Positions 1 through 64,000 of a stretch of DNA of 64,000 bases are shown piece by piece (position 1 is the stretch's first letter; the number at the start of each line of letters is the position of its first letter). Below the pieces are notes generated by a model, which was not told where the DNA came from, ran no database searches, and saw only the letters and a list, made by a program, of their open reading frames with translations. The DNA is from Thermoanaerobaculia bacterium (GTDB lineage: Bacteria > Acidobacteriota > Thermoanaerobaculia > UBA5066). The DNA lies in contig CAWFJJ010000008.1 of the NCBI GenBank assembly GCA_963816185.1, positions 1 through 64,000 of the forward strand, written 5' to 3'. Position numbers and translations under genes: made by a program.

Positions 1-507
1 CAACCTCTGCGCGCGGACGGCCTTCTCCTGGCCGGCGCGGAACTTCTTGAGCTTGGCGCGGAGCTTCGGATCTTTGACCGCGAGGATGGCGACGGCGAGG
101 AGGGCGGCGTTCACAGCGCCGGGCTTTCCGATGCCGAGCGTTCCGACGGGAACGCCGGCGGGCATCTGAACGGTCGACAGGAGCGAGTCGAGGCCCTTCA
201 GGGAAGCGCTTTCCATCGGGACGCCGAGCACGGGCAGGATCGTGTGCGAGGCGAGGACTCCCGCGAGATGCGCGGCGCCGCCGGCGGCGGCGATGATCAC
301 GGCGAGACCGCGCTTCTCGGCGCTCGCGGCCCATTCGGCGGTGAGCTTCGGGCTCCGGTGCGCGGACATGACGCGGCACTCGTGCGCGACGCCGAAGCGC
401 GTCAGCAGCTCGTCGGCGTGCTTCATCGTCTCCCAGTCGGAGGTCGAGCCCATGACGACGCCCACGAGAGGACCGGCGGGGCGCCGCGGGCGGCCGGCCT
501 TCTTCAT
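1..507 (-). CDS. purE: N5-carboxyaminoimidazole ribonucleotide mutase (3' end runs off the window)
   Basis: Hand translation of the minus strand: VGVVMGSTSDW...SAHRSP...AGGAAHLAG...GLDSLLSTVQMPAGVPVGT, which are PurE motifs; ATG at 507. Confidence 0.95.
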   Translation of the reverse strand, partial: MKKAGRPRRPAGPLVGVVMGSTSDWETMKHADELLTRFGVAHECRVMSAHRSPKLTAEWAASAEKRGLAVIIAAAGGAAHLAGVLASHTILPVLGVPMESASLKGLDSLLSTVQMPAGVPVGTLGIGKPGAVNAALLAVAILAVKDPKLRAKLKKFRAGQEKAVRAQRL

Positions 508-534
508 GGGCGCGATCCTACCCTCTCGGCGCCC

Positions 535-1392
535 TCAGACGCTCCAGGCGCGCGCGGTCTCGGCCGCGAACTCCTCGAAGCGCCGTGCCGGATGCCCGAG
601 GAGCGCGGTCTGGCGCTCGAGGTCTTCGGCCGTCGCCTTCAGACCGCGCTCCTGGAAGAACGCATACATGAGCCTCAGGTCGAAGGCCAGGAATGCGGGG
701 AGGAAGGCGAGGGATTGCTTTTCCCAAGCGTCCAGGTCGTCCCCTGCGTACGTGATCCTTCGCCCGAGGACGTTCCCCCAGACTTCCGCGGTCGAGGCGC
801 CCGTGTGGACGTCCGGTCCGACGAGGTTGACGGTCCGGCCGTCGTTTCCGTCCGAGGTGAGGGCGATCGCGGCGGCCTCCGCGATGTCGCGCACGTCCAC
901 ACGCGAAAGGCCGGCGCTCCCGATCGGCTGCGGATAGACGCCGAATCCGAGCAGGACGTCCTTGTACCGGTCGTCGTTCTGAAAGAAATTGTTCGGCCGG
1001 AGAATCGTGAACGGGATCCCGGAGGCCCTGATTGCCGCCTCGACGGAGATCTTCGAGCCGAAGTGGGGGAGATGGGGCGCCTTGTCCACGTCGTGAACGG
1101 ACAGGTAAACGACCTTCTTCACGGCGCCGAGACGCGCACCGTCGACGGCCATCAGGCCTTCGTGGCACTCGGTCGTGCCGAGGGCGTTGAGCAGGAAGAC
1201 GCCGTCCATTCCTGCGAACGCCGAGCGCACCGTCGAAGGGTCGAGCAAGTCGCCCGCGACGGCCTTCACGCCCGGAGGGAGAGGCTTCTTCGGATCGCGC
1301 GTGAGGACGGACACGTCCGCGCCGCGCGAGAGAAGCTCCCGCACGACCTGAGACCCGACGGTGCCCGTACCGCCGAGGACGAGGACCTTCAT
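535..1392 (-). CDS. NmrA-family NAD(P)H-binding protein (atypical SDR)
   Basis: GGTGTVG Rossmann motif, PHFGSK, TILRPNNFFQN, VDVRDIAE. Confidence 0.85.
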   Translation of the reverse strand: MKVLVLGGTGTVGSQVVRELLSRGADVSVLTRDPKKPLPPGVKAVAGDLLDPSTVRSAFAGMDGVFLLNALGTTECHEGLMAVDGARLGAVKKVVYLSVHDVDKAPHLPHFGSKISVEAAIRASGIPFTILRPNNFFQNDDRYKDVLLGFGVYPQPIGSAGLSRVDVRDIAEAAAIALTSDGNDGRTVNLVGPDVHTGASTAEVWGNVLGRRITYAGDDLDAWEKQSLAFLPAFLAFDLRLMYAFFQERGLKATAEDLERQTALLGHPARRFEEFAAETARAWSV

Positions 1393-1420
1393 CGTGATTT
1401 CGTGGCTTCCGTGACTCTCG

Positions 1421-2725
1421 TCATTTCCCCATGTGCTCGATGATCGCGTCTCCGAAACCGCTGCACTTCACTTCGGTGGCGCCTTCCATCTGGCGCGCGA
1501 AGTCGTACGTGACCGTCCGGGCCGCGATCGCCCCGTCCATGCCCTTCAGAACGAGATCGGCGGCTTCGTTCCAGCCCATGTACCGCAGCATCATCTCGCC
1601 TGACAGGATTTCGGATCCCGGGTTGACCTTGTCGAGGTTCGTGTATTTCGGCGCGGTCCCGTGCGTCGCCTCGAAGATGGCATGGCCGGTCACGTAGTTG
1701 ATGTTCCCGCCCGGCGCGATCCCGATGCCTCCGACCTGCGCCGCGAGGGCGTCCGAAAGGTAGTCGCCGTTGAGATTCAGGGTCGCAATGACGTCGAACT
1801 CGTCCGGGCGCGTGAGCACCTGCTGGAGCGTGATGTCCGCGATCGCGTCCTTGACGAGGAGCTTCCCGCCCGCGAGAGCGGCCTTCTGCTCGGCGTTCGC
1901 GGCGGCTTCGCCCTTCTCCTTCTTGGTCCTCTCCCACTGGTCCCAGGTGTACGTCTGGGCCTTGAATTCGCTCTCGGCGAGGGCGTAGCCGTAGTTCCGG
2001 AAGGCTCCTTCCGTGTACTTCATGATGTTGCCCTTGTGGACGAACGTGACGCTCTTGCTCTTGTGCGCGATCGCGTACTGGATCGCGGAGCGGACGAGGC
2101 GCTCGCTGCCTTCCTTCGAGACGGGCTTGATGCCGAAGCCGGTCGTCTCGGGGAAGCGGAGCTTCTTGTACTGCGCCGGAAAGTTCTCTTTCAAAAACGC
2201 GGCGATCTTCTTGGCCTCGTCGGTTCCGGCGGCGAACTCGATGCCCGCGTAGATGTCCTCGGTGTTCTCCCGGAAGATGACCATGTTCACCTTCTCGGGG
2301 TGCTTGACGGGGGAGGGCACTCCCCGGAACCAGCGCACGGGGCGAAGGCAGACGTAGAGGTCGAGGATCTGGCGCAGCGCGACGTTCAGCGACCGGATGC
2401 CGCCGCCGATGGGCGTCGTGAGCGGGCCCTTGATGCCGACGAGATACTCGCGGAACACGTCGATCGTCTCGTCCGGCAGCCACGTCTTCAGCTTGTCGAA
2501 CGCCTTCTGCCCCGCGTAGACCTCCATCCACTGGATCTGCTTCTTGCCCCCGTACGCTTTCGCGACGGCGGCGTCGAGAACGCGCACGGCGGCCCGCCAG
2601 ATGTCCGGGCCCGTTCCGTCGCCTTCGATGAAGGGGACGATGGGCCGGTCGGGGACCTGGAGCTTCCCGCCCGAGATCGTGATCTTCGCTCCCGAGGCGG
2701 GTACCGTGGGCTTGGCGCTGGACAT
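1421..2725 (-). CDS. icd: NADP-dependent isocitrate dehydrogenase
   Basis: [47 protein letters not shown]; SD AAGGAGG upstream of ATG 2725. Confidence 0.97.
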
Positions 2726-2877
2726 GGATGGCCTCCTTCGTGGGCGCGAATCATAGGTCGAACGGCGGGCCTCAAACCGGCGCCTGATGCATCTGCACTG
2801 GTCTCCCGCCGGGCCCGACGGAACCATGCTTCGTCGGGCTCTGGTTTTCCCCCAGCCGCCCACAGAAAGGACGTTCC

Positions 2878-4030
2878 ATGGCGAAACGCAAGACTGAAGT
2901 TCTCGACAAGAAGGCCGACCTCGCCGGCCCGGGCATCGGAAACTACGAGGATCTGGAGAAGATCCTCCCGACCGACTACACGCCGCTTCTCGACGCGAAA
3001 CAGACGCAGCGGGCGATCACGGCGGTCAAGACGGTACATCGAAGACGGCCTTTGCCGCGAGCTGAACCTCATGCGCGTGGAGGTCCCCCTCATCGTCGAC
3101 GCCGAGAGCGGCGTGAACGACTACCTCGACCGCGACGGCTCACGCGGTCCCGTGACGTTCCACATCGCGAACGACAACGGCAAGCACCCCATCGACGCGC
3201 AGGTCGTCCAGGCCGCGACGAAATGGAAGAGGATCGCGCTGAAGCAATTCGGGATGAATCCCGGCGAAGGGCTCGTCACCGACATGCGCGCGGTCCGCAA
3301 GGACTACTTCCTCGACCACGACCACAGCGCCTACGTCGACCAGTGGGACTGGGAGAGGGTCATCACGCCCGGCGAGCGCAGCCTCGACTTCCTCACGAAG
3401 ATCGTGGAGGGCATCTGGAAAGTGATCAAGGGCGCCGAAGACTTCGCGCTCGACAGCTTTCCGGACCTGAAGAAGAGGAAGCTTCCGCGCCTGCCCGAGA
3501 AGCTCGCCTTCCTGCACGCCGAGGAGATCCTCGACAAGTTTCCCGACCTGCCGCGAAAGGCGCGGGAGACCGCGATCCTTCAGGAGCATCCGGCGGTCTT
3601 CATCTACGGCATCGGCTGGACGCTGAAGGACGGCTATCCGCACGAGATGCGCGCGGCGGACTACGACGACTGGGTCAGCGAGACGCACACGAAGGACGGG
3701 CGTGCGATGCACGGCCTGAACGGCGACATCCTCGTGTGGAACCCGATCACGAAGAGGCGGCACGAGCTTTCGTCGATGGGCATCCGCGTGAACGCCGAGA
3801 CGCTGAAGAAACAGCTCGAGCTCACGCACCAGCTCCACTTCCTCAAGTACCCCTATCACCAGGGGATCGTGAACGGCACGCTTCCGCTCTCGATCGGCGG
3901 CGGCATCGGTCAGTCGCGAGTCCTGATGCTCCTCCTCCGGAAGGCGCACCTCGGCGAGGTCAGCGTCACGGTCTGGCCGAAGGTCCTGAAGGAGATGTGC
4001 GCCAAGCGCAGCATCCACGTCATCGAGTAA
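2878..4030 (+). CDS. asnA: Aspartate-ammonia ligase, frameshifted near 3031-3034
   Basis: N-terminus in ORF 2878 (TQRAITAVK), remainder in another frame ([47 protein letters not shown]). Confidence 0.93.
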
Positions 4031-6347
4031 CGCCGGGCCGGGTCCTGGCGCGGCTGCCGAGCCACGCGAGGGAGGCGAGCCCGAGGACCGAAAGAGCCGC
4101 GCCGAGAACGAAGGAGCGGGGGCGATATCGCACACGGACCCCCCACGATCCGGCGGGGACCGGGATGGCCATGAAAGGTCCGTTTGCTCGGTAGACGATC
4201 GCCGAGCGGCCGGCGACGTCTGCGGTCCAGCCCGGGTCGAAGGCGTCGGCGAGGACGAGCCATCCTCCGCCCTCGCTTTCGACCCGCGCTTCGATCGCGC
4301 CGGAGCCGCGCGAGAGCACCTCGACGCGCCCGGGCCTTCCGTCTCCGGCCGGGGCCGGCGGGCTCGCCGCGTCCACGAAGAGCTCCCGGCTCGCCCGCTC
4401 GTCGCCGGCCCCGAGGAGCCGGTTGAACGTCCGCAGGCCGGGGTCGGCGTAGGCGCGGCCGAGGAAGCGAACGCGCGGCAGCACGTCCGCCAGCTCGTAG
4501 GCCCGGCCATCGGGCTGGTCGTAGACGAGCGAGAGCCGGAAGCCTGTTCGCCGCTCGAACTCCGGGGTGTCGAGCCGTGGGTTCTGCGGGTCGTCCAGCC
4601 AATACTTGAGACTTGCGAGCTCGGCGACCCGCCGGTTCGCGAGCCTCTGCGGGTCGACGGGGCTGAAGAAGCTCGCGGCGTCGTAGCCGCCGAGCTTCCG
4701 GAGGAAGACCGCCTGCTCGAGCGAGTCGATCGCGTCGTAGGACATGACGCTCGGGATGTCGTAGGGGAGGTTCAGGTTCGGCGGCATGAGCCGGCCGAGC
4801 GGCACGACCCTCGAGCGGCCGGTGTTCCTCCGCAGAAAGTCGGTGAGCCGGGTCGGGAAGAAGGAAAGGCCGCGGTCCACGGCGCCGTAGTAACCGAACG
4901 CGACGTGCCAGAGATCGAACGTCACGAGAGCGAGGGTCGCCATCGTCCGGAGAGCCCCGTTACGAAAAGGACAGAGCGCGAGGAGGAGCGGGCCAAAGAG
5001 GAAGAGGAGAGCGAGACGCGTCTCCGGCACGGCGGTCACGTGGAGGAGCCGATCCGGCACGGCGCGCCCGAGAGTCAGGATTCCGGCGCCGGCGACGGCG
5101 GCGAAGAGCGCCGGAACGGCGAAGAGGCGCCAGACGATCGACCGCCTCCGTGCTCGCAAGAGGGCGAGAAGACGATCCCAGCCGAAGGCGCCCAGCGTCA
5201 CGACGGCGAGAGCCGCGATGTGGAGCGACCGGTGCGTCATCGTCCGGTCGAGCGGCGGCAGCGCCCCGAGAAGCGAGAGAGGCGGAAGGCCGTAGGCCAG
5301 GGCCACGGGAGGAATGCCAAAGGCGAGGATCGGCAGGGTCCGGCGCAAGCGCACGGTGGCGATCGCCACCCCCGCGAGGCACAGCATCGAAGAGCCGGCA
5401 AATGCCGCCGAATCGAGGAACCCGGGAGGCCATTTCGTGCCGTCCATCGGGCGGCCGAAGAAGAGCGGGACGATCCACGTCAACATCCACGACTTCGCCA
5501 GGATGAGCGAGGCATGCTTCTGCTCGAGGAGCACGCGACTGTGCGCGAGATATTCGAGGAAAGGCACGATCTGGATCGCGGCGGCGAGCGTGCCGAGGAC
5601 TCCTCCGAGGGCGAGGAAGGCGCCGGACCGCACGGTCCTGACCGCAAACGCCTTCGGCAAGGAGAAAGCCCAGACGAGAAGGGCGGCGAGGAGGTCGAGG
5701 AACGCCGACTCCGGATGCCCACCGAGGTGCATCGCGAAGAGCGTGAGACCGAGTCCGAACGCGGGCCCGGGACCGGGGGCCCGAGCGAGCCGGACGGACC
5801 ACAGGAGGAACAGCGGCAAGAGCATGTTGACGTTCGCGTGCGGCCACGCGAGCCACGTCACGAAGGGAAGCGTGTACGCGAACGCGAAGCCGCCGAGCGT
5901 CGAGGCGGCGCGGGAGCGGCCGAGAGAACGCAGCCACAGGAAGGCCGTCGCTCCCGCGACGAGCAGGCGGCTCGCCAGGACGAGCGTCCAGGCCCAGGGG
6001 CCGAGGAGGGCGAGGAACGTCAGCGGGGAAAAGGACGCGGTCTGCGGATTCGCGGCGAACGGCAGGCCGAGGCCCGAGTCCGCGTTCCACAGAGGCCAGT
6101 GGCCCGAGCGAAGCTCGTCGCCCCATCTCACGAACCATGGATAGAACTGAAGGATGACGTCGGGGAGCTCCGAGTTGTGGTCGACATGAGCCCGAAAGTA
6201 GGCACCCCAGGGATAGAACGCCTGCAGGAGCTCGGCCGGCACGACGATGCCGCGAATCAGGATCGCGGGCGAGAAGAAAAGCGCGACGCCCGCGGAGTGA
6301 AGGAGAAGAAAGAAGGCGAACGGTTGTCTCCGCGCCCAGCCCTTCAT
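4020..6347 (-). CDS. YfhO-family polytopic membrane protein (GT-C glycosyltransferase-like)
   Basis: PLWNADSGLGLPFAANPQ N-terminal motif, many TM segments, C-terminal LADAFDPGW...ANGPFMAIPVPAG...YRP; ATG overlaps the aceK stop. Confidence 0.85.
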   Translation of the reverse strand: MKGWARRQPFAFFLLLHSAGVALFFSPAILIRGIVVPAELLQAFYPWGAYFRAHVDHNSELPDVILQFYPWFVRWGDELRSGHWPLWNADSGLGLPFAANPQTASFSPLTFLALLGPWAWTLVLASRLLVAGATAFLWLRSLGRSRAASTLGGFAFAYTLPFVTWLAWPHANVNMLLPLFLLWSVRLARAPGPGPAFGLGLTLFAMHLGGHPESAFLDLLAALLVWAFSLPKAFAVRTVRSGAFLALGGVLGTLAAAIQIVPFLEYLAHSRVLLEQKHASLILAKSWMLTWIVPLFFGRPMDGTKWPPGFLDSAAFAGSSMLCLAGVAIATVRLRRTLPILAFGIPPVALAYGLPPLSLLGALPPLDRTMTHRSLHIAALAVVTLGAFGWDRLLALLRARRRSIVWRLFAVPALFAAVAGAGILTLGRAVPDRLLHVTAVPETRLALLFLFGPLLLALCPFRNGALRTMATLALVTFDLWHVAFGYYGAVDRGLSFFPTRLTDFLRRNTGRSRVVPLGRLMPPNLNLPYDIPSVMSYDAIDSLEQAVFLRKLGGYDAASFFSPVDPQRLANRRVAELASLKYWLDDPQNPRLDTPEFERRTGFRLSLVYDQPDGRAYELADVLPRVRFLGRAYADPGLRTFNRLLGAGDERASRELFVDAASPPAPAGDGRPGRVEVLSRGSGAIEARVESEGGGWLVLADAFDPGWTADVAGRSAIVYRANGPFMAIPVPAGSWGVRVRYRPRSFVLGAALSVLGLASLAWLGSRARTRPGVTR

Positions 6348-8084
6348 GTCCGCCGCTCCTCGGGACCAGCCGCCTGGATGCGGCTCTCCGGCGGGTACGG
6401 GAAGACGTCGACGATCTCGCCCGCGCGAACGCGGCGCTGGAGATCGAGCCAGAAGCGCACGCCGAGAAGGTCGGAGTGGTGCTCGAGGAAAGCCTCGTGG
6501 GCGGCGCCCCTCAGGCCCATGAACGTCAGAAACTCCTCGGGGAAGACGTCGCCCTCTCCCACCCAGAACGGGGGTTGCTCCCCGAACCAGGAGACCTCCT
6601 CCAGGTCGGGCGGCAGCTCGCGAAAGTTCACGTCGGTGAGGAAGCAGATCTCGTCGTAGTCGTAGAAGACGACGCGGCCATGGCGCGTCAGCCCGAAGTT
6701 CTTGGGCAGAAGATCGCCGGGGAAGATGTTCGCCTTGGCGAGGTCCCGGATGGCCTCCCCGAAGTCGACCGCGGCGTTGCGCGCCGTTTCCGCGCCCGCG
6801 TCGCGGAGAAAAACGTCGAGCGGCGTGAGCCTCCTCTCGGTGAAGAGGTGATGGAGAACGACCTCGGAGCCGCGCCGCTCGACGGTCTCCGCGGCTCCGG
6901 CGATAAGTCTCTCGAGGAGCTCCGAGTCGAACCGCGAGACCGGGAACGAGAGGTGCTCGAACTCCTGGACGTCCTCGAGGCGTCCCGCGCGCGTGTGATG
7001 AAAGACGAGCCGGTACTTCCCCAGAACGTCCTGCCGGCCGGTGGTCTTCGGCGGCGCGAACGAGTCGCGGATGACCTTGAAGACGACGTCGTACGAGGGA
7101 AGCGTGAAGACGAGCATGACCATGCCGGCCGCACCGGGCGCCTCCACGAAACGGTCCTCCGACGAGGCGAGGTGACGCAGAAGGTCGCGGTAGAGCTCGG
7201 TCTTGCCGTGCTTGTTGAACCCGAGCGCGGTGTACAGCTCGGCCACGGGCTTCTTGGGCATGAGGGCCTTGAGGAAGGCCACGAGCGCCGCGGGCCTCGG
7301 GCACTCAACGTGGAAGTACGAGCGCGTGAAGCTGAACACGATCGAAGCCTCGTCCTCGTCGGCGAGGACGGCGTCGACCGTGACACACCCATCGCGATTC
7401 AGGAGGGCGATCGACGAGAGGGCGCGTTCGGTCGCCGCGTCGGATGCGTCCGATGAGGTAAGCGCCCTTGCTTCGGAAGAAGACGGGTGTGAGCATCTCG
7501 AGGGAATCGAAGAGGGGAGCCCCCCACGCCTGCGTGAGCGCCGTGTCGAGCTTCGCCGCGCCGAACGCGGCGTCGCGCGCGAGGTTCTCCCAGCCTGCGG
7601 CGAACGGGATCGCCGAAAGCGCCTTTTCGAGAATCGCCCGAGTCCCGGCTTTCCCGTCGAACGAAACAAGAAGTTCGGCTGCGGCATCGAGCGGGAGCGA
7701 AGAGGGCTCGGACGAGACGAACTCGGCGCGGGAATCCACGCCGACCGTGTGGAAGATCCGGCGGGAGGCCGAGTTGAAGAAGGTCTCGGCAAGCTCGAGG
7801 TCCGGCCGGTCTTCCGCGAGGCGCGCGAAGTTCGCCTTCATTTCCGTCCATAGCGCGACGTCCGTGACACCCTCGGAGAAAAGCGAGTCGAGATCCCGGA
7901 TCGCGGGGTCGAGCATGTGGCGATAGAGCTCGAGGCGCTCGAGGGCGTCGGCCCGTGTCCCGTGCCAGTCGCGCGCCGAGAAGCGCGCGGGGGCTCGGCG
8001 CGTAATCTCGCCGAACGCGCGCGTGTACTCCTCGTACGCACGAAGCAGCCGCTCGGCGCCTGTCTCGGCGGGCTCCTTGCTCAT
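6344..8084 (-). CDS. aceK: Bifunctional isocitrate dehydrogenase kinase/phosphatase, frameshifted near 7412
   Basis: ELAETFFNS, VFFRSKGAYLIGR in one frame; FSFTRSYF, KHGKTELYR, GMVMLVF, VFKVIRD, NIFPGDLLPKNFG, RVVFYDYDE in the next. Confidence 0.94.
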
Positions 8085-8170
8085 CGGCGGACTACCAAGA
8101 CGGTCACCCGGATCCCTCTTCCTGGCGCGGAATGCTAGCGCGGACCTCGGACTGGTACTCTGCCAAACCC

Positions 8171-8824
8171 ATGCTTCGAGCCGGACTCGTCGGCCTCCCG
8201 AACGTCGGGAAGTCGACGCTCTTCAACGCCCTCACGAGGACCCGCGAAGCCCGGATCGCGAACTACCCGTTCTGCACGATCGAGAAGAACGTCGGGCTCG
8301 TCACGGTGCCCGGTCCCCGCCCGGCCGCGTTCGAGCTCGTGGACATCGCAGGCCTCGTGAAGGGCGCGAGCAAAGGAGAAGGGCTCGGCAACAAGTTCCT
8401 CGTCGACATCCGCGAGGCGGACGCGATCGTCCAGGTCGTACGCTGCTTCGAGGACAGGGACATCATCCACGTCTCGGACACGCTCGATCCGATCTCCGAC
8501 ATCGAGACGATCACGGCGGAGCTCGTCCTCGCGGATCTCGGGACGCTCACGAAAAAGCCCACGCTTTTCGTGTGCAACGTCGCCGAGGGCGACCTCGTCC
8601 GCGCGGACGAGCTGCCGCTCGTGAAGATCGTCCGGGCGCGGGCCATGAAACAGGGCGCGGAAACGCTCGCGATCTCGGCCCGGCTCGAAGCCGACCTCGC
8701 CGGGCTTCCGGCTGAGGATGTGACTGCACTCTTCGCGTCGCACGGCCTCGGGGAGCCCCGGTCTGGAACGCTGATCCGCGCCGTCTACCGCCTCGCGGCG
8801 ACCGCACGAGGCGCGCACCGCTGA
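8171..8824 (+). CDS. Shortened YchF/Obg-like ATPase (G-domain only)
   Basis: [41 protein letters not shown]; helical and TGS domains absent. Confidence 0.85.
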
Positions 8825-8856
8825 TCCGGAGACGCCCGGGCTAGGATCTCCGCTCC

Positions 8857-10293
8857 ATGCCCGACCGGTCCGCTCCCCGCCCGGCCGACGCGACCGCGGA
8901 CGTTCGGTCCGGAGGGATCCTCTCGACCTTTCGCGAAGCCGTGCGCGGAACGCACGGGGACTTCACCGAAGGCCCGATCGGCCGCGCGGTGATCCTCCTC
9001 GCGGTCCCGATGGTTCTCGAGATGGCGCTCGAGTCGGTCTTCGCGGTCGTGGACGTGTTCTGGGTGGCGCGCCTCGGAGCCGCGTCCGTCGCGGCCGTGG
9101 GCCTCACGGAGTCGATGCTCGCCCTGATCTACGCTCTCGCGATCGGCCTCGCGATGGCCGCGACGGCGATGGTCGCGCGGCGGATCGGCGAGCGCGACCG
9201 GGAGCGCGCCGCGCGCACGGCCGTCCAGGCGATCGCGCTCGGCCTGGTCATCTCCTTGCCGCTCGGGGTGCTCGGGGCGCTTCTCGCGCCGCGCCTTCTC
9301 GCGTTCATGGGCGCGACGCCCGACGTTCTCAGCGTGGGCTCGCGCTTCACGGCCGTGATGCTCGGCGGCAACGTCGTGATCGTCCTTCTCTTCCTCATCA
9401 ACGCGATCTTCCGAGGGGCGGGCGACGCGGCGGTCGCCATGCGCGTCCTGTGGCTCGCGAACGCGATCAACCTCGTGCTCGACCCGTGTCTCATCTTCGG
9501 GCTGGGCCCCTTCCCGGCGCTCGGCGTCACGGGAGCGGCCGTCGCGACGACGACGGGCCGCGGGATCGCCGTCCTGCTCCAGCTCGTCACGCTCGCGCGC
9601 GGCACCTCGCACCTCTCGATTCGCCGGGATCACCTGCGCCTCGATCCGGCGACGATGCTCGCGCTGCTCCGGCTCTCGGGATCGGCGATCCTCCAATCGC
9701 TCATCGGCACGGCGAGCTGGATCGGCCTCGTGAGGATCCTCTCGACCTTCGGAAGCGCGGCGCTCGCCGGCTACACGATCGCGATCCGCATCGTCATCTT
9801 CGGGCTCCTGCCGTCCTGGGGCATGTCGAACGCGGCCGCGACGCTCGTGGGCCAGAACCTCGGCGCGAAGAAGCCCGACCGTGCCGCGCGTTCGGTGTTC
9901 CTCGCGGGCGCCTACAACATGGCGTTCCTCGCCGTCGTGGGCCTCCTCTTCGTGTCGATCCCGGGCACGCTCATCGGTCTCTTCACGCACGATCCCGACG
10001 TCGGGACCATCGCGACCCAGGGCCTGCGGATCATCGCCGCGGGGTTTCTCTTCTATGCGTGGGGCATGGTGCTCGTGCAGGCGTTCAACGGCGCCGGGGA
10101 CACGTGGACGCCCACCGTCATCAACTTCTTCGTCTTCTGGCTGTGGGAGATCCCGCTCGCGTACGTCCTCTCGGTGCGCGGCGGCTTCGGGCCGCGCGGC
10201 GTCTTCCTCGCGATCGCGATCGCGTTCTCGACGCTCGCGGTCGTCGGCGCGATCCTTTTCCGGCGGGGCAAGTGGAAGGAGAAGAAGGTCTAA
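8857..10293 (+). CDS. MATE-family efflux transporter
   Basis: LAVPMVLE, FRGAGD, NLVLDP..IFG, GQNLGA, about 12 TM segments. Confidence 0.93.
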   Translation: MPDRSAPRPADATADVRSGGILSTFREAVRGTHGDFTEGPIGRAVILLAVPMVLEMALESVFAVVDVFWVARLGAASVAAVGLTESMLALIYALAIGLAMAATAMVARRIGERDRERAARTAVQAIALGLVISLPLGVLGALLAPRLLAFMGATPDVLSVGSRFTAVMLGGNVVIVLLFLINAIFRGAGDAAVAMRVLWLANAINLVLDPCLIFGLGPFPALGVTGAAVATTTGRGIAVLLQLVTLARGTSHLSIRRDHLRLDPATMLALLRLSGSAILQSLIGTASWIGLVRILSTFGSAALAGYTIAIRIVIFGLLPSWGMSNAAATLVGQNLGAKKPDRAARSVFLAGAYNMAFLAVVGLLFVSIPGTLIGLFTHDPDVGTIATQGLRIIAAGFLFYAWGMVLVQAFNGAGDTWTPTVINFFVFWLWEIPLAYVLSVRGGFGPRGVFLAIAIAFSTLAVVGAILFRRGKWKEKKV

Positions 10294-10305
10294 ACTCCGC
10301 GCCCG

Positions 10306-11520
10306 ATGCACCCGGGATTTCGCGCGGCGTTCAACGCGGAGTTCACGCTCGCGCTCGCGTCGGGATACGCGCGGGATCTCGCGCGGCGGGCCGGGCTCGA
10401 ACCCGCCTTCCGGCTCGCGGAGACGCCGGTTTTCCTGACGAAGGACCTCTCGGCCGCGCTCCAAGACGGCGCGCACGCGATCGTCGCGCAGCTTTCGAGG
10501 CCGGAAGCGCTCGTCCGGATGAAACAGGCGATTCCCGAGCGTTGGGCGGCGCCCGGAATGGACGCGCTGCCGTCGGTTGCGCAGGTGGACTTCGCGATCG
10601 TGAAGGGGAAGGACGGCCGCCTCGTCCCGCGACTCATCGAGCTGCAGGGCTTCCCGTCGCTGTCCGCGTTCGAGGTGCTGCAATCGGACGCGTGGAACGA
10701 GGCGCTCGCGCACGTGAACGGCCTCCCGAAGGCGACGTGGAGCCCGTACTTCTCGGGCCTTTCGCGGAACGGCTTTCTCGCCCTCCTCTCGCGCACGATC
10801 GTCGGCGACACGGAGCCCGAGGAGGTCGTCCTTCTCGACCTCGATCCCGAACACCAGAAGACGGCGATCGACTTCTCCGCGACGAGAAGCCTCCTCGGCG
10901 TCGAAGCCGTGGACCCGCGAAGCCTGACCAAGAACGGATCGCGGCTCTTCCGCGTGAAGAACGGGCGCCGCGTCCCGGTGAAGCGGATCTACAACCGCGT
11001 CGTCTTCGACGAGCTCATCAAGAAAGGCCTGGAGCTGCCCTTCGACTTTCGGGACGACCTCGAGGTGAGATGGATCCCGCATCCGAACTGGTACTGGACG
11101 TGGTCGAAGTACTCGCTCCCGCTCCTTGCGCACGAGTCGGTGCCGAAGTCCACGTACCTCTCGGAACTGGGCGAGATTCCGGCCGACCTCACGGAACGGT
11201 ACGTCCTGAAGCCCCTCTTTTCCTTCGCAGGGGGCGGCGTGAACGTGGACCCGACGCCGGAGGATCTCCTTCGGATTCCCGAGGGAGAGCGCGGTTCGTG
11301 GTGCCTGCAGGAGAAGATCGCGTACGACCCGTGCCTCCTCGCCGTCGACGGCGGCGGCGTGAAGGTCGAGGTCAGGATGATGTTCTTCCGGCCCGACGCC
11401 GACGAGACGCTTACGCTCGGGCTGAATCTGTGCCGGCTGTCGCGCGGCAAGATGCTGGGCGTGGACTTCAACAAGGACTTCACGTGGGTGGGATCCTCGG
11501 TCGCCCTGCAACCGGCGTGA
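10306..11520 (+). CDS. ATP-grasp / glutathionylspermidine-synthase-like putative amide ligase
   Basis: QVDF, LIELQGFPS, IYNRV, SKYSLP, YVLKPLFSFAGGGV, LQEKI, KVEVR resemble ATP-grasp ligase motifs. Confidence 0.6.
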   Translation: MHPGFRAAFNAEFTLALASGYARDLARRAGLEPAFRLAETPVFLTKDLSAALQDGAHAIVAQLSRPEALVRMKQAIPERWAAPGMDALPSVAQVDFAIVKGKDGRLVPRLIELQGFPSLSAFEVLQSDAWNEALAHVNGLPKATWSPYFSGLSRNGFLALLSRTIVGDTEPEEVVLLDLDPEHQKTAIDFSATRSLLGVEAVDPRSLTKNGSRLFRVKNGRRVPVKRIYNRVVFDELIKKGLELPFDFRDDLEVRWIPHPNWYWTWSKYSLPLLAHESVPKSTYLSELGEIPADLTERYVLKPLFSFAGGGVNVDPTPEDLLRIPEGERGSWCLQEKIAYDPCLLAVDGGGVKVEVRMMFFRPDADETLTLGLNLCRLSRGKMLGVDFNKDFTWVGSSVALQPA

Positions 11521-11575
11521 GCGCCGTGCGCGGACGCATGTCCGCCCGCGCCTAGAATCGGGCGAGGGGGGCGAG

Positions 11576-11980
11576 ATGGACTTTGCGATTCCGGTGGGGA
11601 CGACCTTTGTGCGGCGCGACGTCGTCACGAAGGAGCAGACGGTCGCGCACTTCGTGCCGGGGATGCCGGAGGTCTACGGCACCCTGATGCTCATCCTCCA
11701 CATGGAGACGGCGGCGGCCGACGCGATCCAGCCGTATCTGCCGAAGGGCTGGGTCTCGGTGGGCATCGAAGTGAACGTCACGCACCTCGCGGCGACGCCG
11801 GTTGGCGCGACGGTGACGTCGAAGGCGGTCGTCACCGCGGTCGGCGAGCGCGACGTGACGTTCGCGGTCGAGGCGCACGACGGCGTGGATCTCATCGGCT
11901 CGGGCACGCATCGCCGCGCGCCCGTCGAGGTCGCGCGCTTGATGAAGCGCGTTGCAGCAAAGATAGGGAAGACCACGTAA
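11576..11980 (+). CDS. Hot-dog thioesterase (FlK/fluoroacetyl-CoA thioesterase-like)
   Basis: VYGT..LI..ME.AA, SVGIEVNVTHLAATPVG, G.H.R. Confidence 0.85.
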   Translation: MDFAIPVGTTFVRRDVVTKEQTVAHFVPGMPEVYGTLMLILHMETAAADAIQPYLPKGWVSVGIEVNVTHLAATPVGATVTSKAVVTAVGERDVTFAVEAHDGVDLIGSGTHRRAPVEVARLMKRVAAKIGKTT

Positions 11981-12132
11981 GGCGCGAAGCCGGCGCGCGC
12001 GAGATTGAAACGCACCCGGAGCCCGGCTGACTTCCTCACCCTGGTGCATCCGGGGCTCGACCCGAAACCTTTTGATCCTTGGTCCATCCCGGCCGCCGAA
12101 ACCTGCCGAACGATGCGGCTAACGCGTTGAAG

Positions 12133-12166
12133 AGCGGGGGTTGCGAGCCCCGCTTTCTCTTCCTTT
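12133..12166 (+). terminator. Intrinsic terminator-like hairpin, possibly bidirectional
   Basis: AGCGGGG / CCCCGCT stem followed by TTCTCTTCCTTT, between convergent genes. Confidence 0.6.
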
Positions 12167-12243
12167 CGGGTTCTTTCCGCAGGGCTACACGGACAGAAAG
12201 CGGACAGGATCTTGCCGAATAGACCGGCTTCGGCGGACGGCGC

Positions 12244-13152
12244 TCACGCTGCCCGGTGACACTTCTTTGCCTTTCGGCCCGATCCGCATGGGCACGGGTC
12301 ATTCGGATTGACGTGCTTGACTCGGGTGGGCGGCAGTTGCGGCATGGCCGCTTCAGGAGCAATCGTTATGTCCGGCCCAATTTCATACTGGCCTTTTTCG
12401 TCCACGGCTAAGAATGCGGCTCGCGGGCCGATGCCGGCGATTGATCGACCGCTCACCTTGGCTTGAGCACCAGTTGGCGAAACGACGCTCAAGAGGTCGG
12501 CGTCAACGAGTATCCGAGTACCCTTGTAGGCAAAATCTGCCCGCTCGATCACGATTCCTTCCGGAGGAACAGCACAGAGTTGAAGAACGATCGCACGATG
12601 ACCCTGTCGGACGACGATTCTTGGCCCAACGCATTCGATATCCCACGCTGACGGCTCGCCCAGCCACTCATTGTGGTCTATGCTGAATACGAGTCGACCA
12701 TCGGCATCATAGAAGCGGCCTGAGATTCTGTAAGGCGCCCCGCTTTTCTCCGGGCCCTCAATACGAAGCAGCGTTTGGTCGACGACTCGCAGAACCACCG
12801 GGACGTTGCAGATGCGGTTCGAACCGACCCAGACGGCCACGGTGGAGCCACCGATATCGAAGGCTTCGTGAGGCTGGCCGCGAACTCGGCACCAAGGCTC
12901 TTCCCGAGCGCGCCATATGCTGTCTTTTGACAAGATGCCGCGCGTCACCTTCCCCTCACAACTCCCACAAAGGTACGTCATCGTGCGCGGATCGTGCTGC
13001 TTGGCGTCGCAGAACTCTGGTTCGATGTGTTCGTAAAGCCCAATCCCAATCCCGCAGCACACACAACCAAAGCCGGCCTGCTGTCGGATTTCGCGCTTTA
13101 TGCCTTCAGGTATCTCACGGCTTAAGCCGTGCTTGTTCCGGTCTGCCCCCAT
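12244..13152 (-). CDS. HNH-like endonuclease domain protein with C-terminal SEC-C motif
   Basis: RQQAGFGCVCC..YEHI.P..H.P..LCGSC zinc/HNH-type pattern; C-terminal NDPCPCGSGRKAKKCH. Confidence 0.75.
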   Translation of the reverse strand: MGADRNKHGLSREIPEGIKREIRQQAGFGCVCCGIGIGLYEHIEPEFCDAKQHDPRTMTYLCGSCEGKVTRGILSKDSIWRAREEPWCRVRGQPHEAFDIGGSTVAVWVGSNRICNVPVVLRVVDQTLLRIEGPEKSGAPYRISGRFYDADGRLVFSIDHNEWLGEPSAWDIECVGPRIVVRQGHRAIVLQLCAVPPEGIVIERADFAYKGTRILVDADLLSVVSPTGAQAKVSGRSIAGIGPRAAFLAVDEKGQYEIGPDITIAPEAAMPQLPPTRVKHVNPNDPCPCGSGRKAKKCHRAA

Positions 13153-13316
13153 TGCCTGCGATTATCCGGTCTCTTTTTAGGTATGTGCGGCTTTCCGGTT
13201 GATCGTCAATCCAACGGGCCTCAGGAAAAGGCGGAGCTCGTATGGGTTGTGAGTTCCTGTCCATCTTCTGTCCGCCCGCTTTCGTCCGTGATCAAAGACG
13301 AATGGCGCGAAACCGG

Positions 13317-14414
13317 CTAGACGACCACGAGCCCCGCCCCCCAGTGCAGCCCCGCGCCGAGCGCGGTGAAGGCGACGAGGGAACCGCGCTTCGCCTTGCC
13401 CGCGAGCTTCGCCTCGTGGAAGGCGATCGGGAGCGTTCCGGCCGTCGTGTTCCCGTACTTTTCGATGTTGTTGAACACCTTGTCGTCCGGCAGGCCGAGG
13501 ACTTTTTGCGCCGCTTCGTTGATGCGCAGGTTCGCCTGGTGCATCAGGAGGAGGTCGAGGTCGTCGAGCGTCTTCCCGTTGCCGGCGAGGACTTCCTCGA
13601 CGGCCGCGGGCATGAGGTGCGCCGCGAGGCGGAACACCTGGCGCCCTTCCACGATCGGGATCGTGCCGAGGTTCTCGAACATCTCGGGCGTGAAGAAGGG
13701 ACGCGACTTGCATCCGCCGCCGGGCACGTAGAGCTTGTCCCAGTGCTCGCCGTCGGTGTACATGGCGAACCCGAGGAATCCTCGCCCGTCGCCTGCGGTG
13801 TTCGCCTCGAGAACCATCGCGCCCGCGCCGTCGCCGAAGAGCACGGCGCGGTCACGCATCCCGGTCGCCCGCTCGAACCAGAACGGGTCGCACGGCCCGG
13901 GAGATTTTCCGAGCATCACGTCCCAGACGTGCTCGGGCCACGGCATGAGGCCGCTGTGTACCTCGGCGCCCACGAGAAGAACGCGGTCGTACATGCCCGA
14001 GCGAATGAACGCGTCGGCGGTCTGCAGGCCCGAAAGAAAGCCGCTGCACTGCATCCGGATGTCGAGCGCGTGAGTCGTTTTCATGCCGAGCCGCCGCGCG
14101 AGGAGCCCTCCGTTGCCGGGAAAGTAGTGGTCGGGGGTCATGGTCGCGAAGATCACGAAGTCGATGTCGGAGGCTTCGAGACCGGCGTCCTGGAGGGCGG
14201 CTTGTGAAGCCTTCGCGCCGAGCTCGGCCGAGCCGATGCCTGGCTCGACGAAGCGCCGCTCCCTGATGCCCGTGCGCGGCACGACCCAGTCGTCGTTCGT
14301 TTCCATGATCCGGCCCAGCATTTCGTTCGTAACGACCTGAGGCGGCACATAAAAGCCGGATCCTCGAATGACGGTCGTGCGCTCTTTTTTCGCCGGGGGT
14401 GTCAGATTTTTCAC
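13317..14414 (-). CDS. fabH: 3-oxoacyl-ACP synthase III family (FabH-like)
   Basis: RTGIRERR, MQCSGF, LFGDGAGA, HQANLRI, YGNT, GAGLHWG. Confidence 0.88.
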   Translation of the reverse strand: MKNLTPPAKKERTTVIRGSGFYVPPQVVTNEMLGRIMETNDDWVVPRTGIRERRFVEPGIGSAELGAKASQAALQDAGLEASDIDFVIFATMTPDHYFPGNGGLLARRLGMKTTHALDIRMQCSGFLSGLQTADAFIRSGMYDRVLLVGAEVHSGLMPWPEHVWDVMLGKSPGPCDPFWFERATGMRDRAVLFGDGAGAMVLEANTAGDGRGFLGFAMYTDGEHWDKLYVPGGGCKSRPFFTPEMFENLGTIPIVEGRQVFRLAAHLMPAAVEEVLAGNGKTLDDLDLLLMHQANLRINEAAQKVLGLPDDKVFNNIEKYGNTTAGTLPIAFHEAKLAGKAKRGSLVAFTALGAGLHWGAGLVVV

Positions 14415-14452
14415 CGACGGAGTCTAGCGGAAATGACGCGAAGGAACGCGGC

Positions 14453-15463
14453 TCAGGCGCGCGGTCGCGGCGGGATTGGACAGTCGAGATGCCCTTCGCA
14501 GAGCGCGCGCATCGCATCGTTCGCGGAGTTGAAGGCCGAGATGATCGAGCCGCCGGTCTTTCCCGCGGTGAGATCGCCGACGAGAAAGAGGCCCGGAATC
14601 GACGTTTCGTAGCCTTCGCGCAGAACGGGTGTCCGGCCGTCGAAGTCGATCCCGATCGTCTTGAGGAAGTTCTCGGGTGTGGTGCCGCCGAGCGCGAGGA
14701 CGACGTGGTCGAAGGTCTCGGACTTCGGGTAGTCCTCGGTGAAGTGGACGCGGGGCCGGCCTCCGTCGCTCTCGACGCGGGCGACGTTCGTGCCGGCGAG
14801 GACGAGGACGCGGCCCTGCTCCTCGAGGGCCACGAGCGAGGTCCGATTGATGTCGTTCATGCGATGGAACGAGGTGCCTCGGTACGACAGGACGACGCGG
14901 CACTCCTCCTGGACGAGGTACTGGGCGTATTCGGAGGCGGAGTCGCCTCCTCCCACGACGAGGACGTCCATGTTCCGGAGCGTCACGGACGTGATGTCGT
15001 ACGTGATCCGGGCCCTGAGGGAAGACGGGATCTGCCAGTCGGGTTTCTGCGGCCGGCCGAGGATGCCGATCGCGACCGCGCACGTCTTCGAGCGATACGT
15101 CGCGGCCGCGGTCTCCACGAGGAAGAAGCCGGCGCGGGGGCGGATCGCGCCGACGGCTTCGCCGTAGCGCACGATGAGACCGTTGTCCTGAATCGCGCGG
15201 TCGAGGTAGGTGAGCGTCTGGCCTTTGCTCGCGTCCGTGAGGCAGAGGACGCCGGTACAGACCGCCGGAAGGCCCTTGTAGTTCGCCGTGACGAGCTTCG
15301 ACTCGGGATAGAACTTCCGGATCGAGAACGAGTGGGCTTCGCCCCTTTCGAGGATGAGGACGCGGGCTGGCGGGATCCCGGCCGCGACGGCCTCGGCGCC
15401 GAGCGCGATGCCGGCCGGGCCGGCGCCCACGATGACGAGATCGAGGAGATCGGCTTCGCTCAT
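14453..15463 (-). CDS. FAD/NAD(P)-dependent oxidoreductase (thioredoxin-reductase/YpdA-like)
   Basis: GAGPAG, VVGGGDSA, ETSIPGLFLVGD; ATG 15463 overlaps the smr stop. Confidence 0.8.
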   Translation of the reverse strand: MSEADLLDLVIVGAGPAGIALGAEAVAAGIPPARVLILERGEAHSFSIRKFYPESKLVTANYKGLPAVCTGVLCLTDASKGQTLTYLDRAIQDNGLIVRYGEAVGAIRPRAGFFLVETAAATYRSKTCAVAIGILGRPQKPDWQIPSSLRARITYDITSVTLRNMDVLVVGGGDSASEYAQYLVQEECRVVLSYRGTSFHRMNDINRTSLVALEEQGRVLVLAGTNVARVESDGGRPRVHFTEDYPKSETFDHVVLALGGTTPENFLKTIGIDFDGRTPVLREGYETSIPGLFLVGDLTAGKTGGSIISAFNSANDAMRALCEGHLDCPIPPRPRA

Positions 15464-15753
15464 GAGCCGGACGGCGCCAGCCGGACTACGGTAGCGCCCC
15501 ATCCGCCCCGCTCGGGCGTTGCGTCCTCGAACGACGTGACGTGAGACGACCGCTCGAGCGTCCTTCTCACGATTGCGCGCTGGACGCCGATCCCGCGCCC
15601 GTGGATCAGGCGGACTTCGCGATAGCCCTTCGCGGCCGCCGCCGCGACGTATTCCGCGACGACCGAAGCCGTCTCGCCCGGGCGAAAGGGGTGGAGGTCG
15701 AGCACATCCTCGATGGGGATCGCGACGAGACCGTCCTCACCGTCCGCCTGCAC
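15460..15753 (-). CDS. Stand-alone Smr/MutS2 C-terminal domain protein
   Basis: LDLH, LIHGRGIG, GGWGATVV. Confidence 0.88.
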   Translation of the reverse strand: MQADGEDGLVAIPIEDVLDLHPFRPGETASVVAEYVAAAAAKGYREVRLIHGRGIGVQRAIVRRTLERSSHVTSFEDATPERGGWGATVVRLAPSGS

Positions 15754-15806
15754 GGCGAGAGTGTAAGGAATTAGAATGCCTTCGTCTTCAGAGAGGAGAA
15801 CTCAAG

Positions 15807-16727
15807 ATGCTCCGTGTCCGCAGTCTTCTTTTCGTGTTCCTCGCCGCGCTTCTTGCGGGCGCGCCCGCCGCGCAGGCTGCGGGAAGCGCGAAACCCCGCG
15901 TGGCCGTTCTGGAGTTCGTGGACAAGTCGACTCATTACTACAGCTGGTACCACGTCGGGCGCGCCGCCCAGGACATGATGGTCACGGCGCTTGTCAAGGG
16001 CGACGCGTTCCGCGTCATCGACCGCGAGAGGCTCCAGGCGCTCATGCAGGAGAAGAACCTTTCGCTCTCGGGCGACGTCGACCCCAGGACCGCCGTGAAG
16101 GTCGGCAAGATGCTGGGCGTCGAGTACCTCATCGTGGGCGCCGTCACCGAGTTCGGCGTGACGAACTCGGGAGCGAACGTTCCCGGGTATGGCGGGCTTC
16201 CGTCGTTCAGCATGCGCACGCAGCGCATGGACGCGGCGATCGACGCGCGCGCGATCAACACCTCCACGGGCGAGATCGTGTGGGCCGACACGGCGAAGGA
16301 CTCGTCCTCGGACAAGAGCGTCTACGTCGCGGGCGCGGGCGGCGGGTCGCACGACGGCGAGAAGCTGGACAAGATCCTGCGCCCCGTCGTCCAGAAGCTC
16401 GCCGCCTCCGTCTCGGCCAAGAAGCTCGACACGGGCGGAATGGGCGGAACGTCGGACGCGTCGGGCGTCGTCGGCAAGATCGCGAAGGCGGACGGAGGCA
16501 CGATTTACGTGAACGCCGGATCGGAAGCGGGCGTCAAGGAAGGCGACGAGTTCAACGTCTACCGCGTCGGCGAGCAGATCAAGGACCCGGACACGGGCGA
16601 AGTCCTCGGCGCGAACGAGACGAAGGTGGGGCGCGTGAGGATCAGAAGTGTCAAGGGCCCGCGCCTCTCGATCGCGGTCTCCGTTTCCGGCGCGGGTTTC
16701 CGGGCGGGCGACACACTCCGGAACTGA
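15807..16727 (+). CDS. Exported CsgG/HfaB-like protein with FlgT-C-like tail
   Basis: Signal peptide; RVAVLEF, FRVIDRERL, GKMLGVEYLIVGAVTEF, TGEIV; C-terminal YVNAGS..GV..GD, IKDPDTGEVLG. Confidence 0.75.
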   Translation: MLRVRSLLFVFLAALLAGAPAAQAAGSAKPRVAVLEFVDKSTHYYSWYHVGRAAQDMMVTALVKGDAFRVIDRERLQALMQEKNLSLSGDVDPRTAVKVGKMLGVEYLIVGAVTEFGVTNSGANVPGYGGLPSFSMRTQRMDAAIDARAINTSTGEIVWADTAKDSSSDKSVYVAGAGGGSHDGEKLDKILRPVVQKLAASVSAKKLDTGGMGGTSDASGVVGKIAKADGGTIYVNAGSEAGVKEGDEFNVYRVGEQIKDPDTGEVLGANETKVGRVRIRSVKGPRLSIAVSVSGAGFRAGDTLRN

Positions 16728-16735
16728 GCCGCCGC

Positions 16736-17557
16736 CTACTTCAGAGCGTCTTTCAGAAACGCGATCGTCCGGGGCCACGCGGCGCGCGCCGCCTTCAGGT
16801 TCGCGCCCTCTCTGCCGGCCTGCTGGCGGAGAAACCCGTGGCCCGCGCCGTCGTAGACGTGCGGCTCGTACGTCTTGCCCGCCTTTTTCATCGCGGCTTT
16901 CGTCGGGGCAACCGTGGCCGTGACGCGCGCGTCGTCGGCGCCGTAATTCCCGAGGACGGGCGCCTTGATCGCGACGAGCGCCTCGTCCGCGGGCGCAGTG
17001 CCGTAATAAACGACGGCCGCGTTCAGGGCCGGCTGCGCTGCCGCGTAGGCGAAGCTCGCAGTGCCGCCCCAGCAGAAGCCGACCGTCGCGCTCTTCGCGT
17101 TCGCCGAGGGCAGCTTGATCGCCCACTCGCGTACCGCGCTGAGGCGCGCGTTCGTCTCCGAAGGCGTGAGCGTCCGGATCAGTTTGACGACGTCGTCCCG
17201 GCTCGCCGCCGATTCCGTCCCGCCGCCGCCCGGACCCTTGCCCGAGAGGAGGTCGGGGGCGACGGCGATGAAGCCTTCCTTCGCGAGCTGGTCAGCGACG
17301 GCGCGAATCCAGTCGGAGAGGCCGAAGATCTCGTGGATGACGAGAACGACGCCGGCCTTCTCCTTCCGCTCCGGGTAGACGACCCACGTCTTGATCGGCG
17401 CTCCGCCGGAAGGCATCTTGACGTCGACCCACTCACCGTGGCGCGGTGACTTCTCGAGAACGGCCTTCGCCTGCTCCTCGGCGGGAGGGATGTCCTGGGC
17501 CGCGGCGAGGGAGGCGAGGACGAGAAACGGGACGGCGAGAAATCCGGCACGGCGCAT
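16736..17557 (-). CDS. Dienelactone hydrolase family protein (exported)
   Basis: HEIFGL, GFCWGG nucleophile elbow, GAGHGF; SD GGAGG. Confidence 0.9.
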   Translation of the reverse strand: MRRAGFLAVPFLVLASLAAAQDIPPAEEQAKAVLEKSPRHGEWVDVKMPSGGAPIKTWVVYPERKEKAGVVLVIHEIFGLSDWIRAVADQLAKEGFIAVAPDLLSGKGPGGGGTESAASRDDVVKLIRTLTPSETNARLSAVREWAIKLPSANAKSATVGFCWGGTASFAYAAAQPALNAAVVYYGTAPADEALVAIKAPVLGNYGADDARVTATVAPTKAAMKKAGKTYEPHVYDGAGHGFLRQQAGREGANLKAARAAWPRTIAFLKDALK

Positions 17558-17567
17558 CGTGTACCTC

Positions 17568-19466
17568 CTAGCGACCTTCGGCGAGCGCGCGGGCCTCCCG
17601 GACACGCGCGGAGCGAGGCGCTCTCTCTTCCGCCTTCGCAAGCTCTTCCTCGAGATCTCCGCGGACGTCGGCGAACGCGAGACCCATGACCCAGCTCGCG
17701 TCCGGACCCGGGTTCGGCCCGAGAGAGCGCACCTCGTCCTCGACGAAGCGCATCACGCGCGTATCGGCCGCGGGCCCCGCGTCCTGGAGGGCGCGGTCAA
17801 GAAGCTGCCAGGCCTCGGCCGTGCGGCCGTCGGCGTGAGCGACGCCGGCGCGCGTGAACGCGTCGAGAAAGCGCGCCTCGCCCGTGGGGCGTCGGGAAAG
17901 CACCTCGCGCGCCGTCCCCATCGCGGAGACGAAGTCCTCCCTCCTCAGGCGGCCTCGTCCCTTCGTGTCCAGAGCCTCCCAGGCCGCCGAAAGCTGCGTG
18001 TCGCCCGAGAACGCGGCGCCGGAGAGGAGAGGGGGAAAAGAGGTTTGCTTCGGAAGGGAACGTAGGGCGGCACCAGAGCGTTTCGTGCCGCCGGTTGCGC
18101 GGGACTCTCCGGTGGATTTTTCTTCGAAGGGTGATTGCCCCGATGCAGCCGCGCGCGGTTCGCTGTCGCGCGGAACGGCGGCGCCGGCCGCGTCGCCGCT
18201 GAGCTCATTCACCTTCGAAGAAATGCCGGACGATGAGGCGGCGATGGCGCTCGTCGAAGCGGACGCCACCCCGATGGCCGGTGTCTCTTTCTCATTCGAA
18301 GGGTTTGCGGGCGATGCGGTCGGCGGAGCGCTGGTCGTGAGCGCCGCCGCCGCCGTTGGCGCGGGCCAGACTTTCAAAACCTCAAGCGAAGCCGGCGCGC
18401 CCTTCGGCGGCGCCGGTCGAAGGAGCAGATAAATGCCTCCTCCCGCGCTGAGGAGAAGGAGCGCGGCGAGGATGAGCTTGGCGCTGCGCGTCGGATCCGG
18501 CTGCGTCTCCTGCGGCTTTTTCGTCCCCGAGGCCGGCGCCGCGAGAGCCTGGGCGCCGATCGCCGGGGCCGAGATGACCGTCCGCGCTTGCGACTCTACG
18601 TCCACGTCCTGTGGCACGGTCGTCGTGCTCGCGGTCACGCCGAGCGCCGCTCCGAGCGCGCCGACGAAAGCGCCGCAGGAGTCGAACCGGTCAGCCGGTT
18701 CCTTCGAGAGGCCGCGGGCGAGTACCGCATCCACGGCGGGGGCGGTGCCCGGCAAGACCGACGAGAGCGGCGGAGGAGGCGTCGCGACGTGCTGGTGAAG
18801 GACCGCGAGAGGCGACTGCGCAGAGAACGGGACGCGTCCCGCGAGGAGCTCGAACGCGATGACGGCGAGCGCGTACTGGTCGGCGCGGCCGCTCAGAATC
18901 GCGCCGGTCGCCTGCTCGGGCGCCATGTAGAGCGGCGTTCCCAGCACCGTGCCCGTTGCCGTGAGTCCCGACGAGACATCGGCGCTGCGCGCAAGGCCGA
19001 AGTCGGCGAGGAGCGGCCGGCCCTGCGAGTCCAGAAGGACGTTCCCCGGTTTGACGTCGCGGTGGAGGATGCCCTTGGCGTGCGCGTGGTCGAGAGCCGA
19101 GGCGATTGCCGAAAGCCACGTGATCGCCAAAGCGGGCGGAACCGGCCCCGCGACACGACCCTTGAGCGAGCCGCCGGCGACGAGCGGCATGACGAGGTAC
19201 GACACCTCGTCGCCGTCGATCTTTTCGGTGCCGTAGTCGAAGACCGGGAGGACGTTCGGGTGCTCGAGGCCGGCGACGAGACGCGCTTCCCTCAGGAAAC
19301 GCTCGCGAAACGTCGAATCGGCGGCGACGGGACCGAGGATGACCTTCACGGCGACCGTCCGCTTGAGAGTTTCGTCCTCGGCCTTCCACACCTCCGACAT
19401 TCCGCCCACGCCGGCCTTCTCGAGGAGGCGGTAGCGGCCGAGGATGGTGCCGGTCGTGATCGGCAT
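17568..19466 (-). CDS. Membrane-anchored Ser/Thr protein kinase (Hanks type)
   Basis: GVGGMSEV, VAVK, HRDVKPGN, DFG, GTPLYMAPE; TM LILAALLLLSAGGGIYLLL; low-complexity linker. Confidence 0.92.
   Translation of the reverse strand: MPITTGTILGRYRLLEKAGVGGMSEVWKAEDETLKRTVAVKVILGPVAADSTFRERFLREARLVAGLEHPNVLPVFDYGTEKIDGDEVSYLVMPLVAGGSLKGRVAGPVPPALAITWLSAIASALDHAHAKGILHRDVKPGNVLLDSQGRPLLADFGLARSADVSSGLTATGTVLGTPLYMAPEQATGAILSGRADQYALAVIAFELLAGRVPFSAQSPLAVLHQHVATPPPPLSSVLPGTAPAVDAVLARGLSKEPADRFDSCGAFVGALGAALGVTASTTTVPQDVDVESQARTVISAPAIGAQALAAPASGTKKPQETQPDPTRSAKLILAALLLLSAGGGIYLLLRPAPPKGAPASLEVLKVWPAPTAAAALTTSAPPTASPANPSNEKETPAIGVASASTSAIAASSSGISSKVNELSGDAAGAAVPRDSEPRAAASGQSPFEEKSTGESRATGGTKRSGAALRSLPKQTSFPPLLSGAAFSGDTQLSAAWEALDTKGRGRLRREDFVSAMGTAREVLSRRPTGEARFLDAFTRAGVAHADGRTAEAWQLLDRALQDAGPAADTRVMRFVEDEVRSLGPNPGPDASWVMGLAFADVRGDLEEELAKAEERAPRSARVREARALAEGR
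18117..18223. repeat. Palindromic element copy 1 (in kinase linker)
   Basis: TTTTTCTTCGAAGGGTGATT (18117-18136) ... CTCATTCACCTTCGAAGAAA (18204-18223). Confidence 0.8.
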
Positions 19467-19489
19467 GGCTGGTCGCGGGAGTTCGATCT

Positions 19490-21979
19490 TCAGCCGGCCG
19501 CGGCGGAGTCCGCCTCGGCCGGAGCGTGGTAGAGGACCACGGAGGACGGTCCCGTGCGGATCGCCTGCTCGAGGGCCTCGTTCGCGCGAAGAACGAGCGT
19601 CGCCGTGTCGAACGCATCGTCGGGGTAGACCGCGACGCCGGCGCTGAGGCCGAGGCGGATGCCCGCGGCGGCGAGGCGCTCGTCCATTCCCTGCTGGAAG
19701 TTCTTCTGGACCGAGTGAAGAGCGCGGTGCGCCTGCACCTTGCCCGCCTCGAAGATGAGGATGAAGAACCGGTCGTCCTCGTCGCGGGCGACGAAGTTGA
19801 CGGCGCGCGTCGAGCGCACGAGCTTCGCGGCGAGCTTCGGAAGGAGGGAGTCGCTCGAGCCGGGGCCCAGCTTTCCGAAGGCTTCCTTGAGCCCGTCCAT
19901 TCGCAGATGCACGACCGCGATCGATTGGCCGTTGCGCTCGGCGCGCCTCAGCTCGGACTCGAGTCGCTTGGCGAGGGACGAACGGTTGTAGAGGCCCGAC
20001 TGGCTGTCCCGCTCGGTCTGCTGCTCGATGAGCTTCATGAGGCGCGCATTGTGGAGAGCGACCGCCGCGGCGTCCGCGAGAAGGTCGAGCCGCTCCTTGA
20101 GGTCCACCGGCCAGTCTTCGCTTCCGCGCCGCGCGCCGACGGAAAGGACGCCGATGAGCTCGTCGTGATAGGTGAGAGGCACGGCCGCCGCGCGGATGAG
20201 CGGCGCGCCGGCGCCCGCCGGGTTGCCCGGGAAGAACGCGGCTCCCTCGCCGGGCCCGGCGATACAAGGCGTCTTGTCGAGAAACGTGCGGACGATCGGG
20301 TGTCCCGTCTGCTCGAAGGCCACGGCGCGCCCCACTTCGTCGCCCATGCCTTCGCCCCAGCGCGTCGAGATCTTCGCGGACTTCGAAGCCGGATCCGCGT
20401 CCCAGAACTGCGCGGCGTCGGCCTTCAACAGCGTGACGGACTGCTCGCAGAGCGTCTGCTTGATGCGGTCGACGTCGAACGTCGTCGAGAGCGAGCGGCC
20501 GACCTCGCGCAGCCGGTCGAGAAAACGGTACGACTCCCGCTCCTGCTGAAGGAGGCGGGCCGAGGTGATCGCGAGCGACACCTCGACGCCGAGCGCCTCG
20601 AACGAGCGCAGCACGTCGGACGAGAGGGCCTCGCTGCGCGCGCCCGTCACGCCGCACAGGACGCCTGCGGGAGCGCCGCGGTACGCGAGGGGCACGGCGA
20701 GGAGACCCAGGGGAGCCGGGAGCTGTGCGACGGCTGCCCCGGTCGGCAGGAGGGAAGCTCCGTGCGGATCCGACCCGACGTCGGTGAGCAGAAGGTGCGA
20801 TCCCTCCGTTGCGAGGTGCCCGAGAAGGGCGTTCGGGATCTCCACGGCAGCGGTGTTTCCCCGTCCCTTGACGTAGGCGGCCTGTGTACCCGGCAGCTCG
20901 CCCGCGGGGACGAGCCGGAGCGTGCAGACGTCGAAGTCGAATTGGGGGCCGAGCTCGTCGACCGTGCGCGACGCGATCGCCGAGACGTCGGTCAGGCCCG
21001 AAAGGGCCGTGTGGAGGCGGCCCACGAACGCATTGCGCTCTCCGTGCCGGCGCTCGGCCTCGAGGAGTCGCGCCTTGTCGAGGGCGCCTGCGGCGAGCTT
21101 CGCGAGCTCCTGCGCGAGCCTCAGCTCCTGCGGCGTGAGGGCGAACCCTCCACGGCGCGACATCGTGAGAAAGCCGAACACGAGCTCTCCGGCGTGGAGC
21201 GGCAGACACATGCGGAGGCGGCGCGGAGGATTCGAGCCGGGCTCGTCCTCGAACGCGGGGCCGTGCGCCGAAAGGCTGCGGCCCAAGAGCTCGTCCGCGT
21301 CGAGAGGGCGTCGGCCCAGTAAGGGCCGCTCGCCGCTCGTCGAGCCGCCCTGCGTCAGGATTTCCGTGACCTCTTTGGTTTCGGGATGGAATCGATACGC
21401 GGTGACGCGGTCGAACTCGAGCTCGCGTGACAGCGAGGCCACGGTGAGCCGGATGACCTCGTCGGGGTTCAGGGAGAGGAAAGCTCCCGAGGCGAGCTCG
21501 AAGAGCGCCACGGCCTCCTCGCGCCTCTTCATCAGCGTCCCGAGCGTGCGCTCGCGTTCGAGGACATGGCCGACGGTGCGCGCGAAGATGCGAACCCCTT
21601 CCTCCGCCTCGCCCTCTCCCGCGGGCATCGTGTCGAGCACGACGCCGAAAACGGCCTGGACCTGATCCTTCACCTTGACGGGCGCGCCGTAGAACGAGAG
21701 CCCGCCCTCGCTGACCTTCTTGGGACGGCCTTGCACGAGGACCTCGCCGAGGTGCTGGTTGAGGCGCGTCTCCGCGGCCGCCGCGACGCTGGACCGGCCG
21801 GCCCGCGTCATGGGCGGAACGCCGGCGCCGGGCAGCAGGGACACGACGGGGGCGTCGAAGAAGTGGAGCGCCGCGGTCAGAATCCCGCCGATTGCCTCGT
21901 CGAGGAGCAGGCCTTCCTTCAGGGCGCCGTCGAACGCCTTGAGAAGCGGCAGGCCCGGAAAGCGGGAAAAGGAAGCCAT
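19490..21979 (-). CDS. Multi-GAF protein with degenerate GGDEF domain
   Basis: Repeated GAF signatures (LPL..GE.VFG.L, VPL..RG...GVL, AVALHNARL); D..SGLYNR; the GGDEF position reads RDEDDRF. Confidence 0.85.
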   Translation of the reverse strand: MASFSRFPGLPLLKAFDGALKEGLLLDEAIGGILTAALHFFDAPVVSLLPGAGVPPMTRAGRSSVAAAAETRLNQHLGEVLVQGRPKKVSEGGLSFYGAPVKVKDQVQAVFGVVLDTMPAGEGEAEEGVRIFARTVGHVLERERTLGTLMKRREEAVALFELASGAFLSLNPDEVIRLTVASLSRELEFDRVTAYRFHPETKEVTEILTQGGSTSGERPLLGRRPLDADELLGRSLSAHGPAFEDEPGSNPPRRLRMCLPLHAGELVFGFLTMSRRGGFALTPQELRLAQELAKLAAGALDKARLLEAERRHGERNAFVGRLHTALSGLTDVSAIASRTVDELGPQFDFDVCTLRLVPAGELPGTQAAYVKGRGNTAAVEIPNALLGHLATEGSHLLLTDVGSDPHGASLLPTGAAVAQLPAPLGLLAVPLAYRGAPAGVLCGVTGARSEALSSDVLRSFEALGVEVSLAITSARLLQQERESYRFLDRLREVGRSLSTTFDVDRIKQTLCEQSVTLLKADAAQFWDADPASKSAKISTRWGEGMGDEVGRAVAFEQTGHPIVRTFLDKTPCIAGPGEGAAFFPGNPAGAGAPLIRAAAVPLTYHDELIGVLSVGARRGSEDWPVDLKERLDLLADAAAVALHNARLMKLIEQQTERDSQSGLYNRSSLAKRLESELRRAERNGQSIAVVHLRMDGLKEAFGKLGPGSSDSLLPKLAAKLVRSTRAVNFVARDEDDRFFILIFEAGKVQAHRALHSVQKNFQQGMDERLAAAGIRLGLSAGVAVYPDDAFDTATLVLRANEALEQAIRTGPSSVVLYHAPAEADSAAAG

Positions 21980-22019
21980 CGGACTCGCCGCCATAATAGC
22001 GCCCGCTGGAGGTGCCCTG

Positions 22020-23522
22020 ATGCGCCCGGACATCGCGGAGACGGACGCTCTCGCCGACTCTCTCGCGCGGCTTTTGCCCGCGCTCGAGTCTTTCACGCGC
22101 TTCGAGGGCGCCGATTCGGCGGCGCGGCGGACCGTCTGGCGCGCGGCTCTCGACGAGCCTCTGCCCGAGACCGGCGCCGGGCGCGAAGCGGTTCTCGAGA
22201 CCCTGCGTGTCCACGTCGTCGCGAACGGGCTCCGGATAGGCGCTCCGGGCTTCTCGGGCTGGGTCACGACGATGCCGACGACGGTGCCGGCGGTCGCTCA
22301 GCTCGCGGGAGCGATCGCGGCGGCGCAGCGCTGGTGGGCGACGCCCGGCAACTTCCTCGAGGTCCTCGCCCTCCGCTGGCTCCAACGCCTGGTCGGACTC
22401 CCCGATGCCTTCGAAGGAGCGTTCACGAGCGGCGGCGCCACGGCCAACCTCATCGCGCTTGCCGCCGCGCGCCAGCACGCGGGTGAAAAGAGAGGCTTCG
22501 ATCCCAGCCTCGACGGCCTCCAGCGCCTCGTCGAGCCGCGCGTCTATGCGTCGACGGAGGTGCATCACGTCGTCCACCGCGCCTGCGGCGTCCTCGGGCT
22601 CGGCCGTAGGGCGCTCCGCACGGTTCCCGTCGACGCGAACCGGAAACCGGACCTCTCGGCGCTCGAGCGTCTCCTCGACGAGGACCTCGCGAAAGGCCGC
22701 ACGCCCGTCGCGGTCGTCGCGTCGGCGGGAGACGTGAACACGGGCGCCGTGGAGCCGATCGACGCGATGCGCGAGATCGCGCACACACGCGGCGTCTGGC
22801 TGCATGTCGACGGTGCGTACGGCGGCTTCGGCGTTCTCGACCCGCGCGTCGCGCCGCTCTACGGGGACCTCTCGAAGATCGACTCGTTCGCGGTCGACCC
22901 GCACAAGTGGATGGCGGTTCCCGTGGGGTGCGGCGCGGGGTTCGTGCGCGACGGCGGCCTCCTCGCACGCGCGCTCACGCTCGAGCCGGCCGCCTATGTC
23001 GAGATGGCGCCGACCTCGACGGGCGATCTCGGTTCGCCGTTCGACGAGCGGGGAGAGGGCAATCCCGACTTTTCGGTGGACCACTCGGCGCCGGCGCGCG
23101 GCCTCACCGTGTGGGCCGCGCTCAAGGAGATGGGCGCCGCCGGCATGCGCGCGCGCGTCGTCCGCCACCACGACTGCGCGCGCCGCGTGGCCGCGCGTGT
23201 CCGCGAGCATCCCCAGCTCGAGCTTCTCGCCGAGCCGGTTCTCTCGATTTGCTGCTTCCGTGTGAAGCCGAAGAAGGTCACCGACGAGGCCGTGCTCGAC
23301 GCGTTGAACGAGAAGATCCTCCTCGCCGTGCGCGCACGCGGCCGGGCGATCCCCTCGCACACGCGCGTGAACGGCCGCTTCGCGATCCGGCCGTGCTTCA
23401 TCAATCCCCGCTCGACGCTCGCGGACGCCGACGCCACGGTGGACGAGGTGCTGAGCGTGGCGGGGGAGCTGGGCGCGATCGGGGAGCGCGCGCTCGAGGT
23501 CCGGATCCCGCCTCTAAGATAA
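22020..23522 (+). CDS. Group II PLP-dependent amino-acid decarboxylase
   Basis: [30 protein letters not shown]; SD GGAGG. Confidence 0.9.
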
Positions 23523-23548
23523 GGACCCGTCTCACGAGGGAGGCTTCG

Positions 23549-24559
23549 ATGCAGCTCGGAATGATCGGACTCGGACGCATGGGCGGGAACATGGTGCGGC
23601 GGCTGCAGCGGGGCGGCCACACGTGCGTCGTCTACGACCGCGCGCGCGAGGCCGTGGACGCGCTCGCGAAAGACGGCGCCAAGGGCGCGTCCTCGCTCGC
23701 GGATTTCGTGAAGAAGCTCGAGAGACCGCGCGCGATCTGCCTCATGGTCCCCGCCGCCTTCGTGGACGCGTCGATCGCCGAGCTCGAGCCGCTTCTCGAG
23801 AAGGACGACACGATCATCGACGGCGGGAACTCGCATTACCACGACGACATCGCGCGCGCGAAGCGCCTGAAGGAGCGGGGCCTCAACTACGTCGACATGG
23901 GGACGTCGGGCGGCGTCTGGGGCCTCGACCGCGGCTACTGCCTGATGATCGGCGGGGAGACCGACGTCGTGAAACGGCTCGAGCCGATCTTCTCGACGCT
24001 CGCGCCGGGCACCGGTTCGATCGCGCGCACTCCAGGCCGGGAGAAGCTCGGCGGCACGGCCGAGCAGGGCTATCTGCACTGCGGCCCGTCAGGCGCGGGC
24101 CATTTCGTCAAGATGGTCCACAACGGCATCGAGTACGCGCTCATGGCCGCGTACGGCGAGGGCCTGAACATCCTGAAGAACGCAGGGTTGGGCAAGGCGA
24201 CGCACGAAAAAGACGCGGAGACGGCTCCGCTTCGCCACCCCGAGCACTACCAGTACGACCTCAACCTGGCCGACATCACCGAGGTCTGGCGGCGGGGCAG
24301 CGTCGTCACCTCCTGGCTCCTCGACCTGACCGCCGCGGCGCTCGCGAGCGACCCCGCGCTCGAGTCGTTCTCGGGCCGCGTGTCCGACTCGGGCGAGGGC
24401 CGCTGGACGATCGCGGCCGCGAACGACGAGGGCGTGCCCGCCCACGTCCTCGCGGCGTCGCTCTTCGAGCGCTTCGCCTCGCGCGGAGACGACCTCTTCC
24501 AGAACAAGGTGCTGTCGGCGATGCGCTTCGGGTTCGGAGGCCACGTCGAGAAAAAGTGA
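23549..24559 (+). CDS. gnd: 6-phosphogluconate dehydrogenase (short, YqeC/GntZ type)
   Basis: [50 protein letters not shown]. Confidence 0.95.
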
Positions 24560-24565
24560 CCGCGG

Positions 24566-25447
24566 CTACTCGCCCTCCAGGATCTTCCGCGCGGCGGCGA
24601 GCTCGGCTTTCTTCTCGCCGTCGACTTTCGGGTAGGAAAGGTCGAGGCTTTCCATCGTCTCGATGATCGCCGCGCCCACGACGAGACGCGTGAACCACTT
24701 GTTGTCCGCCGGCACGACGTACCACGGGGCATGCGGCGTCGCCGTGGCCCGGATCATGTCCTCGTACGCCCGCATGTACTCTTTCCAGTGCTCGCGCTCC
24801 TTCGCGTCGGCCTCCGAGAACTTCCAGTTCTTGTCCGGCATCTCGAGGCGCTCGAGAAAGCGGCGCTTCTGCTCCTTGCGCGACACGTTCAGGAAGAACT
24901 TCAGGACCACGGTCCCGTTCCGGGCGAGATGGCGCTCGAACGCGGCGATGCTCTCGTAGCGTTCCGTCCAGACGTCCTTCGTCACGAGGCGCGGCGGGAT
25001 CTTCTGCCTCTCGAGAAGCTCGGGATGGACGCGCACGACGAGGACCTCTTCGTAGTACGAGCGGTTGAAGATCCCGATCCGGCCGCGCTCGGGCAGGCAC
25101 TTCGTCGTGCGCCAGAGGAAGTCGTGGTCGAGATCCTCGGCCGAGGGCACCTTGAACGAGAAGACCTCGCAGCCCTGCGGATTCACCCCCGACATGACGT
25201 GCTTGATCGTGCCATCCTTGCCGGCGGCGTCCATCGCCTGGAAGATCAGGAGGATCGCCCATCGATCCTGCGCGTAGAGCTTGTCCTGCAAAGCCGCGAG
25301 GCGCTCGATGTCTCTCTGAAGGAGAGCGGCGGCCTCCTTCTTGTCCGCGTCGACGTGAGCCGTGTCGCGGGGGGAATAGTCCTTCAGCCGGAATTTCCTT
25401 CCCTTCGTAACGCGGTACGGACGGAGGAGTCTCTCGAGTTTGGACGT
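24566..25447 (-). CDS. ppk2: Polyphosphate kinase 2 family; apparent ACG start
   Basis: QAMDAAGKDG, HDFLWR, IFNRSYYEEVL, WKFS..D; frame stays open 52 codons upstream of TTG 25291 to an ACG preceded by AAGGAG. Confidence 0.9.
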   Translation of the reverse strand, partial: TSKLERLLRPYRVTKGRKFRLKDYSPRDTAHVDADKKEAAALLQRDIERLAALQDKLYAQDRWAILLIFQAMDAAGKDGTIKHVMSGVNPQGCEVFSFKVPSAEDLDHDFLWRTTKCLPERGRIGIFNRSYYEEVLVVRVHPELLERQKIPPRLVTKDVWTERYESIAAFERHLARNGTVVLKFFLNVSRKEQKRRFLERLEMPDKNWKFSEADAKEREHWKEYMRAYEDMIRATATPHAPWYVVPADNKWFTRLVVGAAIIETMESLDLSYPKVDGEKKAELAAARKILEGE

Positions 25448-25471
25448 GGGCGCTCCTTGCGACCCTCGATC

Positions 25472-25951
25472 TTATGATTCCTGGGCCGGCGTTTCGCCCG
25501 GACCGCGCCCGGTCGCCCGGAGGATCTGGGCGACCATGAGCAGCATGCCGAGGTCGCGCAGGATGTCGAGGCGCATGTCGGCGAGGCGTTCGCCGACGGT
25601 TTTGTTCGCCGCCAAAACGTCGAAACAGCCGCAGTCGATCGCGTTGCCGCGCGCAAGGTTCAGCGAGATCGCGACGAGAAAAACGAGGAGGAGCGCACCG
25701 GCGAGGGCCGCCGACGCACGCGTCCAGATGCCGAGGATGAGGGCGAGGCCGGCGAGGAGCTCGAGCCAGGGCATGACGAGCGCCATGAGATTCACGAACG
25801 CGCCAGGCACGAGCCGGTAGTTGTAGATCATGTGCGCGAAGGAGGGCGGGTCGACGAGCTTCGGCAGCGCCGCCGCGACGAAGAAAAGGCCGAGCGCGAT
25901 CTGAACGCGCACCGTCAGCCAGGGCGAGGCAAGCGCTTCCTTCGGCGTCAC
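25472..25951 (-). CDS. MauE/DoxX-family membrane protein
   Basis: KLVDP..F..I.NY, PWLEL, IDCGCF, RDL; GTG overlaps the upstream stop. Confidence 0.85.
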   Translation of the reverse strand: MTPKEALASPWLTVRVQIALGLFFVAAALPKLVDPPSFAHMIYNYRLVPGAFVNLMALVMPWLELLAGLALILGIWTRASAALAGALLLVFLVAISLNLARGNAIDCGCFDVLAANKTVGERLADMRLDILRDLGMLLMVAQILRATGRGPGETPAQES

Positions 25952-26747
25952 GACTCGGGCCCGGTCGCGCTCTTTCCCCCGCGCTTGATCCAGTCGGGCC
26001 AGCCGTCGCGGTACACGAGAAGATTGTTGAAGCCCGCGCCGAACAGCTTCTGAGCGAGCATGTGTGAATCCTCGCAGTCCCCGCCGGAGCAGTAGAGGAC
26101 GACCGGGATCGCACCGTCGCGCCCCTCGCCGACGAGCGCCGTCACGCGGGCGTCGATGTCGCTCTCCCAGACGGGGAACGCGCGCGCGCCGGCGATATGG
26201 CCCGCCTCGTAGTCCTTCGTACGGCGCGCGTCCAGAGTCAGTACGCCGTGCGCGACGAGCCACGCGACATCGTCGCCCGAGATGTCGACGTAGGGCTTGT
26301 TGTGGGGCGGGAATCGGCGAAGCAGGTCGGCGGGGGAGGAAGAGGAATTCTTTGCTTCGGACCCTTCGGCGAGCGCAGTGGCCTTCGGGGCGAGCTTTTC
26401 GCGAGGGCCAGGTTGTTTTTCTCCGAAGGGTGATTTGGCCGGCGCCTGGGCGCCCGTGGTGGCCTTCGAACCGACGATTGTCGCGGGGGCGGCCGGCGCG
26501 GTCGCCTCGCCCTCATTCACCTTCGAAGAAGATTCGGACGGCGCCTTCGCTCCCGAGTCAGCAGGTGCGGTACAGCGGCGGCGCCCGAGAGGGAAACAGA
26601 AGGAGAAGGAACCTTCAGCGCATCCGGGTAGCTGCCGACGAGCGCGAGCTTGCGCTCGCGCGACGCGAGCGCGTTCGCGACGAGAGCGCAGAGGATCGCG
26701 GCCAGAACGAGCGTGGCGGTTTCGAGGAGGTGCCTGCGGAGGCGCAT
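25948..26747 (-). CDS. Membrane-anchored rhodanese-domain protein, frameshifted near 26568
   Basis: N-terminal TM in ORF 26517-26747; LDAR..DY..GHI.GA, LYCSGGDCEDS, YRDGWPDW in ORF 25948-27054. Confidence 0.85.
26416..26530. repeat. Palindromic element copy 2 (in rhodanese linker)
   Basis: TTTTTCTCCGAAGGGTGATT (26416-26435) ... CTCATTCACCTTCGAAGAA (26512-26530). Confidence 0.8.
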
Positions 26748-26851
26748 GGGGGCATTCTAAGCAAGCCTTCGGCCGCCGAAGCCGTGCCGCCGTGACACGA
26801 GGGCTAGAATCTCCGAGCCGATTACGCCTGTCTTGCAGCAGGAAGGTCACG

Positions 26852-28147
26852 ATGTCCGGAAAAAGCACGCTCACGATCACCGACAACCGCACCGGGAAGA
26901 CGTACGAAGTGCCCGTCGAGAACGACACGATTCGCGCCCTCGACCTGCGCAAAATCAAGGTCGAGGAGAAAGACTTCGGCCTCATGACGTACGACCCGGC
27001 GTTCACGAACACCGCGTCGTGCAAGTCGGCGATCACGTTCATCGACGGCGACAAGGGGATCCTCGAATACCGGGGTTACCCGATCGAGGAGCTGGCCGAG
27101 AAGTCGACGTTCCTCGAGGTCGCGTGGCTCCTCCTGAAGGGCGAGCTGCCGACGGCGGCCGAGCTGAAGGAGTTCACCCACCACGTCACGATGCACACGT
27201 ACCTCCACGAGAACGTCAAGAAGCTCATGGAGGGCTTCCGGCACGACGCCCACCCGATGGGGATGCTCCTCTCGACCGTCGGCGCGCTTTCGACGTTCTA
27301 CCCGGACGCCAAGCACATTTTCGACGTGAAGACGCGCGACCATCACATCGTCCGGCTCATCGCGAAGATGCCCACGATCTCGGCCTTCGTGTACCGGCAT
27401 TCCATCGGCTTCCCGTACGTCTACCCGGACAACGAGCTTTCCTATACGGGCAATTTCCTGTCGATGATGAAGAAGATGGCCGAGCCGCGGTACGTCCCGA
27501 ACCCGGTCCTCGAGCGGGCGCTCGACGTCCTCTTCATTCTTCACGCGGACCACGAGCAGAACTGCTCGACGAACGCGATGCGTTCGGTCGGCTCGGCGCA
27601 GACCGACCCGTACTCGTCCGTGGCGGCCGCCACGGCGGCGCTCTACGGGCCGCTTCACGGCGGAGCGAACGAGGCCGTCCTCCGGATGCTCCACGAGCTC
27701 GGCGACATCAAGAACGTCCCGGCCTTCGTGAAGGACGTCAAAGAAGGCCACGGCGAGAAGCGCCTCATGGGCTTCGGCCACCGCGTTTACAAGAACTACG
27801 ACCCGCGCGCGACCGTCATCAAGAAGCTCGCCGAGCAGGTCTTCGAGGTGACGGGCAAGAACCCCCTCCTCGCGATCGCGCTCGAGCTCGAACGCATCGC
27901 GCTGCAGGACGACTACTTCGTCAAAAGGAAGCTCTATCCGAACGTGGACTTCTATTCCGGCCTCATTTACGAGGCGATGGGCTTTCACACCGCTTTCTTC
28001 ACGGTGCTCTTCGGGATCCCGCGCACGGCCGGCTGGCTCGCCCAATGGCAGGAGCTCCTGACCGACAGCGAGCAGAAGATCGCGCGGCCGCGGCAGGTCT
28101 TCACGGGGCATGCGCGAAGGAGCTACGTCCCGATCGAGAAGCGGTAG
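26852..28147 (+). CDS. gltA: Citrate synthase
   Basis: DGDKGILEYRGY, LHADHEQNCST, GPLHGGANE, GFGHRVYKNYDPR, YPNVDFYSG. Confidence 0.97.
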   Translation: MSGKSTLTITDNRTGKTYEVPVENDTIRALDLRKIKVEEKDFGLMTYDPAFTNTASCKSAITFIDGDKGILEYRGYPIEELAEKSTFLEVAWLLLKGELPTAAELKEFTHHVTMHTYLHENVKKLMEGFRHDAHPMGMLLSTVGALSTFYPDAKHIFDVKTRDHHIVRLIAKMPTISAFVYRHSIGFPYVYPDNELSYTGNFLSMMKKMAEPRYVPNPVLERALDVLFILHADHEQNCSTNAMRSVGSAQTDPYSSVAAATAALYGPLHGGANEAVLRMLHELGDIKNVPAFVKDVKEGHGEKRLMGFGHRVYKNYDPRATVIKKLAEQVFEVTGKNPLLAIALELERIALQDDYFVKRKLYPNVDFYSGLIYEAMGFHTAFFTVLFGIPRTAGWLAQWQELLTDSEQKIARPRQVFTGHARRSYVPIEKR

Positions 28148-28172
28148 ACCGCGCGGCGGTCCCAGGGTTCGC

Positions 28173-28634
28173 TCACCAGGTCGAAAAAGGCGTCTTCACG
28201 AGGTTCGCGTTGTAATAGCGCGCGTCCCCGGAAACCTCCCGGCCGACCCAGGGCGGGAGGGCGGGCTTCTCGTCGGCGCTCTCGAGCTCCACCTCGGCCA
28301 CGACGAGCCCGGCGTTCGCGCCGTGAAACTCGTCCACCTCCCAGGTGTGAGCACCGAACGGAACCCGGTAGCGCGTCTTCTCGATGAGGGGCTTCTCGCA
28401 GAGGTCGAGCATCGCGGCCGCGTCCTCGACCGGAATCGCGTACTCGAACTCGGCGCGCGAAAGGCCCTGGGTCTTGCCCTTGATCGTCAGGAAACCCCTC
28501 TCTCCGGCGATCCTCACGCGGACCGTCCGATCCATGGCGATCGAGAGATATCCCTGTCGCGTGTGAAGTCCCGTCGCGAGGGCCTTCCACCCGGTGCCGG
28601 TGACGAGGAACTTCCTTTCGATCTCGAGGCCCAT
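28173..28634 (-). CDS. CYTH-domain protein (triphosphate tunnel metalloenzyme)
   Basis: EIERKF, RVR, EFEY, KTRY, WEVD, EVEL. Confidence 0.92.
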   Translation of the reverse strand: MGLEIERKFLVTGTGWKALATGLHTRQGYLSIAMDRTVRVRIAGERGFLTIKGKTQGLSRAEFEYAIPVEDAAAMLDLCEKPLIEKTRYRVPFGAHTWEVDEFHGANAGLVVAEVELESADEKPALPPWVGREVSGDARYYNANLVKTPFSTW

Positions 28635-28654
28635 TCCGTCGCTCCGGCGGCGAG

Positions 28655-29074
28655 TCAGGCCTTCGCGCAGAGAGGACAGACGCCGCGCAGCGTGACCGTG
28701 TAATCCTCCACGATGTGGCCCTCCGCGAGGCGCGGGCGCGGCGCCTCGCGAAACGTCTCGAACGGAACGTCCTCCACGGCGCCGCACGCGCGGCAGATGA
28801 AATGGTGGTGCCGGTCGAGGTTCGCGTCGTAGCGGGCGACGGCGTCGTCGAGCACGAGCTCCTCGATGAGGCCGCTCTCCTTCAGCGAGTGCAGGACGTT
28901 GTAGACCGAGGCCCTCGATGCCGTCGGCACGGCCCGATTAACGGCAAACCCGACCTCCTCGGCCGTCGGATGCGTCGGCGTCGTGAGCAGGTACTCCAGC
29001 ACGGCCACGCGCTGCTGCGTGACCCTGAGGCCTTTTTCCCTCAACCGGCCGGAAAGCATGGCCCGTGTGTCCAT
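28655..29074 (-). CDS. Fur-family regulator (PerR-like)
   Basis: TQQR, HPTAEE, ASVYN, HHHFICRACG, GVCPLC. Confidence 0.9.
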   Translation of the reverse strand: MDTRAMLSGRLREKGLRVTQQRVAVLEYLLTTPTHPTAEEVGFAVNRAVPTASRASVYNVLHSLKESGLIEELVLDDAVARYDANLDRHHHFICRACGAVEDVPFETFREAPRPRLAEGHIVEDYTVTLRGVCPLCAKA

Positions 29075-29080
29075 TACGAG

Positions 29081-29097
29081 CTTAGATTAAGTCTAGA
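29081..29097. promoter_or_regulatory. Putative Per/Fur-box-like operator overlapping the regulator's promoter
   Basis: AT-rich dyad TAGA-TTAAG-TCTA immediately upstream of the Fur-family start. Confidence 0.5.
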
Positions 29098-29122
29098 TTG
29101 CCTCGAGATCAAGGACCGTTGA

Positions 29123-29150
29123 GGAATAATCCAGCCAACGGGCCGCATCT
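29123..29150 (+). promoter_or_regulatory. Possible ECF autoregulatory promoter
   Basis: GGAATA-N16-GCATCT upstream of the ECF sigma gene; resemblance only. Confidence 0.3.
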
Positions 29151-29171
29151 CCTTGCGGAAGAACAACCTCG

Positions 29172-29750
29172 ATGGGCCTTTTTTCCCTCCGCGCCCCGGT
29201 CGACCGCGTCCGTGAGGACTTCGATCGCGAGGCCTGGCCGCACTTCCGCGAGATCTACCGCGCCGCCCTTCGTCTGACCCGGCTTCCCGCAGAAGCCGAG
29301 GATCTCGCGCAGGAGGTCTTCCTGCAGGCATGGAAATCCTTCGAACGGTTCGAACGCGGCACGAACTGCCGTGCCTGGCTCTACCGGATCCTCTGGAACG
29401 TGAACCAGCAGCGGGTGCGAAAGAAAGTACCGGTCCCCCTCGGCGTAGAGGGCGAATCCCGCGTCGCCGAGACGCTCGCGGCCGACGAGCCGACCCCGAC
29501 GGAGATCCGCGACGAGGAGGTTGCCGCCGCGCTCGACGCGCTGTCCTTAGAGCACCGGCAGATCCTCCTCCTGTCCGACGTGGAGGAGTTCACATACAAA
29601 GAAATCGCGACGATTCTGCGCGTGCCGATCGGCACCGTCATGTCTCGCCTCTCCCGGGCCCGGAGCGCGCTTCGCCGAAAGGTGCGCGGGACCGCGGCCG
29701 CGACCGCCTTCGTGGCGAACCGCCTCGCCGCCAAAGGAGAGAACCCGTGA
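29172..29750 (+). CDS. ECF RNA polymerase sigma factor
   Basis: AEDLAQE, TNCRAWLYRI, YKEIA..L.VPIGTVMSRLSRAR. Confidence 0.93.
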   Translation: MGLFSLRAPVDRVREDFDREAWPHFREIYRAALRLTRLPAEAEDLAQEVFLQAWKSFERFERGTNCRAWLYRILWNVNQQRVRKKVPVPLGVEGESRVAETLAADEPTPTEIRDEEVAAALDALSLEHRQILLLSDVEEFTYKEIATILRVPIGTVMSRLSRARSALRRKVRGTAAATAFVANRLAAKGENP

Positions 29751-30598
29751 CCGCTCCGCTCCAGCTCCGCGACTACGCCTGTGCCAAGGTGCGCCGGCGA
29801 CTGGACTCCTATCTCGCCGGAGAGCTCTCCGTCGATCTCTCGCACGAGATCCTCGAGCACCTCGACCGGTGCGCGGAATGCCGCGCCGAATCGGACGCCC
29901 GCGAGAAGCTTCGCGCGTCGTTTCGCCGGGTCGGGGAGGCGACGCCCGAGCCGCGTGACGGGTTCGAGAGCCAGGTCCGAGCGCTTCTTCTGAGGACGCC
30001 TCTCAAGCGCCCGATGGGCGCGGGGCTCCTCCTCGCGGCCTCTCTCGTCCTCGGGGCGGGCGTGACCGCATGGGTCGTTCTCTCGCGGTCCGCAACACCG
30101 GGATCGCCGGCGGCCGGCGCCGTGCTCGACGCGTCCGCCGCGGATTTCGCGGCGTTGAATCACAAGAACTGCACGCGCGCCGGAACGTGGCCGCGGGAGG
30201 CGGCCTCCGCCGAGGCGTTTACCGAGCACCTCGACGCGCGTCTCGCGGCGGCGGCGCGCGCCGCCACCGCACGCCTTCCCGGCTACACTCCGGTCTCGGC
30301 CCACGAGTGCGCGCACGCGGGCGAGAGGATCTTCCACATCATCCTCAGGCGCCCTTCGGACGAGAGCCCGGACGGCCTCGTCTCGGTCGTCGTGACCCGG
30401 CCCGGCTCCGTGCTCGCGGCGCGCTCGTCGGTCACGGCCCGACTCGGCGTCGCTCGCCGGCTGGGCTATTCGGTGGCGGGAGCGCGGGCCGCGAACGGAA
30501 ACCTCGTCCTCGTCGTGTCGAGCGCCGGCGAGAGGGAAACGGCCGAGATGGAGCGCGCGATCCTGCCCGCGCTCGCGACGGCCGTCGCGGCCCCCTGA
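29747..30598 (+). CDS. Zinc-binding (zf-HC2) membrane anti-sigma factor
   Basis: HLDRCAEC motif, TM AGLLLAASLVLGAGVTAWVV; GTG overlaps the sigma stop. Confidence 0.85.
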   Translation: MTAPLQLRDYACAKVRRRLDSYLAGELSVDLSHEILEHLDRCAECRAESDAREKLRASFRRVGEATPEPRDGFESQVRALLLRTPLKRPMGAGLLLAASLVLGAGVTAWVVLSRSATPGSPAAGAVLDASAADFAALNHKNCTRAGTWPREAASAEAFTEHLDARLAAAARAATARLPGYTPVSAHECAHAGERIFHIILRRPSDESPDGLVSVVVTRPGSVLAARSSVTARLGVARRLGYSVAGARAANGNLVLVVSSAGERETAEMERAILPALATAVAAP

Positions 30599-30609
30599 GC
30601 GGTCCGCGG

Positions 30610-31317
30610 TCAGTTCGGCGTGGCGCCGTGGGCGTCCGTGATGAACGGGCGGCCGATACGCGACCAGCGCGGGCCCTTGAAGAACTGCTGGTTCCAGCTC
30701 CACATGATGCCGACCGCCCGCCCAAGCAGGTCCTTCTCGGGGCGCGTGCCGAAGAAGCGCGCGTCGCGGCTCTCGTCGCGATTGTCGCCCATGAGAAACA
30801 CCTCGCCCTCCGGCACGGTGATAGGCCCGAACGTTCGGAACGCCGGACGGTCCGGCAGGACGCGAACGGGGTGCGCCCTTCCGGCGAGAATCTCCGTGCC
30901 GAGGAGAATCGGCTCGCCCTCGTCGTCCTTTTGCTCGGGCAGGAAGTCGACCGGCTGCTTCTTCCCGTTCACGTAGAGGGTCTCGTTCCGGAGCTCGACG
31001 ACGTCGCCCGGGAGACCGACGAGGCGCTTGACGAACGGCACGGTCCCGCCGTCGGGGTTGCGGATCACGACGACGTCTCCGCGCTTGGGCGCGCCCGTCT
31101 CGAACAGGCGGATCTTCGAGAAGGGGATCCGGACCTGGTAAGCGGATTTCCAGACGAAGACGCGATCACCCTCGAGGATCGTGGGTTTCATGGAGCCCGT
31201 CGGAACGACGTACCAGTCGGCCAGAACGGACCGTCCGGTCAGGATGATGGCGGCCATCAGAACGAGCTGGCGAACGTCTTTGAGGAGGGCGGCGCGCTTT
31301 TCCGGCGTGAAGGCCAT
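30610..31317 (-). CDS. lepB: Signal peptidase I
   Basis: VPTGSMKPT, FVKRLVGLPGD, GDNRDESRDAR. Confidence 0.93.
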   Translation of the reverse strand: MAFTPEKRAALLKDVRQLVLMAAIILTGRSVLADWYVVPTGSMKPTILEGDRVFVWKSAYQVRIPFSKIRLFETGAPKRGDVVVIRNPDGGTVPFVKRLVGLPGDVVELRNETLYVNGKKQPVDFLPEQKDDEGEPILLGTEILAGRAHPVRVLPDRPAFRTFGPITVPEGEVFLMGDNRDESRDARFFGTRPEKDLLGRAVGIMWSWNQQFFKGPRWSRIGRPFITDAHGATPN

Positions 31318-31376
31318 GACGGCGCAGATCTTCGCACAAACCGTGCCGGCGCACCGGGTCGCGTTATCCTCGGCGC

Positions 31377-31865
31377 ATGGCACGCTATACGGACCGCCAT
31401 GCGGCCTCGGGGGTGGGCGACGCGTTGCCGAAGCTCGAGACCTGGCCCTCCCAGTACGCCTCCGATTACGAGATCGTCATCACGATCCCGGAGTTCACGT
31501 CGATCTGCCCCAAGACGGCCCTTCCCGACTTCGCCACGCTGACCGTCACGTACGTTCCGGACCGCCGGTGCGTGGAGCTGAAGTCTCTGAAGGAATACGT
31601 GAACTCTTACCGGAACCTCGGCATCTTCAACGAGAACGTCGTGAACCGGGTCCTCGAGGATCTCGTTCGCGCGCTCCGGCCACGTCGGATGGCCGTGCGG
31701 GGCGCCTTCACGCCCCGCGGCGGCATTCAGACGACGGTCGAGGCTTGCTTCCCGCGCGCGGAAGCGGGCGCGGCAAGCGCTATTTTGCCGCGGGCTTCGC
31801 GGCGGGGTTTCCCGGCCGGGTCGTCCCGTCGGGCAGAAGTCGGCGGTAGACCGAGAGCGCGTTGA
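31377..31865 (+). CDS. queF: NADPH-dependent preQ0 reductase (type I)
   Basis: EFTSICPKT..PDF, ELKSLK, F.PRGGI; 3' end uncertain because it overlaps the convergent gene. Confidence 0.92.
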   Translation: MARYTDRHAASGVGDALPKLETWPSQYASDYEIVITIPEFTSICPKTALPDFATLTVTYVPDRRCVELKSLKEYVNSYRNLGIFNENVVNRVLEDLVRALRPRRMAVRGAFTPRGGIQTTVEACFPRAEAGAASAILPRASRRGFPAGSSRRAEVGGRPRAR

Positions 31866-32706
31866 GGGCGTTCAGCTCGCGCGGGCAGTAGTCGCCCAGC
31901 TTCTCGGCGACGAGCTCTCCGGAGATGCGGGCTTCCGGGGCGTTCTGCTTCTTCTTTTCGACGAGGAAGGCGAGCATCGACGTGAGGTATTGGCGGGTTT
32001 TTTCGATCTCAGGCCCCCCGTTCGCCGTAGGGTTACCACGAGTCGGGACGAGACCTCGCACCCCGAGCGCGTCGAATCGCTCCAGGATGGCGAGCCAGCC
32101 CTTGATGTCGCTGTCGGGGTCCGAGAGCATCGGGCAACGGTCCGTCGTCACGAGATCGCCCGCGAACACCGTGTGCGTCGAAGCGTCGAAGACGTAGAGG
32201 TCGAACGCGGTGTGCGCGTTTCCCGCCGGCACGCCGATCTCGAAAGCCTGCTTGCCGGCCACGAGCACGATGCGGTCGAAGATCCCGATCACGTGGGGAG
32301 CCTTCGCTTTCTCCTGGGCGATCGCGCCCGTGGCGCGAGCGTTCACGAAGATCGTCGCGTCCGTTGGAAGAAAAGTCGTGAAGCCGTCGTTCGAGTCGGA
32401 GTGAATGTGCGTCATCGCGATCCATTTGATCGGCTTGTTCTTCGTGGTTCTCGCGATCTCGGATTTGAGATTCTTCGCATCCGCCGCGGTCGCACCCGTG
32501 TCGATGACGAGAACGCCGTCGCCCGTGTCGATCCACGAGCAGTTCGTTGGACCGAACCGGCCATACCACGAGTTCGGATAGGGCTGTGCCACCTCGAAGG
32601 GGGGAAGGTCGGGAGCCTTCGGTTTCGGCCTTTCTGCCGCGAACGCGGAGCGAGCGGCGAGAACGAGGGCGAGAGCGGCGAGCGAGGTCGGGATCGATCG
32701 ATTCAT
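31780..32706 (-). CDS. Exported metallo-beta-lactamase-fold protein (degenerate metal site)
   Basis: Signal peptide; IDTG, THIHSDS, AHT, FAGDL, VPTRG. Confidence 0.8.
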   Translation of the reverse strand: MNRSIPTSLAALALVLAARSAFAAERPKPKAPDLPPFEVAQPYPNSWYGRFGPTNCSWIDTGDGVLVIDTGATAADAKNLKSEIARTTKNKPIKWIAMTHIHSDSNDGFTTFLPTDATIFVNARATGAIAQEKAKAPHVIGIFDRIVLVAGKQAFEIGVPAGNAHTAFDLYVFDASTHTVFAGDLVTTDRCPMLSDPDSDIKGWLAILERFDALGVRGLVPTRGNPTANGGPEIEKTRQYLTSMLAFLVEKKKQNAPEARISGELVAEKLGDYCPRELNALNALSVYRRLLPDGTTRPGNPAAKPAAK

Positions 32707-32717
32707 TGAGTCTCCTG

Positions 32718-34247
32718 TCATTGGGGACGGTCGGGTCCGACGGCCGAAGCCGGCGATTCGGAATGTTCGTGAGCGGAGGCGAGAGCGGCGGCGAGCGTCC
32801 CGTCGCGGAACGACGCGAGGGCGGACTCCCTCTCCCGTGCGATGCCGTCCTCGAGACGTTGGAGGCGATCCCTCGAGGCGAGGGTCCGCTTGGCGGCGGC
32901 GAGAGAGGCGATCGGCCGTTCGGCGTAATGCGCCGCGCGCTGAAGTGTCAAAGGCAGCGCGGAGCCGTCCTCGGCGACGAGATCGACGAGGCCGAGCTCC
33001 CGGGCGCGAGCGGCCGAGATCGTCTCGCCCGAGAACGCGACGTCGGCGGCGGCCGAGGGCGACGCGAGAGACGCGAGAAAGACGCTCGCGCCCGCCTCGA
33101 GCGCGGGGAAGAACGGCGAAACACCGAAGACCGCTTCGTGCGGCGGGCTGCCGCGCGCGATCCGCTGGTCACATGCGAGAGCGAGGGAGAAACCTGCCCC
33201 GAAGGCCGGACCATCGACGGCCGCGAGAATCGGCCGGGATGCCGACGCAAGCGTGTGTGCGGCCCGCGAGAGCGCGTCGAGCTGGCGGGCGAAGCCCTCC
33301 TCGTCGTGGAGCGCGACGAGAGCCGCGAGAAGGTCCGGGTCGAATCCCCGGGAGAAGGCGTCCCCCAGGCCCGTCAGGACGATGGCCGGAACCGTCGGAT
33401 CCTCGGCGAGCGTCGCCACGGTGTCCGCGAGCAACTGGGCCATATCTCCCGCGAAGGCGTTCCCCACCGCCGGCCTCGCGAGCTTCACGACGGCGAGCGG
33501 GCCTTCGAGGGAGACGAAGACGAGCGGTTCGGCCGCGCGGCCGCCGGCGCGCGCCTGGGCCTTGCAGGCGTCGAGAAACACCTCGAACAGCGCTTTGTGC
33601 TTCCGCTCCGCGACGAGGTTCTCGGGGTGCCACTGAACGGCGGCGACGAAACCGCCCCCGGGCCGCTCGAACGCCTCGACGAGGTCGTCCGCCGACGCCG
33701 CCAGCGGTACGAGGCCCGGTGCGAGATCTTTCACGCCCTGGTGATGCCGCGAGTTCACGGTCGTCCCTTCGAGCGCAGCGACGGCCGTCGCGAATGGCGT
33801 GGGTGAGGACATCCGCCGCGCCCGCACGACGTGCGCGGGGCGGTCCTTTCGCGAGTGCGGATTCGCATCTGTCTCATGCGAGACGCCGCGCGAGCGCTGT
33901 GAGGGCAGGTCCTGCCACAGCGTGCCTCCAAGCGCGACGTTCATCGTCTGAATCCCGCGGCAGATGCCGAAGACCGGTGCGCCGAGCTTCTCCGCGGCGG
34001 AAAAGAGCGTGAAGTCGAGCGTGTCCCGTTCGGGATGGAGATCGAGAGTCGGCGTCGAGGGCGCCTCGCCGTAGAGGTTCGGCGCGACGTCGGCTCCGCC
34101 CGCGAGCAGCAACCCGTCGAACAGGCCGGGATCGGGGTCGCCCGGAGTCACGACGACGACCTCTTCGGGGAGGGCTCCCGCCGCGAGGAGGGCGCCGCGA
34201 TACGTCGCGTTTGGCTGATTCGCGTCGGACGCGATGACGATCTTCAT
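32718..34247 (-). CDS. Fusion of peptidase C26 (PuuD-like gamma-glutamyl hydrolase) and crotonase/enoyl-CoA hydratase domain
   Basis: GGADV, GICRGIQ, VNSRHHQ, VQWHPE followed in frame by NAF, AFSRGFD, AVDGPAFGAGFSLALACD, GLVD. Confidence 0.85.
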   Translation of the reverse strand: MKIVIASDANQPNATYRGALLAAGALPEEVVVVTPGDPDPGLFDGLLLAGGADVAPNLYGEAPSTPTLDLHPERDTLDFTLFSAAEKLGAPVFGICRGIQTMNVALGGTLWQDLPSQRSRGVSHETDANPHSRKDRPAHVVRARRMSSPTPFATAVAALEGTTVNSRHHQGVKDLAPGLVPLAASADDLVEAFERPGGGFVAAVQWHPENLVAERKHKALFEVFLDACKAQARAGGRAAEPLVFVSLEGPLAVVKLARPAVGNAFAGDMAQLLADTVATLAEDPTVPAIVLTGLGDAFSRGFDPDLLAALVALHDEEGFARQLDALSRAAHTLASASRPILAAVDGPAFGAGFSLALACDQRIARGSPPHEAVFGVSPFFPALEAGASVFLASLASPSAAADVAFSGETISAARARELGLVDLVAEDGSALPLTLQRAAHYAERPIASLAAAKRTLASRDRLQRLEDGIARERESALASFRDGTLAAALASAHEHSESPASAVGPDRPQ

Positions 34248-34318
34248 AGACGGCTGAAAGAGGCTTTCCGGGCGGGCAGCGCCGCGCGGGAGGCGGGTCG
34301 GGCGATTATAGAGACGAC

Positions 34319-35491
34319 ATGGGAACCGGACGGCGTGTCGTCGTGACGGGAATGGGCGCCGAGACCGCTCTCGGCCGCGGCGTGGACGCGCTCTGGGAGG
34401 GCGCGCTTCTCGGGCGGTCGGCGATCCGGCCGGTCACGCGGTTCGACACCCGGCGATTTCACGCGCGACAGGCGGCCTTGATCGATCGCGACCGGGGGCC
34501 GGACGGCGAGGATTTGGAGACCCTATTCGCCTGTGACGCCGCGATCGAGGCGCTCGCGTCGTGCCCTGACTTCGGCGGCGGCAACGCGGGAATCGCCGTC
34601 GGGACGACGCTCGCCGGAAACGGAGCCCTCACGAATTGGCTCGCGTCGCGGACCGGCGGAGCGGCGACGCTCTCCCGAGGCGACCCCGGCGCACTGTCTC
34701 GCGAGCTTGCCGAACGGCACGGCGCGCGCGGCCCCGTCGCGACGGTCTCCGTCGCGTGCGCGTCGGGCGCGGCGGCGGTCGGGCTCGCCGCGGAGTGGAT
34801 TCGAGAGGGGCGCGCGACCCGGGTCCTCGCGGGCGGGGCCGACGCCGTCTCTCCCTTCGTCTTCTCCGGCTTCGACGCGCTGCGCGCGCTCAGCGCGTCC
34901 GTGGCCCGGCCGTTCGACGTCGCGCGTGACGGCCTCACGCTGGGCGAAGGCGCGGGGTTCCTCCTTCTCGAGGAGGAGGGTCAGGCGCGCCGGCGCGGAG
35001 CGGCGATTCTCGCGTGGGTCGCAGGATACGGTTCGGGCTCGGACGCGCATCACATGACGCGCCCGGATCCCGAGGGGCGCGGCCTCGCGAGAGCCGTGAA
35101 GACCGCGCTCTTTCAGGCGGGCCGGGTTCCGTCGGACGTGGACTTCGTCAGCGCCCATGGCACGGGGACGACGTTCAACGACGCGATGGAAGAGGCCGCC
35201 CTGGCGCACGTCCTCGGCGCCAGAGCACGGTTGGTGCCGGTGAACGGGATCAAGGGAGCGATCGGGCATACGCTCGGCGCGGCGGGCGCGCTCGAGGCGA
35301 TCCTTTCCGTGCTCGTCCTCGCTCATCAACGCGTCCCGCCCACGGCCGGGCACGCGACCGCGCGCCCGGATTCGCCGCTACGGATCGTCTCCGGTGCGCC
35401 GCTTTCCGCGGAGAAGCCGATCGCCATCGCGCTGTCGACCTCGGCGGCTTTCGGGGGCACGAACGCGGCCCTCATCCTGGAGCGCGCGTGA
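34319..35491 (+). CDS. Beta-ketoacyl-ACP synthase (FabF-like KS)
   Basis: VVVTGMG, VACASG, GEGAG, AHGTGT..ND, KGAIGHTLGA, AFGG.N. Confidence 0.92.
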   Translation: MGTGRRVVVTGMGAETALGRGVDALWEGALLGRSAIRPVTRFDTRRFHARQAALIDRDRGPDGEDLETLFACDAAIEALASCPDFGGGNAGIAVGTTLAGNGALTNWLASRTGGAATLSRGDPGALSRELAERHGARGPVATVSVACASGAAAVGLAAEWIREGRATRVLAGGADAVSPFVFSGFDALRALSASVARPFDVARDGLTLGEGAGFLLLEEEGQARRRGAAILAWVAGYGSGSDAHHMTRPDPEGRGLARAVKTALFQAGRVPSDVDFVSAHGTGTTFNDAMEEAALAHVLGARARLVPVNGIKGAIGHTLGAAGALEAILSVLVLAHQRVPPTAGHATARPDSPLRIVSGAPLSAEKPIAIALSTSAAFGGTNAALILERA

Positions 35492-36444
35492 GGCAAGTCT
35501 TTCTCGTCTCGGCGGCGCTCGCGGACGCGGGCGAGAACGGCGCGCGTGAGGATGCGAACCGCCTGCGCCGGATGGACCGCTTTGGCCGGACGGGCTTCCT
35601 CGCGGGAACGCGCGCCTTCGCGGTCTCGGGCGCTCCTCGTCCGGCGGCGCCGGACGGGCGCTCCGGCGTCATCGTCGGCACGCGGCACGGCTGCCGCCCG
35701 GCGATCACGGAGCACGCCGCGCGACTCGCGGCGGCGACACGTGTCGAGGACCTCGCCCCCTCGGTTTTCGCGGCTACCGTTCACAACAGCGTGAACGGCG
35801 AGCTCGCCATGGCCCTCGGCCTCGGCGGCGTCTGCGAGACGATCGTCTCGGGGCGCACGTCCGGCCTCGAGGCCCTGATTCTCGGGGCGCGGCGCGTCGC
35901 CTCGAGCGACGCGGACCGCCTGCTCGTCGTCGCGGCCGAGGGCGTCGACGACGCGGGGCGTGAGGCGTGGGAAGAGGAAAAGCTTGCTTTCGGAGAGAGG
36001 GCGGCGGGTGTCGACCTGGTTGAAACTGGCGCGGCCGTGCTGCTCCGTGCAGAGAAGGGGGAACACAGCATTCGCTTTGTCGAAGGTTGTCTTTTCTTCG
36101 AGCCGGATGCGCGGCGGGCGTCGGCGCGCGTGTTGGAGTGGATGAGAGATTTCGAGGCGCAAGGCGGGGCCGGCCTCACGCCTCCAGCGGTTGTCGAACT
36201 TTGCTCGCCGGTGTATGAAGATTTCTTAGAAGGGGAAGAAAGAGGAGGAGAAGGGGGCGCGCGAAGCATCGAGCGATTCGGCGCCGCGGGCCTATACGAA
36301 ATTGCCTGCGAGGTTCTTGCTGGGCGCGCGCCGGCGACGGATGCGCTCTCGACCCATTCACCTTCTAAGAAAATACGAGCGTACGTAACGCGAGACGTGA
36401 CAGGTGCAGTGGCTGCGGTCGCCCTTGAGCTCTTCTCTTTCTAA
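35488..36444 (+). CDS. Ketosynthase chain-length-factor-like protein (no catalytic Cys)
   Basis: RRMDR, GVIVGT..G, PSVFAATVHNS; the Cys position reads SGRTSG; GTG overlaps the KS stop. Confidence 0.75.
   Translation: MRQVFLVSAALADAGENGAREDANRLRRMDRFGRTGFLAGTRAFAVSGAPRPAAPDGRSGVIVGTRHGCRPAITEHAARLAAATRVEDLAPSVFAATVHNSVNGELAMALGLGGVCETIVSGRTSGLEALILGARRVASSDADRLLVVAAEGVDDAGREAWEEEKLAFGERAAGVDLVETGAAVLLRAEKGEHSIRFVEGCLFFEPDARRASARVLEWMRDFEAQGGAGLTPPAVVELCSPVYEDFLEGEERGGEGGARSIERFGAAGLYEIACEVLAGRAPATDALSTHSPSKKIRAYVTRDVTGAVAAVALELFSF
36221..36374. repeat. Palindromic element copy 3 (in CLF-like gene)
   Basis: ATTTCTTAGAAGGGGAA (36221-36237) ... CATTCACCTTCTAAGAAAAT (36355-36374). Confidence 0.65.
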
Positions 36445-36465
36445 GCGATTTTTTGTTTCTCCGAA

Positions 36466-38191
36466 CTAGCGATTTCCTTTTTCTTCGAGCAGCTCGTCGG
36501 GCTGCGGCACGGTGGGGATGGCCTTCTTCGGCAGGGGAGAGGAATCGCCTTCCGCACAGGCCTTGCGCCACCGCTCTGCGGCGGCGCGCAACGGCGCGGG
36601 GCCGGGGTCGCGTGCGAGGGCTTGGTCGAGGAGCTGCACCGCCCGCACGCGGTTTCCGAGTCGCGCCTCGATCTCGCCGAGCTTCGCCGTCCGCCTCGGC
36701 AAAATCGGGCGCGAGGTCGTACGCACGCCGGGCATCGCGCGCGGCGGCTTCGAGCCAGCCGTTCGTCCGGCCGTGCTCGAGCCGCCGTACGGAGGTAAGC
36801 GCCTCGCGCGCGCGGAGGTATCGGCCGAATCCTCCGTCCGTGAGCCAGGCGTCCGCGGGGATCGGTTCGGCCGTCGTCGGAGGCGGGCCGGCGGCGCTCG
36901 CGAGGACGGCGTCGAGGTCCACGGGCAGATACGGTCCAAGCGTGTGAGGCGCGGCGGCCACCCAGGCGCGCCTGTGCGTGAGATCGAAGACGACCGAGTG
37001 CGCGGCGATCGAGGCGTCGATGGCGTTGCGGTTTCCGGGGCCGAGCTCCCTCCCGTCCGCGTCGCGCCTGTCTCGCAGGATCGCGACTGCGGTGGTCACG
37101 TCGAGAGATCGGCCAGCCGCCTGGAGAAGGACGTCGAGGCGGGCGTGCCTTTTCCGCGACGTCGATCCCGGCGGCAGGACGCCGCGCGCCTCGACGCACC
37201 GCGGGGTCCTCGGCCTCGTTCGTGACGCCGAGCGAAGCGCCCGTGCTCTCGCGCACGGCGAACGCGGAGGGGCTCTTCTCGACGACCGCGAATCGGCCGG
37301 CCCGAGCGTCACCGAGGAGGATCAGGTCGGACACGAAGACCCTCGCGGCGCGCAGGCGGGAGAGGGCGCCGTCGAACGTGCTCTCGTTCCTGAGGACATC
37401 CGCGAGGAGGAGCGTCATGGGAGTGCCCGACGCCGCCGTCTCGCCGCCCGCGATCGCCTGGATGGCGACACCGATCCCCTCGCGATTGAAGCCGGAGGCG
37501 ACGCCGAGCATTCCCGAGAATCCGACGGAGAGGTAAGGGATCTTCCCTTCGGCCGCCACGACCGACACGAGCTTCTGGCGGTCGAAAATGTCGCCGCCCT
37601 CGAAGTCGAAATTGCGCGCGAGGAGAAGCGACCCGCCTTTTCCTTTCGCGAGGAAGCCCGTGCATGCCGCCGCGAGCGCCGGCGCGTCCACGAAACGCTG
37701 AGAGATGTCGTGTAGCGCGTGAAGGTCGAGTATCCGGCGGTACGCGTTCCAGCCCGAGACCGGTGGCACGCGCTCATAGCCGTCCGCGAGTCCGGAGATG
37801 GAGACGAGGAGGTCCTCCGGGATCTCGTCCGGCAGCCTTCGCAGACGGAATGCGGAGAGCTGCCTGATGAGAGACCTCTTGAAACCGCCGGGGATGAGCA
37901 CCCTGAAAAGCCCGTCGAGATGCGTCTCCTGTGAACGGATCCACGGGCGCGTGAGGCGGCCGAACGAGAAGCCGAGCTCGTAGGGCGCGCCCGCGAAGCG
38001 CCCGACGAGAATTTCACCGGCGCCCCGGCCGCCCGGTCCTTCGCCACCCACGAGCTGCCGAGCCGGCGCACCTCGCCGAGGACCTCCGGCTCGACGTCGG
38101 CCGCGAAGGCAGAGGGCGCGCTCTCGGGCCGCCGCGGCGCGCAGCCGGCGAGGCAGATCGCGGCCGCGAGGAACGCGAGCACGCGTCTCAC
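36466..38191 (-). CDS. C45-family autoproteolytic acyltransferase/Ntn hydrolase lipoprotein; about three frameshifts (near 38020, 37190, 36690)
   Basis: Lipobox CLAGC; HDI..AACTGF, ARNFDF, SGFNREGI, EKSP, GNRNAID..IAAHSVVFD spread over successive frames. Confidence 0.8.
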
Positions 38192-39138
38192 GCAGCGTCC
38201 TCCCAGAAGCGCGTGAAGAGGTACCACTGCGTGGGGTTTTCGCGGATCGTGCGCGTGAGCGTCGCGACGAAGCTCTCCATTGCCGCAGTGAGCGCGTCTT
38301 CGTCTGCTTCTCGCGACCCGCGCACGTGCTTTACGAGAATGGGCGCCTCGACGACCGTGCTGTACCGCCCGTCGTCCTCCTGAAGGACGAAAACGGGGAA
38401 GAGGGGGGCACCAGAAGCCTGGGCGAGGCGGAATGGGCCGATGGGGAACGAGGCCGTCTTGCCGAAGAACGGCAGCCGGCGCCCCGTTCCCGAAACGTCA
38501 CGGTCGCCCTGCATGGCGACGAAGCCGTTCGACCTGAGCGCCCTGAGGATCGGGACGGACGCGAAAGGGGAAGTGGTCACGGGGATGCCGATCACACCCA
38601 GCGAGCGCCGCGCACTCTCGCGGTGCCTCTCGACGACCGGCGAAGGATCCGGGGCGTACACCGCATAGGTCGTGATGCCCATTTCACGCAGGAACAGTCC
38701 GCCGAGCTCGAAGTTGCCCACGTGCGCCGTAAGCAGAATGGCGCCTGTGCCTTCGCGGTGTGCGGCCGCGAGCTGTTCGTCGCCGACCCGTCTCGCGAGG
38801 AGCGCCGCGGGATCGATGTCAGGCCTGCCGCTGCAGCGGAGAAGGTCGATCCAAAGGCGCGAGTGGCGGGAGACCATCATGCGCGCCGTTTCCTCGACGC
38901 GGCGATCCGTGGCTGGGACGCCCAACACGCGAGCGACGTTGCCGCAAATGGCCTCGTGGACGTGCCCGCGCCTCCAAAGCGCCTGCTCCACCGTGATCGA
39001 GGCGAGACGCGCGACCCAGGCGGGCGGCACCGTCCGCGCCATCCACCGGAAGAACGGGAACCAGAGCCCAAACGTGGCATTCGCCAGGCTCGAGACGATC
39101 GTCGCTTCCTCGGCGTTCTCGATGGGCCCCTTCGTCAC
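38188..39138 (-). CDS. LpxL/PatA-like lipid acyltransferase
   Basis: TAHVGNFE, QGDRD, FFGK.A.FP.GP, NPTQWY. Confidence 0.88.
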   Translation of the reverse strand: MTKGPIENAEEATIVSSLANATFGLWFPFFRWMARTVPPAWVARLASITVEQALWRRGHVHEAICGNVARVLGVPATDRRVEETARMMVSRHSRLWIDLLRCSGRPDIDPAALLARRVGDEQLAAAHREGTGAILLTAHVGNFELGGLFLREMGITTYAVYAPDPSPVVERHRESARRSLGVIGIPVTTSPFASVPILRALRSNGFVAMQGDRDVSGTGRRLPFFGKTASFPIGPFRLAQASGAPLFPVFVLQEDDGRYSTVVEAPILVKHVRGSREADEDALTAAMESFVATLTRTIRENPTQWYLFTRFWEDAA

Positions 39139-39185
39139 GGGCGTGAGAATGCCACGGCGGCGCCGGGCGCTAACATCTCCGGCAA

Positions 39186-40283
39186 ATGCGAAAACCTGTC
39201 GTCCTCATCACGGGGGCCAGCGGAGAGATCGGACACGGCCTGATCACGCGCCTCGCCGCCGACGGCTCGCGGCCCATCCTCACGCTCGACCTCAAGCCGC
39301 TCGAGGCCGAGCAGGGCCGTCTCGTCGCGCGCGAGTTCGTCGGCTCGATCCTCGACCGGACCGTCCTCGAGCGGATCCTCTCCGAGTTCGAGATCGACCT
39401 CATCTTTCACCTCGCGGCGCTCCTCTCCACGCGCGGCGAGTTCACGCCGGTGACGGCGCATCAGGTGAACGTGGAGGGGACGCTCAACCTCCTCGAGTTC
39501 GCGCAGAGCGAGCGCCAGTCGCACGGGCGGCCCGTCGCGTTCCTGTATCCGTCCTCGATCGCCGCGTACGGCCTTCCCGACCTCGCGACGAAGTCTCGCG
39601 CCGGACGCGTGAAGGAGGACGACTTCAACCAGCCGACCACGATGTACGGCTGCAACAAGCTCTACGCAGAGCACCTCGGCCGGTACTACTCGCGGCACTA
39701 CAAGCAGCTCTCGTCCGAGACGGTGAGCTCTCGCGTGGATTTCCGGTGCGTGCGCTTCCCCGGGCTCATCTCCGCCGTGACGATGCCTTCGGGCGGAACC
39801 TCCGACTACGCTCCCGAAATGATCCACGAGGCCGCGCAGGGGAATCCCTACGCGTGCTTCGTCCGCGAGGACACGCGCATCCCGTTCATGGCGATGCCGG
39901 ATGCCGTCGAGGCTCTTCTCAGGCTCGCGGCCGCGCCCGCCGGGGCCCTCACGCGGCAGGTCTACAACGTGGGGGCGTTCCACCCCTCGGCCGGCGAGAT
40001 CCGGGACCTCGTGGCCGGGGCTTTTCCGGGCGCCCGCATCACGTTCGAGCCCGACCTCAAGCGCCAGGGCATCGTGGACTCATGGCCCGCCGACGTGGAC
40101 GACGCGGCGGCCAGGAGAGACTGGGGGTTCTCACCGCGCTTCGACCTGAAGCGGGCGTTCGCCGAGTATCTGATTCCGACGATCCGGAAGCAGTACCAGC
40201 GCAGGGGCCTTAGTCCCCCGCCTCGTCGTCGCGGTGGAAGGCGCCGGCCCCGGCGAGGACGGGGTCGAGGTCGAAGGGCTTAA
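39186..40283 (+). CDS. NAD-dependent epimerase/dehydratase, likely SDR-type L-threonine 3-dehydrogenase
   Basis: TGASGEIG, HLAALLS, PSSIA, MYGCNK, RFPGLIS, GGTSDYA, RQGIVDSWP; 3' end uncertain. Confidence 0.8.
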   Translation: MRKPVVLITGASGEIGHGLITRLAADGSRPILTLDLKPLEAEQGRLVAREFVGSILDRTVLERILSEFEIDLIFHLAALLSTRGEFTPVTAHQVNVEGTLNLLEFAQSERQSHGRPVAFLYPSSIAAYGLPDLATKSRAGRVKEDDFNQPTTMYGCNKLYAEHLGRYYSRHYKQLSSETVSSRVDFRCVRFPGLISAVTMPSGGTSDYAPEMIHEAAQGNPYACFVREDTRIPFMAMPDAVEALLRLAAAPAGALTRQVYNVGAFHPSAGEIRDLVAGAFPGARITFEPDLKRQGIVDSWPADVDDAAARRDWGFSPRFDLKRAFAEYLIPTIRKQYQRRGLSPPPRRRGGRRRPRRGRGRGRRA

Positions 40284-41568
40284 CCCACTTGTCGACGACG
40301 CTTTTCGTCCCCGGGACGCGAAGCTTCTCGAAGAGGAAGCCGAACTTCTCCTCGAGGCGCCTCCCGATCCCGACGCGCACGGGTTCCGGCAGGTCCCACG
40401 CGGCCTTCTTGAACGGCCCGATCGCCTTCTTGCGCGAGCGATAGAGGAACTGCTCGTCGGTGTCCTTCGGCTTCCTCTCGTCGGCCGCGTTCGCGTGCAC
40501 CCAGGCGTACATCTCCTCGCGAAGGCCTTTCGGAAGCCCTTCGTACGTCATGTTCTGGAACTCGGTCGCGAGGTGGACCTCCGAGGCGCCGTGCTCGGGA
40601 AACTGGTGGAAGTTCTCCGGTGCGACGGTCGACGCGCCGTGCTGGACGGCGCCGGAAAGTCCGTACTCCGTCCGCGCGACTTTCGAGATGGCTTCGATCG
40701 CGTCGAAGTGGATCTCGACCTTCGCGACGGTCCCGTCCGGGAGAGGCGTGCCGCCGTGGGACGTCCCCGTGTTGATCGAGATCTTCGAGACGCCCTTCAT
40801 CCCGGCGGGCAGCGCCGCGAGATAGCCGTTCATGAAGGCGCGGAACTCCTCCGGCGTGGAGACGTCCTTGCCCACCTCGCCGATCTCCCCGCCGATCGAG
40901 ATCGTGACGCCCTTCGGCTCGCGCGCGCGGATGAAGCGCGTGAAATGCGCGGCGTTCTCGAAATTCTGCCGCTGCTGGAGCGCCTCGGTCGACTGGGACA
41001 TGTCGACGAGCGTCGACGTGTCGATGTCGATGTTCAGAAAGCCGGCCGGGATCGACTCCTCGATGAGCGCCTCGATCGCCCGCCGTTCCGCGCCGGGGTC
41101 CGCGGCGTACTTTTTCGCGTTCATCTGGAAGTGGTCGCCCTGGATGAAGACGGGTCCCCGGTGTCCTTCCTTGATCGCGGCGGCCAGGACGGCCGCTACG
41201 TACTCGCCCGGGCGCTGGTCGGTGTAGCCCATCTCGCTGCGTGCGATCTCGAGGATGAAGGCGCCCACGTCTCGCGCCTTCGCCGCGCGAAAGACCGCGC
41301 GCGCGGCGTCGTACGTGAGCATGCGGAGGTTGATGGCCGGCGTCGTGAACCCGCCTGCTTCTCCGCGCCCCATCGCGACGTAGAGCTCCTGGATGGACGC
41401 GGGCAGGATGCCGAGAGCGGCGGCGGCCTTCCGGATGGAGAGGCGCGCCTCCTCGCGATTCGCGGCATCGGCTTCGAAGACCGCGCTCCTCACGAGGTTG
41501 TCGATCGTGCGAGTCCGAAAGCCGGCGGGATCCCGCTTCACCTCTAAAAGGACGTTCTCGACGGACAT
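40210..41568 (-). CDS. fba: Class II fructose-bisphosphate aldolase family
   Basis: IQGDH, DIDTS, GGEIGEVG, GTSHGG, VQHGAS, HLATE. Confidence 0.85.
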   Translation of the reverse strand: MSVENVLLEVKRDPAGFRTRTIDNLVRSAVFEADAANREEARLSIRKAAAALGILPASIQELYVAMGRGEAGGFTTPAINLRMLTYDAARAVFRAAKARDVGAFILEIARSEMGYTDQRPGEYVAAVLAAAIKEGHRGPVFIQGDHFQMNAKKYAADPGAERRAIEALIEESIPAGFLNIDIDTSTLVDMSQSTEALQQRQNFENAAHFTRFIRAREPKGVTISIGGEIGEVGKDVSTPEEFRAFMNGYLAALPAGMKGVSKISINTGTSHGGTPLPDGTVAKVEIHFDAIEAISKVARTEYGLSGAVQHGASTVAPENFHQFPEHGASEVHLATEFQNMTYEGLPKGLREEMYAWVHANAADERKPKDTDEQFLYRSRKKAIGPFKKAAWDLPEPVRVGIGRRLEEKFGFLFEKLRVPGTKSVVDKWVKPFDLDPVLAGAGAFHRDDEAGD

Positions 41569-41593
41569 GGAAGCCTCCCGGAACCGTGCGATT

Positions 41594-42460
41594 CTATTTG
41601 GAAAACTCGCCGCCCAGAAAAGACACCAGGTGGGCAAAGTCCTTCTCGCCGAGGCCTGCCTTCCGCGCCCTTTCGTACTCGCTTCGCGCGGCGTCCACGA
41701 CGGGCGCGCCGGCCGGTCCTCCGCCGGCCTCGACGAGGAGGCGCAGGTCCTTCTCCATGAGAGCGAGCTGGAAAGCGGCCGGCTCGCCGCCCGCCGCGAG
41801 GAAGTCCGTCTTGGCCTTGAGGTAGGGCGCGACGGAGGGGATCGAGAGGAGCCACGCGCGCGTGCGCTCTCTCGGCAAGCCGAGGGAGCTGGCGAGGGCA
41901 AGCGCCTCGCCGAAGGCCGCGAGGGTGACGCCGTACATCAGGTTGTTCACGAGCTTCATCGCCGAGCCCTGTCCGACGCCGCCGAAGTGGAGAGTCTCGG
42001 TGCTCACGGCGCCGAGGACTTCCTTCGCCTTCGCGAGGACCGCCGCGTCTCCTCCCGCGAGGAGCTTCAGCGTGCCGTCGGTGGCCGGCTTGACGCTGCC
42101 GGCGACGGGCACGTCGCAGAAGTCCGCACCCTTCTCGCGTGTCCGCTCCGCCGCGCGGCGCGACGCTGCGGGCGTCACCGTGGAGAAGTCGAGCCAGATC
42201 TTTCCGGACGAAAGGCCGGCGACGAGGCCGTCCGGCCCGTCCGCCACGGCCTCGAGCGCCGCGGGATCGGAGAGCATCGTGCAGACGATGTCCGCGCCGG
42301 CCGCAGCCTCTCGCGGAGTCGAAGCGATCGCCGCGCCCGCGATCGCGCGGGCGCGCTCGGGATGACGGTTCCAGACGGTGAGAGGAAAGCCCGCGTGGAG
42401 GATCCGGCGGGCCATGGGGGCGCCCATCGCGCCGAGGCCGAGGAAGGCGACGCGTGTCAT
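41594..42460 (-). CDS. Beta-hydroxyacid dehydrogenase (3-hydroxyisobutyrate/tartronate semialdehyde reductase family)
   Basis: FLGLGAMGAPMA, WNR, DVPVAGS, MKLVNN, KDL. Confidence 0.88.
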   Translation of the reverse strand: MTRVAFLGLGAMGAPMARRILHAGFPLTVWNRHPERARAIAGAAIASTPREAAAGADIVCTMLSDPAALEAVADGPDGLVAGLSSGKIWLDFSTVTPAASRRAAERTREKGADFCDVPVAGSVKPATDGTLKLLAGGDAAVLAKAKEVLGAVSTETLHFGGVGQGSAMKLVNNLMYGVTLAAFGEALALASSLGLPRERTRAWLLSIPSVAPYLKAKTDFLAAGGEPAAFQLALMEKDLRLLVEAGGGPAGAPVVDAARSEYERARKAGLGEKDFAHLVSFLGGEFSK

Positions 42461-42466
42461 GCGCGC

Positions 42467-42476
42467 ATCTTAAGAT
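42467..42476. promoter_or_regulatory. Palindromic bidirectional -10 element
   Basis: ATCTTAAGAT gives TAAGAT on both strands, each 6 nt from a start codon. Confidence 0.7.
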
Positions 42477-42482
42477 CGCAGG

Positions 42483-43876
42483 GTGACGCGGCGCGACCTG
42501 TCTTCCGAGGAAAAGCGCGCTCTCGCGGCGATCGTGGGAGAGGGACACCTCCTCGCCTCCCCGGACGACGTCGCCCCTTACGCCAAGGATTGGACGCGCG
42601 ACCTCGTCGCGGCCCCCGCCGCCGTGGCGCGCCCGCGGACGACGGAAGAAGTCTCGCGTCTCCTCGCGTTCTGCAGCGCGCGCGCGATCCCGGTCACGCC
42701 GCAGGGCGGCCGCACGGGCCTGTCGGGCGGCGCCCTCGCGGTTTTTGGCGGACTCGGTCTCTCCCTCGACCGGATGGCCTCGATTCTCGAGATCGACGCG
42801 GACAACTTCGTCGCCGTCGCCGAAGCGGGCGTCGTGACGCAGACGCTCCAGGAGGCCGTCGAGGAAAAGGGCCTCTACTACCCGCCCGACCCCGCGTCGC
42901 GGGGCTCGTGCACGATCGGAGGCAACGTCGCCGAGAACGCGGGCGGACCGCATGCCGCCAAGTACGGCGTCACGGGACGCTGGGTGCTCGGCCTCGAGGC
43001 GGTCTTCGCGGATGGCTCGGTTGCCGAGACGGGCGGCAAGACGCGCAAAGACGTCGCGGGCTACGACCTGACGGCGCTCCTCGTCGGGAGCGAGGGCACG
43101 CTCGCGGTCGTCACGAAGGCCTGGCTGCGCCTCATCGCGAAACCGGCCGTCTGGGCGACCGTCCTCGCGCCCTTTCCGTCTCTCGAGTCGGCGGCGGCGG
43201 CGGTCTTCGAGATCCACCGGCGCGGCCTCGTCCCGTCCGCCTGCGAAATCGTGGACCGTCCCACGATCGAGGTCGTCTCGAGGAAGAAAGGCGCCGCCGT
43301 GCCGTTTCCGGAGGCCGAGGCGCGCCTCCTCCTCGACTTCGACGGCGCCACGGACGAGGAAGTGGAGCGCGCGGTCACGTCCGCGGGCGAGATTCTCCTC
43401 GAGTGCGGCGCCCTCGACGTCGCGCTCGCGGCCGACGAGCCGCGGCGGCGCGCGCTCTGGGAGGTGCGGCGTGGAAGCGCCGAGGCGATCCACGAGCTGG
43501 GCCTCACGTTCGAGCTCGATCTCGCGGTCCCGCGCTCCGAGCTCGTCCCGCTCGTGAAGGGCGTGAGGCGGCTCGCGGAGGCGGCGCACCTGCGCGCGTT
43601 CGCGTACGGGCATGCCGCAGACGGGAATCTTCACGTGCGTCTTCTCCGGGAAGGGGCGGCCGGGCCGGCGGCATTCGAGTCCGTGGTCTCGGCGATCTAC
43701 GCCGAGGCGGTGCGCCTCGGCGGGACGATCACGGGCGAGCACGGCGTCGGCCTCACCCTGCGCGACCTCCTCCCGATGCGCCGCCCGCCCCCGTTCCTCG
43801 CCGCGATGCGCGCGATCAAGCAGGCCCTCGATCCGAACGGGATCCTGAATCCGGGGAAGGTGATCCCCGCGCCGGG

Positions 43877-43880
<4 letters not shown>
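42483..43880 (+). CDS. FAD-linked 2-hydroxyacid oxidase (GlcD-like)
   Basis: GGRTGLSGGA, PPDPAS, IGGNVAENAGG, GSEGTL, GHAADGNLH, GEHGVG, NPGK. Confidence 0.9.
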
Positions 43881-45109
<1,229 letters not shown>

Positions 45110-45147
45110 GCACGAGCTCCGGCCGCTGCCTCCGCTACACTCGCGGC

Positions 45148-46614
45148 ATGCCCGTCGCCGATTTCGAGCCCGTGATCGGGCTCGAAGTGCACTGCCAGCT
45201 CAAGACGAAGAGCAAGGCGTTCTGCCCGTGTCCCGTCGTGTTCGGCGCGCCGCCGAATACGGCCGTCTGCCCCGTGTGTCTCGGCTATCCGGGCGTCCTC
45301 CCGACAGTGAATCGCGAGATGGTGACGCTCGCGATGCGCGTCGCGCTCGCGACCGGCTGCACGATCGAGGAGAGGTCGGTCTTCGCGCGGAAGAACTACT
45401 TCTACCCGGACCTCCCGAAGGGCTACCAGATCTCGCAGTACGACAGGCCATTGGCCACGCGGGGCGCGGTCGCTCTCGGTGCCGACGGCTCGCCGAAGAG
45501 CGTGCGGCTCAACCGCGTTCACCTCGAGGAGGACGCCGGCAAGTCGATGCACGACTTCCCGTGGCAGGACGTGCCCACGGGCGTTTCTCTCGTCGACCTG
45601 AACCGCGCCGGCACGCCGCTCATCGAGATCGTGTCCGAGCCGGACCTCTCCTCGGCCGCGGAAGCGTACGAATACCTCGTCCATCTGCGCCGGCTCGTGC
45701 GCTGGGTGGAGGCCTCCGACGGCAACATGGAGGAGGGCTCGCTCCGGTGCGACGCGAACGTCTCCGTGCGGAAGAAGGGCGCCCGGGCGCTCGGGACGAA
45801 GGTGGAGATCAAGAACCTGAACTCCTTCGTGCACGTGAAAAAGGCGATCGAGCACGAGGTCGAGCGGCAGGTCGAGGCTCTCGAGGCCGGGAAGGCCCTC
45901 GTGCAGGAGACGCGTCTCTACGAGCCCGCGACGGGCGCGACGAAGGCGATGCGGAGCAAGGAAGAGTCGATGGACTATCGTTACTTCCCCGACCCCGACC
46001 TCGGCACGCTCGTCGTCGACGAGGCGTGGAAATCGGGCGTCGCCGCGGCGATGCCGGAGCTCCCACGGGCGCGGAGCGCACGCCTTGTGATCGCATACGG
46101 CCTTCCGGCCGTCGACGCGGACCTCGTCTGCCTGTCGCGCCCGCTCGCGGACTTTTACGAGGCCGCCGTCGCGGCCTATCCGAAGAATCCGAAGGGGGTC
46201 GCGAACTGGCTCCTCACCGAGCTTCTCGCGAGGATGTCCGACGCCGACCGGCACGCGGGGCGCATGCCCGTCGCGCCCCGAACGCTTGCGACGCTCGTCC
46301 TTCGCATCGACGACGGGACGATCTCGGGAAAGATCGCGAAGGAGCTGCTGGACGATCTGATCGCGACCGGGCGGCCCGTCGACGATCTCGTGAAGGAGAA
46401 GGGGCTCGTCCAGATCAGCGACGAGGGAGAGATCCGGGAGATCGTCGCGGCGGTCGTCGCCGATCATCCCCAACAGGTCGCGACGTATCGGGGCGGGAAG
46501 ATTGCGTCTTTCGGCTGGTTCGTCGGCCAGGTCATGAGAGCGACCGGCGGCAAGGCGAATCCGGAAGTCGTGAATCGCCTTCTCCGCCAAGCCCTCGATC
46601 CTCCGGTGAAATGA
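45148..46614 (+). CDS. gatB: Asp/Glu-tRNA amidotransferase subunit B
   Basis: IGLEVH, RKNYFYPDLPKGYQISQ, HLEEDAGK, RCDANVS, DYRYFPDPDL. Confidence 0.97.
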   Translation: MPVADFEPVIGLEVHCQLKTKSKAFCPCPVVFGAPPNTAVCPVCLGYPGVLPTVNREMVTLAMRVALATGCTIEERSVFARKNYFYPDLPKGYQISQYDRPLATRGAVALGADGSPKSVRLNRVHLEEDAGKSMHDFPWQDVPTGVSLVDLNRAGTPLIEIVSEPDLSSAAEAYEYLVHLRRLVRWVEASDGNMEEGSLRCDANVSVRKKGARALGTKVEIKNLNSFVHVKKAIEHEVERQVEALEAGKALVQETRLYEPATGATKAMRSKEESMDYRYFPDPDLGTLVVDEAWKSGVAAAMPELPRARSARLVIAYGLPAVDADLVCLSRPLADFYEAAVAAYPKNPKGVANWLLTELLARMSDADRHAGRMPVAPRTLATLVLRIDDGTISGKIAKELLDDLIATGRPVDDLVKEKGLVQISDEGEIREIVAAVVADHPQQVATYRGGKIASFGWFVGQVMRATGGKANPEVVNRLLRQALDPPVK

Positions 46615-46621
46615 TCTCCTC

Positions 46622-47347
46622 GTGATCGAGTTCTACCGCGTCGCCAAGGAATATCAGGGCCGCAGGGTCCTACGCGACGTGACGTTCAAGACGAAGAAGG
46701 GGGAATTCCTTTTCCTGACGGGTCCGTCGGGCTCCGGGAAGACGACGCTCCTCAAGCTCATCTTCCACGCGGAGAAGCCCACGGAGGGCCAGATCATCGT
46801 GAACGGGATGAACGTGAGCGGCATGCCGGCCTCGCGCGTCCCGGCCCTTCGCCGCTCGATGGGGATCGTCTTCCAGGACTACAAGCTCCTGCCGGCGCGG
46901 ACCGTCCTCGACAACGTGACGTACGTGCAGAAGTTCCTCGGCGTGACCGCGGCCGAGCGAAGGCGCCGCGCCTACCAGACGCTGCGCCTCGTGGAGCTCC
47001 ACCATCGGCTCGCCGCGCTCCCCGAAGAGCTCTCCGGCGGCGAGCAGCAGCGTGTCGCCCTGGCGCGAGCGCTCGTGAACGAGCCGGTGCTTCTGGTTGC
47101 GGACGAGCCCACGGGCAACCTCGACCATCGCCTGGCGGCTGAGGTCATGCGACTGCTGCAGGACATCGCCGTGCGCGGGACGACGGTCCTCGTCGCCACA
47201 CACGACCAGGATCTCGTGAGGGCCGCGGGGCGCCGGTGCCTGACGCTCGATCGCGGGCGCGTCGTGGAAGGGCTCGTCGAGGCAGGTCTTCCGCCCCAGG
47301 CCTTGGCGAAGCAGTCGGACCCGGGACGCCGGGAGCCCGCCCCGTGA
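46622..47347 (+). CDS. ftsE: Cell division ATP-binding protein
   Basis: GPSGSGKTT, VFQDYKLL, LSGGEQQR, ADEPTGNLD; adjacent to ftsX. Confidence 0.9.
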   Translation: MIEFYRVAKEYQGRRVLRDVTFKTKKGEFLFLTGPSGSGKTTLLKLIFHAEKPTEGQIIVNGMNVSGMPASRVPALRRSMGIVFQDYKLLPARTVLDNVTYVQKFLGVTAAERRRRAYQTLRLVELHHRLAALPEELSGGEQQRVALARALVNEPVLLVADEPTGNLDHRLAAEVMRLLQDIAVRGTTVLVATHDQDLVRAAGRRCLTLDRGRVVEGLVEAGLPPQALAKQSDPGRREPAP

Positions 47348-48249
47348 ACCGTCCGGCCGCGCTCGCCGCTCTCGTCTCGGAGGCGCTCGAAGGCCTCGGC
47401 CGCGCCCGGCGCATGACGAGCCTGTCCGTGGCGCTCATCGCGATCTCGATCGGCCTCGTCGGGGCTTTCTTCCTCGTGGCGGAGAACCTGAAGAGCGTCG
47501 TCGAGACGGTGCGCGACGAGTCGACCGTGACCGTCTTCCTCAAGTCCACGGCGACGGAGGCGGACTGTGCCGACCTCGAGCGCGTGGCGAAGGAGACTCG
47601 CCTCGTGGCGCGGATGCACCGCGTCTCGCCCGACGAAGCGCGCACGCGCTTCTCGACGTGGTGGAAATCGCTCGCGCCGGCCGCGCGCTCCCTGCCGGGC
47701 AACCCGTTTCCGGCCTCGCTCGAGATGGAGCTCGAGCCGGCAGCCATGATCTCCGACGCGCTCCCCTCTTTTCTCAAGCTCCTCGCGTCTCAACGCGCGA
47801 CCGAGGAGGTCCAGTTCGACGTCGAGTGGATCCGCCGCCTGCGCGGGGCCGTCTCTCTCGCGCGCCTGACGGGCCTCGTCCTCGCGGTTTTCCTGACGCT
47901 CGGGGCGGCGTTCACGATCGCGAACGTCGTGCGGCTCACGATCCTCCTTCATCGCGACGAGATCGAGATCCTGCGCCTCGTGGGCGCGCCGGAGTTCCTG
48001 ATCAGAGGTCCGTACCTGCTCGGAGGCCTCGTGCAGGGCTTTCTCGGCGCGCTCGTCGCGCTCGCGCTTCTGTGGCTCGCCACGCGCGCGGTCCTCGCGT
48101 GGGTCGCCGCGACGAAGAACGCGCTCCTCGGCGTCTTCGCCGTGCGCTTCCTGCCCGCGTCGGCATGTCTCCTTCTCCTGGCGTTCGGCCTCGCGGCCGG
48201 GCTGCTCGGGGGCCTCCTCGCGGTGCGGCGCGGGAACCTCGCGGGATGA
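47344..48249 (+). CDS. ftsX: Cell division permease
   Basis: NPFPAS, NVVRL..HRDEIEILRLVGA..FLIRGPY; 4 TM segments. Confidence 0.88.
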   Translation: MNRPAALAALVSEALEGLGRARRMTSLSVALIAISIGLVGAFFLVAENLKSVVETVRDESTVTVFLKSTATEADCADLERVAKETRLVARMHRVSPDEARTRFSTWWKSLAPAARSLPGNPFPASLEMELEPAAMISDALPSFLKLLASQRATEEVQFDVEWIRRLRGAVSLARLTGLVLAVFLTLGAAFTIANVVRLTILLHRDEIEILRLVGAPEFLIRGPYLLGGLVQGFLGALVALALLWLATRAVLAWVAATKNALLGVFAVRFLPASACLLLLAFGLAAGLLGGLLAVRRGNLAG

Positions 48250-48274
48250 CGAGCCGCATGCTTGAGGGCGGACC

Positions 48275-48785
48275 TTGATCGAGCTCCTGACGGAACGGCT
48301 GCAGCTACGGATCTTCCAGCTCGATGACTTCGAGGCCCACGCCGAGATCTGCGCGGATCCCGAGGTCATGAAGTACATTCGCGCCGGCCCTCTCTCGCGT
48401 CGACTCGTGGTGGCAGATGGCACGATATGTTGGGCACTGGCACCTCCGTGGCTACGGCCTTTGGGCCGTCGTCGAGCGGGCAACCGGCCGCCTCATCGGG
48501 CATCTCGGCTACCTCGACCCCGAGGGCGGCCACGGGTTCGAGATGGGCTGGGCCCTCGCGCGCCACGCCTGGGGCAAGGGGTATGCGCTCGAAGGATGCC
48601 GGGCCGCGGTCGATTACGCGTTCGCGGCGCTCGACCGCGACCGGATCGTGTGCCTCATCCATCCCGACAACGCCCGATCCATTCGGGTCGCGGGGCGTCT
48701 CGGCGCGGTCCGGGAAGGGGAACTCGAGGAATCGGACAAACGCCTTCTCCTTTACGCCCTCACGCGGCCCGCACGACCGGTCTGA
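48275..48785 (+). CDS. RimJ/RimL-like GNAT acetyltransferase, frameshifted near 48398
   Basis: TERL.LR..DPEVMKY in one frame, then GHW..RGYG, EMGW, WGKGYA.E, N.RSIRVA in the next. Confidence 0.85.
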
Positions 48786-48815
48786 CACATCTTGCAGTCG
48801 GGAAAGGAGCACTTC

Positions 48816-49124
48816 ATGCCGTCCACACCTCCCCGCGTCGAAGAATTTCAAGTCACGGGCTCCCAGCTCGTCTCCTCGGTCAAGGATCTCTTTCACGAGG
48901 GAAACATCCGGCGGATCTCGATTCGCAACGCCGAGGGAGTCACGCTCCTCGAGATCCCTCTCGTCGTCGGCCTCGCCGGCGCCGTCCTCGCTCCGGTCTG
49001 GGCCGCTCTCGGTGCACTCGCCGCTCTCGTGGCCAAGTGCACTCTGGTCGTCGAGAGAATCGGGGACGCGCCGCCGGCAACGTCGAAGCCGGTCAAGACA
49101 GCCAGCCGGAAGAGAACGACCTAG
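48816..49124 (+). CDS. DUF4342-like protein
   Basis: EEFQV, HEGNIRRI.I, LEIPL, hydrophobic C-terminus; SD AAGGAG. Confidence 0.75.
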   Translation: MPSTPPRVEEFQVTGSQLVSSVKDLFHEGNIRRISIRNAEGVTLLEIPLVVGLAGAVLAPVWAALGALAALVAKCTLVVERIGDAPPATSKPVKTASRKRTT

Positions 49125-49180
49125 TCAAATCCCGAATCGGAGTTCGCCGTGGATTTCATCGCCCAATCGGGGAGGTCCCA

Positions 49181-49456
49181 ATGTGTCGGAACATCAAGAC
49201 CCTCTTCAATTTCGAGCCCCCGGCCACCGAGGAGGAGATCCGGGCGTCCTCCTTGCAGTTCGTGAGGAAGCTCAGCGGTTTCACGAAGCCTTCGAAGGCG
49301 AACGAAGCGGCGTTCGAACGCGCGATCGATCAGGTGGCCGAGGCGGCGCGCACGCTCATCTCGTCTCTGATCACGACTGCGGATCCCAGGGACCGTGAGG
49401 TCGAAGCCAGGAGAGCGCGCGCGCGAGCGGCCGCGCGATTCGGTCAGGCGAAGTAG
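49181..49456 (+). CDS. DUF2277 family protein
   Basis: MCRNIKTLFNFEPPAT..EI.A..LQFVRK.SG; SD GGAGG. Confidence 0.88.
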   Translation: MCRNIKTLFNFEPPATEEEIRASSLQFVRKLSGFTKPSKANEAAFERAIDQVAEAARTLISSLITTADPRDREVEARRARARAAARFGQAK

Positions 49457-49499
49457 GGCGAGAAGGCGCCGATCCCGTGCAGGAATTGAAAAACGATCC

Positions 49500-50669
49500 C
49501 TAGACCCCCCGGTGGCCGGCGAGGAGCGCCTCGGGCTCTTCGGGCGGCGCGGGATCGGGTGTCCGCTCGCCGAGGAGAGCGGCCCACGGCGCGAAGCGGT
49601 CGAAGCGCTCGGTCACGACCTTGATCATCGCCGTGAGCGGAACCGCGAGGATCGCGCCCGGGACGCCCCACAAAATGCCCCAGAACAGGAACGCGAACAG
49701 GACGGCGAGAGGGTGGAGCCGCACGCGGCTGCCCACGATGAACGGCGTCAGGACGTTGCCCTCGAGGAACTGCACGACCGAATAGAAGACGAGGACCTTC
49801 ACGGGCAGCGCTGCGTCGCTTGAAGCGAGGAGCGCGATGAGAAAGGCAGGCGTCGTCGAAAAGATGACGCCGACGTAGGGGACGAGAACGCAGACACCGG
49901 CGAGCGGGCCGAGCACGTATCCGTATGGGACGCGCAGCACGAGAAGGCCCGCGGTCGTGATGCAGGCTGTGATCAAAACCACGAACAGCTCGCCGAGAAC
50001 GTATCCGGACAGGACGCGTGCGACACCGACGGCGAAGTCCTGTGCGGCCCGGCCTCCCTTGATCCGCAGAATTTTCACGACCGCCCCGCCGTACTTCTCG
50101 CGGTCCTTCAGCATGAAGAACGAAAGCATCGGGACCGCGGCGGTATAGAGGAGAAGAGAGACGATCGTCTTGACCTGAAGCGCGACCTTCGTGAGCGAGT
50201 CGAACGCGTCCGACTCGAGTCGCACGGAGCGCGTGGTCCGATCGCCTTCGGGCAGGAGCGAGCGCGTACGCTCCTCGAGCTGGGCGAAGAGGCCCTGCGC
50301 TTTCGAGGTGAAAGCCCGGATCCGCGTCTCGTAGGCGGGCAGGTCGCGGGTGAAGGCCTCGATCTGCGACATCGCGTTGACGACGAAAAAGACGACGAGC
50401 GCCGAAAGAAGAACGATGACCGTGAGAACGGCCAGTGAGCGCGGGAATCGGACCTTCTCGAGAAGAACGACGAACGGCTGGAGCGCGAAGGAAAGGAAGA
50501 GGGCGAAGAAGAACATGACGAACAGGACCTTTCCCGCCCAGAGCATTCCCACGAGAGCCGCTGTCGCGAGCACGACGAGCGCCCGTGAGCGGAACACGCC
50601 GCCTGCGGCGGGGTTCGTCCCCGTGGAGAATGTTCCGGTCGAGAAGAGTCCGCTCGAGCTCGAATCCAC
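49500..50669 (-). CDS. AI-2E family transporter
   Basis: VPYVG, QFLEGNVLTP, LHP, WG.PG.ILAVP. Confidence 0.88.
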   Translation of the reverse strand: MDSSSSGLFSTGTFSTGTNPAAGGVFRSRALVVLATAALVGMLWAGKVLFVMFFFALFLSFALQPFVVLLEKVRFPRSLAVLTVIVLLSALVVFFVVNAMSQIEAFTRDLPAYETRIRAFTSKAQGLFAQLEERTRSLLPEGDRTTRSVRLESDAFDSLTKVALQVKTIVSLLLYTAAVPMLSFFMLKDREKYGGAVVKILRIKGGRAAQDFAVGVARVLSGYVLGELFVVLITACITTAGLLVLRVPYGYVLGPLAGVCVLVPYVGVIFSTTPAFLIALLASSDAALPVKVLVFYSVVQFLEGNVLTPFIVGSRVRLHPLAVLFAFLFWGILWGVPGAILAVPLTAMIKVVTERFDRFAPWAALLGERTPDPAPPEEPEALLAGHRGV

Positions 50670-50710
50670 GGCGGCGTCAGTCTAACGCCGCCGCGGACGA
50701 GACCGCCGGG

Positions 50711-52107
50711 TCAGGGAAACGTGACGGTCACGACGGCGCGCCGGTTGCGCGTCGCGTCGGGCGAATCCCCTTCTCCCTTGACCTCGGTCGTGATGCGCGA
50801 GCCGTCGATGCCGTGACGTTTCATGAGGTAATCGCGTGCCGCTTCGGCGCGGGCCTTTGCGAGCGCGGCATGATCCCCGCCCTTCTCCTTCGGGTCGGTG
50901 GAGGCCGAGATCGTGCACGTCGCGGCGAGGTTGTTCTTCAGGCGAAGGGCGACGCCGTCCAGGATGGCCTTCGCGATGTTCGTCAGGCGGCTCTTGGCGG
51001 CGTCGAAGAGGATCTCATCGGTCGTCGAGGTGGAAGGCCGGGCTACGGGAGGGGTGACGGCCTCGCCCGTCGGCGCCGTGACGGGCTCCGGAGCAGGAGC
51101 GGGAGGAGGCGGCGGCACGGGCTCCGTGGCAGGGGCGGGGGTTCGGCTTCGCGCGGCAGGGCGGCGCGAGGCCTCACCACGACGGGCGGAGCCGGCAGGT
51201 AGGAGAGCTGAACGAGGCCGCCGATGTTCGCGGGGGTGCCCCCGTACTTCGCCCAGCGGTCGATGTTCACGCGCACGGCGCCGGACGCCGTGAAGCCGGA
51301 GTCTCCGAACGCGAATCGCCCTCCGAGAGTCGCCTCGGAGAAGTCGGGGGGCTGCGTGTCGCCGCCGTCGTAGTGGACGCGGTTGATCTCACCGATCGCC
51401 TTGAAGACGTTCGGCACCACGGGCACGGCGACACCGACGGCGTTCGTCCACACGTTCGACAGGTCGTACCCCGTGGGCCCGGCGCCCGGGGTCGGCGTGG
51501 GCGTGCCGAGCTTCCCGTTGAGCTGGTAGGCCGACTGGAACGTCACCCAGCCGAACGTGAACGACATGCCGAGGTCGTAGTCCGCGCGGGTGGTTCCGAT
51601 CGCGTTCACGTCGTTCGAGGACTGGGTCGGGATCGCGATACCGCCGAAGAGGGCGACGAGGACCGGGTCCTTCGAGTTGAGGCGTATTTTCGTTCCGAAG
51701 CGGACTTTGTCCGTCTCGCTGTGCGTGAAGCCGCCGAAACGGTAATGCCCGTTCACGAGCCCCTGCCAGTCGAAGTTGGAGGCGTTGTAGCGGTTAAAGC
51801 CCGTGCTCATCGTCGCTTCCCAGCTCGGCATCAGGCCGTACGCGACGGAAAGCCCGAAGCGCTGCAGGTTGTACCGGAGGGGATCGTCCCGGAGCGGGAC
51901 CGTGTTCGGAACGGACGCCGCAGTCCGGTTCCACAGGTTCCAGGACAACCCGAGAGAGAAGCGTCCCTGAGGAAGCATGTCGGCGTTCGTGACCTGGAAG
52001 AGTCCCGTCTCGCCCGTGACCGTGGGAGCTACCTGTGCCGCGAGAGGAGCCGCGAGGACCAGGCACGCGATCGCGCCGAGGAGGAGTCGGGTCCGCATCC
52101 GTCGCAT
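50711..52107 (-). CDS. Outer-membrane beta-barrel plus OmpA C-terminal domain protein, frameshifted near 51140
   Basis: Signal peptide and beta-strand-rich ORF 51043-52107; ILFD, LA..RA, NRRA in ORF 50711-51118; Pro-rich linker. Confidence 0.8.
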
Positions 52108-52257
52108 CGAATCTCCTTTGGTCCGCTCTTGGCCGCAGGGCTCGTTCCTGGCCAGGGCGGGAAAAGTGCCTCGAGTCGTTGTCCAAAAAAGACAGGAATC
52201 GCTGAGAGATTCTAGCGCGTCCTCCGGCGGGAGGCAAACGAAGTCAAGGAGTTACGC

Positions 52258-53175
52258 TCAAAGGAGAGGGTTCATCTTCTCTCGGAACCCTCGCGCCGCA
52301 ACGGGGCCCTTGAGCTTCTCGACCATCTCTTCGAGCGTCCGGATCAGCTCTCGCACGACGTCGAGTCCTCGGCCGCGGTCGAGCTCCAGGAGGGCCGCGC
52401 GATAGGGACGGTCGATCGTCGCATCGCCGGGCGCCACTGCTGCGGCCTCGGCTTCCTGCTTCACTTTCGTGCAGAGGATCTGGAGGCTGCGCTTCTCGTC
52501 GCCCTTCGAGAGCGCCTGGAAGGCTCCGCTGCGGCTCGAGACATTCTGGATCGACTGGCCGATGGGCTGGGGCATCGCGGGAACGGGTGCGGGCGCCGGG
52601 ACTTGGGGAGCGGCCCGACTTGCGGCGCGCGCTTTGCTGATCTCGACGAGCTCGGCCGTGACGAGGCCGTAAAGGGTCTTCGCGACGTCGAACGCCGAGG
52701 ACCGGAGGGCCCGGGCGATCTCCTCGATCGAGCGGCTCCCGTCCGCCTTGGTCACGACCTTCCATTCGAGCGGCGTCAGCGTCACGGGTCCGTTCGCGCC
52801 TTCGCGAGCCACGAGGACGGGAACCGAGTCGGTCCCGGGGATCTTCTTCGAGAGGATCTTCCACTCGTCGCTTCGGCGCGCCGCCTCGAGCAGGAGATTC
52901 GTGTTCGAGCGGCTGATCGTCCGGGATTCGCTCTCGACGCCCGGCGAGAACTGAAACGAGCCCTGGCTCCAGAGCGCGAGCGCGTAAACCGCGTCCTCGC
53001 CCTCGACTTCGCCGAGCTTGGCGTGCGTGATCTGCCCGTTCTGGAGATAGACGTAGCCCTTCTCCGAGGCGCGCGTCATCGAGAACATGCCCGTCTTTCC
53101 AGAGACGGCCACGAGCTGGACGATATCGGAGAGCGGGAGCTCATTGAGGGAGCCTTGAAACGACATCGGGCTCAT
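52258..53175 (-). CDS. DUF4388 (PatA-N-like) domain protein with HTH-like middle region
   Basis: FQGSL..LPL.DIVQL...GKTG, G.ITHA, GSFQF, LLLEAARR.DEW, LTPLEW..DG.RSI.EIA. Confidence 0.8.
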   Translation of the reverse strand: MSPMSFQGSLNELPLSDIVQLVAVSGKTGMFSMTRASEKGYVYLQNGQITHAKLGEVEGEDAVYALALWSQGSFQFSPGVESESRTISRSNTNLLLEAARRSDEWKILSKKIPGTDSVPVLVAREGANGPVTLTPLEWKVVTKADGSRSIEEIARALRSSAFDVAKTLYGLVTAELVEISKARAASRAAPQVPAPAPVPAMPQPIGQSIQNVSSRSGAFQALSKGDEKRSLQILCTKVKQEAEAAAVAPGDATIDRPYRAALLELDRGRGLDVVRELIRTLEEMVEKLKGPVAARGFREKMNPLL

Positions 53176-53216
53176 TCACGATAGCACTGGCGTTTCTCGA
53201 TCGGTGAAGGGGGTCG

Positions 53217-53300
53217 GGGGGAAACACGACCGTGTTTCCCCCATCGCCTACAGATGCTAGCGCGCCCTCCCGGCGCGTGCGAAGCACGCGGCGCGCTAGC
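53217..53300. repeat. REP-like double hairpin
   Basis: GGGGGAAACACG-AC-CGTGTTTCCCCC (53217-53242); GCTAGCGCGCC...GGCGCGCTAGC (53256-53300) with inner CGCGTGC-GAA-GCACGCG. Confidence 0.7.
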
Positions 53301-53837
53301 TCAGCCGGAGGGGCGTCTCCGGATCCCCGGGATAAATGGCGTGAGCACCCGAGGGATCGCCGCGAAGCTCGCGCCGCGCCGCGCGGCGACGAAACCGTAA
53401 GCGAGGGCGGCGGCCGCGGCGTCGGCGGCGTCGAGCGCCAGGCGGCGCCCGAGGAGAGCGCCGACCATGCGGCGCACCTGCTCCTTCTCGGCGCTGCCGG
53501 AACCCGCCACGGCGCGCTTGATCTCGGCGGGAGTCACCTCGGCAATCGGGATGCCGGCCTGAGCGAGCGCGAGAAGCAGAACGCCGCGCGCCTCTCCGAG
53601 GGCGATGAGGCTCTGGGGATTGACGCCGGAGAAGACGCGCTCGATGGCAGCGGTGTCCGGCCGGACGTCGGCAACGACCTCGGCGAGCGCACCGTGCAGG
53701 AAGGAAAGACGCTCGGCGAACGTGCCGTTCCGGGGCGGGCGAAGAACTCCGGCGGCGACGAAAGCGGGGGAGGGAGCGAAATCGACGACGGCCCAGCCCG
53801 CCGCCCGGCTTCCGGGGTCGACCCCGAGGATCTTCAT
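53301..53837 (-). CDS. ruvC: Holliday junction endodeoxyribonuclease
   Basis: ILGVDPG, AIERVF, LGEARG, K..V.G.G.A.KEQV, DAADA; downstream of yebC. Confidence 0.93.
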   Translation of the reverse strand: MKILGVDPGSRAAGWAVVDFAPSPAFVAAGVLRPPRNGTFAERLSFLHGALAEVVADVRPDTAAIERVFSGVNPQSLIALGEARGVLLLALAQAGIPIAEVTPAEIKRAVAGSGSAEKEQVRRMVGALLGRRLALDAADAAAAALAYGFVAARRGASFAAIPRVLTPFIPGIRRRPSG

Positions 53838-53851
53838 CGCGCTCTTACGGT

Positions 53852-54592
53852 CTACTCCGTCAGGTACTTCTCGTCGATGTTGCCGTTCGACCAGACCTTC
53901 TGGACATCATCGTTGTCCTCGATCATCTCGAGGAGCTTCACCAGCGCGGGACTCTTGTCGGCGACGTCGATCGTATTCTGCGGAACCATCTGGATTTCCG
54001 CCGTCTGGATCGGGATGTTCTTCGCCTCGACGGCGGCCTTCACGGCCTCGAGCGAGGCAGGGTCGGTGACGATCTCGAAGACGTCCGGATCCTCGGTCTT
54101 GAAGTCCTCGGCGCCCGACTCGAGCGCGAGCTCCATGAGGACATCTTCTTTCGCGGCGCTCTTTTCGACCGCGACGTAACCCTTCTTCGAAAACTGGAAG
54201 GCCACGGCGCCCGCGGCGGCCAGGTTGCCGCCGTATTTCGTGAGCAGGTGGCGGATCTCGGCGGTCGTGCGGTTCTTGTTGTCGGTCATCGCCTCGACGA
54301 GGATCGCGGCCCCGCCCGGCCCGTAGCCTTCATACGTGACTTCCTCGTATGTCACGCCTTCGAGCTCGCCCGTGCCGCGCTTGATCGCTCTGTCGATGTT
54401 GTCCGACGGCATCGACGCCTTTTTCGCGGCGAGGACCGCCGAGCGCAGGCGCGGATTCGACTCGATGATGCCGCCACCCACCTTGGCGGACATCGTGATT
54501 TCCTTGATCAGCTTCGTGAAGAGGTTCCCGCGCTTGGCGTCGGCGGCGCCCTTCTTGTGCTTGATCGTGCTCCACTTACTGTGACCGGACAT
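53852..54592 (-). CDS. yebC: YebC/PmpR family protein
   Basis: MSGHSKW..IKHKK, YEGYGPGG, TDNKNRT, DDVQKV. Confidence 0.96.
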   Translation of the reverse strand: MSGHSKWSTIKHKKGAADAKRGNLFTKLIKEITMSAKVGGGIIESNPRLRSAVLAAKKASMPSDNIDRAIKRGTGELEGVTYEEVTYEGYGPGGAAILVEAMTDNKNRTTAEIRHLLTKYGGNLAAAGAVAFQFSKKGYVAVEKSAAKEDVLMELALESGAEDFKTEDPDVFEIVTDPASLEAVKAAVEAKNIPIQTAEIQMVPQNTIDVADKSPALVKLLEMIEDNDDVQKVWSNGNIDEKYLTE

Positions 54593-54624
54593 GACTCACC
54601 TCTGGGGCCTTCGGGGCGCGAAGT

Positions 54625-55971
54625 CTAGCAGGGATACCCCTCCAGGCGGCCGTCCCGTCCGGTCGGGAGGAGCCGCGCGAGGAGACGGCGGCCCGGGGCG
54701 TTTTCGCCCGGCGGAAGGCGAAGCCCCACGTCTAGATAGTGATCCGTGAGGCCCCGGTTTCCGCGCAGCGTGACGACGTCTGCCGTCGTCCCGGACGCAG
54801 ACGCGGCGAAGATGTCGGCCTTTTCCTCGCCGAGGCGGCGCAGAGCGCGCGTTCGTTCCGTGACGACCCGGGGCGGCAGAAGACTCGCCTGATGCCAGAC
54901 CGCGGCGTCGGTGCCGGAGCGCGGCGAGAACGGAAACACGTGGAGCGACGCGAAGGGCAGCTCTTCCACGAAGCGCCGCGTCTCCTCGAACTCGGCGTCC
55001 GTTTCGCCGGGGAAGCCGGCGATGAGGTCCGTCGCGAGGTGGAGGCGCGGATTCGCACGCACCGCGCGCGACGCGAGCGCGCGGTAGCGCTCCGGCACGA
55101 TGCCGCGGCGCATCCGCTTGAGGACGCCGAACGAGCCCGACTGGAGCGGGAGATGCAGGTGGGGGACGACGGCGCGCGAGGTGGCGACGAGGTCGACGAG
55201 GCCCTCGCCGGCCTCCATGGGCTCGAGCGAGGAGAGCCGGATTCGGCAGGGGGGCGGGTCGTCTTCGAGCCGCGCAAGGAGATCGACGAGCCGCGTCCCG
55301 CGGTCGTGGCCGAACGCGGCGAGATGGATCCCCGCGAGGACGACCTCGGGCACGCCCGCGTCTCCGAGGCGACGGACGGCGTCGAGGACGTCCTCGATCC
55401 GGGCGCTCCGCTCTTTTCCGCGCAGCGACGGCACGACACAGAACGCGCATCGGCGCTCGCAGCCGTCTTGGATCTTCAGGAACGCGCGCGTCCGGTCCGG
55501 ATCGAGGAGAGCCTCCGGCTGCCGCTCCGAAGCGGGCATCGCGAAGAGCGCGGCGCGAGCCGCCTCGCCGGTCGTGACGATCCGCTCGGGGAGGAGGCCG
55601 GCCTCGTGGGCGTCGAGGATCTCGGGCAACGCGTCCCGCGCGGCGAGAGACACCACGAGGTCCACCTCCGGCATCGCCGCGAGCGATGCGCCGCCTTTCT
55701 CGGCGAAGCAGCCGGTGACGACGAGCGTCGCGCCCGGGTTTTCGCGCCTCAGGCGGCGTACGAGGCGGCGGCCGTCGCGTTCGGCTCGATCCGTGACCGC
55801 GCAGCCGTGCACGAGGAGAACGTCCGCCTCGGCCGGTCCCTCGTCGCGGACCCCTCCGGCGAGGCGCGCGGCGGCCGCGGCGTCGATCCTGCTGACCTTG
55901 CAGCCGAGCGGCGCCGCAAAGACGCGGCGCGAGAGGAGGCGCGTGGTCCCGTTCGTTGACACGGCGGTCAC
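54625..55971 (-). CDS. mtaB: tRNA methylthiotransferase (MtaB-like radical SAM)
   Basis: LGCK, GCAVT, VTGC, RAFLKIQDGCERRCAFC, RLSSLEP, HLPLQSGS, GFPGET, HVFPFSPR.GT. Confidence 0.85.
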   Translation of the reverse strand: MTAVSTNGTTRLLSRRVFAAPLGCKVSRIDAAAAARLAGGVRDEGPAEADVLLVHGCAVTDRAERDGRRLVRRLRRENPGATLVVTGCFAEKGGASLAAMPEVDLVVSLAARDALPEILDAHEAGLLPERIVTTGEAARAALFAMPASERQPEALLDPDRTRAFLKIQDGCERRCAFCVVPSLRGKERSARIEDVLDAVRRLGDAGVPEVVLAGIHLAAFGHDRGTRLVDLLARLEDDPPPCRIRLSSLEPMEAGEGLVDLVATSRAVVPHLHLPLQSGSFGVLKRMRRGIVPERYRALASRAVRANPRLHLATDLIAGFPGETDAEFEETRRFVEELPFASLHVFPFSPRSGTDAAVWHQASLLPPRVVTERTRALRRLGEEKADIFAASASGTTADVVTLRGNRGLTDHYLDVGLRLPPGENAPGRRLLARLLPTGRDGRLEGYPC

Positions 55972-56046
55972 CCCGACGATAATAGATTCTTCCGAAAGGA
56001 GTTGTGCGCGCGGGCGGAGGCCTCGTCCTCCGTCCTCGCATCCGGC

Positions 56047-59000
56047 ATGAAGTTCCTTCTGATCGAGTACGAGCCGCGCTATCTCGAGCGGATCCGCCAA
56101 TACCTGGCGAGCCAGTCGCAGACCGTCGAGCTCGTGATCGGGCGCGATGGCGAGGAAGGGCTCGACCTGTATCGCAAGGCGCGTCCGGATCTCGTGCTCA
56201 TTTCCTCCGTGCTTCCGAAGGTCCGAACGCCCGATGTGATCAAGGGCATGCAGGCGACGGGCCCGACGCCGCCCATCCTCCTCATGATGTCCGGCTACAA
56301 GGGTCGCAACAAGCGTGCGGACGCGCAGCGCGTGGGCGCGACGAGCATCCTCGAGAAGCCGTTCTCGGAGGATGTCTTTCAGGCGGAGGTTGCGATGGCG
56401 CTGGGTCTCAGGCCCGGGATCGAGATGACGACTTCCCCGGGCCCGCCGAGCGATCCGGGCTCCCCTCTCCTCTCGGCCGACGACATCTTCTCGGACGTCC
56501 TGACGGGGCTCGGTGAGGCGCCGCCCGTGAAGCCCGTCTCCCGCGAGATGCCGGTGCCGAGCTCGGTCGAGAAGCGCCTGCACGACACGCTCTCGGGGCT
56601 CATGCCCCCGCCGAAGCGACCGGCGAGCGGATCCGGCGCTCCGTTTCCCTCGGCCGAACGGAGCGACCGACCTGTCGAGCGCACGGCGCGCGTGAACGTC
56701 GCCGAGGCGATGGCGAGCCTCACCGCCCGTCCGCATCAGACGCCGCGCTCCGGCGAATCGGCGGCCCGGGGCATCTCCTCCGTCGACAAGCTCCTGCACG
56801 ACACGCTCTCGGGGCTCATGCCCCCTCCGAAGACGACGGTGGCCGCTCCTCCGTCACGCCCGAGGGAGATCTCGCGCGAGGTCTCGGGAGAGACGCTTCG
56901 GATGAAGGTGTCCCCGGTCCCGCCGCCTGTTCCGCCCGCACCGCCCCCGATGAAGCGGCCGGGTGACACGACCCGTCCGGTCGCCGCCGCGCGTCCCGCC
57001 TCGTCGCCGGGGGCGTTCGGGCGCTATCAGCTCCTCGAGAAGATCGGCGCGGGCGGTATGGCCGAGGTCTTCAAAGCGCGCATGAAAGGCGAGCAGGGCT
57101 TCGAGAAGATCGTCGCGATCAAGCGCATCGTGCCGCACATGGCGACGAACGCCGAGTTCGTGACGATGTTCGTCGACGAGGCGAAGCTCGCGGCTCAGCT
57201 CAACCACAACAACATCACGCACATCTACGATCTCGGGAAGGTCGACGCCTGGCACTACATCGCCATGGAGTACGTCGACGGCAAGGACCTGCGCACGCTC
57301 CTGAAGCTCGGGAAGGAAAGGGGCTTTCCTCTGCCCGCCGAGCTCGCGCTCTTCATCGCCGCGAAGATCGCGAACGCGCTCGACTACGCGCACCGCCGGC
57401 CGGCCCCGGACGGCAGCGAGCTCAACCTCGTGCACCGCGACGTCTCCCCGCAGAACATCCTCATCAGCGACGAGGGCGACATCAAGCTCTGCGACTTCGG
57501 GATCGCGAAGGCCGCGAGCAAGGTGTCGACGACGATGTCGGGCGCGCTGAAGGGGAAGCTGCAGTACATGTCGCCCGAGCAGGCCTGGGGCAAGAGACTC
57601 GACCGCCGAAGCGACATCTTCTCTCTCGGCTCGGTGCTCTACGAGATGCTGACGGGCGCGCCTCTTTTCGAGGGCGACACGGACATGTCCGTTCTCGAGA
57701 GCGTACGGGAAGGCGAGGTCGCGCCCCCCACGTCCCGCGGCGTCGAGGTGCCGAAGCGCGTGGATCAGATCGTCCTCAAGGCGCTCGCGAAGAATCCCCA
57801 GGAGCGCTACCAGAACGCGTCGGAGTTCGAGAAAGACCTGCACGCGGTGCTCTACACGTACCAGCCCTCGCCCGGGCCCGCCGATCTCGCGATTTACATG
57901 CACCGCCTCCTCGAGGCCCCGCCGGCTTCGGACGACGAGATCGACGCCGCCTTCGACGCGGCGCGCGACATGCCCCGCCCGGCCGCGCCGTCGGTCCCCG
58001 TTTCGGGGGTTCCTCCGAAGAAAGGGAAGGGCCTCGTCATCGCGAAGGCGCACACCGGCGATGTCACGCGGCCGTCGCTGCCGTCTCCCGCGCCGCTTCC
58101 CGTGCCGGCGCCCCGCCGCGCAATGGGAGAAAGCGCGGCCGCGCCCGTACTCCCCGCCGCGGGCGAGTCGAAGAAGAGCCGGACCGGGCTCTTCGCCGGG
58201 ATCGGCATCGCGGCGGCGGTGCTCGTCGCCGGCGCGCTCTTCGTGACGAAGGACCGCTGGTCGGGCGCAAAACCGGCTGTCACGGCGCCGGCGCCGAAGA
58301 CGGAGACTCCGGCGACGAGCGCCTCCTCCGCCGCATCCGCGGCACCCTCGCCGGCGCTCCTTGCGGCCGAGCCGGCGAAGATCGTCGACCCGAAGGCCGT
58401 CGAGGCCGAGGCAAGGCGTCTCACGGCCGAGCGCGAGAAGGCGCTGCGCGATGCGGCGGCCAAGCAGCTCGCCGCGACGGGGAAGCCCGCGACCGCATCG
58501 GCCCAACCACCGGCCGTCCTGGGGCTCGCGCCCGTGAAGCCTGCCGAGCCCCCGCGCGCCGCTGACGCCGGCACCGCCTCGGTTCCCGCTCCGAAAGCCG
58601 CCGAGCCTTCCACGGCAGCGGTCGTGCGCGCGCCGGAGACAGTTGCCGAGGCGGCTCCGAAGCCTACGCTGCCGCCGCCCGCCGAGGTCACCCTCCCCGA
58701 GAAGCCCCCCGTGATCCCCGCCGCGTCGAACACGCCGGTTTCGGAAGGCGACCTCGTGGGACCCGGTGAGGGTGTCGTGGAGCCGCGCCTCGTGCGCCTC
58801 GGGAGCCTGGGCAATCTCCCGCCGGAGGCGCGCGAGGTCAGACGCGGGAACGACGGCTCCATCGGAACGCCGATCCTCATGGCGCTCGTGGACGAGCGCG
58901 GCAGCGTCGTGCAGGTCCGGGTCATCAAGCCGTCGCGCTACAAGTTCGTCGACGAGGCCGCCGTGCACGCGTTGAAGGGTGCGACAATCCAGCCCGCGAC

Positions 59001-59058
59001 GAAGGATGGCGTGAAGGTGAAGATGTGGAAAACCTTCCCCATCAACCTGAAGCTCTGA
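56047..59058 (+). CDS. Pseudo-receiver / Ser-Thr kinase / TM / TonB C-terminal domain protein
   Basis: REC-like N-terminus (LIEYE, PDLVLIS, EKPF); GAGGMAEV, HRDVSPQN, DFG, YMSPE; TM GLFAGIGIAAAVLVAGALFV; Pro-rich linker; VDERGSV..V, DEAAV, QPATKDG.KV. Confidence 0.88.
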   Translation: MKFLLIEYEPRYLERIRQYLASQSQTVELVIGRDGEEGLDLYRKARPDLVLISSVLPKVRTPDVIKGMQATGPTPPILLMMSGYKGRNKRADAQRVGATSILEKPFSEDVFQAEVAMALGLRPGIEMTTSPGPPSDPGSPLLSADDIFSDVLTGLGEAPPVKPVSREMPVPSSVEKRLHDTLSGLMPPPKRPASGSGAPFPSAERSDRPVERTARVNVAEAMASLTARPHQTPRSGESAARGISSVDKLLHDTLSGLMPPPKTTVAAPPSRPREISREVSGETLRMKVSPVPPPVPPAPPPMKRPGDTTRPVAAARPASSPGAFGRYQLLEKIGAGGMAEVFKARMKGEQGFEKIVAIKRIVPHMATNAEFVTMFVDEAKLAAQLNHNNITHIYDLGKVDAWHYIAMEYVDGKDLRTLLKLGKERGFPLPAELALFIAAKIANALDYAHRRPAPDGSELNLVHRDVSPQNILISDEGDIKLCDFGIAKAASKVSTTMSGALKGKLQYMSPEQAWGKRLDRRSDIFSLGSVLYEMLTGAPLFEGDTDMSVLESVREGEVAPPTSRGVEVPKRVDQIVLKALAKNPQERYQNASEFEKDLHAVLYTYQPSPGPADLAIYMHRLLEAPPASDDEIDAAFDAARDMPRPAAPSVPVSGVPPKKGKGLVIAKAHTGDVTRPSLPSPAPLPVPAPRRAMGESAAAPVLPAAGESKKSRTGLFAGIGIAAAVLVAGALFVTKDRWSGAKPAVTAPAPKTETPATSASSAASAAPSPALLAAEPAKIVDPKAVEAEARRLTAEREKALRDAAAKQLAATGKPATASAQPPAVLGLAPVKPAEPPRAADAGTASVPAPKAAEPSTAAVVRAPETVAEAAPKPTLPPPAEVTLPEKPPVIPAASNTPVSEGDLVGPGEGVVEPRLVRLGSLGNLPPEAREVRRGNDGSIGTPILMALVDERGSVVQVRVIKPSRYKFVDEAAVHALKGATIQPATKDGVKVKMWKTFPINLKL
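56577..56825 (+). repeat. Exact 33-nt in-frame direct repeat
   Basis: CCTGCACGACACGCTCTCGGGGCTCATGCCCCC at 56577-56609 and 56793-56825 (LHDTLSGLMPPPK twice). Confidence 0.9.
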
Positions 59059-59089
59059 TCCCGTCAAGCGGGATTTTCGAGGAGAACGC

Positions 59090-59311
59090 ATGAGCCTTTC
59101 CGACGAACAGAGAAAGTTCTACGAGAACACGCTCAAGGTGACGAAGGTCGAAATCGACCAGCTTGAGGGGGAGATCCAGGCCGAGCTCGCGAAGGTCAAG
59201 GAACGGCTCGCGGACCTCCAGAACGCGCAGAAAGCGGCGCGTCAGATGTACGGGGCGGCGTGCCTCAGGCTCGGAATTTCGAACGACCTCGAGGAAGCCG
59301 AGGAACCCTGA
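59090..59311 (+). CDS. Small coiled-coil hypothetical protein
   Basis: SD GAGGAG, typical codon usage, heptad-rich IDQLEGEIQAELAKVKERLADLQ. Confidence 0.8.
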   Translation: MSLSDEQRKFYENTLKVTKVEIDQLEGEIQAELAKVKERLADLQNAQKAARQMYGAACLRLGISNDLEEAEEP

Positions 59312-60141
59312 TCCGCGTCTTCGGTCTTCTCTCCCTCGGTCTCGCGCTTCTCGCTTCTCCGGCCCCGACCCGATCACCGGCCGCGCCTCGGCGCATCGTC
59401 GCTCTCGCTCCCTCCGCGGCCGAGATTCTGTTTGCGCTCGGGGCCGCGCCGCGCGTCGTCGGCGTTTCCGATTTCGCCGACGATCTCCCCGAAGCCGCCG
59501 GGAAAGCGCGCGTCGGGGGCTTCGCGCCGGATCTCGAACGCGTCGTCTCTCTCTCGCCGGATCTCGTCGTCGTCTCGAAGGACGGCACCGATCGCGCCGC
59601 GTACGAAAAGCTCGCGTCCCTGGGGCTCCCGGTCGTCGTGACGAGCGGAACGACGCTCTCCGGCATTCTCGAGGACGTGACCCGCGTGGGGCACGCTCTC
59701 GGTGACGACGACCGCGCCCGGGCTCTCGTGCAAACCCTCACGAAGCGCATCGCCGCGGCGGAGGCTCTCGGGCGCACCCGTCCGAGGATGCGGGCCCTCG
59801 CGCTCATCTGGCCGGATCCTCCCGTGGCGGCCGGCGCGGGCACGTTCATCGGAGACGTCGTAGCGCGCGCGGGGTTCGCGAACGTCGTGCCGGAATCCGC
59901 GGGCGATTGGCCGCGCGTCTCGTTCGAGACCCTCGCCGCATGGAATCCCGACCTCGTGATCCGCCCCGAGACTCCGGAGAACGCCGAGGTGTTCGCGCAC
60001 GCGTTCTCTGACGCGCGCTGGCGTCTCGTCAGGGCGGTGAGCGACGGTCGCGTCGTCGTGCTGCCCGGGAACCTTCTCGAGCGGCCGGGCCCGCGCCTCG
60101 TCGAGGCGCTCGAGCGGCTCGCGGCGGTGCGCGTGCCGTGA
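59308..60141 (+). CDS. Cobalamin/heme/siderophore ABC substrate-binding protein (BtuF-like)
   Basis: RIVALAPS..EIL..LG, VVGVS, PDLERV..L.PDLV, ERPGPRL; start uncertain (CTG at 59308). Confidence 0.85.
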   Translation: MIRVFGLLSLGLALLASPAPTRSPAAPRRIVALAPSAAEILFALGAAPRVVGVSDFADDLPEAAGKARVGGFAPDLERVVSLSPDLVVVSKDGTDRAAYEKLASLGLPVVVTSGTTLSGILEDVTRVGHALGDDDRARALVQTLTKRIAAAEALGRTRPRMRALALIWPDPPVAAGAGTFIGDVVARAGFANVVPESAGDWPRVSFETLAAWNPDLVIRPETPENAEVFAHAFSDARWRLVRAVSDGRVVVLPGNLLERPGPRLVEALERLAAVRVP

Positions 60142-61151
60142 CGTCCCGCCGCCCGGCGCTCGTGTGGGGGATCGCTCTCCTCGTCGTGCTCGCCGCCGCG
60201 CTTGGCGCGTCGCTCCTTCTCGGAAGCGTCGCGCTCGGACCCGGTGCCGTGTTCCGGGCGCTTCTCGGCGTCGGCGACGCTTCGACGGTCTCGATCGTGC
60301 GCGATCTCCGGCTCCCTCGAGCGCTCCTCGCCGTGCTCGTGGGCGGCGCGCTCGCGCTCTCGGGCGCGGCGCTCCAGGCGCTGCTCGGAAATCCTCTCGC
60401 CGACCCGTATCTCCTCGGCGTCTCCGGCGGCGCCGCGTGCGGGACGCTCGTGGGCTCGCTGCTCGGCCTCGGAGCTTCGGTGGGCGCACGCTCCGGCGTC
60501 CTCGACTCTCTCGCGCTGCCCCTCGCCGCGTTTCTCGGCGCCCTCGCGGCCGTTCTCGTCGTCGGGCTGGGCGCTTCCGCCGGAGGCCGGCTGGACCGTG
60601 GGCGGCTCCTTCTCTCGGGCGTCGTCGTGAACGCGCTCGCGTCGGCCGTGCTCCTTTTCCTCCTCTCCTTCGGCGACGCCTCGCGGTCGCGGACGTTCGT
60701 CTTCTGGATGCTCGGCTCGCTCGCGGGCGCCACACCGGGCGCGATCCTCGCCTTGTCGGTCTACGCGGCGCTCGGCCTCGCGTTGCTCCTTCCGCTCGCG
60801 CGCGCGTTCGACGCGCTCACCCTGGGAGAGGAGACCGCCGCGACGCTCGGGATCCGCGTCGAAACCGCGAAGCGCACGGCCTATCTCGCCGCCTCGCTCC
60901 TCGCCGCGGCGGCGGTGGCCTACGCGGGAATCATCGGGTTCGTGGGCCTTCTCGTCCCGCACGCCGTCCGCCGCATCACGCGCTCGCACCGCGCGCTGCT
61001 CCTCCTCTCCTTTCTCGGAGGCGCCCTCCTCCTCGTCGTGTCGGATGTCGCCGCGCGTTCGCTCTTCGCTCCCGCAGAAATCTCGGTGGGCGCCATCACG
61101 GCCCTCCTCGGGGCGCCGGCATTTCTTCTTCTCCTGAGGGCGCGACCGTGA
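60138..61151 (+). CDS. FecCD/BtuC-family ABC permease
   Basis: LRLPR, GNPLADPYLLGVSGGA, LGEETA..LG, IGFVGLLVPH. Confidence 0.92.
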   Translation: MTSRRPALVWGIALLVVLAAALGASLLLGSVALGPGAVFRALLGVGDASTVSIVRDLRLPRALLAVLVGGALALSGAALQALLGNPLADPYLLGVSGGAACGTLVGSLLGLGASVGARSGVLDSLALPLAAFLGALAAVLVVGLGASAGGRLDRGRLLLSGVVVNALASAVLLFLLSFGDASRSRTFVFWMLGSLAGATPGAILALSVYAALGLALLLPLARAFDALTLGEETAATLGIRVETAKRTAYLAASLLAAAAVAYAGIIGFVGLLVPHAVRRITRSHRALLLLSFLGGALLLVVSDVAARSLFAPAEISVGAITALLGAPAFLLLLRARP

Positions 61152-61934
61152 CCGGCGCCGCTCGCCGCCGAGGCGCTGGCCGCCGGATACGGCCCGCGCG
61201 ACGTCCTCGAGGACGTGACGTGGACGTTCGAGACGGGCCGCGTCACCGCGCTGCTCGGCGAGAACGGCGCGGGGAAGTCGACGCTCCTGAAGGTGCTCGC
61301 CGGGATCGTGCCCGTGCGGCGCGGGACCGTCCGACTCGGCGGGCGTCCCCTGTCCGGGATTCCGCGGCGCGAGGCCGCGCGTGCGATCGGCTATCTCCCG
61401 CAGGGCTTCGAGCCGCTCTTCCCGATTCTCGCCCGGGATCTCGTCCTCCTGGGCCGAACTCCGTGGCGGACGGCATTCGGCGCGCCCTCGGCGCGAGACC
61501 GCGCGGCCGTCGAGTCCTCGCTGGCCGAGATGGACGCCCTCACGCTCGCCGAGACCGATCTCGGCGCGATGAGCGGCGGCGAGCGCCAGCGGGTCCTGCT
61601 CGCGCGAGTCCTGGCCGGCGAGCCTGAGGTCCTCCTCCTGGACGAGCCGACCGCGAACCTCGATCCGCGCCACCGGTTTCTCGTGATCGACGCGATGCGG
61701 AGCCGCGCGGACCATGGAGGCGCGGTCGTCTTCTCCACGCACGAGCTGGACGTCGCCACGACGGGCGCCGACGACGCGCTGCTCCTCTCGGGCGGCCGCG
61801 TGCTCGCGGCCGGCTCTCTCGTCGAGACGCTCACCGAGCCCCTCTTGTCCGAGCTCTTCTCCGTCGCGGCCTGCATCACGCCCGGCGCGGGCGGACGGCC
61901 GATCGTCTCTCTCGGTCCCGCGCGGGCGAGCTAA
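61148..61934 (+). CDS. BtuD/FecE-like ABC ATPase, probable frameshift near 61152
   Basis: GENGAGKST, MSGGERQR, LLDEPT.NLD, STH; the coupled GTG at 61148 is out of frame by one base. Confidence 0.88.
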
Positions 61935-61952
61935 GATCCCCGGTTCTTGGCG

Positions 61953-62807
61953 ATGTGGTTTCGAAAGGACAAGATTCCGCGCGCTCCACGCGATCCGAAG
62001 ACGAGCTCTTCGCTGGGCGAAGGCCTGTTCCTGAAATGCGACGGATGCCGGGAGGCGCTTTACCTGAAGGAAGTCGAGCGCAATCTCCGCGTGTGCCCGA
62101 AGTGCGGCTTCCATTTCCGGATGTCGGCGGCCGAGCGAATGCGGCTCTTGCTCGGGGAAGCGGGCGGCCAGCCGCTCTTCGCCGACGTCCGGCCCACGGA
62201 CCCGCTCAAGTTCAAGGACAGCAAGCGCTATCGCGACCGCCTGAAGGAATCCGAGGCGAAGACGGGGCGGCCCGACGCGATTCTCACGGCGAGGGGCACG
62301 ATCGAGGACGTCCCGGCCATCGTCGCGATTCTCGATTACGCGTTCATGGGCGGCTCGATGGGCTCGGTCGTGGGCGAGGTTCTGACGCGAGCGGCCGAGC
62401 AGGCGCTCGCCGAGCGAGTCCCGCTCGTGATCGTGACGGCGTCCGGCGGCGCGCGCATGCAGGAGGGGATTCTCTCCCTCATGCAGATGGGAAAAGTCTC
62501 CGCGTCGCTCGCGCGTCTCGGCGCCGCGCGCGTGCCGTACGTCGCGGTTCTCACGGACCCGACGACGGGAGGCGTCACGGCGTCCTTCGCGATGCTCGGG
62601 GACGTCACGCTCGCCGAGCCGAAGGCGCTCATCGGCTTCGCGGGCCCGCGCGTCATCGAGCAGACGATCCGACAGACGCTGCCCGAAGGCTTCCAGAGGT
62701 CGGAGTTCCTCCAGGAGCACGGCTTCGTGGACATCGTCGTGCAGCGCGCCGACATGCGCGCGACCGTCGCGCGCGTCCTGCGGCTGCTGTCGAGCCCAGC
62801 GGCTTGA
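61953..62807 (+). CDS. accD: Acetyl-CoA carboxylase carboxyltransferase beta subunit
   Basis: CDGC/CPKC zinc ribbon, FMGGSMG, SGGARMQEG, PTTGGVTASF, GFAGPRVI. Confidence 0.97.
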   Translation: MWFRKDKIPRAPRDPKTSSSLGEGLFLKCDGCREALYLKEVERNLRVCPKCGFHFRMSAAERMRLLLGEAGGQPLFADVRPTDPLKFKDSKRYRDRLKESEAKTGRPDAILTARGTIEDVPAIVAILDYAFMGGSMGSVVGEVLTRAAEQALAERVPLVIVTASGGARMQEGILSLMQMGKVSASLARLGAARVPYVAVLTDPTTGGVTASFAMLGDVTLAEPKALIGFAGPRVIEQTIRQTLPEGFQRSEFLQEHGFVDIVVQRADMRATVARVLRLLSSPAA

Positions 62808-62816
62808 GTTTGGTCC

Positions 62817-63008
62817 GAAGAGGTTTCTTTCTTAGATGTGGCGGCTGCTGATACGGCAGCTCGGGGGAAGAGGGATTTCTTTCTCATATGCGGCGGCTGC
62901 TGATGCAGCCGCCGATAGACGAGAAATCTTTCTCTCGAACTCCCGGAGTCGAGGGCGCGCTTCGCGCGCCGCATAGCGGTCGAAGACCCTTGACGCCGGG
63001 AGTTCGAG
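62817..63008. repeat. Structured intergenic element: tandem repeats plus long inverted repeat
   Basis: Two approximately 38-nt direct repeats (62817 and 62867); hairpin 62891-62914; inverted repeat 62934-62955 / 62987-63008. Confidence 0.75.
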
Positions 63009-63018
63009 GAATATCCGA

Positions 63019-64000
63019 ATGAATTCTCAATCCGGTCTGGCGTGGCTCGAATCTTTGGGCCCGCAGAGGATCCGCCCGGGCCTCGGCCGAACGCGTGCCC
63101 TCTTGGCCTCTCTAGGAAATCCCGAATCTTCATTTTCTTCGATTCTCGTTGGTGGCACGAACGGGAAGGGTTCGACCGCCGCGACGATCTCGGCGGTGCT
63201 CACGGCCGCGGGCGTGCCCTGCGGGCTCTATACGTCGCCTCACCTCGTCTCCGTGACGGAGCGCGTGCGGGTCTCGGACCGTGATGTCTCCGCCGCCGCG
63301 CTCGATGAAGTCCTCCGGCTCATCGCGGCGGTCGCGGCGCCGGGGCTACGCGGGCCGACGTACTTCGAGGCGCTCACGGTCGCGGCGTTCGAGCTGTTTC
63401 GGCGTGCGCGTGTCCAGACCGCGGTCGTGGAAGTCGGGATCGGAGGGCGGCTCGACGCGACGAACGTCCTTTCGCCCGAGGTCTCGGTCGTGACGAACGT
63501 CGCCGCCGACCATCTCGACGTGCTCGGCCCCGCGCTCGAGGACGTCGCGCGTGAGAAGGCGGGAATCTTCAGAAAGGGCCAGCCGGCGCTCCTCGGGGCG
63601 TCGGGCACCGCCGAGGGCCCGCGCGCGGTTCTCCATTCCGAGGCGCGGCGGATCGGGGCGCGGCTCGTCGAGATCCCTCCGGCGCCGGACGTGGCTTTCG
63701 CGCTGCCGGGCGCGCACCAGAAACAGAACCTCGCGCTCGCGCTCGCGGCCGCGCGCGCCGTCGCGCCTCTCGACGAGGCCGCCGTCTCGCGCGGACTCGC
63801 GGCCGTACGCTGGCGAGGCCGCCTGCAGAGGCTCGAACGGGAAGGAGCGAGGCCCCTCCTTCTCGACGGTGCGCACAATCCGGCGGCGGCCTCCGCGCTC
63901 GCGGAATATCTCGACGCGACCGGCCTCGCGGGCCGGGTCGACCTTCTCTTCGGCGGCCTCGCGGACAAGGACCTGCCGGGCGTCTTCGCGCCGCTCGCCG
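63019..64000 (+). CDS. folC: Folylpolyglutamate synthase/dihydrofolate synthase (3' end runs off the window)
   Basis: Hand translation from ATG 63019: GGTNGKGST, YTSPHL, TYFE, EVGIGGRLDATN, DH, EKAGI, HQ..N, W.GR, LDGAHN; accD-folC synteny. Confidence 0.95.
   Translation, partial: MNSQSGLAWLESLGPQRIRPGLGRTRALLASLGNPESSFSSILVGGTNGKGSTAATISAVLTAAGVPCGLYTSPHLVSVTERVRVSDRDVSAAALDEVLRLIAAVAAPGLRGPTYFEALTVAAFELFRRARVQTAVVEVGIGGRLDATNVLSPEVSVVTNVAADHLDVLGPALEDVAREKAGIFRKGQPALLGASGTAEGPRAVLHSEARRIGARLVEIPPAPDVAFALPGAHQKQNLALALAAARAVAPLDEAAVSRGLAAVRWRGRLQRLEREGARPLLLDGAHNPAAASALAEYLDATGLAGRVDLLFGGLADKDLPGVFAPLA

Follow-up and report, generated by a model that had tools for sequence, protein, structure and literature searches.

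A short interspersed palindromic DNA repeat family across Thermoanaerobaculia with copies translated inside unrelated genes

Three palindromic elements and their host genes

The analyzed stretch of 64,000 nt from a Thermoanaerobaculia bacterium, hereafter the window, has a GC content of 68% and harbors three elements, at positions 18114-18227, 26415-26535 and 36219-36374, each composed of a GC-rich spacer between two AT-rich inverted arms. The arm consensus is TTTCTTNGAAGG(G)TGAATG, and with both arms facing inward the element reads TTTCTTNGAAGG(G)TGAATG...CATTCACC(C)TTCNAAGAAA. Motif matches in the window exceed the chance level: allowing up to two mismatches, TCACCTTCKAAGAA was found five times against 0.36 expected, a number reached in none of 100 shuffles, and TTCTTNGAAGGNTGA seven times against 0.80. 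A profile of the arm recovers six arms forming three inward-facing pairs, five of them with E-values from 3e-6 to 1e-3 and the sixth with E = 1.1.

Copy 1 lies in a gene for a Ser/Thr protein kinase of 632 aa (17571..19466, minus strand; Pfam Pkinase, E = 9e-38), which is built from one membrane helix, a linker and a C-terminal domain and whose closest orthologs bear the name Thermoanaerobaculia (Acidobacteriota). In gene sense, the first arm (18203..18227, minus strand) is TTCTTCGAAGGTGAATGAG and is read in the linker as (I)SSKVNE (profile E = 3.8e-6). It is followed by a GC-rich spacer of 67 nt (18137..18203, minus strand) with the translation LSGDAAGAAVPRDSEPRAAASGQ, and by the second arm (18114..18141), which is TTTTTCTTCGAAGGGTGATT on the plus strand and is read as SPFEEK from the minus strand (E = 3.6e-4). 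The reading frame is identical on either side of the linker; GC3 periodicity is weak over 17980-18460.

Copy 2 is associated with a membrane-anchored rhodanese (25951..26747, minus strand; Pfam Rhodanese, E = 2e-11). Its first arm (26509..26535, minus strand; E = 2.8e-6) is read as SSKVNE in the frame of the rhodanese domain, its GC-rich spacer spans 76 nt (26436..26511, minus strand), and its second arm (26415..26441, plus strand), TTTTTCTCCGAAGGGTGATT, gives SPFGEK on the minus strand and is a weak match to the profile (E = 1.1). The original prediction placed this copy inside one gene, which applies to the orthologs but not to the window gene as one open frame. Here, the ORF of the N-terminal membrane anchor runs from 26747 down to 26517, where it is terminated by a TGA inside the first arm of copy 2, and the rhodanese domain is encoded in a different frame. 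Since three orthologous rhodanese loci have a single uninterrupted frame, a 1-nt indel is located somewhere within 26545-26615 of the window and reflects either a mistake in the assembly or a genuine frameshift.

Copy 3 falls within the final approximately 75 codons of a ketosynthase-like (chain-length-factor-like) ORF (35473..36444, plus strand; Pfam ketoacyl-synt, E = 5e-9). The plus-strand arm (36219..36238), TTTCTTAGAAGGGGAAG, gives (D)FLEGE close to the C-terminal end of the ORF (E = 1e-3), and the ortholog at locus L035 has YEDFLEGQ at this position. The opposite arm (36351..36374) is TTCTTAGAAGGTGAATGGG on the minus strand and is read as HSPSKK on the plus strand (E = 1.6e-5); on the minus strand, a TGA within this arm terminates the ORF 36368-37321.

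The letter-level comparison of the copies agreed with what had been proposed. The left arms (18117-18136 and 26416-26435) are identical at 19 of 20 positions and the right arms (18204-18222 and 26512-26530) at 19 of 19, the spacers measure 67 and 76 nt, and TTTGCTTCGGA stands behind a purine run both at 18044 and at 26351. Likewise, copy 3 has TTCTTAGAAGG at 36223 and TCACCTTCTAAGAA at 36358, and the three translations SSKVNE...SPFEEK, SSKVNE...SPFGEK and DFLEGE...HSPSKK are correct. The proposed compensatory change (C/A in one arm, G/T in the other) does not hold for the family as a whole, as in 41 elements the base in one arm is independent of that in the other (A,T 13; C,G 10; C,T 12; A,G 6) and all four bases occur at the variable position of the second arm.

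Lineage distribution and genomic contexts

A scan with a 17-mer of the arm, for which each species was represented by one genome and all counts of matches and loci are lower bounds, detected at least 117 matches in at least 115 loci. At least 87 of these matches, in at least 85 loci, belong to at least 26 assemblies titled Thermoanaerobaculia, Acidobacteriota or Acidobacteria with 63-75% GC. Among the matches listed, a second inverted arm is present within 240 nt in 65 of the 87 from this lineage and in none of the 30 from other taxa. Along this line, the arm profile yields 176 matches across the 85 lineage loci listed and nothing beyond the seeded match in each of the other 30. Neighboring profile matches in the listed loci constitute 91 pairs, of which 71 are oriented +/-, three -/+ and 17 in the same direction; tandem arm duplications were seen at L044 and L077.

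The elements have a total length of approximately 90-130 nt with arms of about 17-26 nt, and spacer lengths range from about 43 to 212 nt with a mode at 53-69 nt. Spacers of non-orthologous copies resemble each other no better than shuffled sequence does (similarity 0.538 versus 0.517) and thus give no sign of recent copying. Scan, pairing and spacer comparison together uphold the suggestion of a repeat family, enriched in one lineage, in which the inverted ends are fixed but the cores are not conserved, and the motif was found to be over-represented. By architecture and lineage distribution, the copies in the window are members of a short interspersed palindromic DNA repeat family across Thermoanaerobaculia (Acidobacteriota), a group of soil and sediment bacteria.

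For 59 long-flanked matches, genomic context was called from the GC content at each codon position. Fourteen of them lie inside ORFs with the same frame on both flanks, on both strands and in at least four frames; the remaining ones are intergenic or located at gene boundaries. Examples are the nuoF-nuoG interval (L019) and the region between rubrerythrin and the next gene (L033, L101). Copies also lie in the rpsE-rpmD and rplP-rpsQ intervals, in the passage from the Rieske gene to cytochrome b, and upstream of purA. The translated hosts include the kinase, the rhodanese, a Mur ligase, ribosomal protein L30, the signal peptide of a lipoprotein and the ketosynthase-like tail. In the kinase, the rhodanese and the protein at L114, the arm peptides adjoin a membrane segment. 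Copies inside genes add or reshape low-complexity linkers, N-terminal extensions and tails.

Age of the elements and conservation of the arms

Among 33 kinase orthologs, the first-arm peptide is found in 31 and the second-arm peptide in all; their linkers vary in length, and the frame is intact in every one. Because nearly all of these orthologs, at 68-85% identity, carry both arms, the elements in the window are not recent arrivals. The rhodanese orthologs are more variable: 8 of 22 have the first-arm peptide and 19 of 22 the second. Proteins without the first arm are 225-241 aa long and those with it 243-296 aa, which corroborates the idea that in-frame copies lengthen linkers in unrelated proteins; equally long linkers without arms were not found among the orthologs. 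Half of the rhodanese orthologs keep the second arm without a recognizable first arm, and hence pairing is not obligatory. Among the lipoproteins, L002 is devoid of the spacer and second arm that are present in frame in the signal peptide at L073 and L023. The elements are old and have been passed down at orthologous sites across many species; in the rhodanese and lipoprotein orthologs, segments bearing arms are gained and lost as in-frame indels.

The original prediction further held that conservation acts at the nucleic-acid level, and several lines of evidence concur. The arms make use of codons that are rare in the genome, namely TCT (4.9% of Ser codons), TCA (2%), AAT (16%), GAA (19%), AAA (15%) and TTA (0.1% of Leu codons), and the TTA is retained at all three rhodanese ortholog loci. 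In orthologous lipoproteins, one and the same arm is read in two frames, as LPLPRK at L073 and as TPFKEK at L023. Intergenic copies containing stop codons are kept at orthologous loci (L033/L101 and L040/L052). In 16 ortholog pairs, the arm not used in the locus search has an identity of 0.86, while the spacer reaches 0.68 and the two flanks 0.67 and 0.66; the loci were found with the first arm, so that first-arm conservation is given by construction and the ortholog comparison is conditioned on it. The arms are held by DNA/RNA constraint rather than by protein constraint.

Related repeat systems and competing explanations

DNA repeats that are translated inside genes are already known, and the Thermoanaerobaculia family is a new example. 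Our best reading is that it resembles REPINs and Rickettsia palindromic elements (RPEs). In Pseudomonas and Enterobacteria, REPINs consist of two REP sequences and are mobilized by RAYT transposases. According to PMC3337134, they are inverted repeat pairs in several spacing classes with spacers that are never identical, are capable of forming hairpins, number hundreds per genome and are inherited vertically. The likeness extends to inverted short repeats, a less conserved spacer, several spacing classes, a possible hairpin and vertical persistence. However, each single REP is already an imperfect palindrome, and REPs are mainly extragenic, flanking the RAYT gene, whereas many copies here are intragenic and the arm has only the loop-less 8-nt palindrome CTTCGAAG, which is absent in the TTAGAA variant. 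Mobility, implied by the suggested MITE/REP-like nature of the family, gained no support: a RAYT or other transposase domain occurs neither in the 62 ORFs of the window nor in the 91 ORFs within 1 kb of the 59 loci, where the sole recombinase is a XerC/D-like integrase beside L016.

RPEs are described in PMC10969869 and PMC3733652 as palindromic, in frame and translated as an extra peptide, their insertions being ancient and shared by species. Both they and the present family are palindromic repeats of approximately 100-150 bp in frame in many unrelated housekeeping genes. They differ in host phylum and base composition, and RPE families are described with a peptide conserved along the element, whereas here the arms alone are conserved, with a free spacer and several frames. 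According to PMC3733652, intragenic REP dimers are also translated in frame, and the GTAG-/CGTC-tagged REPs of Di Nocera et al. (2013) are stem-loops with a stem of 5-13 bp, a loop of 2-20 nt and the tag at one end. Tagged REPs share with our family the predominance of head-to-head dimers, units or dimers inside known genes, and the encoding of 20-30 residues or more, frequently close to either terminus of the protein and in what are argued to be flexible linkers (PMC3733652). In contrast to them, the arms described here are not stem-loops and the family is without a GTAG/CGTC tag.

We favor, at somewhat better than even confidence, an old palindromic repeat family that is translated where it lies in genes and whose arms are kept by DNA/RNA constraint through recognition in trans. 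Elements inside genes would be translated in any stop-free frame, giving SSKVNE...SPFEEK, FLEGE...SPSKK or LPRK. A putative trans-acting factor, be it a REPIN-type transposase or a host protein that co-opted the repeats, may recognize the paired arms sequence-specifically, as the stem of a hairpin or cruciform or as two inverted sites. Arm-bearing segments might be gained and lost through recombination or slippage at the arms. The hairpin, the factor and any past transposition are proposed here. Folding of whole elements gives modest z-scores (-2.4 to -2.9), and the spacers by themselves show no advantage over shuffled ones (mean z = -0.3). Complementarity is at the permuted level both inward of the arms (6.22 observed, 6.09 permuted) and outward of them (6.25 and 6.14), which lends no support to a structure beyond the arms.

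A host cis-regulatory RNA element is the foremost alternative, though an unlikely one; its hairpin would adjust translation, pausing or the stability of the mRNA in the manner of REP hairpins within operons. By its letters, the first arm has a stretch, AGAAGGUGA, that looks like a strong Shine-Dalgarno sequence ahead of an AUG, whereas UCACCUUCU in the second arm could mask the first and may resemble the 16S rRNA tail as generally known. Many copies are situated at gene starts or between co-transcribed genes, deep and frame-independent arm conservation fits pairing with a conserved partner, and by eye, copies with a 55-nt spacer (L040, L052, L099, L101) hold a 22-codon ORF from the ATG of one arm to the TAA/TAG of the other. 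Yet this mini-ORF is restricted to some copies, orientation is unbiased relative to transcription in coding and intergenic copies alike, there is neither covariation nor spacer structure, and the RNA family search returned no match. Bacterial MITEs such as Correia elements have terminal inverted repeats, are found at gene ends and can alter coding ends; MITEs are typically also marked by duplicated target sites, by cores that are conserved and by the existence of a parent insertion sequence. An active MITE, with copies still jumping and the arms serving as terminal inverted repeats bound by the transposase that a full-length insertion sequence encodes elsewhere in the genome, seems improbable to us. 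Size, inverted arms and gene-end sites are Correia- and MITE-like, presence and absence vary among orthologs, and tandem and nested arrangements occur. Against this, no target-site duplication was present at the element ends inspected, and neither a conserved core nor a parent insertion sequence was found in the window and the loci examined. Moreover, the outer ends are not fixed, as the flanks grade into GA/CT or TCCGAA runs, the cores are unrelated across loci, the same sites are occupied in species at 68-85% protein identity, and no transposase lies among the ORFs surveyed.

We consider it less probable still that molecular drive or protein binding maintains the arm as a DNA motif, such as an uptake-signal-like sequence or the site of an abundant DNA-binding protein, with pairing being secondary. 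Conservation at orthologous coding and non-coding sites in several frames, a property of uptake sequences, and the solo second arms of the rhodaneses would suit it. The inward orientation of 71 of the 91 neighboring pairs in the listed loci and the partner within 240 nt for 65 of 87 listed matches do not, a spacing of 43-212 nt is too variable for a fixed protein dimer, and known uptake sequences are far denser than the roughly one arm per 10 kb of the window. A protein-level module, in which selection on the amino acids keeps SSKVNE and SPFEEK as short linear motifs within a disordered linker common to the proteins, would account for their persistence in the kinase orthologs amid an otherwise variable linker and for their place beside a membrane segment in the kinase, rhodanese and L114 proteins. 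It is largely refuted by stop-bearing intergenic copies, frame changes of one arm between orthologs and hosts that share nothing (L30, Mur ligase, lipoprotein signal peptide, ketosynthase-like tail); the same DNA also lies on non-coding strands, its rare codons are preserved, and we regard this reading as very improbable. Invertible segments, with the arms as recombinase sites and a flipping spacer that recodes proteins, are the least credible proposal. Short in-gene segments bounded by inverted arms, and strands that are both often open in GC-rich DNA, would permit them, but 15 ortholog pairs align directly at 0.54-0.91 and inverted at 0.48-0.67, near background and never clearly better, and most spacers, at 45-70 nt, are short for recombinase looping.

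Degenerate units in the window

Beside the three elements, further units recall the arms. A purine run with TTTGCTTCGGAAGG (18020..18065, minus strand) appears by eye as a degenerate second arm plus CT tract and is read as LPKQTSFPPLLSG; all 33 kinase orthologs share its PPLLSGA without change. Its counterpart, a purine run with TTTGCTTCGGA at 26325..26365 (minus strand), is read as SEAKNSSSSP, and SEA(K/R)xxSSSP is found in rhodanese orthologs. Neither unit is detected by the arm profile, so that homology of the kinase unit to the arms is putative. CTCTTTCTCATTCGAAGGGTTTG (18281..18310, minus strand; family D6, 69% identity) is read as NPSNEKE and resembles a first arm minus six bases. Its profile match is at chance level (E = 24), and in kinase orthologs the corresponding peptide is ISSNEKE, ISSSVKE or ISSKVNE.

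Two degenerate TTTCTTTCT(T/C)A units follow accD (62817..62890, plus strand; family D20). Their supposed relation to the arms is weak, with a profile E of about 30, again at chance level; locus L034 has a bona fide arm just after accD, at the orthologous place. As a minor observation, in the subgroup of kinase, rhodanese and L30 copies a CGTC lies upstream of the arm at a distance of 8-9 nt, which may be chance.

Copies in the window and their host genes

The GC content of the window is 62-73% throughout, and its genes, as assigned by Pfam, include AceK, isocitrate dehydrogenase, citrate synthase, GatB, RuvC, AccD, FtsX, signal peptidase and Ser/Thr kinases. The closest relatives of the window kinase stem from metagenome-assembled genomes named Thermoanaerobaculia or Acidobacteriota. 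Since the window genes proved to be bacterial housekeeping genes, the idea of a eukaryotic introner with the arms as splice sites was rejected.

The element is composed of two AT-rich inverted arms around a GC-rich spacer. The arm letters and coordinates, the spacers of 67 and 76 nt, the peptides and the motif TTTGCTTCGGA, all named in the original prediction, were confirmed on the window sequence. The arm motif reveals 5 matches in the window versus 0.36 expected, and 7 versus 0.80 expected in a second motif search. With a profile based on arms from outside the window, exactly six arms are detected, forming three inward-facing pairs, with E between 3e-6 and 1e-3 for five arms and E = 1.1 for the arm at 26415-26441. 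Extra motifs had also been claimed at 18044, 26351, 18285 and 62817-62890; by eye these look like degenerate arms, but they are non-significant with the arm profile. The units at 62817-62890 sit where the orthologous locus L034 (L denoting loci from our genome scan) carries a true arm directly after accD.

Copy 1 (18114-18227, minus strand) is located in the linker that joins the membrane helix of a 632-aa kinase to its C-terminal domain. Codon-position GC indicates the same frame on either side of the element, and this signal fades across 17980-18460. Copy 2 (26415-26535) is part of the linker in a membrane-anchored rhodanese, whose N-terminal ORF runs in a different frame in the window and stops at a TGA inside the arm. 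At three orthologous loci, anchor, linker and domain are found in a single frame, and the window thus has a 1-nt indel in the variable stretch 26545-26615. An assembly indel is plausible here because AceK carries a similar single-base break near 7425. AceK itself is split between two frames (7300-7480), its regulatory-domain match breaking at profile position 216/217; the frame change lies within a conserved stretch and reflects either an assembly indel or a pseudogene.

Copy 3 (36219-36374) occupies the last approximately 75 codons of a ketosynthase-like ORF, where translation of the first arm gives FLEGE and that of the second HSPSKK, as is also the case in the close orthologue L035. An acyltransferase-like gene (Pfam AAT, PF03417) extends over 36368-38330 on the minus strand, with an apparent frame switch near 37150-37220 according to codon-position GC; its second ORF ends at a TGA inside the copy 3 arm and would share about 80 nt with the ketosynthase-like ORF.

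Two further repetitive features were noted in the window. A 55-nt direct repeat (56562-56616 and 56778-56832, 93% identical, 216 nt apart) in a response-regulator/kinase/TonB-C gene points to a 72-residue unit duplicated within the gene. A conserved hairpin distinct from the arms, ATATGCGGCGGCTGC-loop-GCAGCCGCCGATAG, lies at 62885-62918, after a TTTCT-rich stretch downstream of accD. No match to it was obtained in the scanned loci by a pattern with a fixed 4-nt loop; by a looser pattern, it recurs at positions 1088-1122 of L036, an unrelated locus of another assembly, about 70 nt past an arm. It may represent a further small repeat family or a type of terminator.

Distribution, pairing and genomic contexts

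A collection of species-representative genomes was scanned with the 17-mer TTCTTMGAAGGTGAATG, which gave at least 117 matches in at least 115 loci. Among the matches listed, 87 in 85 loci belong to 26 assemblies labelled Thermoanaerobaculia, Acidobacteriota or Acidobacteria in their record titles, with a GC content of 63-75%; the other 30 loci listed derive from unrelated taxa or other Acidobacteriota classes. Counts per assembly are lower bounds, the maximum being at least 12 matches in one assembly.

Of the 87 lineage matches listed, 65 have a second arm, defined as CACC(C)TTCKAAGAA with at most two substitutions, no more than 240 nt away, versus none of the 30 others listed, three of which stem from other Acidobacteriota classes; most of the remaining 22 lineage matches have a more degenerate partner by eye. 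The arm spacing clusters at 53-69 nt, with additional distances of 74-138 and 162-212 nt. The arm profile yields 176 hits in the lineage loci, with two hits in 57 and three or four in 16 of the loci listed; in all 30 other loci, the seeded hit stands alone. Adjacent profile hits face inward in 71 of 91 pairs in the lineage loci listed. Partner arms and their orientation in the lineage thus identify the inward-facing arm pair, not the single motif, as the unit.

The arm consensus is GGGGGGTTTTCTTCGAAGGTGAATGGGGGGGG, and a TTAGAA variant, present in 43 of the 87 lineage matches listed, is equally common. Non-orthologous spacers resemble one another no more than shuffled sequences do (0.538 versus 0.517); only a small subgroup from L019, L099, L101 and L104 shows weak similarity (0.63-0.69), at or just above the shuffled maximum of 0.67. 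Runs rich in GA or CT, or microsatellites of the TCCGAA type, border many intergenic copies. The arm borders in L033, L099, L113 and many other loci consist of (GAAGAG)n/(CTCTTC)n or (TCCGAA)n runs, which look like slipped copies of arm parts. Where CT runs are in frame, they encode Leu/Phe/Ser-rich signal-peptide or membrane stretches, e.g., in L002 and L073.

Genomic contexts were called from codon-position GC over 300 nt on each side for the 59 matches with long flanks, coding being defined by open frames together with this signal. At least 14 of the 59 lie within ORFs that keep the same frame on both sides of the arm. Five of these are read in the SSKVNE frame of the window kinase and rhodanese (L005, L014, L015, L055, L080), one in another frame of that strand (L062), and eight from the opposite strand in three frames (L013, L025, L041, L043, L049, L059, L064, L069). 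Several further long-flank copies have one weak flank, and the rest are located at gene boundaries or in intergenic regions. Additional copies were found in N-terminal extensions and signal peptides.

According to Pfam assignments of the neighbouring ORFs, host and adjacent genes are ordinary, comprising kinases, MFS transporters, Mur ligases, QueA, aconitase, NuoF/NuoG, ribosomal proteins L16/S17 and S5, Rieske and cytochrome b proteins, and chorismate synthase. In the rpsE-rpmD interval of L067, two first arms and one second arm lie in an apparent N-terminal extension of approximately 110 residues of ribosomal protein L30, which begins at an ATGA overlap with rpsE; the canonical L30 N-terminus has no start codon nearby. 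A whole element separates the start codon from the first membrane helix in L114, nuoF from nuoG in L019, and rubrerythrin from the next gene in L033 and L101. In the rplP-rpsQ interval of three assemblies (L011, L092, L102), an element is located in the L29 region of the ribosomal-protein operon; in one frame, a Lys/Ala-rich tail terminates at a TAA inside the arm. In the Mur ligase genes of L049, L087, L022 and L069, two arms flank about 50-70 residues between the middle and C-terminal domains, on the strand opposite to the search motif; the Pfam middle-domain match ends at profile position 138-145 of 200, and the flanked segment is either inserted or native.

Nucleotide-level conservation, age and turnover

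Four lines of evidence bear out the claim of the original prediction that conservation acts at the level of the nucleic acid. Codon usage was taken from 7,337 codons of 21 confident window genes, in which TCT and TCA make up 4.9% and 2% of Ser codons, AAT 16% of Asn, GAA 19% of Glu, AAA 15% of Lys and TTA 0.1% of Leu. Despite such usage, the arms are written TCT TCG AAG GTG AAT GAG and TCA/TTA CCC TTC GAA GAA AAA, and the TTA is retained in all three rhodanese orthologue loci. The same second arm is read as LPLPRK in L073 and as TPFKEK in L023, two loci with orthologous beta-lactamase-like lipoproteins; the copy 3 orthologue in L044 was left out of this argument as its upstream frame is broken. 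Arms containing TAG or TAA are retained at orthologous intergenic sites (L033/L101 and L040/L052). Finally, among 16 orthologue pairs in which both loci carry an exact first arm, identity is 0.86 in the second arm, which played no part in locus retrieval, versus 0.68 in the spacer and 0.67 and 0.66 in the flanks.

The copies are old but show turnover. Among 33 kinase orthologues, 68-85% identical overall, the first-arm peptide is present in 31 and the second-arm peptide in all 33, in a linker otherwise variable in length and sequence; extra arm copies occur in the database orthologues P0006, P0033, P0100, P0118 and P0120. Rhodanese orthologues contain the second-arm peptide in 19 of 22 cases and the strict first-arm peptide in only 8 of 22. 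Proteins without the first-arm peptide are 225-241 aa long, those with it 243-296 aa. The arms are fused and the spacer is gone in P0209 and P0216, and P0242 has two second arms. The lipoprotein of L002 reads MFFLEGEW-RKSSSS, where L073 and L023 have at least 24 extra in-frame residues, namely spacer and second arm, in the signal peptide n-region. Arm duplications were found in L044 and L077.

Because rhodanese and lipoprotein orthologues gain or lose arm-bearing segments, the segment behaves as an in-frame indel, a point that the original prediction had proposed to test. It is not a recent arrival, as nearly all kinase orthologues carry the arms. Shorter rhodanese homologues were considered as carriers of an empty site and rejected: these matches are for the most part genes called from a start within the linker and hence are uninformative. 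The empty-site question was answered by the rhodanese search at similar protein lengths.

Relation to named repeat families and possible role

REPINs, i.e., inverted REP pairs, are described in PMC3337134 as inverted conserved repeats whose spacing falls into several classes and whose spacers are identical in no two cases. Our elements share with them two inverted copies of a short conserved repeat and a less conserved spacer in between. However, the REPIN unit is itself a hairpin-forming imperfect palindrome, whereas inspection of the arms reveals only CTTCGAAG as self-complementary part, loop-less and losing its self-complementarity in the TTAGAA variant. REPs and REPINs are predominantly extragenic, in contrast to the read-through copies reported here. 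GTAG/CGTC-tagged REPs carry the tetranucleotide at one end of a short stem-loop; our arm consensus has neither, and CGTC precedes the arm only in a coding subgroup. REPs are further accompanied by a cognate single-copy RAYT, an IS200/IS605-type tyrosine transposase flanked by the repeats. Neither a RAYT/TnpA, for which a search had been proposed, nor any other transposase was found among the 62 window ORFs or the 91 ORFs within 1 kb of arms; one XerC/D-like integrase lies beside L016.

For the behaviour inside genes, the match is with Rickettsia palindromic elements (RPEs) and with the REP dimers that Di Nocera et al. described inside genes (PMC10969869 and PMC3733652). Like RPEs, our elements are palindromic repeats in frame in many unrelated protein genes and presumably translated, judging from frames that are open across 33 kinase orthologues and three rhodanese loci. 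Unlike RPE families, compared here by description, which show a conserved peptide along the element, they have unconserved spacers, and lineage and base composition differ as well. MITEs are characterized by a target-site duplication around terminal inverted repeats and by a conserved core from a parent insertion sequence with the same ends. By eye, no direct repeat was seen at the element ends in 87 copies, whose flanks are themselves inverted or simple runs, and the cores are close to shuffled similarity apart from the one weak subgroup. Integron attC sites have RYYYAAC...GTTRRRY end boxes and form cassette arrays beside an integrase; here, the arm sequences differ and the copies are dispersed among housekeeping genes instead of being arrayed. 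Since a unit hairpin and a GTAG/CGTC tag are lacking, a target duplication and a conserved core were not seen and the copies are not confined to extragenic DNA, we file the elements under no named family but as a putative new family of interspersed palindromic repeats with translated in-gene copies. Among the 10 papers listed of the 44 found by a full-text literature search on Thermoanaerobaculia repeats, none, judged by its listing, deals with such elements, and this search is our one basis for calling the family undescribed.

In our preferred reading, the arms would be kept constant by a trans-acting protein that recognizes their pairs in a sequence-specific manner. The main rival is a role at the RNA level, in which the first arm would serve as a strong Shine-Dalgarno-like stretch and the second arm, which may resemble the 16S tail, as its mask. 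Whole elements fold with z = -2.4 to -2.9, mostly due to the arms. Folded spacers were rejected because spacers fold no better than shuffles, as was an element-specific extension of the stem, because complementarity beyond the shared arms is not element-specific. The C/A and G/T position, interpreted as a compensatory change in the original prediction, varies in each arm independently of the other (13, 10, 12 and 6 in 41 elements), with all four bases represented. Searches of Rfam gave no match at gathering score in the window and two chance-level hits only (E = 0.8-1) in 10 canonical loci. None of 15 orthologue pairs showed an inverted spacer. By eye, only a few copies (L040, L052, L099, L101) contain a mini-ORF that begins at the ATG of the arm, and this ATG shares the frame of the following gene in L019 and L033, unlike in the orthologue L101; a start at this ATG was rejected, its frequency being about chance level by eye.

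Returning to recognition of the arms, it is conceivable, though in our judgement rather unlikely, that they are a working host nucleic-acid signal and not a decaying parasite, i.e., a paired-arm site read by a Thermoanaerobaculia protein or by the 16S tail of the ribosome and selected at hundreds of loci, also inside coding sequence in several frames. If so, arm-bearing genes would carry a second, overlapping layer of information, and the family would also keep supplying new sequence for linkers and for signal-peptide and ribosomal-protein extensions.

Palindromic repeats lying in frame have mainly been known from Rickettsia and a few further bacteria, to which the present family adds a class of Acidobacteriota that is little studied and largely uncultured. 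Its signature is clean, with arms conserved as nucleotides yet translated in different frames and spacers that drift freely, and it allows a test of whether selection holds REPIN-like repeats inside genes. The copies constitute a natural series for how bacteria make disordered linkers, signal-peptide extensions and ribosomal-protein extensions from repeat DNA. In such genomes, the repeats also account for unusual patches rich in AT and rare codons and for gene calls that are split. In many rhodanese database entries (P0124-P0180), the protein begins within the repeat-bearing linker or directly after it and lacks the membrane anchor, an indication that these elements mislead gene callers.
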